Shown: in pieces, positions 1 to 39,297 of the stretch
Layout: each line of letters starts with the position of its first letter
Numbering within the stretch: the first letter of the stretch is position 1
Source of the DNA: Bacteroidia bacterium
GTDB taxonomy: Bacteria > Bacteroidota > Bacteroidia > NS11-12g > UBA955
Assembly: GCA_032111345.1 (NCBI GenBank)
Contig: JAULUW010000288.1
Coordinates: forward strand, 1 to 39,297
Length of the DNA: 39,297 nucleotides
Direction: 5' to 3'
Notes under the pieces: generated by a model
Databases searched by the model: none
What the model saw: the letters and a program-made list of their open reading frames with translations, nothing else
Told to the model about the DNA's origin: nothing
Position numbers and translations under genes: made by a program

Positions 1-2
1 TT

Positions 3-479
3 ACTAAAGACGGAGATAACGTTTCCGTTCCTGTAATGATTCAAGACATTGAACCCGCCATGCTTACCATCGATGATAAGGCACGGGTAAATTCAATCAG
101 TCCTGAACTTGCTGCAGAATGGTATACTAAAAAGTTAATCAAGAAGAAAGACTTCATTTCTGGTGATAAATTCAAAGTAGGAAAAGTGAAACTTCCAGGA
201 AATCGTTTTACTGTTGATTTGGTTAAAATGGGCCGCTATGAAGTAAATGGCATCCAATTTAAAATCGATGAAAAAGTAAAAGGAATCGTAGTAGGTACGC
301 GTGTTCTAGATAAATACTTCAAATCAGATTCCTACAAAACCGATACCGAATACATCCTTATCCCGAAACGTGTTCCACGTGATTGGAAAGCGAAACCGGT
401 TAAAGAAAAGCCTGCTAAACCTGCTAGAGGTAAAAAAGCAGCTGCCGAAACCGACGAATCAGACGCAACCGATAAATAA
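3..479 (+). CDS. Hypothetical protein, 5'-truncated by the window edge, with a Lys/Pro/Ala-rich basic C-terminal tail
   Basis: The reading frame is open from position 3 with no stop upstream of the first ATG at 36. The ORF ends at 479 and is followed by a strong terminator. The tail reads KAKPVKEKPAKPARGKKAAAE. No family was recognised. Confidence 0.6.
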   Translation, partial: TKDGDNVSVPVMIQDIEPAMLTIDDKARVNSISPELAAEWYTKKLIKKKDFISGDKFKVGKVKLPGNRFTVDLVKMGRYEVNGIQFKIDEKVKGIVVGTRVLDKYFKSDSYKTDTEYILIPKRVPRDWKAKPVKEKPAKPARGKKAAAETDESDATDK

Positions 480-498
480 TCCCAATTCTGTAAATACA

Positions 499-530
499 AA
501 AAAGCCTTCTTTATCGAGAAGGCTTTTTTT
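499..530. terminator. Bidirectional rho-independent terminator between convergent genes
   Basis: Stem agccttct (503-510) pairs with agaaggct (517-524) around a 6-nt loop. An A-run precedes it and a T-run (524-530) follows, so it can terminate both the + ORF ending at 479 and kdsA (-) ending at 600. Confidence 0.75.
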
Positions 531-599
531 ATTTCCTTTGGGGGATACCCAAAGGGCTGATTCAAAGTCAATAACCTATTTTGTACAGGTGCTTTCGTC

Positions 600-1412
600 T
601 TATATAATTGCTTGACGAACTCGGATCAAACGCTCCATCAATCCACGCATTTGTGCCAATGGAAGCATATTCGCACCGTCTGACTTCGCTTCGGTGGGAT
701 TAGGATGGGTTTCTATGAATAAACCATCCACACCGACTGCAACAGCTGCTTTTGCAATGGTTTCTATCAGTTGCGGCTTCCCCCCTGTTACCCCAGATTG
801 TTGATTGGGTTGTTGTAAACTGTGGGTAATATCCATAATTACTGGAGCCCCAAAAGACTGCATTTCAGGAATATTTCTAAAATCTACCACCAAATCGGTA
901 TAACCGAAACTGTTGCCTCTATCCGTTAGCATCACATTCGCATTGCCCGATTCTGCGCACTTCACCAAAGCATGTTGCATGGCTCCAGCTGCTGCAAACT
1001 GACCCTTTTTGATATTGATGAACTTGCCTGTTGCTGCTGCTGCAACCAATAATTCTGTTTGTCGGAATAAAAATGCCGGTATTTGCAATACATCTACATA
1101 TTCGGCAGCCATGGCTGCCTCATGCGATTCATGGATATCGGTTACCACCGGAATTTGGAAATGTGCCCGTACTTCAGCCAGAATCTTCAATGCCGCTTCA
1201 TCCCCAATACCCGTGAATGAATCTAAGCGCGAACGGTTCGCCTTACGGTAGGAACCTTTAAAAACAAGCGGTATAGCTAAGTCTTCACTTAATTTTACAA
1301 GTGATTCTGCTATTTCAAAAGCCATGTCGCGACCTTCAATGGCACAGGGTCCAGCCAAAATGAAGAAGTTCGACGAATCGGCATGTTTTAATAAAGGTAT
1401 TTTGGGCATCAT
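600..1412 (-). CDS. kdsA: 3-deoxy-8-phosphooctulonate (KDO-8-P) synthase
   Basis: Motifs ILAGPCAIEG, FKGSYRKANRSR, VVTDIHE, LQIPAFLFRQTELL, NIKKGQF, LTDRGNSFGY and DITHSLQ are typical of KdsA/DAHP_synth_1. The start was moved to the MMPKIPLL methionine (1412), which lies 6 nt downstream of a TAnnTTTG box. Confidence 0.9.
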   Translation of the reverse strand: MMPKIPLLKHADSSNFFILAGPCAIEGRDMAFEIAESLVKLSEDLAIPLVFKGSYRKANRSRLDSFTGIGDEAALKILAEVRAHFQIPVVTDIHESHEAAMAAEYVDVLQIPAFLFRQTELLVAAAATGKFINIKKGQFAAAGAMQHALVKCAESGNANVMLTDRGNSFGYTDLVVDFRNIPEMQSFGAPVIMDITHSLQQPNQQSGVTGGKPQLIETIAKAAVAVGVDGLFIETHPNPTEAKSDGANMLPLAQMRGLMERLIRVRQAII

Positions 1413-1418
1413 AGTGCA

Positions 1419-1426
1419 CAAAGATA
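1419..1426 (-). promoter_or_regulatory. Candidate Bacteroidota -7 promoter box (TATCTTTG) for kdsA
   Basis: Exact TAnnTTTG on the minus strand, 6 nt upstream of the proposed kdsA ATG. No clear -33 TTG was seen. Confidence 0.35.
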
Positions 1427-1588
1427 CAACCTTCCTTTGGCATGACATCAGACCTTTCGGGGGAAGCCATCACTGCAATTCCGACTTGATGAAAATACAG
1501 CTATTTTCACGCCGCAAAGATTCATAATGGGATTGCTTCCTCGTTTCCGTGAATTTACCCAAAGAAAGTTTCCTCGTAGAAGCCTTTT

Positions 1589-3022
1589 TTAATATCTGAA
1601 AAAGGAGAACGATTGTTGGTTTCCGTTGGCATCCACTCCCTCAATTTTCATGCTTCCGCTGCTGCCTTCCATCGCTGCGATAAGGTCTTCAGGCTCTTGA
1701 TAGACTTTGCCATTGTACCGTAAAATAACAAAACCATCGCCCAAGCCCATTTGCGAAATAGCACCTCCTCTCCGTACATTCAAGATTCGAATTCCGGATG
1801 AAATTCGCAATTTACCCTTATCCGCCGCATTCAATGCCTGGAAATCGGCACCTAAATATTTACTACTTACCACCCCACGCATCATTAATTCGCGCTGTAC
1901 TTTGCCATCAATTAAACGCAGGTTAACTTTTCGTTCTTTTCCATCGCGTGTAACCGACAACAATACTTCATTATTCGGCCTTTGGTAGGCTAAAAATTCG
2001 TCGTAACTAGAACGTCCATCGATTTCCACATTTCCTATTTTAAGGATAATATCGCCCGCTTTCAATCCCGCTTTTTCTGCAGCACTGCCTTCCAATACAC
2101 TACGAATTTTTATGGGTTCTTTCAAGGTATTCATGGCTTGCATTTCTTCTGCACTTAATGCCGTGATTTCGAAACCCGTGAAAGCCCGCAAAACTTCTCC
2201 TTTTTCAATGAAATCTGTGACTATTTTCTGAACGATATTGCTCGGTATGGCAAAACCATATCCCGCATAACTGCCTGTATTCGATTGAATGGCCGTATTG
2301 ATTCCTACCAATTCCCCTTTGAGATTCACCAATGCCCCCCCGGAATTTCCAGGATTGATAGCCGCATCGGTTTGGATAAAACTTTCAATAGGAAATTGAT
2401 TTTTTACGATATTAATGTTCCGTCCTTTGGCACTTACGATACCCGCCGTAACCGTACTCGTGAGGTTAAACGGATTGCCAACGGCAAGAACCCATTCTCC
2501 TACATTCACATTATCCGAATTGCCAAAAACAATGGCCGGTAGGTCTTTTTTATCAATTTTAATCAGGGCCAAGTCCGAACTTGGGTCGGTGCCAATTACC
2601 TCTGCTTTGTATTCCCTTTTGTCTTTATTGAGAACCACGGCAATTTGTTCAGCGCCTTGTATTACATGGTTATTGGTTACAATATAACCATCGGAACTTA
2701 CAATAACACCGCTTCCTGTGGAGGATGCTTTTCCCCTACTTCCAAAGGGATCAAAATCCCAAAACAAACCCAAGGGGCTTTCATATCGCACGGTGGAAAT
2801 GGTTTTAATAAACACCACTGTGGGGGTTGAAAGCGCACTGGCATCTTCAAAAGACTGCAAGGCCAAACCGTTAGATGCCGCCCGTGTAGGGATGCCCGAA
2901 GATTCACTAGCGATGCGCAATTTAGTTGAACTGGAATCACTCGTTAGCTGATTAAACCAAGAGCCCGCATAGCCGGAAACAAATGCCAAGGCTCCTATCC
3001 CGATCCAGGTTATATTCTTCAT
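1589..3022 (-). CDS. HtrA/DegP-family periplasmic serine endoprotease with PDZ domains
   Basis: Trypsin-like triad contexts VTNNHV (His), DLALIKI (Asp) and GNSGGALVN (Ser), followed by PDZ-like segments (GLKAGDIILKIGN). The start is set at MKNITWIGIGALAF (signal anchor) rather than the longest ORF. Confidence 0.9.
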   Translation of the reverse strand: MKNITWIGIGALAFVSGYAGSWFNQLTSDSSSTKLRIASESSGIPTRAASNGLALQSFEDASALSTPTVVFIKTISTVRYESPLGLFWDFDPFGSRGKASSTGSGVIVSSDGYIVTNNHVIQGAEQIAVVLNKDKREYKAEVIGTDPSSDLALIKIDKKDLPAIVFGNSDNVNVGEWVLAVGNPFNLTSTVTAGIVSAKGRNINIVKNQFPIESFIQTDAAINPGNSGGALVNLKGELVGINTAIQSNTGSYAGYGFAIPSNIVQKIVTDFIEKGEVLRAFTGFEITALSAEEMQAMNTLKEPIKIRSVLEGSAAEKAGLKAGDIILKIGNVEIDGRSSYDEFLAYQRPNNEVLLSVTRDGKERKVNLRLIDGKVQRELMMRGVVSSKYLGADFQALNAADKGKLRISSGIRILNVRRGGAISQMGLGDGFVILRYNGKVYQEPEDLIAAMEGSSGSMKIEGVDANGNQQSFSFFRY

Positions 3023-3043
3023 AATTTGCGATAATTTTACTTC

Positions 3044-3051
3044 CAAAAATA
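3044..3051 (-). promoter_or_regulatory. Candidate -7 promoter box (TATTTTTG) for the HtrA-family gene
   Basis: Exact TAnnTTTG on the minus strand, 21 nt upstream of the ATG at 3022 and immediately after the upstream terminator T-run. Confidence 0.35.
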
Positions 3052-3053
3052 AT

Positions 3054-3082
3054 AAAAAAAGGTCCCTTGACTGGGACCTTTC
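3054..3082 (-). terminator. Rho-independent terminator of the membrane-protein gene
   Basis: On the minus strand the stem aggtccc/gggacct encloses a 6-nt loop and is followed by a T7 run (plus-strand A-run 3054-3060). It lies just downstream of the stop at 3105. Confidence 0.75.
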
Positions 3083-3104
3083 GATAAAAACCTCAGGCTT
3101 ATGG

Positions 3105-3539
3105 TTATAGGCCCATTCCTGGGAACCAGCCACGCGCAATTCCATCCGCCATAAATGGCCATGGAATGCGTGAAAGAATCAATACCAATGCCGCAACATA
3201 CAACCATTTCGCTGAAGCTTTGCCTTTGCGGATGAACACACCACCCATGGTAATCAATACAATAGCAATGATCATGGTTAACGTATGTTCGATAACGAAA
3301 AACCGTTGGGCAGATGCTTTCATCACTGCGCCCATTCCGTTTTCTTGAATCAATTTCAAGCCCCAATCTCCCAAAAACCATTGTGCCAAACCGATGAGCA
3401 ACATGATGTGAGATACGATGGTTAAATACCGTGCTTCTTTTCCTGATTTACCCGTAAATACTTTGATCAAGGTGTAAATCAGCAGAATTAAAATCACCCA
3501 ACGTAACAATGAGTGCATGTGTGTAAGTCCAGTTGTCAT
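3105..3539 (-). CDS. Hypothetical integral membrane protein (about 4 TM helices)
   Basis: 144-aa ORF with four hydrophobic stretches (e.g. LLRWVILILLIYTLI, IMLLIGLAQWFLG, LTMIIAIVLITMGGVF, LYVAALVLILS). It has its own terminator. No family is confidently recognised. Confidence 0.65.
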   Translation of the reverse strand: MTTGLTHMHSLLRWVILILLIYTLIKVFTGKSGKEARYLTIVSHIMLLIGLAQWFLGDWGLKLIQENGMGAVMKASAQRFFVIEHTLTMIIAIVLITMGGVFIRKGKASAKWLYVAALVLILSRIPWPFMADGIARGWFPGMGL

Positions 3540-3680
3540 AAGATTCGATATATTATTGCTAGGATTGCGAAAGCGAAGTTACATAAAATGCAAAAACTTC
3601 TTAAGTGATTTTTTGCAAAATTCGTCAATTGTGTTTACACCTGTCTAACAAAACTTATTCAAAAATTGTATTTTCGTTGT

Positions 3681-6503
3681 ATGATGAAAAAGTGGATGAT
3701 ACGCTTCAGTGGATTGCTCGTAGCTATCTTTATAATTCTCTTAATCCTACCTTTTGCGTTTAAAGGCAAAATTCTGGCTATGGCGAAACAAACAGCTTCA
3801 GAATCGGTAACGGCGAAGATCAATTTCGACGATGATCTGAGTCTGAGTTTAATCCGGAACTTTCCTAATTTATCGGTAGGAGTAAACCAATTGAGCGTGG
3901 TAGGTATCGATTCTTTTGCAAACGATACCTTGTTCAAAACCGATAATTTCCGCCTGACCATCGATATTGCCTCCTTATTATCAGACACAGATCCCATAAA
4001 AATCAAAAAAATCTATTTGAAAGATCCCAATATCTACGTGCACGTATTGAAAAGCGGGCGTGCTAATTACGATATTGTACCGGCCGATACCGGTGTTGTT
4101 GCTCCCGTTGATACCAGTGCGGCTCCCATTTCTTTGGCATTAAACGAAATCACTGTTGAGAACGGGCGTATACGGTATCGCGATGTGAGCATGGGGGTGG
4201 ACTTCGAAGCGGCACAATCGGATTTTAACGCCGAAGGTGATTTTTCTAACGATATTTTTACGCTGATAAGCCATTTCACTACCCAATCTATGAACTTGAG
4301 TTATGAGGGAATGACTTTAGTTTCGAAGGCTAAATTTGACCTTAAAAGCGACGTGCAGATGGATTTAGAAAAGTTCCGCTTTGGTTTTGAGCCTCTAGAA
4401 GCAAAGTTGAATGAACTTCCCTTAGAAATGAAAGGTTGGGTGCAGATGAATGACGAGAATATGGACATGGATCTTCAAATTGCGGTTCCCAATTCCGAAT
4501 TCAAATCCCTACTTTCTGCCGTTCCAGGTTGCTATACCAGCGATTTTCAACAAGTAAAAGCCAGTGGAAAAATGGCATTCAATATGGCTATAAAGGGCAT
4601 TATGGATGATTTAAAAATGCCCCAAACCAAAATGCAATTAACCGTAGAAAATGCCCAATTCCAATATCCCGATTTACCCAAATCCGTGAGCGGGATTAAC
4701 GTCGATTTCAAAATGGTAAATGCCGATGGCGATCCAGATCATACGACTATTGACTTAAAAAACTTCAGTTTAAATTTGGGTAAAGACCCCTTCAAAATGA
4801 GCTTGTACACTACCAATCCCATTTCGAGTCCGTATGCAAGAGGGGCAATTTCAGCCAATATGAACCTTGCCGATTGGAAAGACCTATTACCCTTAGATTC
4901 GGGTGTAAATATTTCCGGACAAGTTGCGGCGGGCTTGGTTTTTGACGGGCATTATGCCGATATCGAAAAACAGAAATTCGACGACCTCAAAGCAGAAGGT
5001 TCATTAGGTTTGGTGGGCTTCCGATACAGCGCACCAGGTTTGCTTCAAACAGATATTAAATCCTTTAATATGCAAGCCACGCCCAATGCATTTATAATTA
5101 CGCCTTCGGTTATTCGCTATGGTTCCTCTTCTATACAAATCAGCGAAGGCCGTTTAGATAACCTTATTGCGTATGCCTTGAAAGGAGAAACCTTAAGTGG
5201 AGCCTTGCGGATTAATAGCCAACGAATCGACTTGAATGAATGGATGCCTGCCAACGAAACAGCGAGCGAAGCCGCGCCTGAAAGCGATACCGCGGCAATG
5301 GCCGCTCCACATATTCCAGAAAATCTAGATCTGGTTTTCCAAGGCAAGATAAGCGAGTTGATATACGATACTTATCAATTAAAATCGTGCGAAGCCAAAA
5401 TCCACGTTAAAGAGGGCAAACTCGAAATCGATCCGATTGCCGCTGAAATTTGGGGAAGTAAAATCAATTTCAGTACGAAATATGCCTATTTCGAAGGCGG
5501 TAAACCCCAAATCAACAGCAAACTTTCCCTGCAAAACTTAATCCCCAAAAACATTACGGGTCAGTTCGCTATGTTGGAAACCTATGCGCCTATTTTGAAA
5601 GACCTAGACGCTCCTTTTAATATGAATATCGACTTCCTTAGCGACTTAACCGAAGACCTTGGAGTAGACATGCAAAGTCTTTCGGCTGATGGCCTAATGG
5701 CTGTTACCGAGGCACAAAAACTCAAATCTCCGGATTGGTTAAAGCAGGTTTTTGATCAATTCAAATGGAATTCGAGTAAAATGCAAGATGTGAAAATTAA
5801 GCCCGGAAAAATGGGTTTTGCTATCAATGATGGAAAGCTTTCCCTCAAAGACAGTATCCGACTAGATGTTTACGAAGGTACCAAAATGGCTTTCAGTGGA
5901 AATGTAGATCTGGCTCAAAATTTAGATTTTAAAGGGTATTTGTACACACAAGGAAAAGCCGTACCGATGTCGATCACAGGCCCAAGTTCCAAGCCCAAAT
6001 TACAAATCGATTGGAAACAATTAGGCATGAAGGTAGTGGAGGAATACAAAGACAAAGCGGTTGCTGAAGTTAAAAAAGAAGCCAATAAAATCGTTGATAA
6101 GTCCATCGAAGAAGCAGAAGCCAAAGCAGCACAATTGCGGGCTGAGGCAAAAATCCAGGCCGATAAATTACGCGCTGAAGGGAAATCGTTGGCTGAAACG
6201 ACGCGCAAAGAAACCGACAAATTGGTACAAGCCAGTTTGGATAAATCCAAAGCCGAAATTGATGCTCTCATTGCAAAAGCGCGAAACCCATTAGAGAAAC
6301 TAGCGGCTGAAAAGGCCGGTAAAAAAGTGAGTGAACAGGCACAGAAAAAAGCCGAAAGCTTGCGCAAAGAAGGGTATGCCAAGGCCGATAAAATTGAATC
6401 AGAAGCCAATGCTAAAGCCGATGCCCTAGAACAAGAAACCCAAACCAGATCCCAAAAATTAATTGACGAGGCTAAAGCCAAACAAGAAGCCAAATTAAAA
6501 TAA
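3681..6503 (+). CDS. AsmA-family outer-membrane biogenesis protein with a Lys/Ala/Glu-rich coiled-coil C-terminal tail
   Basis: N-terminal signal anchor MKKWMIRFSGLLVAIFIILLILPF, then a long beta-rich body typical of AsmA/TamB-like proteins (ITVENGRIRYRD, KIHVKEGKLEIDPI). The last ~150 aa are low-complexity KAEAKxxADKLRAE-type. The start was chosen at the second in-frame Met cluster. Confidence 0.7.
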   Translation: MMKKWMIRFSGLLVAIFIILLILPFAFKGKILAMAKQTASESVTAKINFDDDLSLSLIRNFPNLSVGVNQLSVVGIDSFANDTLFKTDNFRLTIDIASLLSDTDPIKIKKIYLKDPNIYVHVLKSGRANYDIVPADTGVVAPVDTSAAPISLALNEITVENGRIRYRDVSMGVDFEAAQSDFNAEGDFSNDIFTLISHFTTQSMNLSYEGMTLVSKAKFDLKSDVQMDLEKFRFGFEPLEAKLNELPLEMKGWVQMNDENMDMDLQIAVPNSEFKSLLSAVPGCYTSDFQQVKASGKMAFNMAIKGIMDDLKMPQTKMQLTVENAQFQYPDLPKSVSGINVDFKMVNADGDPDHTTIDLKNFSLNLGKDPFKMSLYTTNPISSPYARGAISANMNLADWKDLLPLDSGVNISGQVAAGLVFDGHYADIEKQKFDDLKAEGSLGLVGFRYSAPGLLQTDIKSFNMQATPNAFIITPSVIRYGSSSIQISEGRLDNLIAYALKGETLSGALRINSQRIDLNEWMPANETASEAAPESDTAAMAAPHIPENLDLVFQGKISELIYDTYQLKSCEAKIHVKEGKLEIDPIAAEIWGSKINFSTKYAYFEGGKPQINSKLSLQNLIPKNITGQFAMLETYAPILKDLDAPFNMNIDFLSDLTEDLGVDMQSLSADGLMAVTEAQKLKSPDWLKQVFDQFKWNSSKMQDVKIKPGKMGFAINDGKLSLKDSIRLDVYEGTKMAFSGNVDLAQNLDFKGYLYTQGKAVPMSITGPSSKPKLQIDWKQLGMKVVEEYKDKAVAEVKKEANKIVDKSIEEAEAKAAQLRAEAKIQADKLRAEGKSLAETTRKETDKLVQASLDKSKAEIDALIAKARNPLEKLAAEKAGKKVSEQAQKKAESLRKEGYAKADKIESEANAKADALEQETQTRSQKLIDEAKAKQEAKLK

Positions 6504-6521
6504 AAACCCTACCTTTAAACT

Positions 6522-6725
6522 ATGAAAACAAATATTGGAAACATTGATCGCCTATTCCGTTTAGGCGCAGCCGCCGTGCTCGCAACTTTAATTGTTTTAT
6601 CAAAAGTCAGCGGTACTGCGGCTATCATTAGCGGTATCATTGCGGCGGTTTTGTTAATTACAGCAACCGTTCGCACCTGTCCCTTATACCTTCCTTTTGG
6701 AATCAGCACCCTTAAAAAGAACTAA
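6522..6725 (+). CDS. DUF2892 (YgaP-like) small membrane protein
   Basis: MKTNIGNIDRLFRLGAAAVL ... TCPLYLPFGIST is the characteristic DUF2892 pattern in a 67-aa, two-helix protein. Confidence 0.8.
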   Translation: MKTNIGNIDRLFRLGAAAVLATLIVLSKVSGTAAIISGIIAAVLLITATVRTCPLYLPFGISTLKKN

Positions 6726-6862
6726 CGCCTTAAACCTAAGAATTGCAATTTATACATATTTGTAGATAGGATTCTGCACAATCATTTGCATTATTGCATA
6801 CATATATCATCGCTGTTAGATCCCCGCTAATCGGATCGATTTTGATACCCATTGGCCGGTTG

Positions 6863-6908
6863 ACATAAAGTTGTGCTTCCTGCAAAAATCAGCTGCACAT
6901 CTTTATGT
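6863..6908. promoter_or_regulatory. Imperfect inverted repeat (13/14) upstream of dps, candidate operator
   Basis: acataaagttgtgc (6863-6876) and gcacatctttatgt (6895-6908) are reverse complements with one mismatch, separated by 18 nt. The repeat lies 65-110 nt upstream of the dps ATG. Confidence 0.3.
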
Positions 6909-6972
6909 AATATTCGTCACTCAGCCTCTGTAATTGTTTTGTGGTACTGTTCATTAAGTCGAGATTTGTAAT

Positions 6973-7443
6973 ATGAACAAAATCGGATTACACCCCCAAA
7001 AAAGTGAAGCCTTATGCCATGATCTGAATGGCCTATTGGCCAATTATATGGTCTTTTATCAAAATACCCGTGGTTTCCATTGGAATATACGGGGTGAAAA
7101 GTTCTTCGAATTGCATTTGAAGTTTGAAGAATTATACAACGACTTAATTTTGAAAATCGATGAAATCGCCGAACGTATTCTAACGCTAGGAGGAACTCCC
7201 ATGCATACGTTTGAAGATTACATGGCGCATTCTGAAATTGAATCCGCAAAAAATGTTCAACAAGGAGCCGAGTGTGTAAGCCATATTTTAATTTCATTTG
7301 AGGTGTTAATTCGTGCACAAAGAAAGATTCTCGCAGAATCTGCAGAGATTGAAGATGAAGGCACTAACGCCTTGATGAGCGATTATATCCGTGCCCAAGA
7401 AAAACTGGTATGGATGTACGGAGCATACCAAAATAGACCTTAA
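6973..7443 (+). CDS. dps: Dps-family DNA starvation/stationary-phase protection protein (ferritin-like)
   Basis: LNGLLANYMVFYQNTRGFHWNIRGEKFFELHLKFEELY and DEIAERILTLGGTP match the Dps ferroxidase-site region. The 156-aa length is typical. Confidence 0.9.
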   Translation: MNKIGLHPQKSEALCHDLNGLLANYMVFYQNTRGFHWNIRGEKFFELHLKFEELYNDLILKIDEIAERILTLGGTPMHTFEDYMAHSEIESAKNVQQGAECVSHILISFEVLIRAQRKILAESAEIEDEGTNALMSDYIRAQEKLVWMYGAYQNRP

Positions 7444-7514
7444 TCCAAAAATAAAACAAAACCCCCTTTGCGAAAAATCTCTTTAGCTTATGTTCGTAGC
7501 CTAAAGATTTTCCG

Positions 7515-7522
7515 TAAATTTG
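7515..7522 (+). promoter_or_regulatory. Candidate -7 promoter box (TAAATTTG) for the desaturase gene
   Basis: Exact TAnnTTTG, 13 nt upstream of the ATG at 7536. Confidence 0.35.
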
Positions 7523-7535
7523 ATAACAATTAATT

Positions 7536-8636
7536 ATGACACCTATTCGATTTGAAGGCCGTAATGGCGAATTTTTCTCTACTTTGAGAAACAGAATCAA
7601 TGACTATTTCAGTGAAAATAATATTCAACCCACAGGAAACTGGAAATTATACTGGAAAACGATTATCTTATTTGCAACACTCATTGGATGCTATGTAACG
7701 ATTTTAGCATTACACCCTGAAAATGCTTGGATCTATTTGGCATACGCCATCATGGGCTTGTCTTTTGCAGGTATCGGATTCAATGTAATGCACGACGGTG
7801 CACACGGAAGTTATTCAAAACATACGTGGTTAAATAAAATCATGGCCAATTCGCTAAACCTTCTTGGAGGGAATGCATTTCTTTGGGCAGAAAAACACAA
7901 TGTAGTGCATCACAGTTTTACCAATATTGAAGGGGTTGACGACGATATCGATCTATGGCCCTTGTTGCGTGTGAATACCGCAAAAAAGAAATTGTGGTTT
8001 CATAAATACCAACATATTTATGGTATGCCCTTGTACACGGTTGCTTATTTGGCGTGGATTTATATGCAAGATTTCAAAAAGTACTTTACCGGAAAAGTGG
8101 TAGATCGCCCCTTTAAGAATAAGCTCAACGCATGGAAACACTTTGAGTTCTGGGCATCAAAATTGGTATATATCTTCATTTTTGTATTAATCCCTGCATA
8201 CTTCATCGGTTTCAAAACAGCGGTTCTAGGCTACCTAATCATGGCCCTTATTACCGGAATTTGCATTACCGTAGTATTCCAATTGGCTCACGTAGTTGAA
8301 GATATTCATTTTGTAACCGATGTCGCAGAAGCGAAAACGGCGCAAGTTGAATTGGATGCCATTCGCGTTCAAGACGATTGGGCTACCCATCAAATCCGCA
8401 CCACCTCTAACTTCAGTACCAAAAGTAAAACACTTACCTGGTTATTAGGTGGATTGAACTTCCAAGTAGAACATCATTTGTTCCCCAAAATCAGCCATAT
8501 ACATTATCCCGACCTTAATGAGATCGTAAAGAAGACATGTGCTGAATTCAATGTGAAATACAATGAGGTACCCACCTTTTTCAAGGCGGTACGCTCACAC
8601 TTTATGCATTTGAAAGTAATCGGGCAGCTCGCTTAA
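7536..8636 (+). CDS. Membrane fatty-acid (acyl-lipid/acyl-CoA) desaturase
   Basis: Three histidine boxes are present: HDGAHGS, HNVVHH and QVEHHLFP. Hydrophobic membrane-spanning segments lie between them. Confidence 0.9.
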   Translation: MTPIRFEGRNGEFFSTLRNRINDYFSENNIQPTGNWKLYWKTIILFATLIGCYVTILALHPENAWIYLAYAIMGLSFAGIGFNVMHDGAHGSYSKHTWLNKIMANSLNLLGGNAFLWAEKHNVVHHSFTNIEGVDDDIDLWPLLRVNTAKKKLWFHKYQHIYGMPLYTVAYLAWIYMQDFKKYFTGKVVDRPFKNKLNAWKHFEFWASKLVYIFIFVLIPAYFIGFKTAVLGYLIMALITGICITVVFQLAHVVEDIHFVTDVAEAKTAQVELDAIRVQDDWATHQIRTTSNFSTKSKTLTWLLGGLNFQVEHHLFPKISHIHYPDLNEIVKKTCAEFNVKYNEVPTFFKAVRSHFMHLKVIGQLA

Positions 8637-8646
8637 TGAGCTGCCC
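8622..8646. terminator. Perfect 9-bp inverted repeat centred on the overlapping stop codons of the convergent desaturase and pepT genes
   Basis: gggcagctc (8622-8630) pairs with gagctgccc (8638-8646). The 7-nt loop gcttaat contains TAA (+, 8634-8636) and TTA (8633-8635, which is TAA on the minus strand). No flanking T-run is present. Confidence 0.4.
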
Positions 8647-9865
8647 ATAATCCTGCGAGGTGTACCAACACTTCGCGGGATTTTTCCATATCTTGTACGC
8701 TTACATATTCATGCTTGCCATGGAAAGCCATCTCCCCCGTAAATATATTCGGACAAGGCAATCCCATAAAACTCAAACGAGAACCATCGGTTCCCCCTCT
8801 TGCACTGCTTAATTTGGGACTTAATCCCGCCATTTCAATGGCTTTAATGGCATAATTAGAAATTTCAGGACGCAAAGACACCACTTCTTTCATGTTTCGA
8901 TATTGTTCTTCGGTACTCATTTCCATGCGTGCACCGGGATAATCTGAAACCGTAGCTTCTGCAATGCCTTTCAAACGCGCCTCGTGTTCGGCCAATTTAG
9001 CCGTTTCAAAATCGCGCACAATAAATTTTACCCAAGCATGTTCGGCAACACCACCCATAGTTACAGGATGTACGAAACCTTCTCTACCCGATGTGGTTTC
9101 TGGACTGAAGGAATCTTTGGGTAAACGGCTTAAAAAGTCGCCTGCAATTTTCAATGCATTCACCAATTTATTCTTGGCATAACCAGGATGTGCCGATACG
9201 CCATAAAAATTCACTGTTGCGCCATCCGCACTAAACGTTTCGTCTTCATAGCTTCCCCGAACACCCCCATCTAAGGTATAGCCCACTTCTGCGGCTAACT
9301 TCTCAATATTTACATAATCAACCCCTCTTCCTATTTCCTCATCCGGCGTAAATAAAATGCGAATATCGCCATGAGGCAATTGCGGATTGTTTTGCATGAA
9401 TTGCACAAAATCCATAATCACCGCTACCCCCGCTTTATCGTCGGCACCCAATAAAGTCGTACCCGATGCGGTAATGATATCATCGCCAATGCGCTGCTTT
9501 AAATACGGATGCTCTGAGGTGCGAATTACTTGACTGGGGTCGTCGGGAAGCACCAAATCTTGCCCTTGATAGTTCTTATGAACAAGGGGTTTAACATTAG
9601 CCCCTGTGCAATCTGGCGACGTATCCACGTGCGCACAAAAACACAAGGTAGGAACCTTGCCATCTGCATTTGATTTTAAGGTTGCGTAAACATAGCCATA
9701 TTCGTCTAAGTGTGCATCCTCCAAACCCATATCCAATAATTCTTGAACCAATACACGGCTCAAGTCTTTCTGTTTTTCAGTACTCGGAAAAGTCGTACTA
9801 TCTGGGTCACTTTGTGTATCAATTTTTACATAATCGCAAAAGCGATCGGCTATATGCTTATTCAT
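8633..9865 (-). CDS. pepT: Peptidase T (tripeptide aminopeptidase, M20B)
   Basis: N-terminus RFCDYVKIDTQSDPDS plus metal-binding contexts CAHVDTSPD, GADDKAGVAVIM and FTPDEEIGRG. The 410-aa length fits. Confidence 0.9.
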   Translation of the reverse strand: MNKHIADRFCDYVKIDTQSDPDSTTFPSTEKQKDLSRVLVQELLDMGLEDAHLDEYGYVYATLKSNADGKVPTLCFCAHVDTSPDCTGANVKPLVHKNYQGQDLVLPDDPSQVIRTSEHPYLKQRIGDDIITASGTTLLGADDKAGVAVIMDFVQFMQNNPQLPHGDIRILFTPDEEIGRGVDYVNIEKLAAEVGYTLDGGVRGSYEDETFSADGATVNFYGVSAHPGYAKNKLVNALKIAGDFLSRLPKDSFSPETTSGREGFVHPVTMGGVAEHAWVKFIVRDFETAKLAEHEARLKGIAEATVSDYPGARMEMSTEEQYRNMKEVVSLRPEISNYAIKAIEMAGLSPKLSSARGGTDGSRLSFMGLPCPNIFTGEMAFHGKHEYVSVQDMEKSREVLVHLAGLWAAH

Positions 9866-11132
9866 ACTGTCGTACTAAATCGGTTAAACTCATTTCTAAA
9901 GCTTTCGCTGAAATCCCTGTGGATTTTGGGTTGAATTGGTGCACCCTCGCGAGGGCTCCTGCAATAATCTGACTTACATCTTTGAAGATGGCGGTGTCGG
10001 TAAGTTCGGCATTTTGACCCATTAAATAGGCGAATACACGTGCCATACCGCAGTTGGCAATAAAGTCAGGCAAAACGGCCATTTGAGAATCGGCAAGTTT
10101 TGAAATTGGACCCATAAAAATTTCAGAATCCGCAAAAGGAACATTGGCGCCACAACTAACTACTTCAATACCCGATTTTACCATGCGATTCACCTGGTCT
10201 TCAGTGATTAAGCGACTGGCAGCACCCGGAATAAATATCTCAGCGGGCAAATCCCAAATTTTCTCATTTACCTCTTCAAAAGACATCATATTGGGCGCAT
10301 TCAATGCGTTACCGTCTCTGCTTAAAAACAAGGCTACGATTTCATCATGACCTAAACCTTTAGCATCGATTATTCCACCGTTACGATCGATAATACCTCC
10401 AATTCGAACCCCGTATTTGGTAAGGTAAAATGCCGCCGCTGCTGCAACATTGCCCCATCCTTGGATAATGGCAAGTTTATTATTCATAAACCCACCATAG
10501 ATTTCATAGTAATGACGAACCGCTTCGGCAACGCCCCAACCAGTAATCATATCTGCAATGGTATATCCTTTTTCTAGGGAAGGTGTTAAGCGTTCGTCGG
10601 AAATAGGCAACAATACGCCGGTTTGCAGGCGCGAAATGGCTTTCAGTCGTTCTTCCGGAGTATAGGCCGTATGATATCCGTTAACAACGCCTTCTTGGGG
10701 ATGCAAAACATCCAAAGCCGCGGTCATTGGAATTACTTCATGAATTTCATCCACGTTTAAATCTCCACCGGTACCATAGTAATGCTTCAAAATAGGTTTA
10801 ACGGCTTTATACCAACGCTCCAAAACGCCTTTTTTGCGAGGGTCGGCTGGATCGAAATTAATACCTGATTTTGCGCCCCCTATTGGTGGTCCTGCGATGG
10901 TGAATTTCACTTCCATGGTTTTGGCTAGACTCTCCACTTCGCGCTGATTAAGACCTTTGCGCATGCGGGTACCACCACCAGCGGCCCCATTTCGCAAGGA
11001 GTTGATTACTACCCAGCCTTCTGCCTCAGTTTCACTGTCTTTCCATGAGAACACAATATGTGCTTGTTTGTTCTCAAACTTGTTTATTAATGTATCTAGT
11101 TTCACGTTATAATAGCTTCGAAAAATCTCCAT
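9858..11132 (-). CDS. Glu/Leu/Phe/Val-family amino-acid dehydrogenase (probable glutamate dehydrogenase)
   Basis: Motifs GAAGGGTRMRKG and PIGGAKSGINFDP (catalytic Lys context), plus the Rossmann segment IIQGWGNVAAAAA. It overlaps pepT by 8 nt, which suggests an operon. Confidence 0.85.
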   Translation of the reverse strand: MEIFRSYYNVKLDTLINKFENKQAHIVFSWKDSETEAEGWVVINSLRNGAAGGGTRMRKGLNQREVESLAKTMEVKFTIAGPPIGGAKSGINFDPADPRKKGVLERWYKAVKPILKHYYGTGGDLNVDEIHEVIPMTAALDVLHPQEGVVNGYHTAYTPEERLKAISRLQTGVLLPISDERLTPSLEKGYTIADMITGWGVAEAVRHYYEIYGGFMNNKLAIIQGWGNVAAAAAFYLTKYGVRIGGIIDRNGGIIDAKGLGHDEIVALFLSRDGNALNAPNMMSFEEVNEKIWDLPAEIFIPGAASRLITEDQVNRMVKSGIEVVSCGANVPFADSEIFMGPISKLADSQMAVLPDFIANCGMARVFAYLMGQNAELTDTAIFKDVSQIIAGALARVHQFNPKSTGISAKALEMSLTDLVRQYE

Positions 11133-12189
11133 CTAGTGAACCCCCAATTACCGAACGCGAAGCACCCGTAGTCGCTCCCGATACATTGTTAAGGTTCTTT
11201 ACGCGCATGGCTCCTAAAAGCGCAAAAATCATCGCTTCTTTATATTGTACCAATTGGGAATCGGGAATAACAACATTGGAATCGGTTTCTGATTGAATAT
11301 AATCCATCAGCGTCGTATTAAAGGCACCACCCCCAGTTACCAAAATGCGCATCTCAGACAAGGGTTTATCTGAATTCAATTCTAAGGCTTTCGAAATTTG
11401 AGTGGCAATATGCATTACCAAGGTCTTCATGCGATCCTCTAAAGGTTGATCGTCGAAGTCACGCACAATATGCCAGAATTCTTTATTGATCCATTCGCGA
11501 CCTAAACTTTTAGGTGCTGACTTCCCATAAAATGAAATGGCGTTTAATTGTTCTAATAAAGGATAAATAATATTGCCTTCTTCCGCAATTTTACCTCCTT
11601 CATCGTATTTCAATTTGCGTTCGCGGGCAAGGCGATTCAACACAATATTACACGGAGCAATATCAAAGGAAATCCGGCCGCTTGCTGCCTTAATTGATAC
11701 ATTACAAAATCCACCCAAATTCAAACACGCATCGTATTCTGAGAACAGAAGTTCATCTCCTAAGGTTACCAAAGGAGCCCCTTGACCGCCAGCGGCCACA
11801 TCTGCCCTGCGGAAATTGCTTACAGTTGGTATTCCAGACGTCCCATAAAGGGTAGCGCCGTCTCCTATTTGTGACGTAATCCACTTATGGGGTTGATGAA
11901 AAATCGTATGACCGTGTGAGGCAATAAGATCTATGTCCATACCCGTTTCTTTCTGAAAGGCCAATGCCAATTCCCCCAAATAACGGCCGTAAAATATATC
12001 GGTTCTTACATACAGTTCGGGATTTTGGTATTTGAGTTGAGACAGCCGAACCCTCCAAGTTTCATTGTAAGGCAAAGTAATTGCCTTCAAAATTTCAACC
12101 TTCCAGCCGCTGCTTTCTTGATTCACCGAACAAAGTGCTAAATCAATTCCATCCATGCTCGTTCCACTCATTATCCCTAATACATTCAT
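11107..12189 (-). CDS. anmK: Anhydro-N-acetylmuramic acid kinase
   Basis: The N-terminus MNVLGIMSGTSMDGIDLAL is the AnmK signature. Also present are NLGGFCNVS and ILVTGGGAFN. The start is set at the MNVLG methionine (12189). Confidence 0.88.
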   Translation of the reverse strand: MNVLGIMSGTSMDGIDLALCSVNQESSGWKVEILKAITLPYNETWRVRLSQLKYQNPELYVRTDIFYGRYLGELALAFQKETGMDIDLIASHGHTIFHQPHKWITSQIGDGATLYGTSGIPTVSNFRRADVAAGGQGAPLVTLGDELLFSEYDACLNLGGFCNVSIKAASGRISFDIAPCNIVLNRLARERKLKYDEGGKIAEEGNIIYPLLEQLNAISFYGKSAPKSLGREWINKEFWHIVRDFDDQPLEDRMKTLVMHIATQISKALELNSDKPLSEMRILVTGGGAFNTTLMDYIQSETDSNVVIPDSQLVQYKEAMIFALLGAMRVKNLNNVSGATTGASRSVIGGSLDGDFSKLL

Positions 12190-12212
12190 AATTAATCTAG
12201 ATTGACCTATCG

Positions 12213-12220
12213 CAAAAATA
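12213..12220 (-). promoter_or_regulatory. Candidate -7 promoter box (TATTTTTG) for the anmK-gdh-pepT unit
   Basis: Exact TAnnTTTG on the minus strand, 23 nt upstream of the anmK ATG at 12189. Confidence 0.35.
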
Positions 12221-12308
12221 GGAAACTTATTGTAGAAACCCGTTTCTACCTGTGTTATGATTCGCATGCATTTTTAATTTCAGCGATTTTTGTGTAAAAT
12301 GCAGCGTT

Positions 12309-13598
12309 ATGGAACGCAAGAAATTCATAAAGTTAGGATTAAGCGCGGCTTTCGCAGCCCCTTTAATTCCTTCCTGGGGGAAGTCGAAAAACGAATCCGC
12401 CCCTATTTCAGACTGTGATGTTTCCAGTTGGGAGAAAATTCGCAATTATTTCCCTTTGAAAAATGAATTGAATTTCCTGAATAACGGCACGATGGGTATC
12501 ACACCTACTCCCGTATTAGAGGCCATACAAACTTCCTTTTTGAAAATTGCAGAAAACGCGCAATACCCCCACCATGACAATTCCTTAGAGACCCAATTGG
12601 CCGACCTCATTGCTTGCCTTCCTGAAGAAATTGGCATCACCAAAAACGTGAGTGAAGGCATCAATCACATCGCGTGGGGCATTCCTTTACAATCAGGTGA
12701 TGAAGTCATCATAACCAACCACGAACATATCGGCGGATGTGCTGCATGGATGCGCCGTTCGCAATTAGAAGGCATAAAAATTACCGCCATTCCTCTAGGT
12801 GCTAGTCCTGATGAATTTCTAGATATCCTTCGCAAATCAATTTCCCCCAGAACAAAAGTTATTGCCGTGCCTCATATTCCTTGTACCACAGGTCAAATTT
12901 TACCCGTGAAAGAAGTCTGTGACTTGGCGCGCGAAAATGGGATTATATCCGTAATAGATGGGGCGCATCCGTTGGGAATGATTCGTTTTAATGTGCGCGA
13001 TATCGGGTGCGATTACTATGCCGGCTGCTTTCATAAATGGATGTTAGGCCCTATTGGCACGGGTTGGATGTATATGCGGAAGGATCGGATTGCCCGCACA
13101 CGGATTACACATGTTGCGGCTTATTCCGTTAATGCCTTTGATATGAGCGCACAGCCTCCGGAAATGGACCTTCCTATTGACGCGGCGAGCCGGTATTCCT
13201 ACGGCAGCTTTTCGGGACCGCAACTTGAAGGTTGTAAAGCCGCCTTACAATGGTACCAGCATATCGGACCGGAACGCATAGAAAAACGCGTTAAGGAATT
13301 AAATGGATATTTGCGAAATACCCTAAACGAAGCGGGCTCAAAAGTAGCGATTCTCAATTTTAAGAACCCCAATTATGCCGGTGCCCAACTTGGATTTAAA
13401 ATTACCAAATTCAATGGAAACGCAGCAAGCGAAAAATCCGAACAAGGATTTGTGAATTACGCCCGTAAAAATGGCTTAATTTTGCGGTATGTTGGCGAAA
13501 ACAAGGTCGATTGTATTCGAGTTTCTACCCATTATTACAATCAGGAGGCAGAAATCGATCGGCTGTTTGAGCTGCTAAAAACCTATGCTTGGAGCTGA
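12309..13598 (+). CDS. Class-V aminotransferase-fold PLP enzyme (cysteine desulfurase / isopenicillin-N epimerase-like) with a Tat-like signal peptide
   Basis: Motifs VIDGAHPLG and YAGCFHKWMLGP (PLP-Lys context). The N-terminus MERKKFIKLGLSAAFAAPLIPSWG resembles a twin-arginine (RRxFLK) signal with RK in place of RR. Confidence 0.75.
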   Translation: MERKKFIKLGLSAAFAAPLIPSWGKSKNESAPISDCDVSSWEKIRNYFPLKNELNFLNNGTMGITPTPVLEAIQTSFLKIAENAQYPHHDNSLETQLADLIACLPEEIGITKNVSEGINHIAWGIPLQSGDEVIITNHEHIGGCAAWMRRSQLEGIKITAIPLGASPDEFLDILRKSISPRTKVIAVPHIPCTTGQILPVKEVCDLARENGIISVIDGAHPLGMIRFNVRDIGCDYYAGCFHKWMLGPIGTGWMYMRKDRIARTRITHVAAYSVNAFDMSAQPPEMDLPIDAASRYSYGSFSGPQLEGCKAALQWYQHIGPERIEKRVKELNGYLRNTLNEAGSKVAILNFKNPNYAGAQLGFKITKFNGNAASEKSEQGFVNYARKNGLILRYVGENKVDCIRVSTHYYNQEAEIDRLFELLKTYAWS

Positions 13599-14553
13599 GT
13601 TAATCCCCACAGATTGGATTCAAAAATGGAAGAACAACGAATGCTTTGCTTTACAAAGCTCGGGAAGTACCGGCGATCCGAAAACCTTTTATTTTGAGCC
13701 CAGTTTGATGCGGTGGAGCGCCGAACAAACGCGCAAACATTTCATTAAAGGACACTCACTGCAACAACTAATTGCACTGCCCTTGGATAAAACGGGCGGC
13801 TTCATGCAATGGGCTCGCGCACAAACTTGGGGAACCCCATTTGACGTGATCTCACCTTGCAGCAATCCTTTGCTGGCATACACAGGAACTGCGAAACTTA
13901 GCTCCTTTACACCGATGCAAATTGAGCACATCTTAAGCCACGAAGTTTCGAGAAAGAAATTGCAACAATTTGAAAATGTTTTAATTGGAGGGGGCCCAAT
14001 TTCGGGGGAATTAGAAGAACGCTTATTGCAGGAATTTCCAAATATTCACTGGGTGCACACCTTTGGAATGACGGAAACCTACTCGCATTTTGCAGGCAGA
14101 ACATTGGGAGAAGCCTTATATCGACTTATCGACGATACCGAAATCGATGCCCAGGATACGGGCTTACGACTTCGAAATCCATGCACGCAAAACGAATGGC
14201 TTCAAACCCATGATATTGTTGAAATTGTATCCAGTAGCATGTTTAAATGGATAGGTCGCAGCGATTTTACCATTAATAGTGGCGGGATAAAAATACAACT
14301 TGAACGCGTGGAGGCGGAGATTCAAGGTTTAACGGGATGGTTGGCTGAAGATTTTTTCTGTTGGTACGAAGAAGATCCGATTATGGGACAAAAACTGGTA
14401 CTTTATACAAAAAACGGGCTTCAACTCCCTTCAAATTTGCAATTTTCATCTAGGTATTACCAACCGAAAGCGGTTTATCAACGCAGCAGCTTCCTTTACA
14501 CGAGTACAGGCAAAATCCTACGAGAAAAGACCGCGCGCCTCCAGAAGGCGTAA
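13585..14553 (+). CDS. AMP-binding (adenylate-forming) enzyme, short O-succinylbenzoate-CoA ligase-like
   Basis: Core motifs SSGSTGDPK, FGMTET and GRSDFTINSGGIKI. The 322-aa length matches the short Bacteroidota MenE-like type. It overlaps the upstream gene by 14 nt. Confidence 0.75.
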   Translation: MLGAELIPTDWIQKWKNNECFALQSSGSTGDPKTFYFEPSLMRWSAEQTRKHFIKGHSLQQLIALPLDKTGGFMQWARAQTWGTPFDVISPCSNPLLAYTGTAKLSSFTPMQIEHILSHEVSRKKLQQFENVLIGGGPISGELEERLLQEFPNIHWVHTFGMTETYSHFAGRTLGEALYRLIDDTEIDAQDTGLRLRNPCTQNEWLQTHDIVEIVSSSMFKWIGRSDFTINSGGIKIQLERVEAEIQGLTGWLAEDFFCWYEEDPIMGQKLVLYTKNGLQLPSNLQFSSRYYQPKAVYQRSSFLYTSTGKILREKTARLQKA

Positions 14554-14589
14554 GATTTTACATCTCCAGAAGGCGCAATATTTTGCGCA

Positions 14590-15006
14590 TCAGGGATAGG
14601 TAGGGCCTAAGATATAAAAAAACGCAGCCGCAACCAGCAATAACTGACTCGCCCAACGCAACTTCGCGTTGCGGTTATACATTTTCCGATAGGAATCCGG
14701 CACTTCTACCTCACTCATTTTTCTGTGCGAGAGAAATTGCGTTAACGCTAAATAAACCGTAATAATTCCCGTATACATGAGGGCAGGATTCAGATTTTTA
14801 GGTCCATAATAGACCAATCCAAATTGCAAGGCCAAAACGATCATTAGTGCATATAAGTTTAGGGTTCTCAATTTGGCAAATTGCCCAACAAAACGGCCCC
14901 GTTCTTCATCTGTCAAAAGGGCCAAGGCCTTTTCCGATTGATGCCGACCGTAAAATGTTATGACCACCATGATCACCACTGCAACTATCAATATTGTTTC
15001 CTTCAT
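14590..15006 (-). CDS. Hypothetical membrane protein (about 4 TM helices)
   Basis: 138-aa ORF with hydrophobic helices (ILIVAVVIMVVITFY, LYALMIVLALQFGLVYY, IITVYLALTQFL, LLLVAAAFFYILG). It overlaps the stop of the upstream gene by 4 nt. Confidence 0.6.
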   Translation of the reverse strand: MKETILIVAVVIMVVITFYGRHQSEKALALLTDEERGRFVGQFAKLRTLNLYALMIVLALQFGLVYYGPKNLNPALMYTGIITVYLALTQFLSHRKMSEVEVPDSYRKMYNRNAKLRWASQLLLVAAAFFYILGPTYP

Positions 15007-15863
15007 AAAAGCGTCATTTGATATACAAACGTAATACTTTTTGAAGGTTCGATAATCTGCATGCCTTCTTTTTGCATCAAATCACCCGTTGCATTTACAT
15101 GATCTGCGATTCCCCACCAAGGTTCAATACAAATAAAAGGGGCTCCTGGTTTTTTCCAAATACCCCAATAAGGCGCCATTATTCCCTGTGTTTCAAAATC
15201 TAACACGGCCACACCCTGTTTTAAAATTCGCATTTTTTGGATGTCTTCATGCTTAAAAACGATTGCATCTTGCTCAAAAAAGGACTCTTTCAAATTTAAA
15301 ATGCCGTCATTCTCGAATGGAACAATTTCTGTATCACCCGTATAATATCCGTTGTGGATTAAATGTCGTTCTGCCGATTCCATTCCTTGTATTTGAATAG
15401 AATAGTCCGATATCGATCCATCAATATGAAAACCTGGATGCGCGCCAAAGCTGCAGTACATAGACGCTGCTCCTGAATTTATCACTGTATTTTCAACCCT
15501 TAGGGTGCTTTCTATGAGTGTGAAAACTATGTTTAATTCAAATTCAAAGGGATAAATTTGCAAAGTAGCCGCATCCGAACGCAATTTAAGTTCTAGACAA
15601 TCCGTGCTTGATTGCACGACCTCAAACTCAGAATCGCGGGCAAATCCATGTTGCTTCATTGGATAGGATTGACTTCCAAACGTGTAACTATCGTTCTTCA
15701 ATCTTCCCACAAAAGGAAAAAGTACAGGTGCTACCCGATTCCAATAGTGTTCATCTACCGCCCATAATACCGTTTGTTTATTCGTAGTATTAATCCAGTC
15801 AATAATTTGAGCTCCTTGTTCCGAAATAGAAACTAAATTTTTATAATTCTTTAATGTGTACAT
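15003..15863 (-). CDS. Aldose 1-epimerase-family (galactose mutarotase-like) protein
   Basis: Motifs PVLFPFVGRL, KQHGFARD, GAHPGFH and CIEPWWG are typical of the aldose-epimerase superfamily. Confidence 0.75.
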   Translation of the reverse strand: MYTLKNYKNLVSISEQGAQIIDWINTTNKQTVLWAVDEHYWNRVAPVLFPFVGRLKNDSYTFGSQSYPMKQHGFARDSEFEVVQSSTDCLELKLRSDAATLQIYPFEFELNIVFTLIESTLRVENTVINSGAASMYCSFGAHPGFHIDGSISDYSIQIQGMESAERHLIHNGYYTGDTEIVPFENDGILNLKESFFEQDAIVFKHEDIQKMRILKQGVAVLDFETQGIMAPYWGIWKKPGAPFICIEPWWGIADHVNATGDLMQKEGMQIIEPSKSITFVYQMTLL

Positions 15864-15885
15864 AGTGAATATCGCAAAGTAACAT

Positions 15886-15893
15886 TACTTTTG
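15886..15893 (+). promoter_or_regulatory. Candidate -7 promoter box (TACTTTTG) for the LytTR two-component operon
   Basis: Exact TAnnTTTG, 22 nt upstream of the ATG at 15916. Confidence 0.35.
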
Positions 15894-15915
15894 GGAATAC
15901 TTGTAATCACTCATT

Positions 15916-16632
15916 ATGCCAGAAATTAATCCAAGCAAAATAAACGCATTGATTATTGATGATGAGCTTTCCGGTAGAACAATGATAGAATATTATTTAC
16001 GCGAGTTTGCAAATGATGTTTTTGAAGATATTACGGCTGTCTCCTCTCTCAAAGAAGCCTTGGTCTGTTTGAAAAATCTCAAAGTCGACGTAATTTTTAC
16101 CGATTATGAATTGCGAAATGAAACGGGGCTCATGATTCAACCGCATGTATCTGAAGACATTCCCATCATCGTTGTGAGTGCCCACTCTCAATATGCGGTT
16201 CAGGCTATTCAAACCAGCGTATTCGATTATTTGTTAAAACCTTTAAGCGAAGCGGAAATTCTCCGATTCAAAGACCGCTTGAAAAAGAAACTGAAGTTCC
16301 AACAAGAGCAAAAAAACGCCCCTAAAATCGAACAACATTTAATAATTAAAGACTCTGGTGAAAATATCGTAGTTTCATTTCAAGATATATTGTTTATCGA
16401 AGCCTCAGGCGCCTATTCTAAAATTGTTACAAATTCCAAAACCTTTATAGCCTCAAAAACACTGAAAAGTATTGAAGTGCAACTTCCAAAGTCCTTTATT
16501 CGAATTCATCGCTCTTATATTGTACCTTTAAACCAAATTGCTAGTTACACCAGCAACGTCGTATGCTTAAAAAACGGAGCCCAAATAGCCCTTTCAAAAA
16601 CCGGAAGAAAACTCTTCCAATCTTATTTCTAA
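15916..16632 (+). CDS. LytTR/AlgR-family response regulator
   Basis: Receiver domain (ALIIDDE ... VDVIFTDYEL ... DYLLKP) followed by a LytTR DNA-binding domain (ILFIEASGAYSKI ... FIRIHRSYIV). Confidence 0.9.
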   Translation: MPEINPSKINALIIDDELSGRTMIEYYLREFANDVFEDITAVSSLKEALVCLKNLKVDVIFTDYELRNETGLMIQPHVSEDIPIIVVSAHSQYAVQAIQTSVFDYLLKPLSEAEILRFKDRLKKKLKFQQEQKNAPKIEQHLIIKDSGENIVVSFQDILFIEASGAYSKIVTNSKTFIASKTLKSIEVQLPKSFIRIHRSYIVPLNQIASYTSNVVCLKNGAQIALSKTGRKLFQSYF

Positions 16633-19493
16633 TAGTATTTTTTTGGGGGAATTTTGGCAGTTGTTTCGGCCAAGAAATTGATTATGGCAAAGAAATAAAC
16701 GAGTTTACTGGCTTAATTTCAAATGTTTCACGTACCACTTATGTCGATGAGTTGGGTAAAATTTGGATTGGTACGGATGCGGGATTAGATGTCTTCCCCA
16801 AAAACAAAGAGGCCGAAAAATCAATTTGTGAGCGCCTTAAATCGGCACAAATTTGGGGTGTTTCGCAACTCAAAAATCAGTTATTTGTGGCTTCATATGA
16901 TTCTGGATTGTTTAAGTTTGACCTTGAAACAGGTGCACTCCTGCAACATTGGGACTTTTCACAAATGCCGCGAATTCGGCGCATCCGCAAAATAAAGGAA
17001 AGCCTGTATATCATTCATGGCGAAGGCATTACCCAAATTACACCCCATCGGGTAATTCCCCTGCTCCGTAAATCCTTATTAGATGTTCTACCCACTGATT
17101 TTCCCACAGAGGTATTTACGATCAACGGACAATTGCATGTAGCATTTTTCGGTAAAAGTATTCCCTATCGACAATTAAAGTCCCAAGAATGGATCCCTCA
17201 TCCCCTTTTTAATACAAAATTGGACGATACGCTTAACCGAATGACGATCAACAGCGCCAAAGAAATCGACGGCCACACGTATCTCGGATTGTTCCCAAAT
17301 CGGTATGTTGATTATTCCCAAACGGGGTACAAAGTCTACACTTTTAAGAGCGCACAACGCAAAAAACTAACGATTCGGGACATCGATGGATATGGAAATA
17401 ACGTTTATTTGGCCTTGGGAAATAATACCGATTCAAGGAATGGGTATTTCTGGAAACACGATCCCAATGGGCCTACACGCATTGAATTAAGGTTGCTCGA
17501 TGAGCGTAAATACGCATGGGGTGTAACAGCAGACCGATTTCATAACGGAGTTTGGTTTTCTACCCTTACAGATGGGGCGTACTTTAAACCTCATTATAAC
17601 CTTTGGATAAGCGTACCCGATGGATATCACGATTTTAGAATTACTTCCAATTATATCATTGCTTGGAATTCCTTTAACGCCTTTATAAGAAGAAAAGACA
17701 GTCCCAATTGGTCGCGTGTTTCAATTTCAGGGAGTTTTAAAGATGTCCTTGAGTATCATGACACCCTATACTTTCTAAACAACACGGGAGTTTCCTATTT
17801 CAATGCTAAAGCAAAACAAATAAATCCCATAGGCAGCGGATATTATGAGTCATTCTGTATACATCAAGATCAAATATATTTATTTCGTTTATTTGGATTA
17901 ACAGATTTATACGACCTCAAAACCCATTCGTTTAAATTTAATCATAACCAAAAAATTGAGCGGATAATACGATTTGCACAAAATGAAGATTTTTTATTGG
18001 TTCAAAGCGAAAATAAAGGTTATTTCCTTTTAGAAAACAATGAACTTTTGGCACTGCGAACCGATTTGCGTTCTGATATTTCCAAGAATAAATTTTTCTT
18101 TTGCGGAAATTTCCTCATTACACAAATTGGTTATGATATTAGAATTTCAACTTTAAATAAGTTCTCAAAAAAAATCAAAACGATTAAAACGATTGATTTG
18201 AAAAAATTATTTCCGAACTTGCCCATTGAATGGATTAATGCATACCAAGGTTCTTTGTGGATGGGAAATAGTTCAAATGCATTTCAATTTAGCATTAACG
18301 AAAAAACCTTTGAATTAGACTTTCATGGTCAATTTTATTTGGGTGCTTCACCTTTAGGTTTTGAACCTATACAGTTAACCCAAGATTATCTGTATAAAAA
18401 AGGAAAGGGTGAAATCATGGTTTTTCCAACAGACAAAAGAAATGCAATTGATTTTCAAACCTATTCCGACTTATCCCTTTCCGGAGCAACCTTTAATTTC
18501 AAGACCATAATTCCGCGTACTTGGGTGGGTCAAACCTTTACATTATTAATTAAAAGTGATAATTATTTTTACAATCAATACGGCCGACAACCCATAGAAA
18601 TTTGGGGCTCAAGCAATTTCATTGAACGGAAATTTATTCGAATAGATGAGCCTTATGTCTTCGATAATTTCCCACATGGCGTTTATAAAATTCAAGTAGG
18701 CCCTGAAAAAGGCAGACAAAATTTGCTATTTCGCATTCAAAAGGGCGTATTTTATAACCTTGGCTTTTGGGTAGTTCTGATCCTCACCCTGTTTCTTTTG
18801 GGATATGTTTCCTTCCAATATCAACGAGAGAAATTATCGATGAATCAAAAAATAATAAGTTTACAATTGAGTACGTTAAAATCAAATCTCAACCCGCATT
18901 TTATATTTAATATAATGAATTTAATTCAAGCATTGATTGTAAAATCCGAGAAAACAAAGGCCCTCAAAGCAACAAGTAAATTAGCCACACTAAATCGCAT
19001 GTTTTTGGAAACTTCCAATAAAGATTTAATTTCTTTGGCGGAAGAACTTGATTTTGCGGATAAATATATGAATTTAGAACGGATGCGTTTTGAAGACGAT
19101 GCCACTATTACCTTTGAAATCGTCCACGAACCCCATATCAACCCCCGTGAATGGTATCTTCCCCCATTGATTTTACAACCGCTCTTGGAAAATGCCCTCA
19201 AATATGGTCGGTTTGAAGATTACAACGAACCGAATACGATCAAAGTTTCCATTAGTACCGTCGATAATTATAAATTGTACATCAACATTGCCAACCCCGT
19301 TGCAAAAAAAGCGACCAAATCCAGCAGTACCAACCTAGGTATATCCTTAGTAAAAGACCGAATCGCATTATTAAACGAAAGGTATCCATCTGATTATCGC
19401 GCCCATTTCCGGACTTTTTTAAACGAGGATCTCACTTTTGTGGCTCAAATAACCATTGAAAAACTGAATATTGCCTGGATGTTTGATAAATAA
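16563..19493 (+). CDS. Sensor histidine kinase: periplasmic beta-propeller/Y_Y_Y-type sensor plus LytS/YehU-type kinase core
   Basis: Signal-like LPILFLIVFFWGNFGSCFGQ, then a long repeat-rich extracytoplasmic region (IWIGTDAGLDVF, VASYDSGLFKFD) and the TM segment FWVVLILTLFLLGYVSF. The kinase core shows NPHFIFNIMN (H-box) and LILQPLLENALKYG (N-box). The ATG start overlaps the regulator gene by 70 nt, so the true start may be a downstream non-ATG codon. Confidence 0.85.
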   Translation: MLKKRSPNSPFKNRKKTLPILFLIVFFWGNFGSCFGQEIDYGKEINEFTGLISNVSRTTYVDELGKIWIGTDAGLDVFPKNKEAEKSICERLKSAQIWGVSQLKNQLFVASYDSGLFKFDLETGALLQHWDFSQMPRIRRIRKIKESLYIIHGEGITQITPHRVIPLLRKSLLDVLPTDFPTEVFTINGQLHVAFFGKSIPYRQLKSQEWIPHPLFNTKLDDTLNRMTINSAKEIDGHTYLGLFPNRYVDYSQTGYKVYTFKSAQRKKLTIRDIDGYGNNVYLALGNNTDSRNGYFWKHDPNGPTRIELRLLDERKYAWGVTADRFHNGVWFSTLTDGAYFKPHYNLWISVPDGYHDFRITSNYIIAWNSFNAFIRRKDSPNWSRVSISGSFKDVLEYHDTLYFLNNTGVSYFNAKAKQINPIGSGYYESFCIHQDQIYLFRLFGLTDLYDLKTHSFKFNHNQKIERIIRFAQNEDFLLVQSENKGYFLLENNELLALRTDLRSDISKNKFFFCGNFLITQIGYDIRISTLNKFSKKIKTIKTIDLKKLFPNLPIEWINAYQGSLWMGNSSNAFQFSINEKTFELDFHGQFYLGASPLGFEPIQLTQDYLYKKGKGEIMVFPTDKRNAIDFQTYSDLSLSGATFNFKTIIPRTWVGQTFTLLIKSDNYFYNQYGRQPIEIWGSSNFIERKFIRIDEPYVFDNFPHGVYKIQVGPEKGRQNLLFRIQKGVFYNLGFWVVLILTLFLLGYVSFQYQREKLSMNQKIISLQLSTLKSNLNPHFIFNIMNLIQALIVKSEKTKALKATSKLATLNRMFLETSNKDLISLAEELDFADKYMNLERMRFEDDATITFEIVHEPHINPREWYLPPLILQPLLENALKYGRFEDYNEPNTIKVSISTVDNYKLYINIANPVAKKATKSSSTNLGISLVKDRIALLNERYPSDYRAHFRTFLNEDLTFVAQITIEKLNIAWMFDK

Positions 19494-19862
19494 GTCACTT
19501 GAAAGAGTTAAACTGGCGTTTATTGCTATTTGTTGATTCCCACAATAAAATAGAGGGCGCCAATTCGACAAACGCGATTTGATTTTTCAAGTCGCCTATT
19601 GTGGATAAGCAACACCGCCCCATAAAAAAATCAGGGCCATTCAAACCTAACAAAGTCCCCCTTATCCGGTGCATAACTTGTTAATTTGCATCTGCCAATA
19701 TCCAATTGCCAATTCACATCTGCGGCGATACCTTTATTTAAACGTGTTTCGTGAATTAGATCACTTTGTGAAACACCCTCAACAATAGTTCATAATTTGG
19801 TAACATTCCCTTATTAAGGTTGATGTTAATTTGTAGCACCAAAAAAAAATCATTTTAACACA

Positions 19863-22800
19863 ATGAAAAAACTAATCCTTTCTTTATTCGCAGCTTGTTT
19901 GAGTGCATTCAGCATGGCACAGGTTACGAATTCTTCAATTGGGGGTACCATTACGGATAATGGTGTTGCCGTTGAAGATGCAAAAATCAACTTGGTGCTT
20001 ACAACCACCAATGCAAAGTACAAAACCAATACCCGTGTGGGTGGGGGTTACGATATTTTTAACGTGCAAGCAGGGGGACCCTATACGCTTACCGTTACTG
20101 CTTCAAAAACCATAAGCATTGATAATATTTACTTGGTTTTAGGAGAGAATTTCAAGTTGGATTTAGACTTGAGTGCAAGCAGTGAAAAATTATCTGAAAT
20201 ATCTATTGTTTCAAACAGAAACTCTGGTACCAAAACAGGTTCCAACTTAAACCTTTCTAAAGAACAGTTGAACACCTTACCAACCATCGCCCGTTCCATC
20301 GATGATTTTACCAAATTTACTCCTCAAGCCGGCGGAAACAACAGTTTCAACGGTCGCGACGGTCGTTTCAATAACATTACTATCGACGGTGCGAACTTCA
20401 ATAACAACTTCGGTTTGAGTACCAATAACCTTCCCGGTGGAGATGCACAACCTATTTCCTTAGATGCAATTGAAGCCGTTCAGGTAAACGTTTCTCCCTA
20501 CGATGTGCGTCAAAGTAATTTCACCGGTGCCGGTGTAAATGCGATCACCCGCAGTGGTTCTAACAAAACAGAAGGTTCTGTGTACACATTCATGCGTAAC
20601 GAATCTTTGAACGGAACCAAAATTGGAGATGTAACTCTTGAAGATTTGCCTGCTACTTCTTCTAATATTTATGGTTTCCGCGTTGGTGGTGCCTTAGTTA
20701 AAGACAAAGTTTTCTATTTTGCCAATGCCGAATACGAAAGTACTTCTAAGCCAGGTCTCCTTTGGAAATCCGCTCAAGATGGTGTAGACCCTGCAGATCC
20801 AAACTCTTCCCGTGTTTTGAAATCCGATCTTGAAGCCGTAAGCAAACATCTCAAAGATAAATACGGTTACGAAACCGGTGGTTTCGAAGACTTAGGAAAT
20901 TTCAGTACACGTAACTATAAAATATTAGGTCGCATTGACTGGAATATCAACGACATACACAAATTAAGTGCGCGTTACAACTACGTAAAAAGCAATAACG
21001 ACCAAATCACCAACGGTACATCCGCTCCAAATCCTCGTTCTGCCTCTAACCGTTGGAGTAACAATGCAATGAGCTACGAGAATTCTTTGTATTCCTTCGA
21101 AAACACCGTTAGTTCTCTTTCTTTGGAATTAAAAAGTAACTTAAACAGCCGCATGAGCAACCAATTATTGGTAACTGCTACCAACGTGGTAGATGCTCGC
21201 GGTACAGGAAGCGAACCTTTCCCCTTTGTAGATATTAAAAAAGAAGGTGACCAATACATTTCTTTTGGATATGAATTGTTTAGTTGGAATAATAAAGTAG
21301 TCAATAACACCTATTCTTTGATTGATAACTTTACGTACAATACCAAACAACATACCTTAACCGCGGGTATTGCTTACGATCAAATGTATGTAGGAAATAA
21401 CTTCATGCGTTATGGAACCAGCTACTACCGCTACGATTCTTTATCACAGTTCTTGAACAACGAACAACCTTCTGTTTTCGCCGCTACTTACGGGTATAAT
21501 GGCAATAACAATCCCATCGCGGAGATGGGCTTTGGTCAAGCTGCTGCTTACGTTCAAGACGAATACCGCTTGAATCGCCAATTGAAATTAATCGGTGGAT
21601 TGCGGGTTGACGTTCCTATTTATTTAACCGAAGCTACTGCAAATGCGGGTTTCAGCACCTTTGCGGATGCAAGTACCACTCCTTTCAAAAATGCAGATGG
21701 AACTGAAGCCTTCGCATACGATCCTTCAAAATGGCCAACTGCTAAGCCTTTATGGTCCCCTCGCTTAGGTGTTAATTACGATATAAATGGTGATAAATCT
21801 ATGATTGTACGCGGTGGAACCGGTATCTTCACAGGCCGCTTGCCTTTCGTTTGGTACACCAACCAAGTTACCAATGCGTATGGCTTACAATCTACTATTG
21901 AATTAGACACTAAAGCAGAATTAGACCAATATGGCATTTCTCAATTTAATCCACAATGGGATGGCAATTTTGGTGAATTTCCTTCTGAACCTGCAGCCTT
22001 GCCTTCTTCTGGAGGATCTTACGCATTGGTAGATCCTAACTTCAATTTCCCCCAAGTTTGGAGAACCAGCATCGGTTTTGACTACAAATTACCTTATGAC
22101 ATCGACTTCACCGCAGATATCATCTATACCAAATCTTTGAATGATATTTACCAGTTCGACGCGAATATGGCGCCTTCTGATACCCTTTTATTCGCCGGTA
22201 CAGATTGGGAACGCGCGGGTTACACCAAGTCTGCCGCTCGTTTTAACAACTCTAAAGTGCGTAACGCTATTGTAATGAGCAATACCAACCAAGGTCAAGG
22301 TTTCAGCGCTTCTTTTACGTTGAAGAAAGACTTCCATAACGGATTAGACCTTTTTGTAAGTTATTCTTATAACAACACCATGGACATCACTGCGAATCCA
22401 GGATCTCAAGCTGCTTCTGCTTTTACCAACAACCCAATTATTGGTAATGCAATTGGCCAAAACCAAAATACTCCTTATTTGGCACAGTCGCAGTTTGCAA
22501 CGCCACACCGTGTAGTAGGTGCAATCTCTTACACCAAAGAATATGCGAAAAACTTCGCTACTACCGTAACCTTAAGTTACGAAGGGTTCAACGCGGGTCG
22601 CTTTAGCTATGTGTATTCTACAGATCTTAACAACGATGGAATTTCTAATAACGATCTTCTTTTCATACATAAGTCTTCGGATATCACATTTAAAGAATAC
22701 AAGGTGGGACAAACTACCTTTACGGCTGATGAACAAGCTGCAGCTTGGGATGCATACGTGGAACAAGATGCCTATTTGAGCAAAAACGTTGGCAACTTCG

Positions 22801-23120
22801 CCGATCGCAACGCTGCCTTATTCCCTTGGTTGCACCGTTTTAACTTGGCTATCTACCAAGATCTATTCAAGAAAATTGGAAGCACCAACCACAAATTGCA
22901 ATTGAGTGCCAACATCTTAAATGTGGGCAATATGATCAATTCCAATTGGGGTATTGCACAACGTTTAACCGTAAACAACGGTGCCGTTTTGCGTTCAAAC
23001 ACCGATGGAACATACCAATTCAATGCTGTTAGTGGCGCATTGCCAACGACTACGTTCACCGACATTACCAGCACATCTACCACTTGGGGTGCACAAATTG
23101 GTGTTCGTTACTTATTCTAA
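19863..23120 (+). CDS. TonB-dependent outer-membrane receptor, Oar-like (N-terminal carboxypeptidase-regulatory-like domain)
   Basis: Signal peptide MKKLILSLFAACLSAFSMAQ, a CarboxypepD_reg-like segment (GGTITDNGVAVEDAKI), a plug region (ITIDGANFNN) and a long beta-barrel ending in the OMP-type C-terminus GVRYLF. Confidence 0.88.
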   Translation: MKKLILSLFAACLSAFSMAQVTNSSIGGTITDNGVAVEDAKINLVLTTTNAKYKTNTRVGGGYDIFNVQAGGPYTLTVTASKTISIDNIYLVLGENFKLDLDLSASSEKLSEISIVSNRNSGTKTGSNLNLSKEQLNTLPTIARSIDDFTKFTPQAGGNNSFNGRDGRFNNITIDGANFNNNFGLSTNNLPGGDAQPISLDAIEAVQVNVSPYDVRQSNFTGAGVNAITRSGSNKTEGSVYTFMRNESLNGTKIGDVTLEDLPATSSNIYGFRVGGALVKDKVFYFANAEYESTSKPGLLWKSAQDGVDPADPNSSRVLKSDLEAVSKHLKDKYGYETGGFEDLGNFSTRNYKILGRIDWNINDIHKLSARYNYVKSNNDQITNGTSAPNPRSASNRWSNNAMSYENSLYSFENTVSSLSLELKSNLNSRMSNQLLVTATNVVDARGTGSEPFPFVDIKKEGDQYISFGYELFSWNNKVVNNTYSLIDNFTYNTKQHTLTAGIAYDQMYVGNNFMRYGTSYYRYDSLSQFLNNEQPSVFAATYGYNGNNNPIAEMGFGQAAAYVQDEYRLNRQLKLIGGLRVDVPIYLTEATANAGFSTFADASTTPFKNADGTEAFAYDPSKWPTAKPLWSPRLGVNYDINGDKSMIVRGGTGIFTGRLPFVWYTNQVTNAYGLQSTIELDTKAELDQYGISQFNPQWDGNFGEFPSEPAALPSSGGSYALVDPNFNFPQVWRTSIGFDYKLPYDIDFTADIIYTKSLNDIYQFDANMAPSDTLLFAGTDWERAGYTKSAARFNNSKVRNAIVMSNTNQGQGFSASFTLKKDFHNGLDLFVSYSYNNTMDITANPGSQAASAFTNNPIIGNAIGQNQNTPYLAQSQFATPHRVVGAISYTKEYAKNFATTVTLSYEGFNAGRFSYVYSTDLNNDGISNNDLLFIHKSSDITFKEYKVGQTTFTADEQAAAWDAYVEQDAYLSKNVGNFADRNAALFPWLHRFNLAIYQDLFKKIGSTNHKLQLSANILNVGNMINSNWGIAQRLTVNNGAVLRSNTDGTYQFNAVSGALPTTTFTDITSTSTTWGAQIGVRYLF

Positions 23121-23143
23121 AACGAATCCTTTTTAGGAATTTC

Positions 23144-23179
23144 AAAAGGCCAGCTCCTCGAGCTGGCCTTTTGCTTTTT
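23144..23179 (+). terminator. Rho-independent terminator of the TonB-dependent receptor gene
   Basis: Stem ggccagctc (23148-23156) pairs with gagctggcc (23160-23168) around a 3-nt loop, followed by ttttgcttttt. Confidence 0.85.
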
Positions 23180-23408
23180 GGGGAAATTATGCCTAAGCTA
23201 TTCCTTAACTGAATTGGAACAATTTATTAAGATGCAACAATTTACCCTGCTACCCATCAGCTCGCAATCCCTCACCATCCTACTAAAATTGCCTTTTTTT
23301 CATCGCGATCCTTTTGATCGATATCTCGTGGCGGAAGCCCTTGCTCATGAATTGGTACTGATCAGCGACGACCTTCAGATTCAACCTTATTTTAATATTT
23401 CCCTTTAA
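23178..23408 (+). pseudogene. Remnant of a PIN-domain (VapC-type) toxin gene, C-terminal half only
   Basis: The translation ...FTLLPISSQSLTILLKLPFFHRDPFDRYLVAEALAHELVLISDDLQIQPY matches the conserved C-terminal half of COG3744-type PIN nucleases (LP.HHRDPFDR.LIAQA). The N-terminal ~65 aa with the first catalytic Asp is absent, and no antitoxin ORF lies upstream. The ORF begins directly after the receptor terminator. Confidence 0.6.
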
Positions 23409-23465
23409 AATTCCCATAAAATCAATTGAAAGGCAAAACACTGCCCGAATCCCAACGCTTCGATG

Positions 23466-23473
23466 TAAATTTG
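23466..23473 (+). promoter_or_regulatory. Candidate -7 promoter box (TAAATTTG) for surE
   Basis: Exact TAnnTTTG ending 4 nt upstream of the surE ATG at 23478. This implies a leaderless or near-leaderless transcript. Confidence 0.35.
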
Positions 23474-23477
23474 TAGT

Positions 23478-24257
23478 ATGTCAGATTCTAAACCCCTGAT
23501 TCTTATTAGCAACGACGACGGCATCACCGCTCCTGGAATTACCGCACTTATTGATGTAATGAAAGAACTCGGCGATGTAATTGTTGTAGCGCCGGATAAA
23601 CCCCAAAGTGCGATGGGACATGCCATTACCATCAATCAACCTATACGCATTACCAAAGTCGATATGCATGAAGGCGTAACCGCCTACCAATGTACCGGAA
23701 CTCCAGTAGATTGCGTGAAATTGGCGATCGATCAAATTTTACCGCGCAGACCCGACCTCATGGTTTCGGGAATCAATCACGGCGCCAATTCCTCGATCAA
23801 CGTCATCTATTCAGGCACCATGTCGGCAGCCATGGAAGCAGCCATTGACGGCATGACGGCTATCGGTTTTTCCCTTTGTGACTATGCTTGGGATGCCGAT
23901 TTTGAGAGTATCAAACCCTTTATCCGACAAATTGCAAAAGAAACCCTAAAGCGCGGACTTCCCTACGGAACGCTATTGAACGTAAATATTCCCGTTCCTG
24001 AAGATAAAACAATCAAAGGCTTTAAAGTATGCCGACAAGCACAAGCAAAATGGAAGGAAGATTTTGAAGAACGTAAGGACCCCTTCAAACGCTCTTATTA
24101 TTGGATGACCGGTCAGTTCGTAAACATGGATAAAGGTCAAGATACCGATATTTGGGCGCTCGACAATGGATATATTTCTGTAGTTCCTACCCAATTTGAT
24201 CTTACCGACCACAACCGTATTGCCTTAATCAATCAATGGAATCTGCATGAAAGCTAA
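23478..24257 (+). CDS. surE: 5'/3'-nucleotidase SurE
   Basis: ILISNDDGITAPGI at the N-terminus plus SGINHGANSS and YSGTMSAAMEA are SurE signatures. The 259-aa length fits. Confidence 0.92.
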   Translation: MSDSKPLILISNDDGITAPGITALIDVMKELGDVIVVAPDKPQSAMGHAITINQPIRITKVDMHEGVTAYQCTGTPVDCVKLAIDQILPRRPDLMVSGINHGANSSINVIYSGTMSAAMEAAIDGMTAIGFSLCDYAWDADFESIKPFIRQIAKETLKRGLPYGTLLNVNIPVPEDKTIKGFKVCRQAQAKWKEDFEERKDPFKRSYYWMTGQFVNMDKGQDTDIWALDNGYISVVPTQFDLTDHNRIALINQWNLHES

Positions 24258-24543
24258 TCCCTTACATATTTTTTTCGGATTGATGCTGGCTTGCATCAAT
24301 GCCCTATTAATCGGCATTATTGTTGCTTATTTCCAGGGAATTAAACCCGACAATTTCATTTGGGCGGTCTTTAATTTATCTGCGGCTTACAATACCTCAT
24401 TCCAAGTGGGGGTAGCTGCCAATATTGGAATTTTCTTCTTATTGCTCAAACGCGATACCCTCATTTTTTGGGCACGCGGCTGGATGGTTGGAACCATGAT
24501 TGCGGCCACCGTGGCCATCGTGCGTATTACCCAAGGATTTTAA
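24247..24543 (+). CDS. Hypothetical small membrane protein (3 TM helices)
   Basis: 98-aa hydrophobic ORF overlapping the surE stop by 11 nt. No family was recognised. Confidence 0.5.
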   Translation: MKANPLHIFFGLMLACINALLIGIIVAYFQGIKPDNFIWAVFNLSAAYNTSFQVGVAANIGIFFLLLKRDTLIFWARGWMVGTMIAATVAIVRITQGF

Positions 24544-24628
24544 CCGACTTTGATTCCGACGCAATACCCGCTTTCATAGATGCCTCTCGTTTAATCTCCA
24601 ATACCCACTCTAAATATCTACATCCGTC

Positions 24629-25726
24629 ATGCGTCTTGATAGTCCTCTTTTAAACAGAAATCCAGATACTCCCCAACGGGTATTTCTGCTTGCGGGTGAA
24701 GCCAGTGGCGACGAACATGGAGCAGCGCTTATACTAGAATTAAAGCGCCGATATACACAATGGAAATTGGTTTGCTGGGGCGGCGATAAAATGGAAGCTG
24801 CCGGAGCCCGACTTTTATCGCATTATAAAAACCGCAATATCATGGGCTTGGTGGAGGTGATTAAAAATATCCGCACCCTAAAAGGTTTTATGGAACAGGC
24901 CAAGGCCGATATCCTGCAAGAAAAACCCGACCTGTTGATCTGCATCGACAATCCCGGATTCAACCTGCCCCTTGCAAAATTCGCCAAAAGCCAAGGCATA
25001 GAAGTCATTTGGTATATCGCGCCTAAGGCCTGGGCTTGGAACACCCGACGGATCAAAACCATGAAAAAGGTTATCGATTCGCTCTTGGTGATTTTTCCAT
25101 TTGAAGTCGCATTTTTCGCAAAATACGGCATGCCTTCTGTTTACGTGGGAAATCCGACGGCCAAAGCCGTTAACACCTATTTAAAATCAGAGCCTGAGCT
25201 CATTTCTAATACCAAAACCATTGCACTTTTACCCGGATCGAGGCCCGCAGAAGTACGCAGCTTAATGCCAAATTTCATCAAAGCCGTACGCCAATATGAA
25301 AAGGATCAGCTACATATATGTGTGGCGGGTGCCCCCAGTTTATCGCGAGAATTTTACGAAAAAGTTTTGCAAGAATCGCAACTCGAAGCTGAAATCGTTT
25401 TCAACAAAACCTTCGATCTCTTGCATACAGCGGCTCAAACGGGTGGATACGCCTTGGTAGCAAGTGGCACGGCCACCTTAGAAACGGCATTGATCGGATG
25501 TCCGCAATTGGTAGCTTATAAGGTAAGTCCCCTCACCTATTTTGCGGGAAAAAGCATCCTCAAAATTCAATATGTAAGCTTGGTCAACATCTTATTGGGC
25601 CGACCTGCGGTGCAAGAATTGCTTCAAGATGTAAGTGTAGCGCGTTTGATACAAGGCATTAGGGAAATAGAGGGCAATAGCACCCAATTGCGCGAGGAGT
25701 TGAGGGAACTTTTGGGTGCGGGGTAG
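24629..25726 (+). CDS. lpxB: Lipid-A-disaccharide synthase
   Basis: The LLAGEASGDEHGA N-terminal motif, IDNPGFNL, YYIAPKAWAW-like YIAPKAWAWN, LLPGSR and ASGTATLE are all LpxB hallmarks. Confidence 0.9.
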   Translation: MRLDSPLLNRNPDTPQRVFLLAGEASGDEHGAALILELKRRYTQWKLVCWGGDKMEAAGARLLSHYKNRNIMGLVEVIKNIRTLKGFMEQAKADILQEKPDLLICIDNPGFNLPLAKFAKSQGIEVIWYIAPKAWAWNTRRIKTMKKVIDSLLVIFPFEVAFFAKYGMPSVYVGNPTAKAVNTYLKSEPELISNTKTIALLPGSRPAEVRSLMPNFIKAVRQYEKDQLHICVAGAPSLSREFYEKVLQESQLEAEIVFNKTFDLLHTAAQTGGYALVASGTATLETALIGCPQLVAYKVSPLTYFAGKSILKIQYVSLVNILLGRPAVQELLQDVSVARLIQGIREIEGNSTQLREELRELLGAG

Positions 25727-25730
25727 TTTA

Positions 25731-26201
25731 TTATCCCACAAGTGCCGATAACTCGGGATAGAAAGCTTCCATCGGATAAATTCCCATATCCAAAACATCC
25801 GCCATATAAGCGGGCGTAATTTCCGTTTGTAGCGCAATTGGCATCACCAGGCGGAAGTAAATGCTACCGGTTTCAGGTGAAATTCCAAGACTTCCCAAAG
25901 GCAACTGAAAATTAATATCAATCAATTTTTCAGCAATCGAGGTTCTATTATCCGCTGAAACTTTCAGATTGTATTCCCAATACATCTGTAAGAAAACCGA
26001 GCCATCTAAGTCATCCCCCATTGGGAATACGGTGAAGTTCAAGGCCCAATCTTTGAGTTCCGGTTTTTCCTCTTCCTCATAGGGGTAAACCAGTAACACT
26101 TTAAAAGGAAGTTCATTGAATTCTTCAATAAATTGTGCTTTATAGCCCAATTGTAGAATTTGATTCTGTATAATTTCTAGGGTATTGTCTTCGTTAATCA
26201 T
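25731..26201 (-). CDS. Small acidic protein, YbjN / type-III-secretion-chaperone-like (putative cargo chaperone)
   Basis: 156 aa and strongly acidic: my hand count gives ~25 Asp/Glu against ~8 Lys/Arg. The segment AEKLIDINFQLPLGSLGISPETGSIYFRLVMP resembles the YbjN-family core (LN..L..G.f.ld..g.l.fr). The gene lies 10 nt downstream of the 619-aa gene on the same strand. Confidence 0.45.
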   Translation of the reverse strand: MINEDNTLEIIQNQILQLGYKAQFIEEFNELPFKVLLVYPYEEEEKPELKDWALNFTVFPMGDDLDGSVFLQMYWEYNLKVSADNRTSIAEKLIDINFQLPLGSLGISPETGSIYFRLVMPIALQTEITPAYMADVLDMGIYPMEAFYPELSALVG

Positions 26202-26211
26202 GATAGTAATT

Positions 26212-28071
26212 TTAAATTTCTCTTTGTATCAAAGCTTTGTAAAGCATGGTGATTTGTTCCTTCTGATTACCATTCTGAGCAAATAGCTTACCAGGACTTA
26301 CTCCCATTGCTGAGATATACATTTCTAATTGTTTGGCTCGTGAATCAAATGCGGCTCCTTTCAATGATTTCAAATTTTGTATTTGTTGAAGGAGTGTATT
26401 TACTTGTTTCATTCTATAATCTCTTTTTGCCGCGGTTGATTTACTCGCATCAAATCCACTGGTTATAACATCCGATTCACCGCGCGCCTCTTTAGCTGCA
26501 TGTCGGTCCCGACCTGCTTGTTTTGCAACACGTGCGGCAGGCAATGCCACTTTAACTGAGGCCGAAGCTGCTTTCAAACTAGCGCCTGCGATGGCTCCTA
26601 CTCCTGTTAAATTCGCAATAGAACCCGCTAGGTTGGCAAATTCAGCAACTAACAAGATAGAATTTCTAACAATTCTCTTTTTATTGGCTTCGGCAATTTC
26701 GCCTACCATTGCATATTCTAGAACTTCAGGATTCGCTGCTTCAAGGTCATTTTTTTGAACCGCAACCACTGCGGTCTTATTCTTCATTTTGAGAATATTG
26801 GCATCTAGCGCTTTCTTCTCATTAATCAACCTTTGTTTATCTGATGTGGATTTAAAGAACCCTGTTTCATCAGATGCCGTTTTTATTTTTTCCTCCAATT
26901 GAGCAGATTTCTCCTCATCTTCAGATATGGCTACTTTATAATTTGAAATGGTTGCATCGTATTTTCTAAGTTCCTCAGATTTTTCTTTTACCACCGAACC
27001 TGGATCTTTTTCTTTTGATTCTTTTTCGGCAATCATCTGTTTGTAATCGCGATAAGAAATCACCAAGTAAAATCCTTCCTTGATAATAGCGATACCAGAA
27101 AGTGCGATGTCTAATCCTGGAATTGCGGCTGTAACGCCTCCGAAAGTCCCCCCATCTAATGCTTCTTTGACTCCGTTTATTACGGTTAAGACCGATTTAC
27201 CGGTTTCCACAAAGCCTTGCGCAATACCCAAACCCTCAATGGCTTTTTCCCTCTTACTGCTTTCGTTGCGCTCTTTGATCGTGGTAACCAATTGTTTTAC
27301 GGTTAGGAAACCGGTTTTAATAGCACCAATGGCATCACCCACACTACCCGACCAAGCACTCACAGCTTCTGAGTCGGAAGCCACTTTAGAGCCTTCGGAA
27401 GCAACCTCATTGGTAAAATCGGACGCCGCACCTACTGTACCCGCAATACCTTCGCCCATTTCAAATCCTGCTTCGATTTTATCTAAAAACTCTTTATTCG
27501 GATCCATTAAAGTAGTCAAGGAATCTGACATGGCCTTAATTCCGGAGGCAGTACCCATAACACTTGCGGCTACGGCTAAACCCTTCATATCTTTTTGAAC
27601 GGTTTCAGACAAATCGTCTTCTTCTTTTCCTTGTGCCTCGTTTACGGCCTTATAACCATCTTCAAATTCATCTTTTGCATCACCAATAACCCCAAATGCA
27701 TCATCCACAACCCCTTTTGCCTGATCACCCACCGATTCATCATCGCTATCGTCACGGCCTGCAGAGATGTCCGTGGCGGCGCCCGTCATGGTTTGACTTT
27801 TTGCTGTTCTATCGGCCACTGTTTTCTTGGCACTTGCTGCCATTCGAGCGCCTCCAACCATTGCCATTGCACTGCCCGCAACTGAAGGACCTGCCGCTTT
27901 CACAGGAGCCGTAGTTGTTGGTGCCGAAGTACTTGAGGAATTTGCTGCAACACTTGTTACTGGATTGGCAGGCAAGGTGGTTGATGCACCAGAGGCAGAA
28001 CCTGAATTGGTGGCAGTATTCGCCGATGGTGTACTCGTGTCCTGTTTTTTTAATTCTGCAGTTAAAGGCAT
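26212..28071 (-). CDS. Large hypothetical protein, candidate eCIS cargo/effector (alternative: tape-measure protein)
   Basis: 619-aa uninterrupted ORF. Residues 10-100 are Ser/Thr/Ala/Pro/Gly/Asn-rich with no aromatic residues, and residues ~105-160 form an acidic patch. Two long hydrophobic Gly/Ala-rich segments (aa ~309-340 GGVTAAIPGLDIALSGIAIIKEGFYLVISY and aa ~471-510 SILLVAEFANLAGSIANLTGVGAIAGASLKAASASVKVAL) flank a charged coiled-coil-like stretch. No known family was recognised. Confidence 0.5.
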   Translation of the reverse strand: MPLTAELKKQDTSTPSANTATNSGSASGASTTLPANPVTSVAANSSSTSAPTTTAPVKAAGPSVAGSAMAMVGGARMAASAKKTVADRTAKSQTMTGAATDISAGRDDSDDESVGDQAKGVVDDAFGVIGDAKDEFEDGYKAVNEAQGKEEDDLSETVQKDMKGLAVAASVMGTASGIKAMSDSLTTLMDPNKEFLDKIEAGFEMGEGIAGTVGAASDFTNEVASEGSKVASDSEAVSAWSGSVGDAIGAIKTGFLTVKQLVTTIKERNESSKREKAIEGLGIAQGFVETGKSVLTVINGVKEALDGGTFGGVTAAIPGLDIALSGIAIIKEGFYLVISYRDYKQMIAEKESKEKDPGSVVKEKSEELRKYDATISNYKVAISEDEEKSAQLEEKIKTASDETGFFKSTSDKQRLINEKKALDANILKMKNKTAVVAVQKNDLEAANPEVLEYAMVGEIAEANKKRIVRNSILLVAEFANLAGSIANLTGVGAIAGASLKAASASVKVALPAARVAKQAGRDRHAAKEARGESDVITSGFDASKSTAAKRDYRMKQVNTLLQQIQNLKSLKGAAFDSRAKQLEMYISAMGVSPGKLFAQNGNQKEQITMLYKALIQREI

Positions 28072-28196
28072 AGTGGTTTGATTAAATTCAAGGGTTTGCG
28101 TGCAATTTTAACTTCCTCACAAAAGAAAGTCCTGAACATCGATTCCACGATATCCTAACAAACCTTTGTGGAAAACTTAAGCGCCCTTGGGGAAGC

Positions 28197-29543
28197 TTAT
28201 TTTTTATTCAACTCCTCCTCAATCGCGTCAAGTAGTGTTTTTAAACGGATTTCCACCTTTTCAGCACCTACTTCACGCAAAATAACTTGTTTTACAATAT
28301 TCACAATTTGACCGCCCACAAGCTTATGTTCCTTTGCTATTAATCGCAAATCTATGTCCGTAGCTAAAGGCAAGGTACCTTCCAAAGCTTTTCTCCATAA
28401 CTCCCAACGGTATTCACCGTCTGGTGCCTCGAAGTAAATCATTTTTTGAAACCTCCTTAAAAAAGCGTCGTCTATTGAACTCTTTAAATTCGTGGCTAAA
28501 ATAAGCACCCCTGGATGATCCTCCATACGCTGTAGTAAAAAACCAACCTGCTGGTTTCCGTATCGCTCATTCGACTGTCCCGATTGCGAACGTTTGCCAA
28601 ATAGGGATTCACCCTCATCAAAAAACAAAATCCAATTCTTATTCCTCGCTTGCCTAAAAAGATTGTCGATATTCTTTTCGGTTTCTCCAATATACTTGGA
28701 ACTCAACTGCGATAAATCGATACGATATACGTCACGATTGTATTTTTTACCAATTAACCCCGCTACTAATGTTTTTCCTGTTCCTGAAGGACCATAAAAA
28801 ACCACCTTGTACCCTTCTTTGATTTTTCTTCCTAATCCCATTTCACCCAACATCCTTTTTTCGTATTCCAACCACAATTCTATATCCCGAATTTCTTTCA
28901 CAAGTTCTTTGGAAAGAACCACATCGGTCCATTCCATGTTTGTCTTAACCAATGAAGCGGGAAACTTACTTGAATAATTGGGCTTAGTAGCCACCCCTTT
29001 GGAAAAAATCTCCATATAATCGCTACTCAAGGAAAAAGGTTGAAAAGTTACAGGCAATCCCGGCTCTTTATAATCAAACAACAATATACCCTTTTCAAAA
29101 AGCCAATGTTCTGGGTTCAAACAATTCAAAACCAACATGCGTTCTTCCACAGATCCATTGGTCAATAAAAAAATGGCTGTTTCACCCGTGGGAATAAAGG
29201 GAGTTTGCGCCGTTCCAATAATTCCCCCTAAACGGGTTTCTGTATAATTAAAATCTTTGGCTGCTTTTAATATTGGATCAAATATTCTAGGCTTAAAATA
29301 CAAAGCCAATCCAATTACCACCAAACCCCGTTCAATGGCATTGAGATTCCAAGCACATACATTATTACTGTAAAAGCCGTTTTCTGATAATACCGGAGGT
29401 AAAATTTCTCCCTTATTTTCAATACGGTCTTTTAACTCCTCCGAAGCATTTCCAAGCTGATATTGAATTAAATTTTCAAGCCATATTAAGTCGGTTTCAA
29501 TATCGCTGGTGGATGATTTCGCCAAAGCCATGTTTATGTTCAA
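28197..29543 (-). CDS. AAA+ ATPase, Afp15/Pvc15-type eCIS assembly/cargo-loading ATPase
   Basis: Walker A FYGPSGTGKTLVAG, Walker B ILFFDEGESLF, sensor/arginine region LILATNLKSSIDDAFLRRF, and a ~220-aa non-ATPase N-terminal domain. It is transcribed divergently from the contractile-tail operon. Confidence 0.8.
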   Translation of the reverse strand: MNINMALAKSSTSDIETDLIWLENLIQYQLGNASEELKDRIENKGEILPPVLSENGFYSNNVCAWNLNAIERGLVVIGLALYFKPRIFDPILKAAKDFNYTETRLGGIIGTAQTPFIPTGETAIFLLTNGSVEERMLVLNCLNPEHWLFEKGILLFDYKEPGLPVTFQPFSLSSDYMEIFSKGVATKPNYSSKFPASLVKTNMEWTDVVLSKELVKEIRDIELWLEYEKRMLGEMGLGRKIKEGYKVVFYGPSGTGKTLVAGLIGKKYNRDVYRIDLSQLSSKYIGETEKNIDNLFRQARNKNWILFFDEGESLFGKRSQSGQSNERYGNQQVGFLLQRMEDHPGVLILATNLKSSIDDAFLRRFQKMIYFEAPDGEYRWELWRKALEGTLPLATDIDLRLIAKEHKLVGGQIVNIVKQVILREVGAEKVEIRLKTLLDAIEEELNKK

Positions 29544-29710
29544 TGATACAACTGAATTATCAGGAGTGCCAAATTTTGCCTTAAATTTATGTGTTTTTCC
29601 GAATCAAATCACCTCTGAAAACCTCCTTTTTCATGTACTATCACAGAATATAACATTGAAATCTCATTTAAAACCCATAGCATTGTACTTATTTGTAACT
29701 TGGATATAAT

Positions 29711-30070
29711 ATGAATCCTGATCACTTCTTCAAACAAATGGAACTCCGAACGGAGCGGGAGCTGTATCGGAAAAGTTTCCGAGCCGTTACCGATTCTCAG
29801 GATTCCTTGATGAAAAAGTTTGAAAACAACAAAAAAGAACGCTTGAAGCAAGGTTTTGCTCGTGAGGTTAAATGGTTCTTTCTTTCACTTCTTCTCGCTC
29901 CGGTGCTAGCATTCATTTTTTATTATCTTTTTGCCAATGTTATACCCGATCAACTTATTGAATTGGCGATTTATTTCGACGGTATCGAAACCTTGTTTTT
30001 TGTTATTTTAGGATTTTGTTTTCTAAGCATTTATATCACCCGCCTGATTCTATGGGCACTTAAAAAATAA
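29711..30070 (+). CDS. Small 2-TM membrane protein, first gene of the eCIS structural operon
   Basis: 119 aa with a charged N-terminal ~45 aa, then two hydrophobic helices (WFFLSLLLAPVLAFIFYYLFANV and LFFVILGFCFLSIYITRLILWAL). It ends 5 nt before the DUF4255 gene. Confidence 0.55.
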   Translation: MNPDHFFKQMELRTERELYRKSFRAVTDSQDSLMKKFENNKKERLKQGFAREVKWFFLSLLLAPVLAFIFYYLFANVIPDQLIELAIYFDGIETLFFVILGFCFLSIYITRLILWALKK

Positions 30071-30075
30071 GCAGC

Positions 30076-30642
30076 ATGGTATATGATGTTTTAAACGCCC
30101 TTTGTGAAGAACTCAATGCCCATTTAAAATACCAATTGAATACGCCTGAAGACGTATTGGTTTTTTCAAATTTGATGGATATTGCGGGTGCAAAAGCACT
30201 GCAAACTGAAAATCAGATTCACATGCAACTCATTCGCATCGAAGAAGACCGTACGCTCAACCGAGCAGGTGGATTTAGAGGCCTTGCCGCCGAAGCAGGT
30301 CCAAGATTGTTTCACGCACACATACTTTTTGCCGCCAACTTTTCTGGCAAACAATATCCAGATGGCGTGAGGTATCTCAATTTAATCCTCAATTACTTCG
30401 TTTCCAACCCTACATTAAACAGTTCCAATGTAAGCGATTTGCCTTCTCAAATAGATTCACTTTCCATAGAACTGAACAATTTGGAAGAGCGCGAACTGAG
30501 TAATTTATGGGGAACGATTGGGGCCAAGCTTTTACCTCATTTATATTATAAAATCTCATTAATCCCAGTATTTAGATCCACTGGGTTTGAACGAACCGCT
30601 CCGTTAATTAAAGGTATTTCTCCCAATCTGTTAAGAAAATGA
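30076..30642 (+). CDS. DUF4255 (Pvc16_N) tail terminator/cap protein, Afp16-like
   Basis: MVYDVLNALCEELNAHLKY..., IHMQLIRIEEDRTLNR, HILFAANF and ERELSNLWGTIGAKLLPHLYYKISLIPV follow the DUF4255 pattern as I remember it (LWGALGGKYLPSVLYKVRL-type C-terminal motif). Confidence 0.78.
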   Translation: MVYDVLNALCEELNAHLKYQLNTPEDVLVFSNLMDIAGAKALQTENQIHMQLIRIEEDRTLNRAGGFRGLAAEAGPRLFHAHILFAANFSGKQYPDGVRYLNLILNYFVSNPTLNSSNVSDLPSQIDSLSIELNNLEERELSNLWGTIGAKLLPHLYYKISLIPVFRSTGFERTAPLIKGISPNLLRK

Positions 30643-31469
30643 GGTATATCCCATGGTTGCAAATAGAAACTACACACCCGGTTTTTCGTTCGGGATATAT
30701 GGATTGTTTGGCCTTTTTCCCCAGCGAAAATTCACAAACTTGGTTAAGAAATCACCGATGCATTTGGAAAATGTGGCAAAACCGCCTCATTATTTCTATT
30801 GAAGAGGATCCAAACAACCTCGGTCAGCCCAAAATTATACCCACATCATCAGCAATAGAACTTTCTATTTATATAGGCATTAACGATTTGAATTATGCTT
30901 TATATACGGAAATTGACGATTCCCCCATTCATTACACCCAACATCATTACTATTCTGATATACTTGGAACGGAAAGCATCAATCAAGAAATATTATTTAA
31001 TCATTCAGAAATAAGAGAGAAAGTTAAAGCCATTGCTTTGCCAAAACCCTATCAAAAAATGGGAGTTCTGCACGTCTTGATAGCAAAACCCCAAGCCTTT
31101 TTCTCACAAATAAAAAATAAATCTCCGCATCAAATTCGATTTCTTTGTGAGGAAAAAAAGTATCATATATGTTATGTAGTGAAAGAGTCACATCCTGCCG
31201 ATGGAATGCCTACATCTATCCATGAGGATACAGATAAAGTTCACTTCAATGAATTAGACGTGGAAAACGACGACTATACCTTTTTCATCTCAAAAGAGGA
31301 AATTCCACTATCCTCATTATCAGAGTTAAACTGTTATTGCAAAGGGCGTTACGAAGGAGATGATTCCGTCAGATTAAAATGCAAAGCTTCCAAATTTTCC
31401 TTAAATGACCTCACCACACATCCTACTTATCCACACAAGTATATTTTATTACGTGAAATAAAATACTGA
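30639..31469 (+). CDS. Hypothetical protein of unknown family (eCIS accessory/structural candidate)
   Basis: 276-aa ORF whose ATG overlaps the cap gene stop (ATGA at 30639-30642). It is rich in His, Tyr, Cys and Trp. No recognisable motif or TM segment. Confidence 0.6.
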   Translation: MRYIPWLQIETTHPVFRSGYMDCLAFFPSENSQTWLRNHRCIWKMWQNRLIISIEEDPNNLGQPKIIPTSSAIELSIYIGINDLNYALYTEIDDSPIHYTQHHYYSDILGTESINQEILFNHSEIREKVKAIALPKPYQKMGVLHVLIAKPQAFFSQIKNKSPHQIRFLCEEKKYHICYVVKESHPADGMPTSIHEDTDKVHFNELDVENDDYTFFISKEEIPLSSLSELNCYCKGRYEGDDSVRLKCKASKFSLNDLTTHPTYPHKYILLREIKY

Positions 31470-31474
31470 TGGTA

Positions 31475-31482
31475 TAGATTTG
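31475..31482 (+). promoter_or_regulatory. Candidate internal -7 promoter box (TAGATTTG) ahead of the sheath gene
   Basis: Exact TAnnTTTG, 45 nt upstream of the sheath ATG, inside the only sizeable (58 nt) intergenic gap of the structural operon. Confidence 0.3.
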
Positions 31483-31527
31483 CCATAGATCGAAAATAAT
31501 TAGTATAACAAAATAATAATTTAAAAA

Positions 31528-33396
31528 ATGGCAAATTACAAAACTCCGGGTGTGTATGTAGAAGAAATTTCTACGCTTCCTCCTTCCGTTGGCCAAGTAC
31601 CAACTGCGGTACCTGCTTTCGTTGGATACACCCAAAAGGCTATCAAAGGTGGTGCGAGTGTGAAACACGAAGCCGTTCACATTACATCCATGTTGGATTA
31701 TGTTGATTACTTTGGAGGTGGTTATATCCCCCAAGAAATCAATGTTTCCTTGAACGCGGCTTTGCAGGTTGAAAACATCAAACTTGACAAACAATTTTTC
31801 ATGTACGATACCGTACGTTTGTTTTTCTCTAATGGCGGCGGCGAATGTTACATCGTTTCTGTAGGGGATTATAACGATGATATCGATTATGACCAATTGC
31901 AGGAGGGAATGAACTCGGTAAAACGCGAAAATCAACCTACCATTTTAGCGAGTCCAGATGCCGTATTGTTAAAGAAAGCTGACGAATGTTACAGCTTACA
32001 ACAACAAATGTTGATGCAGTGTGCTGAAATGCAAAATCGTTTTGCGGTTTTGGACGTATTTGAAGGATTTATAAATCGCAAGGACAAAGACATCGTATTA
32101 AATTTCCGCAATGGTGTAGGTGTAAATAATCTGAAGTACGGTGCTGCATATTACCCTTGGGTTTACAATGCATTGCCACACAAATACAACCATGAAACCA
32201 TCAAAATTCAGGTAAATGGTGAAGACAAGCGTTTAGAAGAAATTTGTTCACACCCTATTTCAGTGAAAAACCTGAATATGTCTGTAATAGATCACGCTCG
32301 TGTTAAAGAATTCTCTAACGAGAAAAACTACAAAGCAGCCTTAACAGATTTGTTGGATAACATTAGCGGCGAAGAAGCCAACTATGCAGGAGCAACTACC
32401 TATTTAGGCGAGCAATTCAAAGCTCTTTACGATTTTGCAACTTCATTCTTCAATAGCGCGGCAATTTCCAATGAAATGAGCGTTAAAGTAAATGCCAGTT
32501 CTAAATTCTCTACCTTGCTTAAGTCATTCGCTAGTTTTGACGCGGCCGTGGGAGCTGGAGCATTTGCTGCCGACAAATTCCCAACCTTAGATTTGGGAGA
32601 AGCCATACCGATGCCCGCTATTGCGAATGCAGAAGGGGATGCACTTAAAAATAAAATCACTAAAGATACCGCTTACCATATTGGCGCAGAATTGCGTTCT
32701 GTTTTGGACAGCATATTGGAAGATGCCGATTCGATTAAAATCAACTTGGGCAAGATTGCATACGATTACAATCCTTTATTACAGAACATTGTAAACGAAA
32801 TCTACAAAGAACTTTCAAAAATTACCCCTTCTGGAGCTATCGCCGGTGTTTACGCCATGGTAGACAACCAGCGCGGTGTTTGGAAGGCTCCCGCAAATGT
32901 AAGTCTTGCAGGCGTATCTCGTCCGATTGTTAAAATTGATGATCGTGCACAAGAAGATCTTAACGTAGACGTAATTAGTGGAAAAAGTGTTAATGCAATT
33001 CGTTCTTTCACAGGTAAAGGAACCCTTGTATGGGGAGCTCGCACCTTAGCAGGTAACGATAACGAGTGGCGCTATGTTCCTGTACGTCGTTTCTTTAACA
33101 TGGTGGAAGACAGTGTGCGAAATGCTACCGGATGGGCTGTATTTGAACCTAACGATGCTTCTACTTGGATCCGGGTTAAGGCAATGATTGAAAATTACCT
33201 AACCAATCTTTGGAAAGCGGGAGCCATGGCCGGTGCTAGTGCCGATCAAGCATTCTTTGTTAATATCGGCTTAGGCACTACCATGTCTAGCGTAGATATT
33301 CTAGAAGGCCGCATGAATATTGAGATAGGCATGGCCGTTGTTCGTCCTGCTGAATTCATAATATTGAAATTCTCACACAAATTACAAGAATCATAA
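31528..33396 (+). CDS. Contractile tail sheath protein (Afp2-4/Pvc2-4 equivalent)
   Basis: The N-terminus MANYKTPGVYVEEISTLPPSVGQVPTAVPAFVGYT and the C-terminal half PSGAIAGVYAMVDNQRGVWKAPANV ... VNAIRSFTGKGTLVWGARTL ... WRYVPVRRF are classic phage sheath motifs. Confidence 0.93.
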   Translation: MANYKTPGVYVEEISTLPPSVGQVPTAVPAFVGYTQKAIKGGASVKHEAVHITSMLDYVDYFGGGYIPQEINVSLNAALQVENIKLDKQFFMYDTVRLFFSNGGGECYIVSVGDYNDDIDYDQLQEGMNSVKRENQPTILASPDAVLLKKADECYSLQQQMLMQCAEMQNRFAVLDVFEGFINRKDKDIVLNFRNGVGVNNLKYGAAYYPWVYNALPHKYNHETIKIQVNGEDKRLEEICSHPISVKNLNMSVIDHARVKEFSNEKNYKAALTDLLDNISGEEANYAGATTYLGEQFKALYDFATSFFNSAAISNEMSVKVNASSKFSTLLKSFASFDAAVGAGAFAADKFPTLDLGEAIPMPAIANAEGDALKNKITKDTAYHIGAELRSVLDSILEDADSIKINLGKIAYDYNPLLQNIVNEIYKELSKITPSGAIAGVYAMVDNQRGVWKAPANVSLAGVSRPIVKIDDRAQEDLNVDVISGKSVNAIRSFTGKGTLVWGARTLAGNDNEWRYVPVRRFFNMVEDSVRNATGWAVFEPNDASTWIRVKAMIENYLTNLWKAGAMAGASADQAFFVNIGLGTTMSSVDILEGRMNIEIGMAVVRPAEFIILKFSHKLQES

Positions 33397-33436
33397 GTCT
33401 AACCAAACTGTATAAAAAAATTAAAATAATATAATT

Positions 33437-33868
33437 ATGGCAGATCCAAATTATCCATTACCAAGGTTTCACTTTCGTGTAACCTTCGACAGCACGGTAA
33501 TTAACTGCAGCGAAGTTACCGGATTAAATACCGAACTTGATGTAATTGAGTACCGCGACGGTGCAAGCGTACTTTTCAGTACCCAAAAAATGAGTGGGTT
33601 AAGAAAATTCGGCGATATCGTGATAAAGAAAGGTGTTTTTGATAGCGACCAAGCCTATTGGGATTGGTACAGCTCCGTGGAAATGAATACGCCCGTGCGT
33701 AAAACCGTAACCATTGAATTGTTAGATGAAACACATTCACCTATAATGACATGGGCATTGACCAATGCATGGCCTAAGAAAGTTGAAAATCCAGACTTGA
33801 AGTCTGACGCTAGTGAAGTGGCCGTTGAATCCATTACTTTAGTGCACGAAGGTTTATCACTAGCTTAG
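33437..33868 (+). CDS. Tail tube protein (T4 gp19-like, Afp1/Pvc1 equivalent)
   Basis: YPLPRFHFRVTFD ... NCSEVTGL ... IEYRDG ... ITLVHEGL is the conserved phage tail tube pattern in a 143-aa protein. Confidence 0.9.
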   Translation: MADPNYPLPRFHFRVTFDSTVINCSEVTGLNTELDVIEYRDGASVLFSTQKMSGLRKFGDIVIKKGVFDSDQAYWDWYSSVEMNTPVRKTVTIELLDETHSPIMTWALTNAWPKKVENPDLKSDASEVAVESITLVHEGLSLA

Positions 33869-33879
33869 TAGCATAACCA

Positions 33880-34419
33880 ATGAGTGCTATCGATCTTCCA
33901 TTAGTAGGATTCCATTTTAGGGTTGATTTTATTTTAACGAAAAAAGCAAAATCGCTCCAAGGCCGCTTTCAAAAAATTGATGGCATAAGCAAAAAATGGG
34001 AATTTGAAACCAAAATGGAAGGCGAAAACACCGTGGAAGTTAAGTCTCCCCTTCGCACAAAAGAGGGCACCCTCGTTCTGCGAAGGGGACTTATCGTTCC
34101 ATCTCGAAAATCACCACAAGAACAATCTGGGTTCTTTGACCTGCTTGCATGGTTTGAAGAAAACATCACCGAAAATCGCCGCATTCCAATTCCCTTGGTG
34201 GTATCCGCTTTAAACGCCAATCACGATCCCGAACAATCGTGGTTTTTTTTTAATACCTATCCCATTTCATGGCAAACATCTGGCTTTGATGCTATGAATG
34301 GACAATCCATTATTATGGAAGAAATTAGCCTGAATTACGACAACTACAAACAGGTGAATACCAGCGGTATGAAATCTAAAGATATTTATACCTCAGCAAA
34401 GAAAGAACTTAATCTGTAA
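33880..34419 (+). CDS. Second tail tube-family protein (Afp5/Pvc5 equivalent)
   Basis: The LPLVGFHFRVDF N-terminal motif and the later ISWQTSGFDAMNGQSIIMEEISLNYD fit the tube family. It is longer (179 aa) than tube 1. Confidence 0.8.
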   Translation: MSAIDLPLVGFHFRVDFILTKKAKSLQGRFQKIDGISKKWEFETKMEGENTVEVKSPLRTKEGTLVLRRGLIVPSRKSPQEQSGFFDLLAWFEENITENRRIPIPLVVSALNANHDPEQSWFFFNTYPISWQTSGFDAMNGQSIIMEEISLNYDNYKQVNTSGMKSKDIYTSAKKELNL

Positions 34420-34443
34420 TACGTACATTTGAAAAAATGCCTT

Positions 34444-34638
34444 ATGACAGAAATTAAGAAACTCGTTATTAAAGCCTCCTTATCTTCGAATACCCTGCAT
34501 ACCCAAACCGATAATAAAGGAGAAAAATCCTTAAAAACTAACGATCTTGAAGAAAAACTGTCCGATTTAAAGGTCGAAATTGCCGATATGGTAGATCGAA
34601 AAATAGAACAATACCATAGAAAACAGAATAAACATTAA
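34444..34638 (+). CDS. Small charged coiled-coil protein at the Afp6 position
   Basis: 64 aa from the first in-frame ATG (the supplied ORF begins at a TTG at 34429). It carries a heptad-like segment LEEKLSDLKVEIADMVDRKIEQY and is tightly packed between tube 2 and the LysM gene. Confidence 0.5.
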   Translation: MTEIKKLVIKASLSSNTLHTQTDNKGEKSLKTNDLEEKLSDLKVEIADMVDRKIEQYHRKQNKH

Positions 34639-34650
34639 CTTCGAGTTGAT

Positions 34651-35388
34651 ATGTCGGAAACGAACTTCAACTACTTCGAAATTGCGGCTTATGAGGACGT
34701 TGATTGCAGCAAGGCGGTAAAACCTCAAAAAGGGTCTACCGTTTTCGATAGCAAAGTCTTGCTCTATCGATTTCCCTTTAATCCAAGCTCCTTAAAAGTT
34801 GGAACTACACACAACTATAATCTTTCACAACCCTTTGGTTATTCTGGAATCAATCCGAAATACATTGCCACCAAACCACGATTGGTAAACGTAGAGTTGG
34901 TTATTGATCCATCTGCAGAACCCCTTTATACCTATACCGAAGACACTGGAATTCCCGTTAAGGAAAGCAAAAAAACCCTATCTGAAAGGATGGAAATCTT
35001 TGAAACCTTGGTGGGTTATAACGCTTCCTCCCACCGTCCCAACTACCTAAAACTTTCCTGGGGGAAAACCCTCAAAATGAATACGGCTCTTAAAGAATTT
35101 CACGTTGTTTACGGCCGTTTTAATGAAAAAGGCGAACCTACGCGGGCCAATATACAAGTCGAATTTCTAGAGGTAATATCAGCAAAAAAAATGCTCACCG
35201 CCCAAGGTCGGCAGTCTCCTGATATCAGTCACATGGTAGAAGTTCAAGAAGGCGACACCCTGCCCCATTTATGTGAAAACATTTACGGGGATAAAAAATA
35301 TTACGTTGAAATTGCCAAAATTAACGGTATAAAATCCCTTCGTAAATTAAGTCCAGGTACCCAATTGTATTTTCCCCCACTCAAATAA
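34651..35388 (+). CDS. CIS tube-initiator protein with C-terminal LysM domain (Afp7/Pvc7 equivalent)
   Basis: The C-terminal VEVQEGDTLPHLCENIYGDKKYYVEIAKINGIKSLRKLSPGTQLYFP is a LysM motif. The N-terminal ~190 aa are tube-like (FPFNPSSLKV). The position immediately before the spike gene fits this role. Confidence 0.8.
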   Translation: MSETNFNYFEIAAYEDVDCSKAVKPQKGSTVFDSKVLLYRFPFNPSSLKVGTTHNYNLSQPFGYSGINPKYIATKPRLVNVELVIDPSAEPLYTYTEDTGIPVKESKKTLSERMEIFETLVGYNASSHRPNYLKLSWGKTLKMNTALKEFHVVYGRFNEKGEPTRANIQVEFLEVISAKKMLTAQGRQSPDISHMVEVQEGDTLPHLCENIYGDKKYYVEIAKINGIKSLRKLSPGTQLYFPPLK

Positions 35389-35391
35389 GCT

Positions 35392-37155
35392 ATGGCCGCA
35401 CCGACGAAAGATTACGAAACCGTTACCGTGGAAATTTCCATCAAAGGCAAGGTGTCTAAGCTCTCAGCACACGTACAAGAAATACGGGTTGAAAAACGCG
35501 TTAACAAAATAGCACGTGCCCAAATTTCCATAAACGATGGAGAGGTTTCCCAACAAAAATTCAGCCTCTTTGAGGAAAACCCTTTCAATATCGGCGACGA
35601 CATTATCATTAAAACGGGAGGTGATCCAAAATCACTCAAACAGTTGTATAAAGGCATTATTTCAGGTGTTTCTACGCAAATCGTGCATAAAAAAAGCCTT
35701 GTTCACATCGAATGTCTGGATAAAGCTATTGGAATGACCAAAGGAAGAAAAACCGATGTTTTCCTCAAAAAAAAGGACGATGCCATTATAAAAGAAATCA
35801 TAGCCAAAACTACCGGATTAACTGCCAAGGTAGATTCTTGCACGATCACCCATGAGAAATTGGTTCAATATGGGATTTCAGATTGGGATTTCACCCTAAT
35901 GCGCGCCGATGCCAATGGGCTCATTGTTTGTAATGCAGATGCCGAAGTAGCCGTTAAAGAACCCAAGCTCGCTGCCGCAGCAAGCGCTACCTATTCTTAC
36001 GGTGTAGATGTTCTTGCTTTTGAATCCCAAACTACGGGTGAATTTACGATAGCTAAATTTGCAGAAACCCATTGGGATTATAAATCTGGATCTGTAAAAA
36101 CAGGAAAATCCAGCGAAAGCAGTAAATTGGCAACTCCCAGTGCCTTGCCTTTTGCAAAAATACAAGCCTTCGCAAAACCTGCGGATGATACAGGAATTAC
36201 CACCGCTGGAATACAAAATGCCAACCAATTTAAAGAGGTATTAAATGCCAAAGTGATCCGCTCCTACTTGGCCTCTCAAAGGGGTTCGATAACGGTATCA
36301 GGTGATATTACTCCTGTTCTAGGCGATATTATTGAGGTAAAAGGATTGGGGAAATTGGCCGGAAAATTCTTCGTTGCAGGAATTGAACACCACGTTTTCG
36401 ATGGACAATTTATCACCAATTTTGAATTTGGGATGGATGAAAAAACCCATTTTGAAAAACATCCCTATATCCATAATGATAGCGTTGCTTCTTATGTAGG
36501 ATTTTCACATGGATTGCAATTAGGGGAAGTTACGAAATTAGATGGCGACCCAGAAGGCCAACAACGCATACAAGTCAAACTGCCGGTTTTTGGATCCGAT
36601 GCTTTGTTTTGGGCTCGACTGAGTTTCCCCGATGCAGGAAAAAATCGGGGAATCTTTTTTGTCCCCGAAAAAGGCGATGAAGTGGTGGTTTCCTTTTTAG
36701 ATGGTGACCCAGCACAACCCGTTATTCTCGGTACTCTTTACAATAAATCGAACACAGCGCCCGAAAAAATTACGGCTACCAACAACAAACGCATTATACA
36801 ATCAAAAAAGAAGGTTATTATTGAATTTGATGATGAAAAGAAAAATTTAACCTTAAAAACTCCTGGGGGAAATTCTATTTTGATGGATGATGCAAAAGGC
36901 ATTACTCTGAAAGATAAAAACGGCAATTCTATTGAGTTGGGAAGTGCAGGTATCACCCTAAAAACCATGAAAGAAATTTCCTTAAAAGCAACAAAGGGAA
37001 TCAAAATAACCGCCGATGCGGGGCCCGTGAAAATTGCCGGACTCCAAATCGATGGCCAAGCAAAAACCACACTTAAAATGGCAGGAAAAGCGAGCGCCGA
37101 AGTTTCTGCCTCTGGAATGATGACGATCAAAGGCGCACTCGTAAAAATAAACTAA
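35392..37155 (+). CDS. VgrG-like central spike (gpD-like plus gp5 OB-fold plus beta-helix, Afp8/Pvc8 equivalent)
   Basis: GIFFVPEKGDEVVVSFLDGDPAQPVILGTLYN is the Phage_base_V/gp5 motif. The upstream gpD-like region shows ARAQISINDG and YKGIISGV. A C-terminal repetitive beta-helix follows (LTLKTPGGNSILMDD, ITLKDKNGNSIELG, ITLKTMKEISLKA). Confidence 0.9.
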   Translation: MAAPTKDYETVTVEISIKGKVSKLSAHVQEIRVEKRVNKIARAQISINDGEVSQQKFSLFEENPFNIGDDIIIKTGGDPKSLKQLYKGIISGVSTQIVHKKSLVHIECLDKAIGMTKGRKTDVFLKKKDDAIIKEIIAKTTGLTAKVDSCTITHEKLVQYGISDWDFTLMRADANGLIVCNADAEVAVKEPKLAAAASATYSYGVDVLAFESQTTGEFTIAKFAETHWDYKSGSVKTGKSSESSKLATPSALPFAKIQAFAKPADDTGITTAGIQNANQFKEVLNAKVIRSYLASQRGSITVSGDITPVLGDIIEVKGLGKLAGKFFVAGIEHHVFDGQFITNFEFGMDEKTHFEKHPYIHNDSVASYVGFSHGLQLGEVTKLDGDPEGQQRIQVKLPVFGSDALFWARLSFPDAGKNRGIFFVPEKGDEVVVSFLDGDPAQPVILGTLYNKSNTAPEKITATNNKRIIQSKKKVIIEFDDEKKNLTLKTPGGNSILMDDAKGITLKDKNGNSIELGSAGITLKTMKEISLKATKGIKITADAGPVKIAGLQIDGQAKTTLKMAGKASAEVSASGMMTIKGALVKIN

Positions 37156-37160
37156 ACGAT

Positions 37161-37460
37161 ATGCCTCCAGCTGCTCGAGTAACCGACCTCCACACTTGCC
37201 CCATGCAAACACCCGCATTGGTGCCAATTCCGCACGTAGGTGGACCCATTGTGGGTCCAGGTGCCCCCACTGTTTTAATCGGTGGACTTCCTGCCGCCGT
37301 TGTAGGAGACCTGTGTATTTGTGTGGGTCCCCCCGATGTGATTTCAAAGGGTTCTTCCACGGTCAAAATAGGTGGCAAGCCCGCTGCACGCTTAGGCGAC
37401 CCTACTGCCCACGGGGGCAAAGTGATGAGTTTATGTCCCACTGTTTTAATTGGAGGATGA
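37161..37460 (+). CDS. PAAR-domain spike-tip protein (Afp10/Pvc10 equivalent)
   Basis: Motifs MPPAARVTDLHTCP, GAPTVLIGGLPAAVVGD and GGKPAARLGDPTAHGG, with a 99-aa Gly/Pro-rich sequence. Confidence 0.92.
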   Translation: MPPAARVTDLHTCPMQTPALVPIPHVGGPIVGPGAPTVLIGGLPAAVVGDLCICVGPPDVISKGSSTVKIGGKPAARLGDPTAHGGKVMSLCPTVLIGG

Positions 37461-37873
37461 GCGCAAATCAAAAAAACACTGCGTTTTTAGGAATTGGATT
37501 GAAACAGCCTTTCAAGATCAATCCCTCCACCGGTAAAACCGGTTTGGTAAGCGGCATAGAGAATATCGAACAGAGTATTCAAGCAATTTTATCTACCAAG
37601 CCAGGTGAACGCCTTTATCATAAAGATTTTGGTATCGATTTATCTGAATTATTATTTGAATCCCAAGATTCAGCTACGTTAAAATCTCTAGAGGAGAAAA
37701 TCACCAGTGGGTTAATGCAGTTTCAAACAATGATTATTGTAGATTCCGTAAAGTTTGAGCTTGATGCCCAAAAAGGAATCGTTCATATTGATGTGGCCTT
37801 TACCATCCGCAATACCAACACAAGGGGTAACTACGTATATCCGTATTATATCAAAGAAGCCAACCAGTTTTAA
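37457..37873 (+). CDS. GPW/gp25-family baseplate wedge protein (Afp9/Pvc9 equivalent)
   Basis: GIENIEQSIQAILSTKPGERLYHKDFGIDLSELLFE is the gp25 signature. The ATG at 37457 overlaps the PAAR stop (ATGA). The longer 225-aa ORF in the supplied track is an out-of-frame read-through of the PAAR gene. Confidence 0.88.
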   Translation: MSANQKNTAFLGIGLKQPFKINPSTGKTGLVSGIENIEQSIQAILSTKPGERLYHKDFGIDLSELLFESQDSATLKSLEEKITSGLMQFQTMIIVDSVKFELDAQKGIVHIDVAFTIRNTNTRGNYVYPYYIKEANQF

Positions 37874-37878
37874 TTCTC

Positions 37879-39297
37879 ATGCCTTGGAACCGTAACGAAA
37901 CGCGCTATAATTTGGATCTTGCCATAGGCGATACGTCACAAATACGGCTTAAAAAATCACAAGGTATCGTTCCCGTTCCATCCAAGGAAGATATCTTTTC
38001 AGCTATCTTACACCTTTCTAAACAAATTCAATTTTACGATTCCCAAGCGCAAACAGATGGCAGTCTTAATCGCTTCTTTGGAAGCAGTTTGCCTTTAGTA
38101 TTGGGACATGTATGTGGTAACGCTATTTCGAACAGTTTTAAAGATTTAAGAAATTCGATTCGCGAAACTAAACAACGTTGGCAAGGGGGCTCAAGCACCT
38201 TAAATAGGCATCGGATCAATATCTACCGTTCGCTCAGCTTTCAATTTGAAAGTCTTGAGATGCTGAAAAATGCCGCTATTGCTGAACAATCTGAAATATC
38301 CGATCTATGTAGTGGTTACATTCCTTTGGTCAATCAGTATACGAGAATAATGGGCAGATGGAATGCCATGGGGGTAATATCTCAAATACGCAAACTGAAT
38401 ATTCAGCTGTCACATATCACCACCAACTATAAAACCGAAGAATCCCCAGAAGTTCCAACTTTTTGGTTCCATCAAATTATTGAAATTCAAAGCGATATAG
38501 ATAATCTTGAAATAAAGTGGCGGAAACTCCGAGAGCAATGTAAGCAGATTCTTGAAAATATCATTGCCGAACAAAGACTCGATCCATTAACCACAATTCC
38601 CTTTATTTTAGGGGAAATTATTGAAGAGTTTAGCCAAAATCAAGCTCATCATATTCAAAAGAAATTGAGTGCCTATTTTTTGGAAAAACGTTCTGGGTTG
38701 AATCGATTTGAAATTGTGCCCGAAGAACTTTACGCACAATATGAATGGAATACCGAATCTGAGAAGAAATCACTGCCCCAAGGTCAAACTTTTCATTCCC
38801 GAGAAATCGACCCTGAAGATCCAAGCACTGAGTACATAACGCTAACATCATCAGACAATTACCCTCTCAATGCACAACAAATTCTGCGAAGTGCTGATAT
38901 TTTCTGTTCAACTAAAACACGCACGCTTATATCTGAAAACAAAATTCATATCAATACCGCGTTCCCGTCAAAATACAAATTAGAAACCATCCATAACGAG
39001 GCTAATCATGCATTAACGCCCTTTGTTTTTTCAATCAAAAGTACCCTCTTTAACATCTGGGGGAATGTAGTAAAATGGGAAATAAAATTTCAATTTGCTT
39101 TAAACGAACTCAAAGATTTCATGGCCGCACAATTCGAGCTACAAAGCGGCTTAAAACAAAGTTTTGGTGAGGATTCCCTCTCAAAAATCTGGCAATTGTA
39201 TTTTTTCAAAGCCTTCCGTATCGAATACGACAGTCTAGAAGAACGCGCTCCAATATCGGTTCAAAATACGCAGTTGCATGTTGAAATCTTGGAAGCG
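37879..39297 (+). CDS. Large ORF at the baseplate (Afp11/gp6-like) position, 3'-truncated by the window end
   Basis: I translated it by hand from the ATG at 37879: 473 codons with no stop up to position 39297 (MPWNRNETRYNLDLAIGDTSQIRLKK...). It starts 5 nt after gp25. No motif was recognised, so the function is inferred from position only. Confidence 0.6.
   Translation, partial: MPWNRNETRYNLDLAIGDTSQIRLKKSQGIVPVPSKEDIFSAILHLSKQIQFYDSQAQTDGSLNRFFGSSLPLVLGHVCGNAISNSFKDLRNSIRETKQRWQGGSSTLNRHRINIYRSLSFQFESLEMLKNAAIAEQSEISDLCSGYIPLVNQYTRIMGRWNAMGVISQIRKLNIQLSHITTNYKTEESPEVPTFWFHQIIEIQSDIDNLEIKWRKLREQCKQILENIIAEQRLDPLTTIPFILGEIIEEFSQNQAHHIQKKLSAYFLEKRSGLNRFEIVPEELYAQYEWNTESEKKSLPQGQTFHSREIDPEDPSTEYITLTSSDNYPLNAQQILRSADIFCSTKTRTLISENKIHINTAFPSKYKLETIHNEANHALTPFVFSIKSTLFNIWGNVVKWEIKFQFALNELKDFMAAQFELQSGLKQSFGEDSLSKIWQLYFFKAFRIEYDSLEERAPISVQNTQLHVEILEA

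What the first reader, a model, noticed from the sequence alone, without database searches (positions are those of the whole stretch)
25731..39297. Phage-tail-like extracellular contractile injection system (eCIS) locus embedded in a Bacteroidota chromosome
The translations directly show a sheath (YKTPGVYVEE / GVWKAPAN / VWGARTL), two gp19-like tube proteins, a LysM tube initiator and a VgrG-like spike with the gp5 motif. They also show PAAR, gp25, a DUF4255 cap and an AAA+ ATPase. This is essentially the Afp/PVC core set (Afp16, 2-4, 1, 5, 7, 8, 10, 9, 15). No capsid, portal, terminase, integrase or lysis cassette is visible, and the left flank is housekeeping (surE-lpxB), which argues against a prophage. 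The single long sheath gene, the DUF4255 cap, the LysM protein and the Afp15-type ATPase argue against a T6SS. Only a few Bacteroidota CIS have been characterised (MAC-like, Amoebophilus T6SS-iv, AlgoCIS). This locus holds at least six ORFs with no recognisable family interleaved with the core genes: 25731-26201, 26212-28071, 29711-30070, 30639-31469, 34444-34638 and 37879 onward.
Basis: partly seen in the sequence, partly recalled or inferred. Interest (0 to 1): 0.85.

Follow-up and report, generated by a model that had tools for sequence, protein, structure and literature searches.

The report
AlgoCIS-type contractile injection system locus
This stretch of an uncultured marine Bacteroidia chromosome encodes a phage-tail-like injection machine of an already described type (the group that includes AlgoCIS), together with a probable toxin cargo and its helper protein, so it is real but not a new kind of system.

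Summary
Window 25731-39297 encodes a contractile injection system (CIS): AAA+ ATPase, Pvc16_N cap, one sheath, two gp19 tube proteins, a CIS_tube/LysM initiator, VgrG, PAAR and gp25. All pass Pfam thresholds.

The sheath is closest to AlgoCIS (E 1e-133), then Anabaena tCIS and SalCIS. That places the locus in clade Ib, not the Afp/PVC clade.

Most of the six "unknown" ORFs can now be placed:
- 30639-31469 is the Cis16B/Alg16B cap adaptor (profile and Foldseek hits only to the three solved cap adaptors).
- 34444-34638 is probably the Cis6 plug.
- 37879-end is the N-terminal part of a 1205-aa Cis11/Alg11-type baseplate protein.
- 26212-28071 and 25731-26201 are a swappable cargo gene with an acidic YbjN-like partner. 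One cargo homolog carries the eCIS_core/DUF4157 domain.
- 29711-30070, a strongly conserved two-TM protein, stays unexplained.

In relatives the cluster continues with a Cis13-like fibre, Cis12 and a tape-measure protein of about 2000 aa.

It is not a prophage and not a canonical T6SS. Gene content cannot separate an extracellular mode from a T6SSiv-like anchored mode. Verdict: new member of a known kind, moderate-to-low interest.

The parts
25731..26201 (-). Small acidic (pI 4.05) YbjN-like partner of the cargo. Probably a cargo chaperone, alternatively an immunity protein.
   Evidence: Sub-threshold YbjN hits in three diverged members (E 2.4e-4 to 4.5e-3). A homologous ORF of 153-168 aa (70/32/20% identity) lies directly downstream of every cargo homolog examined, including pairs with no CIS genes nearby. 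pI is 4.0-4.8. It is replaced together with the cargo in L004-L007.
26212..28071 (-). Candidate CIS cargo/effector, 619 aa. The first ~100 aa are low-complexity S/T/A/P (70% STAPG), followed by an acidic stretch and a ~450-aa conserved C-terminal module with Gly/Ala-rich hydrophobic segments and a coiled coil.
   Evidence: No Pfam, NCBIfam, PHROG or PDB sequence hit. The family has 22 detected members. Homolog P0026 has a disordered N-terminus, an eCIS_core/DUF4157 domain, and then the same C-terminal module. The slot next to the ATPase holds an unrelated protein in L004-L007. The real tape measure lies elsewhere. Composition.
28197..29531 (-). AAA+ ATPase (Cis15/Alg15-type by position). Inferred cargo loader.
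   Evidence: Pfam AAA 1.8e-26. 86% and 63% identity to the syntenic orthologs. The role is inferred from Alg15 experiments (bioRxiv 10.64898/2026.05.27.728243).
29711..30070 (+). Conserved 119-aa membrane protein of unknown function. It has a basic N-terminal ~54-aa stretch followed by two predicted TM helices.
   Evidence: Hydropathy peaks at about residues 51-83 and 82-118; pI 9.27. It sits directly upstream of the cap gene in L002, L003, L004-7, L011 and L014. It is 61-63% identical in loci where the cap adaptor is only 28-40% identical. No family hit.
30076..30642 (+). Short cap / tail terminator (Cis16A/Alg16A type, 188 aa).
   Evidence: Pvc16_N 7.7e-23 covers the whole protein. The length matches Alg16A (197 aa) rather than Afp16/Pvc16 (~295 aa) (PMC8894135).
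30639..31469 (+). Cap adaptor (Cis16B/Alg16B/SalCis16b homolog, 276 aa).
   Evidence: A 13-sequence profile hits only SalCis16b (2.6e-7), All3326 (3.3e-5) and the AlgoCIS cap adaptor (6.8e-5) in the PDB. The AF2 model has pLDDT 89. Foldseek gives 7b5i_AB at 2.9e-9 and 7adz_1A at 3.1e-9, and these are the only hits below 1e-3.
31528..33396 (+). Single contractile sheath protein (Cis2).
   Evidence: Phage_sheath_1C 3.6e-16. PDB sequence hits: AlgoCIS Alg2 1e-133, tCIS All3325 5e-117, SalCIS 2.5e-116, Pvc/Afp 1e-38 to 1e-67.
33437..33868 (+). Inner tube protein (Cis1).
   Evidence: Phage_T4_gp19 3.3e-41. It is the most conserved protein of the cluster, 87-98% identical to relatives.
33880..34419 (+). 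Second gp19-like tube protein (Cis5, tube-initiator layer).
   Evidence: Phage_T4_gp19 4e-19.
34444..34638 (+). Probable plug (Cis6/Alg6/Afp6), 64 aa.
   Evidence: It lies between Cis5 and Cis7 in all relatives. It has a conserved N-terminal strand, a variable linker and a C-terminal helix, the architecture reported for Alg6. The top PDB hit of the ortholog profile is Asl3322, a 50-aa trimer in the tCIS baseplate, sharing EIxxLVIKAS, but E is only 0.73.
34651..35388 (+). Tube initiator with C-terminal LysM domain (Cis7).
   Evidence: CIS_tube 8.4e-25; LysM 3.2e-3, sub-threshold.
35392..37155 (+). VgrG-like spike (Cis8).
   Evidence: Phage_base_V 2.7e-21; weak Phage_GPD.
37161..37460 (+). PAAR spike tip (Cis10).
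   Evidence: PAAR_motif 1.3e-27.
37457..37873 (+). gp25-like sheath initiator (Cis9).
   Evidence: GPW_gp25 3e-16; Sheath_initiator 1.4e-10.
37879..39297 (+). N-terminal 473 aa of a Cis11/Alg11-type (gp6-like) baseplate wedge protein, cut off by the end of the window.
   Evidence: The full ortholog in L002 is 1205 aa (65% identity). Its residues ~500-1170 match SalCis11 (5e-28), All3317 (7e-15) and Alg11 (7e-15) collinearly. It also gives a faint Baseplate_J hit. It is the fastest-evolving structural part, 65% and 44% identical to relatives.

Best explanation
The region is the larger part of a chromosomal, vertically inherited clade Ib contractile injection system cluster (the AlgoCIS / tCIS / SalCIS / MAC / T6SSiv group) in an uncultured Bacteroidia bacterium.

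Shown by homology:
- The plus-strand operon encodes, in order: a small membrane protein, a two-part cap (Cis16A and the Cis16B adaptor), one sheath, the tube, a second tube-like protein, the plug, a LysM tube initiator, a VgrG spike, PAAR, gp25 and a long Cis11 baseplate protein.
- In relatives the operon continues with a Cis13-like short fibre, Cis12 and a very large tape-measure protein.

Inferred from established CIS biology and the AlgoCIS experiments:
- The baseplate nucleates on spike, plug and initiator.
- Tube and sheath polymerise along the tape measure and are closed by the double cap.
- Contraction drives the tube and spike into a target.

Inferred for the minus-strand unit:
- It encodes the AAA+ ATPase followed by a swappable two-gene payload.
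- The payload is a 619-aa protein with a disordered N-terminus that acts as a loading signal and a Gly/Ala-rich, probably membrane-active C-terminal module.
- Next to it is an acidic protein with a type-III-chaperone-like (YbjN-like) profile that keeps the cargo loading-competent, or else neutralises it.
- The ATPase would unfold the cargo and load it into the tube lumen.

Whether the particle is released by lysis (eCIS) or fires from a membrane-attached position (T6SSiv-like or tCIS-like) cannot be read from the genes. I lean slightly towards eCIS.
For: - Core set passes Pfam thresholds.
- Sheath is closest to AlgoCIS, tCIS and SalCIS.
- Cap adaptor is shown by profile search and by structure.
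- Plug fits by position and architecture, and its top PDB hit is the tCIS plug-sized trimer.
- The Cis11 ortholog is collinear with SalCis11, All3317 and Alg11.
- In L002, Cis12 hits All3315, Alg12 and SalCis12, and the fibre N-terminus resembles Cis13 All3316.
- The tape-measure homolog P0028 has a CIS_TMP domain (6e-30).
- Synteny next to surE-lpxB holds in relatives with 55-94% identical cap adaptors.
- There are no relatives in viral contigs.
- Cargo: a DUF4157/eCIS_core fusion in homolog P0026; the slot is replaced by an unrelated gene pair in L004-7; the N-terminus is disordered; the partner is conserved, acidic and YbjN-like.
- Literature on cargo architecture, the Alg15 loader and the tape-measure rule: PMC8894135, bioRxiv 10.64898/2026.05.27.728243, PMC8213781.
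Against: - No experimental data exist for this organism.
- The window stops inside Cis11, so Cis13, Cis12 and the tape measure are inferred from relatives that are 65-98% identical per protein.
- The window cargo itself has no DUF4157 domain and no recognisable toxin domain.
- The plug assignment rests on a non-significant E-value (0.73) plus position.
- YbjN hits are all below Pfam's gathering score.
- The ATPase matches only the general AAA family, so its Cis15 role is positional.
- The strongly conserved two-TM protein has no counterpart in the AlgoCIS description and may point to a membrane-coupled mode.
Confidence: 0.85

Rival explanations
1. Same machine, different mode of action. It would be a cell-anchored clade Ib system (T6SSiv-like, tCIS-like or SalCIS-like) that fires from the producer's membrane rather than as a released particle. 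The conserved 119-aa two-TM protein would be part of the anchor or trigger.
For: Clade Ib contains T6SSiv, the thylakoid-anchored tCIS and the membrane-proximal SalCIS with the same gene set. The 119-aa membrane protein is the third most conserved gene of the cluster and heads the structural operon. Cis11, whose cage is the anchoring site in T6SSiv, is the fastest-evolving part (PMC8894135).
Against: The L002 relative has a Cis13-like short fibre with a soluble C-terminal domain and no TM segment. Cis13 is described as typical of marine CIS (PMC12210884). A tape measure that fixes particle length is present. No SalCis20-like hydrolase or other large membrane protein is seen in the cluster.
Confidence: 0.35
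2. The 619-aa protein is the tape measure (Afp14/Alg14 equivalent), or a tape-measure-related effector like Streptomyces Tme, rather than a free lumenal cargo.
For: Its size is close to Alg14 (526 aa). It is adjacent to the ATPase, as afp14 is to afp15. It has hydrophobic helices and a coiled coil like tape measures. DUF4157 also occurs on the tape-measure-like effector Tme (PMC11126660).
Against: A separate gene with a genuine CIS_TMP domain follows Cis12 in relatives. The 619-aa slot holds a non-homologous protein in L004-7 while all structural genes are conserved. Homologs occur as orphan pairs with no CIS genes within 10 kb. It gives no CIS_TMP hit.
Confidence: 0.07
3. A defective prophage or myovirus tail module (tailocin-like remnant).
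For: All the core proteins are phage-tail homologs.
Against: No capsid, portal, terminase, integrase or lysis genes in the window or in the flanks of seven syntenic loci. No tRNA is present. The chromosomal site is identical across diverged lineages. CIS-specific parts are present: Pvc16_N cap, cap adaptor, CIS_tube, CIS_TMP and the AAA+ ATPase. No relatives are found in IMG/VR.
Confidence: 0.02
4. A canonical T6SS (subtypes i-iii).
For: It shares VgrG, PAAR, gp25 (TssE-like) and a contractile sheath.
Against: It has one long sheath gene rather than a TssB/TssC pair. No Tss membrane-complex or ClpV families appear among the called genes of the window or its relatives. It has a tape measure, a LysM initiator and a Pvc16_N cap.
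Confidence: 0.01

Closest known systems
AlgoCIS of Algoriphagus machipongonensis (clade Ib eCIS; PDB 7ADZ/7AEB; PMC8894135)
   Same: - It has the best-matching sheath (E 1e-133).
- Both have a short Cis16A cap plus a Cis16B cap adaptor, confirmed here by profile and Foldseek.
- Both have a small plug gene between Cis5 and Cis7, a LysM initiator and a long Cis11 with a large extra region.
- Both have a Cis12, an AAA+ ATPase and cargo with a disordered N-terminus.
   Different: - The window cargo lacks DUF4157, and its C-terminal module is an uncharacterised family.
- The cargo has a YbjN-like partner gene, which is not described for AlgoCIS.
- A conserved 119-aa two-TM protein heads the operon.
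- The fibre in relatives is a short Cis13-like protein rather than Alg19.
- The tape measure in relatives is about 2000 aa against 526 aa for Alg14.
- No Alg11 cage fold was demonstrated here.
Anabaena PCC 7120 thylakoid-anchored CIS (tCIS; PDB 7B5H/7B5I; PMC8894136)
   Same: - The sheath is the second-best match (5e-117).
- Cis16B (All3326) is the top structural match of the 276-aa ORF.
- Asl3322 is the top hit of the plug profile.
- The All3316 (Cis13) N-terminal motif is shared with the 235-aa protein of L002.
- All3315 (Cis12) and All3317 (Cis11) match the L002 orthologs.
   Different: - No Cis19 crown gene was detected.
- The Cis13-like protein has no C-terminal TM domain.
- The host has no thylakoids, so that anchoring mode cannot apply as such.
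SalCIS of Salmonella enterica subsp. salamae (clade Ib; PDB 9R9H/9R9N/9RCE; PMC13266070)
   Same: - SalCis16b gives the best sequence-profile match to the 276-aa ORF, over its full length (2.6e-7).
- SalCis11 gives the best match to the Cis11 ortholog (5e-28).
- The ATPase lies next to putative cargo genes in both.
   Different: No SalCis20-like membrane hydrolase is present. The membrane protein here is a 119-aa hairpin with no enzymatic domain.
Afp / PVC (clade Ia eCIS)
   Same: Overall gene repertoire and the Afp1-16 nomenclature.
   Different: - Afp/PVC have three sheath paralogs against one here.
- They have a long single cap (~295 aa) and no cap adaptor.
- Their sheath similarity to this locus is much lower (1e-38 to 1e-67).
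- Their Afp11 is shorter.

Membership tests
Clade Ib CIS (AlgoCIS / tCIS / SalCIS / MAC / T6SSiv group) | Sheath groups with clade Ib sheaths, and there is a single sheath gene | tested here: met
   The three best PDB sequence hits are AlgoCIS, tCIS and SalCIS sheaths (1e-133 to 2.5e-116). Pvc/Afp sheaths score 1e-38 to 1e-67. There is one sheath ORF. No tree was built.
Clade Ib CIS (AlgoCIS / tCIS / SalCIS / MAC / T6SSiv group) | Two-component cap: a short Cis16A plus a Cis16B cap adaptor | tested here: met
   The 188-aa protein is covered by Pvc16_N alone. The 276-aa ORF matches only the solved cap adaptors, by profile and by Foldseek (E ~3e-9, probability 1.00).
Clade Ib CIS (AlgoCIS / tCIS / SalCIS / MAC / T6SSiv group) | Plug protein (Cis6/Alg6) between Cis5 and Cis7 | tested here: inconclusive
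   Position, size and strand-linker-helix layout fit. The top PDB hit is the tCIS 50-aa trimer Asl3322 with a shared EIxxLVIKAS motif, but E is 0.73.
Clade Ib CIS (AlgoCIS / tCIS / SalCIS / MAC / T6SSiv group) | Cis11 with a large extra domain forming a spike cage | tested here: inconclusive
   The ortholog is 1205 aa and collinear with Alg11 (1050 aa), All3317 (1231 aa) and SalCis11 (1323 aa) over the C-terminal ~650 aa.
Clade Ib CIS (AlgoCIS / tCIS / SalCIS / MAC / T6SSiv group) | Tape measure with a CIS_TMP domain, plus a Cis12 baseplate protein | tested here: met
   This was met in relatives only, outside the window. The L002 836-aa protein hits All3315, Alg12 and SalCis12. The giant ORF's homolog P0028 has CIS_TMP at 6e-30.
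Extracellular CIS (released particle mode) | Particles free in the cytoplasm and released to the medium, with fibres binding a target | not testable with these tools
   The only indirect hint is a Cis13-like short fibre without a TM domain in L002.
T6SS subtype iv / membrane-anchored clade Ib systems | Baseplate attached to the producer's membrane; contact-dependent firing | not testable with these tools
   The conserved 119-aa two-TM protein is compatible with this mode but is not evidence for it.
Canonical T6SS (i-iii) | TssB/TssC sheath pair, TssJLM or TssN-R membrane complex, ClpV | tested here: not met
   None of these families appears among the Pfam hits of the window ORFs or among the called genes of L003-L007 and L014.
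Prophage / myovirus tail module | Linked capsid, portal, terminase, integrase or lysis genes | tested here: not met
   The window flank is SurE, LpxB, an outer-membrane protein and a two-component system. In relatives the cluster ends after the tape measure, followed by TPR and GH18 genes. There is no tRNA and no IMG/VR relative.
DUF4157/eCIS_core-type cargo (Cgo1/Cgo2-like, eCIS-associated toxins) | eCIS_core (PF13699) domain between a disordered N-terminus and a toxin C-terminal domain | tested here: not met
   The window protein has the disordered N-terminus but no PF13699 hit. Only the distant homolog P0026 carries it (E 9.7e-8). It works like such a cargo but is not a member by domain.
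YbjN / type-III-chaperone-like small proteins | Match to PF10722 above the gathering score (22 bits) | tested here: inconclusive
   Scores are 18.0, 21.8 and 17.7 bits in three diverged members, all just below the cut-off. Size, acidity and adjacency to the cargo fit.

The most novel reading that the evidence does not exclude
This Bacteroidia lineage may carry a distinct clade Ib variant defined by three features that are not described for any characterised CIS.
1. A strongly conserved 119-aa two-TM protein heads the structural operon and could couple the particle to the membrane, as an anchor, a firing trigger or a release factor.
2. A tape measure of about 2000 aa would, under the AlgoCIS rule of ~0.22 nm per residue, give particles of about 0.4 um, three to four times longer than AlgoCIS.
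3. Cargo is handled by a dedicated type-III-chaperone-like partner that travels with the toxin gene, even outside CIS loci.
Probability: 0.2. Interest if true: 0.6.

Novelty: new member of a known kind. Interest (0 to 1): 0.3.

Why it matters
The locus adds one more clade Ib CIS from an uncultured marine Bacteroidia lineage to a group already catalogued in the thousands. That by itself is of limited consequence.

Three by-products are more useful:
- A new cargo family of about 450 aa, Gly/Ala-rich and probably membrane-active, comes paired with an acidic YbjN-like partner. The pair could be a handle on how hydrophobic cargo is kept loadable for the AAA+ loader.
- A small membrane protein is more conserved than most structural parts. 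It is a concrete candidate for the unsolved question of what decides between the released and the membrane-coupled mode in clade Ib.
- A natural tape measure of about 2000 aa would test the tape-measure rule far outside the range that has been engineered.

Tried and rejected
- Single-sequence PDB searches found nothing useful for the 276-aa ORF, the 64-aa ORF and the 619-aa ORF.
- A 6-sequence profile of the 276-aa ORF gave only a non-significant All3326 hit (E 1.4). AF2 on that shallow alignment was poor (pLDDT 48) and its Foldseek search was meaningless. The exhaustive profile search and the 13-sequence alignment then resolved the question.
- PHROGs and NCBIfam gave nothing for the unknown ORFs.
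- I first considered the 619-aa protein a tape measure. I rejected this after finding the CIS_TMP-bearing giant gene and the slot replacement.
- I looked for a shared C-terminal motif between the two unrelated slot proteins. The profile search did not support one.
- Attempts to extend downstream through JGI metagenome contigs found nothing. The exact window sheath is only on a 2.7-kb Logan contig.
- The faint EAD9 hit in P0026 (E 0.004) lies on a coiled coil and was disregarded.
- The NCBIfam 'IteA anti-phage ATPase' hit of the ATPase (84.7 bits against a cut-off of 510) is generic AAA similarity.

Full report
**1. The observation**

Pfam confirms the core set above gathering thresholds:

| Component | Window coordinates | Pfam family | E-value |
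|---|---|---|---|
| AAA+ ATPase | 28197-29543, minus strand | AAA | 1.8e-26 |
| Cap | 30076-30642 | Pvc16_N/DUF4255 | 7.7e-23 |
| Sheath | 31528-33396 | Phage_sheath_1C | 3.6e-16 |
| Tube | 33437-33868 | Phage_T4_gp19 | 3.3e-41 |
| Second tube-like | 33880-34419 | Phage_T4_gp19 | 4e-19 |
| Tube initiator | 34651-35388 | CIS_tube (plus sub-threshold LysM) | 8.4e-25 |
| Spike | 35392-37155 | Phage_base_V | 2.7e-21 |
| Spike tip | 37161-37460 | PAAR_motif | 1.3e-27 |
| Sheath initiator | 37457-37873 | GPW_gp25 / Sheath_initiator | 3e-16 / 1.4e-10 |

- The ATPase most likely starts at ATG 29531, giving 444 aa like its orthologs.
- The left flank is SurE (1e-67), a conserved 98-aa ORF, LpxB (3e-86), an outer-membrane beta-barrel protein and a LytTR two-component system.
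- The window holds no tRNA.

**2. Which kind of CIS**

A sequence search of the PDB with the sheath ranks the matches as follows:
- AlgoCIS Alg2: 1e-133
- Anabaena tCIS All3325: 5e-117
- SalCIS sheath: 2.5e-116
- Pvc/Afp sheaths: 1e-38 to 1e-67
- Pyocin and T4 sheaths: about 1e-6

The locus therefore belongs with the clade Ib systems, not with Afp/PVC. This clade contains released particles (AlgoCIS, MACs), the membrane-anchored T6SSiv, the thylakoid-anchored tCIS and the membrane-proximal SalCIS (PMC8894135, PMC8894136, PMC13266070).

Those features are a single sheath, a DUF4255 cap, a LysM protein and an AAA+ ATPase, and T6SSiv-like systems have them too.

**3. Relatives and chromosomal context**

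- A MAG annotated 'Bacteroidia bacterium' (L002) carries a syntenic cluster.
- So do a relative whose cap adaptor is 94% identical (L003, NCBI GCA_965655465.1), a set of ENA metagenome scaffolds (L004-L007, cap adaptor 55% identical) and L014/L015.
- In all of them the cluster sits at the same site: surE, the 98-aa ORF, lpxB, a payload slot, the ATPase (divergent), then the structural operon.
- That pattern indicates vertical inheritance of a chromosomal system, not a mobile prophage.
- No relative of the sheath was found in IMG/VR.

Downstream of the point where the window ends, L002 shows the rest of the operon:
- The last window ORF is the start of a 1205-aa protein.
- Next comes a 235-aa protein whose N-terminal motif resembles Cis13 (All3316) of tCIS (E 0.23, top hit).
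- Next comes an 836-aa protein matching All3315, Alg12 and SalCis12.
- Last comes a giant ORF of more than 1440 aa. Its only detected homolog, P0028 (1988 aa, 64% identity), ends in a CIS_TMP domain (6e-30).
- In P0028's contig the cluster ends there, followed by TPR and GH18 genes.

**4. The 'unknown' ORFs**

*(a) 30639-31469, 276 aa.*
- Word-indexed search found only 5 homologs.
- An exhaustive profile search of 1.84 billion representatives found 13.
- A 13-sequence profile hits exactly three PDB sequences: SalCis16b (2.6e-7, full length), All3326 (tCIS Cis16B, 3.3e-5) and the AlgoCIS cap adaptor (6.8e-5).
- With that alignment AF2 gives pLDDT 89 and pTM 0.82.
- Foldseek returns 7b5i_AB (2.9e-9) and 7adz_1A (3.1e-9) as the only hits below 1e-3.
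- This ORF is the cap adaptor. The 188-aa Pvc16_N protein before it is the short Cis16A cap, comparable to the 197-aa Alg16A.

*(b) 34444-34638, 64 aa.*
- It is conserved between Cis5 and Cis7 in all relatives.
- It has an invariant N-terminal strand (KLVIKASL), a variable linker and a C-terminal helix. This is the layout reported for the Alg6 plug.
- The ortholog profile's top PDB hit is Asl3322, a 50-aa protein present as three chains in the tCIS baseplate, sharing EIxxLVIKAS. The E-value is only 0.73.
- I call it a probable plug.

*(c) 37879-end.*
- The L002 ortholog aligns collinearly from about residue 500 to 1170 with SalCis11 (5e-28), All3317 and Alg11 (7e-15 each).
- It also gives a faint Baseplate_J hit.
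- The window piece is therefore the N-terminal part of the gp6-like wedge protein. In clade Ib that protein carries the inserted cage domain (Alg11 residues 278-643).
- The cage fold itself was not tested.
- This is the fastest-evolving structural protein of the cluster: 65% and 44% identity, where the sheath is 96% and 84%.

*(d) 26212-28071 (619 aa) and 25731-26201 (156 aa).*
- The first ~100 residues of the 619-aa protein are 70% S/T/A/P/G. An acidic stretch follows, then a C-terminal module with Gly/Ala-rich hydrophobic segments and a coiled coil.
- The family has 22 detected members.
- One member, P0026, has a disordered N-terminus, an eCIS_core/DUF4157 domain (9.7e-8) and then the same C-terminal module. 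This is the architecture of eCIS-associated toxins and of AlgoCIS Cgo1/Cgo2 (PMC8213781, PMC8894135).
- In AlgoCIS the disordered N-terminus is the loading signal, DUF4157 is dispensable, and the AAA+ Alg15 is required for loading but not for assembly (bioRxiv 10.64898/2026.05.27.728243).
- In L004-L007 every structural gene is conserved, but the slot next to the ATPase holds a non-homologous Gly-rich protein (BLASTP E 3.9; no profile match). The neighbouring small gene is also unrelated. This is a swappable payload slot.
- Every cargo homolog examined is followed, on the same strand and within about 20 bp, by a homologous ORF of 153-168 aa. This holds in L012 and L013, where no CIS genes lie within 10 kb.
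- These partner proteins are acidic (pI 4.0-4.8).
- Three diverged partners hit YbjN just below threshold (17.7-21.8 bits against a cut-off of 22).
- I read the pair as cargo plus a dedicated chaperone. Immunity is the alternative.

*(e) 29711-30070, 119 aa.*
- It has a basic ~54-aa N-terminus and two predicted TM helices.
- It sits directly upstream of the cap gene in L002, L003, L004-7, L011 and L014. In L009 it lies just downstream of the cap adaptor, on the opposite strand.
- It is 61-63% identical where the cap adaptor is 28-40% identical.
- Only the tube and the sheath are more conserved.
- No family matches, and nothing like it is described for AlgoCIS, tCIS or SalCIS in the papers read.
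- It is the one truly unexplained component. A membrane tether or trigger, or a holin-like release factor, are hypotheses without direct support.

**5. Mechanism**

Shown by homology: all parts of a clade Ib particle are present.

Inferred from AlgoCIS, Afp and T4 knowledge:
1. Spike, plug and LysM initiator nucleate the baseplate with gp25, Cis11 and Cis12.
2. Tube and sheath grow along the tape measure.
3. Cis16A and Cis16B close the distal end.
4. The ATPase loads the cargo into the lumen through its disordered N-terminus.
5. Contraction expels the tube, the spike and the cargo.

The tape measure of about 2000 aa would predict a particle of about 430-455 nm under the AlgoCIS coefficients of 0.216-0.229 nm per residue. 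This is an extrapolation far beyond the tested range. It also rests on a relative, not on the window.

**6. Rivals**

- A T6SSiv-like or otherwise membrane-coupled mode remains open, at about 0.35.
- The tape-measure reading of the 619-aa protein is unlikely, at about 0.07.
- Prophage and canonical T6SS readings are effectively excluded.

**7. Novelty and score**

CIS loci are catalogued in large numbers: 631 loci in dbeCIS, 1,425 loci in 1,249 genomes, and 1,129 from MAGs. They are enriched in Bacteroidota, and Cis13-type fibres are typical of marine ones.

This locus is a new member of a known kind. Its interest lies in three side features: the cargo and partner family, the conserved membrane protein, and the giant tape measure. 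I score it 0.3.

Noticed in passing
L002:17084-21404 (runs off the locus) and L008:110-6076: The tape-measure gene of this lineage is very large. It is more than 1440 aa in L002 and 1988 aa in P0028, with CIS_TMP only at residues 1716-1985. Alg14 is 526 aa. L002 also carries tandem low-complexity repeats (ETIESKTIDSN..., PQ-rich) that P0028 lacks.
   Followed up: partly
window 23199-23456: There is a remnant of a PIN-domain toxin gene between the outer-membrane protein gene and surE (52% identity over 86 aa to the L003 PIN protein). Relatives L003 and L014 have an intact DUF2281-PIN pair at this position. The window has lost the antitoxin gene and part of the toxin gene.
   Followed up: partly
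L004:5696-7285 versus L005:5774-7546: The unrelated payload protein in this lineage varies in length between near-identical scaffolds (529, 590 aa). This is apparently caused by copy number of an N-terminal repeat (AAGKSMYRGGAYVGSGMS). A second Gly-rich basic 189-aa protein lies next to it on the opposite strand.
   Followed up: partly
L003:17242-20831: In the closest relative the Cis11 gene is called as two ORFs (208 and 1007 aa). This suggests a frameshift or an assembly error. Its N-terminal part is only 75% identical to the window, although the cap adaptor and the cargo protein are 94% and 96% identical.
   Followed up: no
L012:10001-12912 and L013:10001-12498: Cargo-plus-partner gene pairs occur with no CIS structural genes within 10 kb. 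In L013 the neighbouring genes (Coat_F, YetF) look like those of a spore-forming Firmicute. The pair therefore spreads independently of this CIS lineage.
   Followed up: partly
window 24247-24543: A 98-aa ORF with no family hit overlaps the end of surE and lies between surE and lpxB. It is called at the same position in all syntenic relatives (98-99 aa).
   Followed up: no
L008:6057-9231: Directly after the tape-measure gene in this relative lie a TPR protein (opposite strand) and a GH18 chitinase-family protein. Whether they belong to the CIS is unknown.
   Followed up: no
window 15916-19493: A LytTR response regulator and a 976-aa histidine kinase lie about 6 kb upstream of the cluster. They are present near the cluster in L014 but not in L004-L007, so a regulatory link to the CIS is not supported by synteny.
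   Followed up: no

Follow-up and report, generated by a model that had tools for sequence, protein, structure and literature searches.

[quoted passage not shown] Their loading needs the NTD and the ATPase Alg15, while DUF4157 is dispensable and is not found in PVC and MAC cargos (bioRxiv 10.64898/2026.05.27.728243). DUF4157 is highly specific to eCIS and marks toxins (PMC8213781). The PVC payloads, such as Pnf and Pdp1, carry N-terminal signal peptides and are loaded by Pvc15 (PMC9054023, PMC11495950). In Streptomyces, Sle1, Sle2, and Tme provide a further example of helix-rich cargo, which is non-enzymatic in the case of Sle1; they are classed as tape-measure-related effectors, a relationship drawn from HHpred-level searches (PMC13277306, PMC11126660). 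Finally, the tape measures of contractile injection systems (PF19268; Afp14, Pvc14, and Alg14) are long, largely helical proteins encoded near the ATPase in the Afp and PVC clusters, and the control of particle length by protein length was addressed for Alg14 with particle measurements in length mutants (bioRxiv 10.64898/2026.05.27.728243).

We analyzed a window of 39,297 nucleotides, which constitutes a whole contig, and examined an unannotated 619-aa protein encoded in it beside an eCIS cluster (Table 1). This protein is probably, we propose, an effector carried as cargo by the neighboring AlgoCIS-like system. The structural operon of this system comprises, in order, genes for a 119-aa TM protein, a Pvc16_N cap, a 276-aa protein, the sheath, two tube proteins, a 69-aa protein, a LysM tube initiator, a VgrG-like spike, a PAAR protein, a gp25-like protein, and the start of a baseplate protein of ~1205 aa. 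The best PDB match of the sheath is the AlgoCIS sheath 7ADZ (E=1e-133), placing the locus in the eCIS lineage of Cgo1 and Cgo2, and the cluster likewise encodes a single-ring AAA+ ATPase. The ATPase gene, for which we take the ATG at 29531 as the probable true start, lies directly upstream of the 619-aa gene on the same strand and is the first of an operon of ATPase, candidate cargo, and partner. This placement of the gene directly 3' of the ATPase differs from that of Cgo1 and Cgo2. A scan for sigma-70-type promoters and terminators was uninformative on this Bacteroidia-like sequence.

Table 1. Positions of the eCIS-associated genes in the window and of the parts of the 619-aa protein.
Feature	Residues	Position in window	Strand	Basis
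AAA+ ATPase, Cdc48/p97 clade, in the Afp15/Pvc15/Alg15 position		28197..29543	-	PF00004 E=1.8e-26; best PDB matches Cdc48/p97
eCIS structural operon, divergently oriented, truncated where the contig ends		29711..39297	+	
Candidate eCIS cargo/effector, 619 aa, unannotated		26212..28071 (including stop)	-	ORF and translation
Leader, low-complexity Ser/Thr/Ala/Pro, predicted disordered, candidate loading sequence	1-100	27772..28071	-	
Acidic linker, net charge -14, indel among orthologues	101-164	27580..27771	-	
All-helical conserved C-terminal module defining the family	165-619	26215..27579	-	Profile search, alignments, AlphaFold
Hydrophobic Gly/Ala-rich stretch 1, near-invariant P318-G-L-D-I-A	309-340	27052..27147	-	
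Lys/Glu-rich antiparallel helical hairpin, coiled-coil-like, variable length	346-450	26722..27036	-	
Hydrophobic stretch 2, helix-turn-helix, turn at T-G-V-G	467-506	26554..26673	-	
Acidic partner, 156 aa, pI 4.05, cytoplasmic, candidate chaperone/immunity protein		25731..26201	-	

The 619-aa reading frame opens with an ATG, and all 15 of the 15 aligned relatives share an M-P/A start. A sequence-only reading had called the protein an orphan; it is indeed unannotated, but it has 19 close homologues and 257 family clusters, which, together with strong column conservation, also back the reality of the gene. The same reading had described a Ser/Thr/Ala/Pro-rich N-terminus without aromatic residues, an acidic patch, and a Lys/Glu stretch, and residue counts confirmed each of these. 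Residues 10-100 consist of 24% Ala, 18% Thr, 16% Ser, 8% Gly, 7% Pro, 7% Val, and 4% Asn (the first five together 73%) and contain 0 aromatics. Asp and Glu make up 33% of residues 101-165, with a net charge of -14, and the stretch at residues 346-450 contains 17% Lys and 14% Glu. The suggestion that the N-terminus is disordered was likewise supported by proxies: besides the lack of aromatics, pLDDT in the full-length AlphaFold model was 22-28 over residues 1-100 and 22-30 over residues 1-140, and TOP-IDP exceeded the disorder threshold throughout residues 1-160. Judged by composition, pLDDT, and TOP-IDP, the N-terminal domain is predicted to be intrinsically disordered. The leader is also the least conserved region, with a mean orthologue identity of 26% versus 64-80% in the core. 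In pairing a disordered leader with a folded domain at the C-terminus, the protein recalls Cgo1 and Cgo2. With the PVC payloads, the locus shares a disordered hydrophilic leader, an AAA+ ATPase, and a position beside the apparatus, but the leader here is a Ser/Thr/Ala/Pro low-complexity stretch of ~100-160 aa, and the PVC payloads are enzymes with no dedicated partner.

To place the protein among its relatives, we searched with a profile of its C-terminal ~455 residues and recovered 257 clusters (50% identity). In all relatives, the module is C-terminal and follows a variable N-terminal region of ~100-560 aa. Upstream of the module, 61 of 115 representatives carry HExxHxxQQ, the DUF4157/eCIS_core signature, and the Pfam domain PF13699 (eCIS_core) was confirmed in 8/8 of these relatives tested. 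These relatives thus display the full NTD, DUF4157, and CTD layout of Cgo1 and Cgo2, which supports a role as cargo. The window copy differs from Cgo1 and Cgo2 in that neither the 619-aa protein nor any of the window's six reading frames contains DUF4157, and in that its module carries no metalloprotease or other enzymatic motif; the comparison with the Cgo proteins was one of layout. Three further searches had a narrower yield: a plasmid tblastn with a DUF4157-bearing relative gave matches confined to the DUF4157 part, a word-indexed homologue search with a diverse profile recovered few distant members, and a metagenome scan with a narrower alignment returned 6 loci, two of them informative. 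We conclude that the family is most likely a large unannotated family of eCIS cargos, with or without DUF4157, comprising at least 257 clusters at 50% identity.

Gene order provided a second line of evidence. The trio of ATPase, candidate cargo, and partner genes is conserved in loci L001, L010, L011, L012, and L017, that is, in the clade of the window and in the nearest outgroup (41% identical). In the outgroup, where the L012 ATPase is 60% identical to that of the window over its full length, the trio of L012 had appeared to be unlinked to an eCIS. L017, a longer contig, corrected this by placing the structural genes 4.7 kb off, behind alaS, gidB, and a glycosyltransferase gene. Other contexts are more varied. 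In L018, a metagenomic contig, the family gene stands at the 3' end of an eCIS operon, behind the tape measure and a GH18 gene, and the first ~60 aa of its product are 45% identical (E=4e-14) to a stand-alone DUF4157 protein. This shared leader supports a role as cargo, as Cgo1 and Cgo2 share a leader likewise; the window contig itself holds no second candidate cargo for such a comparison. L006 contains tandem paralogues of the gene, which lie 4 kb away from an eCIS cluster and adjoin a stand-alone DUF4157 gene. Finally, L005, L007, and L008 contain the gene and partner as a pair with no eCIS gene within 10 kb. Orphan pairs are typical of effector modules, and the mobility of the pair and the tandem copies also support a role as cargo. 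A leader motif, 'DNRPE...Q', is present in L018, L005, and L006 and absent from the leader of the window protein. We rejected it as a family-wide motif because its regex matched 4 of the 115 representatives, just one of them in the N-terminal leader, and regard it as lineage-specific. The earlier proposal that the protein is an injected cargo thus gained strong comparative support from the DUF4157 fusions, the mobile pair, the tandem paralogues, and the shared leader, but the window copy itself has neither DUF4157 nor the DNRPE motif.

The isolated pairs raise the question of whether the 619-aa protein and its partner form a toxin-immunity or toxin-chaperone pair that is independent of eCIS, either delivered by a different route or active inside the producer cell, and only incidentally adjacent to one here. 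A conserved small downstream gene, typical of immunity genes, would agree with this explanation. We nevertheless consider it very improbable, because DUF4157, a domain highly specific to eCIS loci (PMC8213781), is fused to most family members. Four independent contexts (the window clade, L006, L017, and L018) lie in or beside eCIS clusters, and no signal peptide or secretion marker was seen when the N-termini were inspected by reading alone. Moreover, orphan effector modules far from their apparatus are common for contractile systems, as is established for T6SS.

The rate of evolution distinguishes the gene from its neighbors. The 619-aa protein is 52-58% identical to its orthologues, and its leader just 30-42%, whereas sheath and tube retain 92-96%, the ATPase 78-86%, and the partner 69%. 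No other gene of the cluster evolves as fast, which supports a role as cargo. The 619-aa gene is present in every orthologous cluster seen, so that within the window's clade it is conserved, not variable. This retention, the tight ATPase-gene-partner order in two clades, the hydrophobic helices, and the lack of a recognizable toxin or enzyme domain would also suit a non-injected accessory of the ATPase or of assembly, for example an adaptor for loading, a scaffold in the lumen, or a membrane-associated factor that releases or anchors particles, acting together with the small partner. We judge such a function improbable: in most family members a disordered N-terminus precedes a fused DUF4157, as in a cargo, many family loci have no adjacent ATPase, tandem duplicates occur, and the gene evolves faster than any other in the cluster.

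The sequence-only reading had held that a tape measure, equivalent to Afp14, Pvc14, or Alg14 and setting tail length, fits the protein equally well. The protein is long, all-helical, and Ala/Gly-rich, it adjoins the ATPase, and the window contains no tape-measure gene; at 0.229 nm per residue, 619 aa would correspond to a plausible particle of ~140 nm (bioRxiv 10.64898/2026.05.27.728243). However, this complete contig breaks off at 39297, within the first of the large baseplate genes, which explains why the window shows no tape measure. In relatives, a giant PF19268 (CIS_TMP) protein closes the structural operon. The syntenic operon of L004 runs on through genes of 1205, 235, and 836 aa to an ORF that spans 1441 aa or more and shares 64% identity with P0173 (1988 aa), a match to PF19268 (E=6.2e-30; 105 bits versus a cut-off of 27.8 bits). 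Similarly, a single operon of L018 encodes both a family member and a CIS_TMP protein (E=5.7e-96). The 619-aa protein has no match to the PF19268 profile, which represents the C-terminal, baseplate-binding region and detected P0173 and the L018 ORF as positive controls; an hhalign comparison of the family with P0173 returned a probability of 0.03%. Unlike tape measures, the family is duplicated in tandem and found at orphan loci. A check on conservation, which was to separate a tape measure tracking tail length from a variable cargo, gave a mixed outcome: the gene is kept within the clade, yet its orthologues vary between 570 and 632 aa against a constant 622-aa sheath in all three orthologous loci compared. 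Given the separate PF19268 genes and the lack of profile similarity, these sequence comparisons effectively refute the tape-measure reading. A long helical protein adjoining the ATPase is therefore not necessarily a tape measure, and such a gene is likely an annotation trap. The 276-aa gene between cap and sheath had also been entertained as the tape measure and was dropped once the PF19268 gene was found; it has no PDB match and, by position alone, presumably corresponds to the AlgoCIS cap adaptor Alg16B.

We next consider the C-terminal module. The full-length AlphaFold model, based on 16 close homologues, was poor (pLDDT 49), whereas modeling the module alone on an alignment of greater diversity (model maecc92eaf756) gave a better result (pLDDT 68.6, pTM 0.67) and consisted of long helices. 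The Lys/Glu hairpin reached a pLDDT of 83-90 in both models, and its length across the family ranges from 11 to 209 aa. Two hydrophobic hairpins had been proposed from the sequence. Both hydrophobic segments are present, but in the better model only stretch 2 forms a helix-turn-helix hairpin, turning at an invariant T-G-x-G, while stretch 1 is the hydrophobic beginning of a single long helix. Both segments are conserved family-wide: P318 and I322 are conserved in 93% and 92% of the 115 representatives, and no part of the family is better conserved than stretch 2, which is flanked by the near-invariant K465, R466, R469, K500, R514, K517, and R521. With hydrophobic windows defined as a Kyte-Doolittle 19-mer mean of at least 1.2, the peaks were 1.77 for stretch 1 and 1.38 for stretch 2 (family medians 1.63 and 1.41), both borderline, and the predicted hairpin at residues 467-506 falls below the usual TM hydropathy threshold.

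Searches for known folds and sequences were consistently negative. The 619-aa protein had no match in Pfam (E<=0.01), PHROGs (E<=0.1), NCBIfam, or PDB sequences, and the family profile matched only coiled-coil and designed helical proteins in the PDB (best E=0.0077). Foldseek with the module model returned nothing significant from the PDB (best E 0.13, TM <= 0.2; SmhB and YaxA only at E ~0.5-0.9 with a probability <= 0.21) and no match at E<=0.001 from BFVD, where generic coiled-coil proteins ranked on top; we hence assigned no fold. Specifically, no sequence or fold match was obtained to colicin-type or alpha-pore-forming domains (Pfam, NCBIfam, Foldseek PDB) or to T3SS translocators (Pfam, PDB, Foldseek), nor any remote homology to phage tape measures (PHROG E<=0.1; BFVD E<=0.001). 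In the searches made, no known toxin, translocator, or tape measure resembles the 619-aa protein by fold or sequence. The earlier suggestion of a pore-forming or membrane-targeting cargo draws on this borderline hydropathy, and no fold match supports it. Membrane insertion by the two conserved, borderline-hydrophobic helices is plausible from the sequence; because of the borderline hydropathy, a soluble helical bundle is an equally possible reading of the module.

This architecture is comparable to that of Sle1 and Tme, with which it shares, in addition to being rich in helices, a large coiled coil, a hydrophobic helical hairpin predicted toward the C-terminus (here of sub-threshold hydropathy), and divergent placement beside the structural operon. 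An association with DUF4157, fused (in cis) or in a neighboring gene (in trans), exists for these effectors and for the family, but not for the window copy. In contrast to Sle1 and Tme, with which it was compared by description, the protein shows no phage tape-measure homology in PHROGs and BFVD, and its partner is a small acidic, non-DUF4157 protein. The coiled coil is N-terminal in Sle1 and internal here, and the phylum is not the same.

The partner gene lies directly downstream of the 619-aa gene. All contexts examined have a homologous acidic partner of ~155-168 residues 3' of the family gene; the window partner is 44% identical to that of L017, and its hhalign comparison with the L018 partner gave a probability of 99.4. 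This obligate small acidic partner sets the family apart from the Cgo proteins, for which the text consulted describes none (PMC8894135, bioRxiv 10.64898/2026.05.27.728243). The window partner has no TM segment and no signal peptide, its profile had no sequence match in the PDB, and Pfam gave no TPR match. Residues 74-151 align with positions 50-124 of the 126-position YbjN profile (PF10722) at E=0.0035 and 18 bits, which is below the 22-bit cut-off, and this weak match was seen in only 2/6 partner homologues. Hydrophobic effectors can be chaperone-dependent, as are T3SS translocators with their class II chaperones and T6SS effectors with Eag/DUF1795 chaperones. Like these, the window pairs a protein with hydrophobic helices with a small acidic cytoplasmic protein, but the likeness to the T3SS and T6SS pairs is one of analogy, with no relationship in sequence or fold. 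The comparison with a T3SS translocator/chaperone pair made in the sequence-only reading accordingly reduces to an analogy, given that the partner does not belong to the class II (TPR) chaperones, its YbjN match is sub-threshold, and the cargo matches no translocator.

We interpret the partner as a chaperone-like or an immunity protein, with the chaperone slightly favored. That it is an immunity protein neutralizing an antibacterial cargo, and not a chaperone, seems to us rather unlikely, though this has arguments on its side: the partner is always immediately 3' of the family gene, its sequence (69% identity) changes more quickly than those of the structural genes, and adjacent antitoxins exist for some eCIS toxins (PMC8213781). 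Against it, one partner serves two tandem paralogues in L006, and the weak YbjN-like signal points to a secretion-chaperone fold. The partner is, moreover, cytoplasmic, very acidic, and free of TM segments and signal peptides, whereas immunity proteins against membrane-acting toxins are usually membrane-bound or periplasmic.

Taken as a cargo, the 619-aa protein would act as follows. The disordered N-terminal ~100-160 residues would serve as a loading leader, which the AAA+ unfoldase encoded upstream would recognize, threading the protein into the tube lumen. In the producer cell, the co-transcribed 156-aa partner would bind the cargo, either keeping its hydrophobic helices soluble and loading-competent, which we slightly favor, or neutralizing it. 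Upon contraction, the all-helical C-terminal module would be released into the target, where the two Gly/Ala-rich hydrophobic helices, flanked by invariant Lys/Arg, would most plausibly become inserted in a membrane or perturb it. The observations themselves cover the conserved gene order, membership in the family, the DUF4157 fusions of relatives, the presence of a separate tape measure, and the rapid evolution; from this indirect evidence we infer loading, ATPase dependence, the role of the partner, and membrane activity. The broader proposition, that the family is a widespread, undescribed class of non-enzymatic, membrane-inserting (pore-forming or translocator-like) helical eCIS cargo that needs a YbjN-like chaperone for its solubility until the AAA+ unfoldase has threaded it into the tube, is a tentative one and, in our estimation, doubtful.

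If true, the ATPase, cargo, and chaperone would constitute the first chaperone-assisted cargo-loading module described for an eCIS, and the copy in the window a variant that naturally lacks DUF4157. The conserved partner gene of the family offers a testable handle on whether hydrophobic or non-enzymatic cargos need a chaperone, on what the loading ATPase recognizes when DUF4157 is absent, and on what helical effectors do in the target cell.

Translation of the window, a whole contig of 39,297 bp, confirmed the composition, acidic patch, charged stretch and hydrophobic segments that the sequence-only reading had described in the 619-aa protein. Residues 10-100 are rich in Ala, Thr, Ser, Gly, Pro, Val and Asn and include no aromatic residue, residues 101-165 have a net charge of -14, residues 346-450 are Lys/Glu-rich, and the sole hydrophobic windows span residues 309-340 (Kyte-Doolittle 19-mer peak 1.77) and 467-506 (peak 1.38). 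The protein had no sequence match in Pfam, PHROG, NCBIfam or PDB. Its description as an orphan did not hold, as it has 19 close homologues (53-94% identity) and a large family. In the alignment of the close homologues, the N-terminus (leader) is variable and indel-rich and the body (module) is strongly conserved from about residue 165, with a mean identity among homologues of 26% for residues 1-100 versus 64-80% for the core. By the identities computed against three orthologous loci, the 619-aa gene evolves fastest in the cluster.

Locations and conservation of the features discussed (window coordinates unless a locus is named; identities are to the window)
Feature	Location	Strand	Identity	Remarks
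619-aa gene	26212..28071	minus	52-58% (whole)	ATG start, ORF translation
Leader, aa 1-164			30-42%	
Module, aa 165-619			60-64%	
AAA+ ATPase	28197-29543	minus	78-86%	PF00004 E=1.8e-26; PDB matches place it in Cdc48/p97 clade
ATPase, listed start to aligned ATG	29531-29543			
156-aa partner	25731-26201	minus	69%	product pI 4.05, no hydrophobic segment
eCIS structural operon	divergent from three-gene unit	plus		cut by contig end
119-aa protein	29711-30070	plus		first gene of structural operon
Cap			76%	
276-aa protein (cap-adjacent)	30639-31469	plus	84-86%	
Sheath			92-95%	
Tube 1			92-96%	
76-aa ORF	23178-23408	plus		
Tape measure proteins	L004:17081-21404; P0173 / L009:110-6076; L018:202-4719			L004 is the syntenic relative
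GH18 genes	L018:4753-7062; L009:7345-9231			
Leader-motif sites	L018:7081-7260; L018:11560-11745; N-termini of L005:10001-, L006:7003-, P0022	minus (L018:11560-11745)		
Bestrophin-like gene	L006:12445-13242; L013:3147-3944	opposite to partner		
Pentameric ligand-gated ion channel-like gene	L018:9562-10680	opposite to partner		

The gene occupies the middle of a three-gene minus-strand unit, between the genes of an AAA+ ATPase and a 156-aa partner. The divergent structural operon opens with genes for a 119-aa TM protein, a Pvc16_N cap, a 276-aa protein, the sheath and two gp19-type tube proteins. These are followed by genes for a 69-aa protein, a CIS_tube/LysM protein, a VgrG-like spike, PAAR and a gp25-like protein, and finally by a large baseplate gene that the contig end truncates, leaving just its start. 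Since the closest solved relative of the sheath is the AlgoCIS sheath (PDB 7ADZ, E=1e-133), AlgoCIS is the most relevant characterised system. The ATPase is listed with a TTG start (448 aa), which is probably wrong; its orthologues have 444 aa, and the alignment starts at an ATG four codons downstream. The 119-aa protein has two C-terminal hydrophobic helices and is 92% identical to its orthologues, a conservation equal to that of the sheath; it has no family assignment, just a weak NCBIfam MAG2810 match, and could be a membrane anchor or release factor of the eCIS. The 276-aa protein sits between cap and sheath, in the place of the AlgoCIS cap adaptor Alg16B; no family or PDB match was found for it, and phmmer detected no homology to Alg16B. 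The 76-aa ORF is similar to the C-terminal portion of a PIN/VapC toxin, and at the same position the syntenic locus L001 carries an intact PIN gene (138 aa) and a DUF2281 antitoxin-like gene; by this comparison, a toxin-antitoxin pair appears to have been degraded in the window.

Before database searches, the 619-aa protein had seemed to fit a tape measure as well as an injected cargo. The tape-measure alternative is refuted by separate PF19268 genes in relatives, by the lack of profile similarity and by the contig end, the sole reason why the window has no tape measure. From the ATPase onward, synteny with the window holds in a Bacteroidia MAG locus (L004), whose structural operon continues past gp25 with genes of 1205, 235 and 836 aa and then a longer ORF (at least 1441 aa) that leaves the locus. 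With P0173 (1988 aa), the product of the final gene of its operon, this ORF shares 64% identity, and the C-terminal 270 residues of P0173 match PF19268, "Contractile injection system tape measure protein" (E=6.2e-30). On an independent metagenomic contig (L018), one operon encodes a 1505-aa PF19268 protein (E=5.7e-96), a GH18 protein, a 663-aa family member and a small partner. The 619-aa protein was rejected as a tape measure, with no PF19268 match in Pfam; the hhalign probability between the family profile and the tape measure was 0.03%, and no phage tape-measure similarity was detectable in PHROG or BFVD. That it is the tape measure is thus extremely improbable.

The tape measures of this eCIS lineage are giant (1988 and 1505 aa), with the PF19268 match limited to the C-terminal part; the 2247-aa Streptomyces Tme offers a comparison. 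At the 0.229 nm per residue measured for Alg14 (bioRxiv 10.64898/2026.05.27.728243), they would imply particles of 345-455 nm, versus 121 nm for AlgoCIS; unless most of the protein does not serve as a ruler, the particles must be very long. Just 3' of the tape measure gene, two loci carry a GH18 (chitinase-like) gene, placed in L018 between the tape measure gene and the family member. The first ~150 residues of each GH18 protein have no evident similarity to cargo leaders; the protein may be a further cargo or hint at chitin-bearing targets.

Searching the conserved-part profile against 1.84 billion representative proteins yielded a family of 257 clusters at E<=1e-3, 182 of these at E<=1e-10. 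The ~455-residue module is C-terminal in every case, behind an N-terminal region of about 100-560 residues; whole proteins measure about 550-1170 aa. Upstream of the module, 61 of 115 relatives carry the signature HExxHxxQQ; Pfam assigned PF13699 (eCIS_core, formerly DUF4157) to all eight motif-bearing proteins tested and to neither of two motif-less ones. The motif is absent from every frame of the window. DUF4157 is highly eCIS-specific and lies N-terminal to toxin domains (PMC8213781). Cgo1 and Cgo2, the two experimentally proven AlgoCIS lumen cargos, combine a disordered NTD, DUF4157 and a variable CTD (PMC8894135), and their loading requires the NTD and the AAA+ protein Alg15, with DUF4157 dispensable (bioRxiv 10.64898/2026.05.27.728243). 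As the DUF4157 fusions of its relatives show, the window protein belongs to a family of C-terminal domains usually joined to a cargo-type N-terminus, of which it is a DUF4157-less version.

The window leader is a Ser/Thr/Ala/Pro low-complexity sequence, and three proxies (composition, pLDDT of 22-30 and a TOP-IDP score above threshold) suggest that it is disordered; we infer that it acts in loading. A disordered leader is as expected of an eCIS cargo. The L018 family member and the stand-alone DUF4157 protein of that locus share 45% identity (E=4e-14) over their first ~60 residues, and both have the motif F-Q-F-V-D-N-R-P-E-T there. This agrees with the report that leaders resemble each other among the cargos of one system and not across systems (bioRxiv 10.64898/2026.05.27.728243). 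Several candidate cargos of Bacteroidota type, some with DUF4157 and some lacking it, carry the form F-x-F-V-D-N-R-P-E-x-x-x-Q-x-x-L. The motif is lineage-specific, as a regex matched 4 of 115 representatives, just one of them inside an N-terminal leader, and F-x-F-V-D-N-R-P-E is absent from the window protein; possibly it is a lineage-specific loading signal.

All contexts examined have the gene of a homologous small acidic partner (~153-168 aa) directly downstream of the family gene: the window's clade (L001, L010, L011), L005 (where the family member bears DUF4157), L006 and L013, L007 and L008, L012/L017, and L018. The profile of the partner alignment A5 matched the L018 partner with a probability of 99.4, and the L017 partner is 44% identical to that of the window. 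The order ATPase, cargo, partner is common to the window's clade and its nearest outgroup (P0020, 41% identical), whose ATPases share 60% identity over their full length, N-terminal domain included. In L017, the trio stays together even at a distance from the cap genes, with alaS, gidB and a glycosyltransferase gene in between. L006 has a tandem pair of paralogues (hhalign probability 99.8, E=1.2e-28) that share a single partner, 4 kb from an eCIS operon and adjoining a stand-alone DUF4157 gene, and no eCIS gene lies within 10 kb of the family gene in L005, L007 and L008. Effector modules, unlike structural genes, typically show such mobility and duplication and occur as orphan copies.

The partner is small, very acidic and predicted to be cytoplasmic. 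Its profile had no PDB sequence match, a YbjN (PF10722) match was sub-threshold and seen in two of six homologues, and our literature search found no paper tying YbjN-like proteins to eCIS. We slightly favour a chaperone over an immunity protein because of the predicted cytoplasmic location, the single L006 partner serving two paralogues and the hydrophobic cargo. Directly past the partner gene, on the opposite strand, some loci carry membrane channel-family genes; if the cargo acts on membranes, these might serve in immunity or be related to the target.

AlphaFold, run on the module with a diverse alignment (pLDDT 68.6, pTM 0.67), predicted an all-helical fold with helices of 37-42 residues. 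Residues 346-450 form a confidently modelled Lys/Glu-rich antiparallel hairpin, which among family members can be as short as 11 aa or as long as 209 aa. The first hydrophobic stretch opens a long helix at the near-invariant P318-G-L-D-I-A. The second, the family's most conserved part, is a helix-turn-helix with its turn at an invariant T-G-x-G, flanked by the near-invariant basic residues K465, R466, R469, K500, R514, K517 and R521. Hydrophobicity is kept family-wide in both (median peaks 1.63 and 1.41); as these values are borderline for transmembrane helices, a soluble-to-membrane protein and a buried core fit them equally well. Foldseek found nothing significant for the module model in PDB (best E=0.13, TM<=0.2) or BFVD. 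Membrane insertion by the module seems rather unlikely, if quite conceivable.

Overall, the 619-aa protein is probably an eCIS cargo. Compared by description alone, the AlgoCIS Cgo cargos are functionally closest to it, and the Streptomyces effectors Sle1 and Tme, which are helix-rich and DUF4157-associated with a predicted hydrophobic hairpin (PMC13277306, PMC11126660), are conceptually closest. What is new is an undescribed, widespread, non-enzymatic helical effector module, the obligate small acidic partner of a candidate cargo and, in the window's lineage, the placement of a candidate cargo lacking DUF4157 directly behind the loading ATPase.
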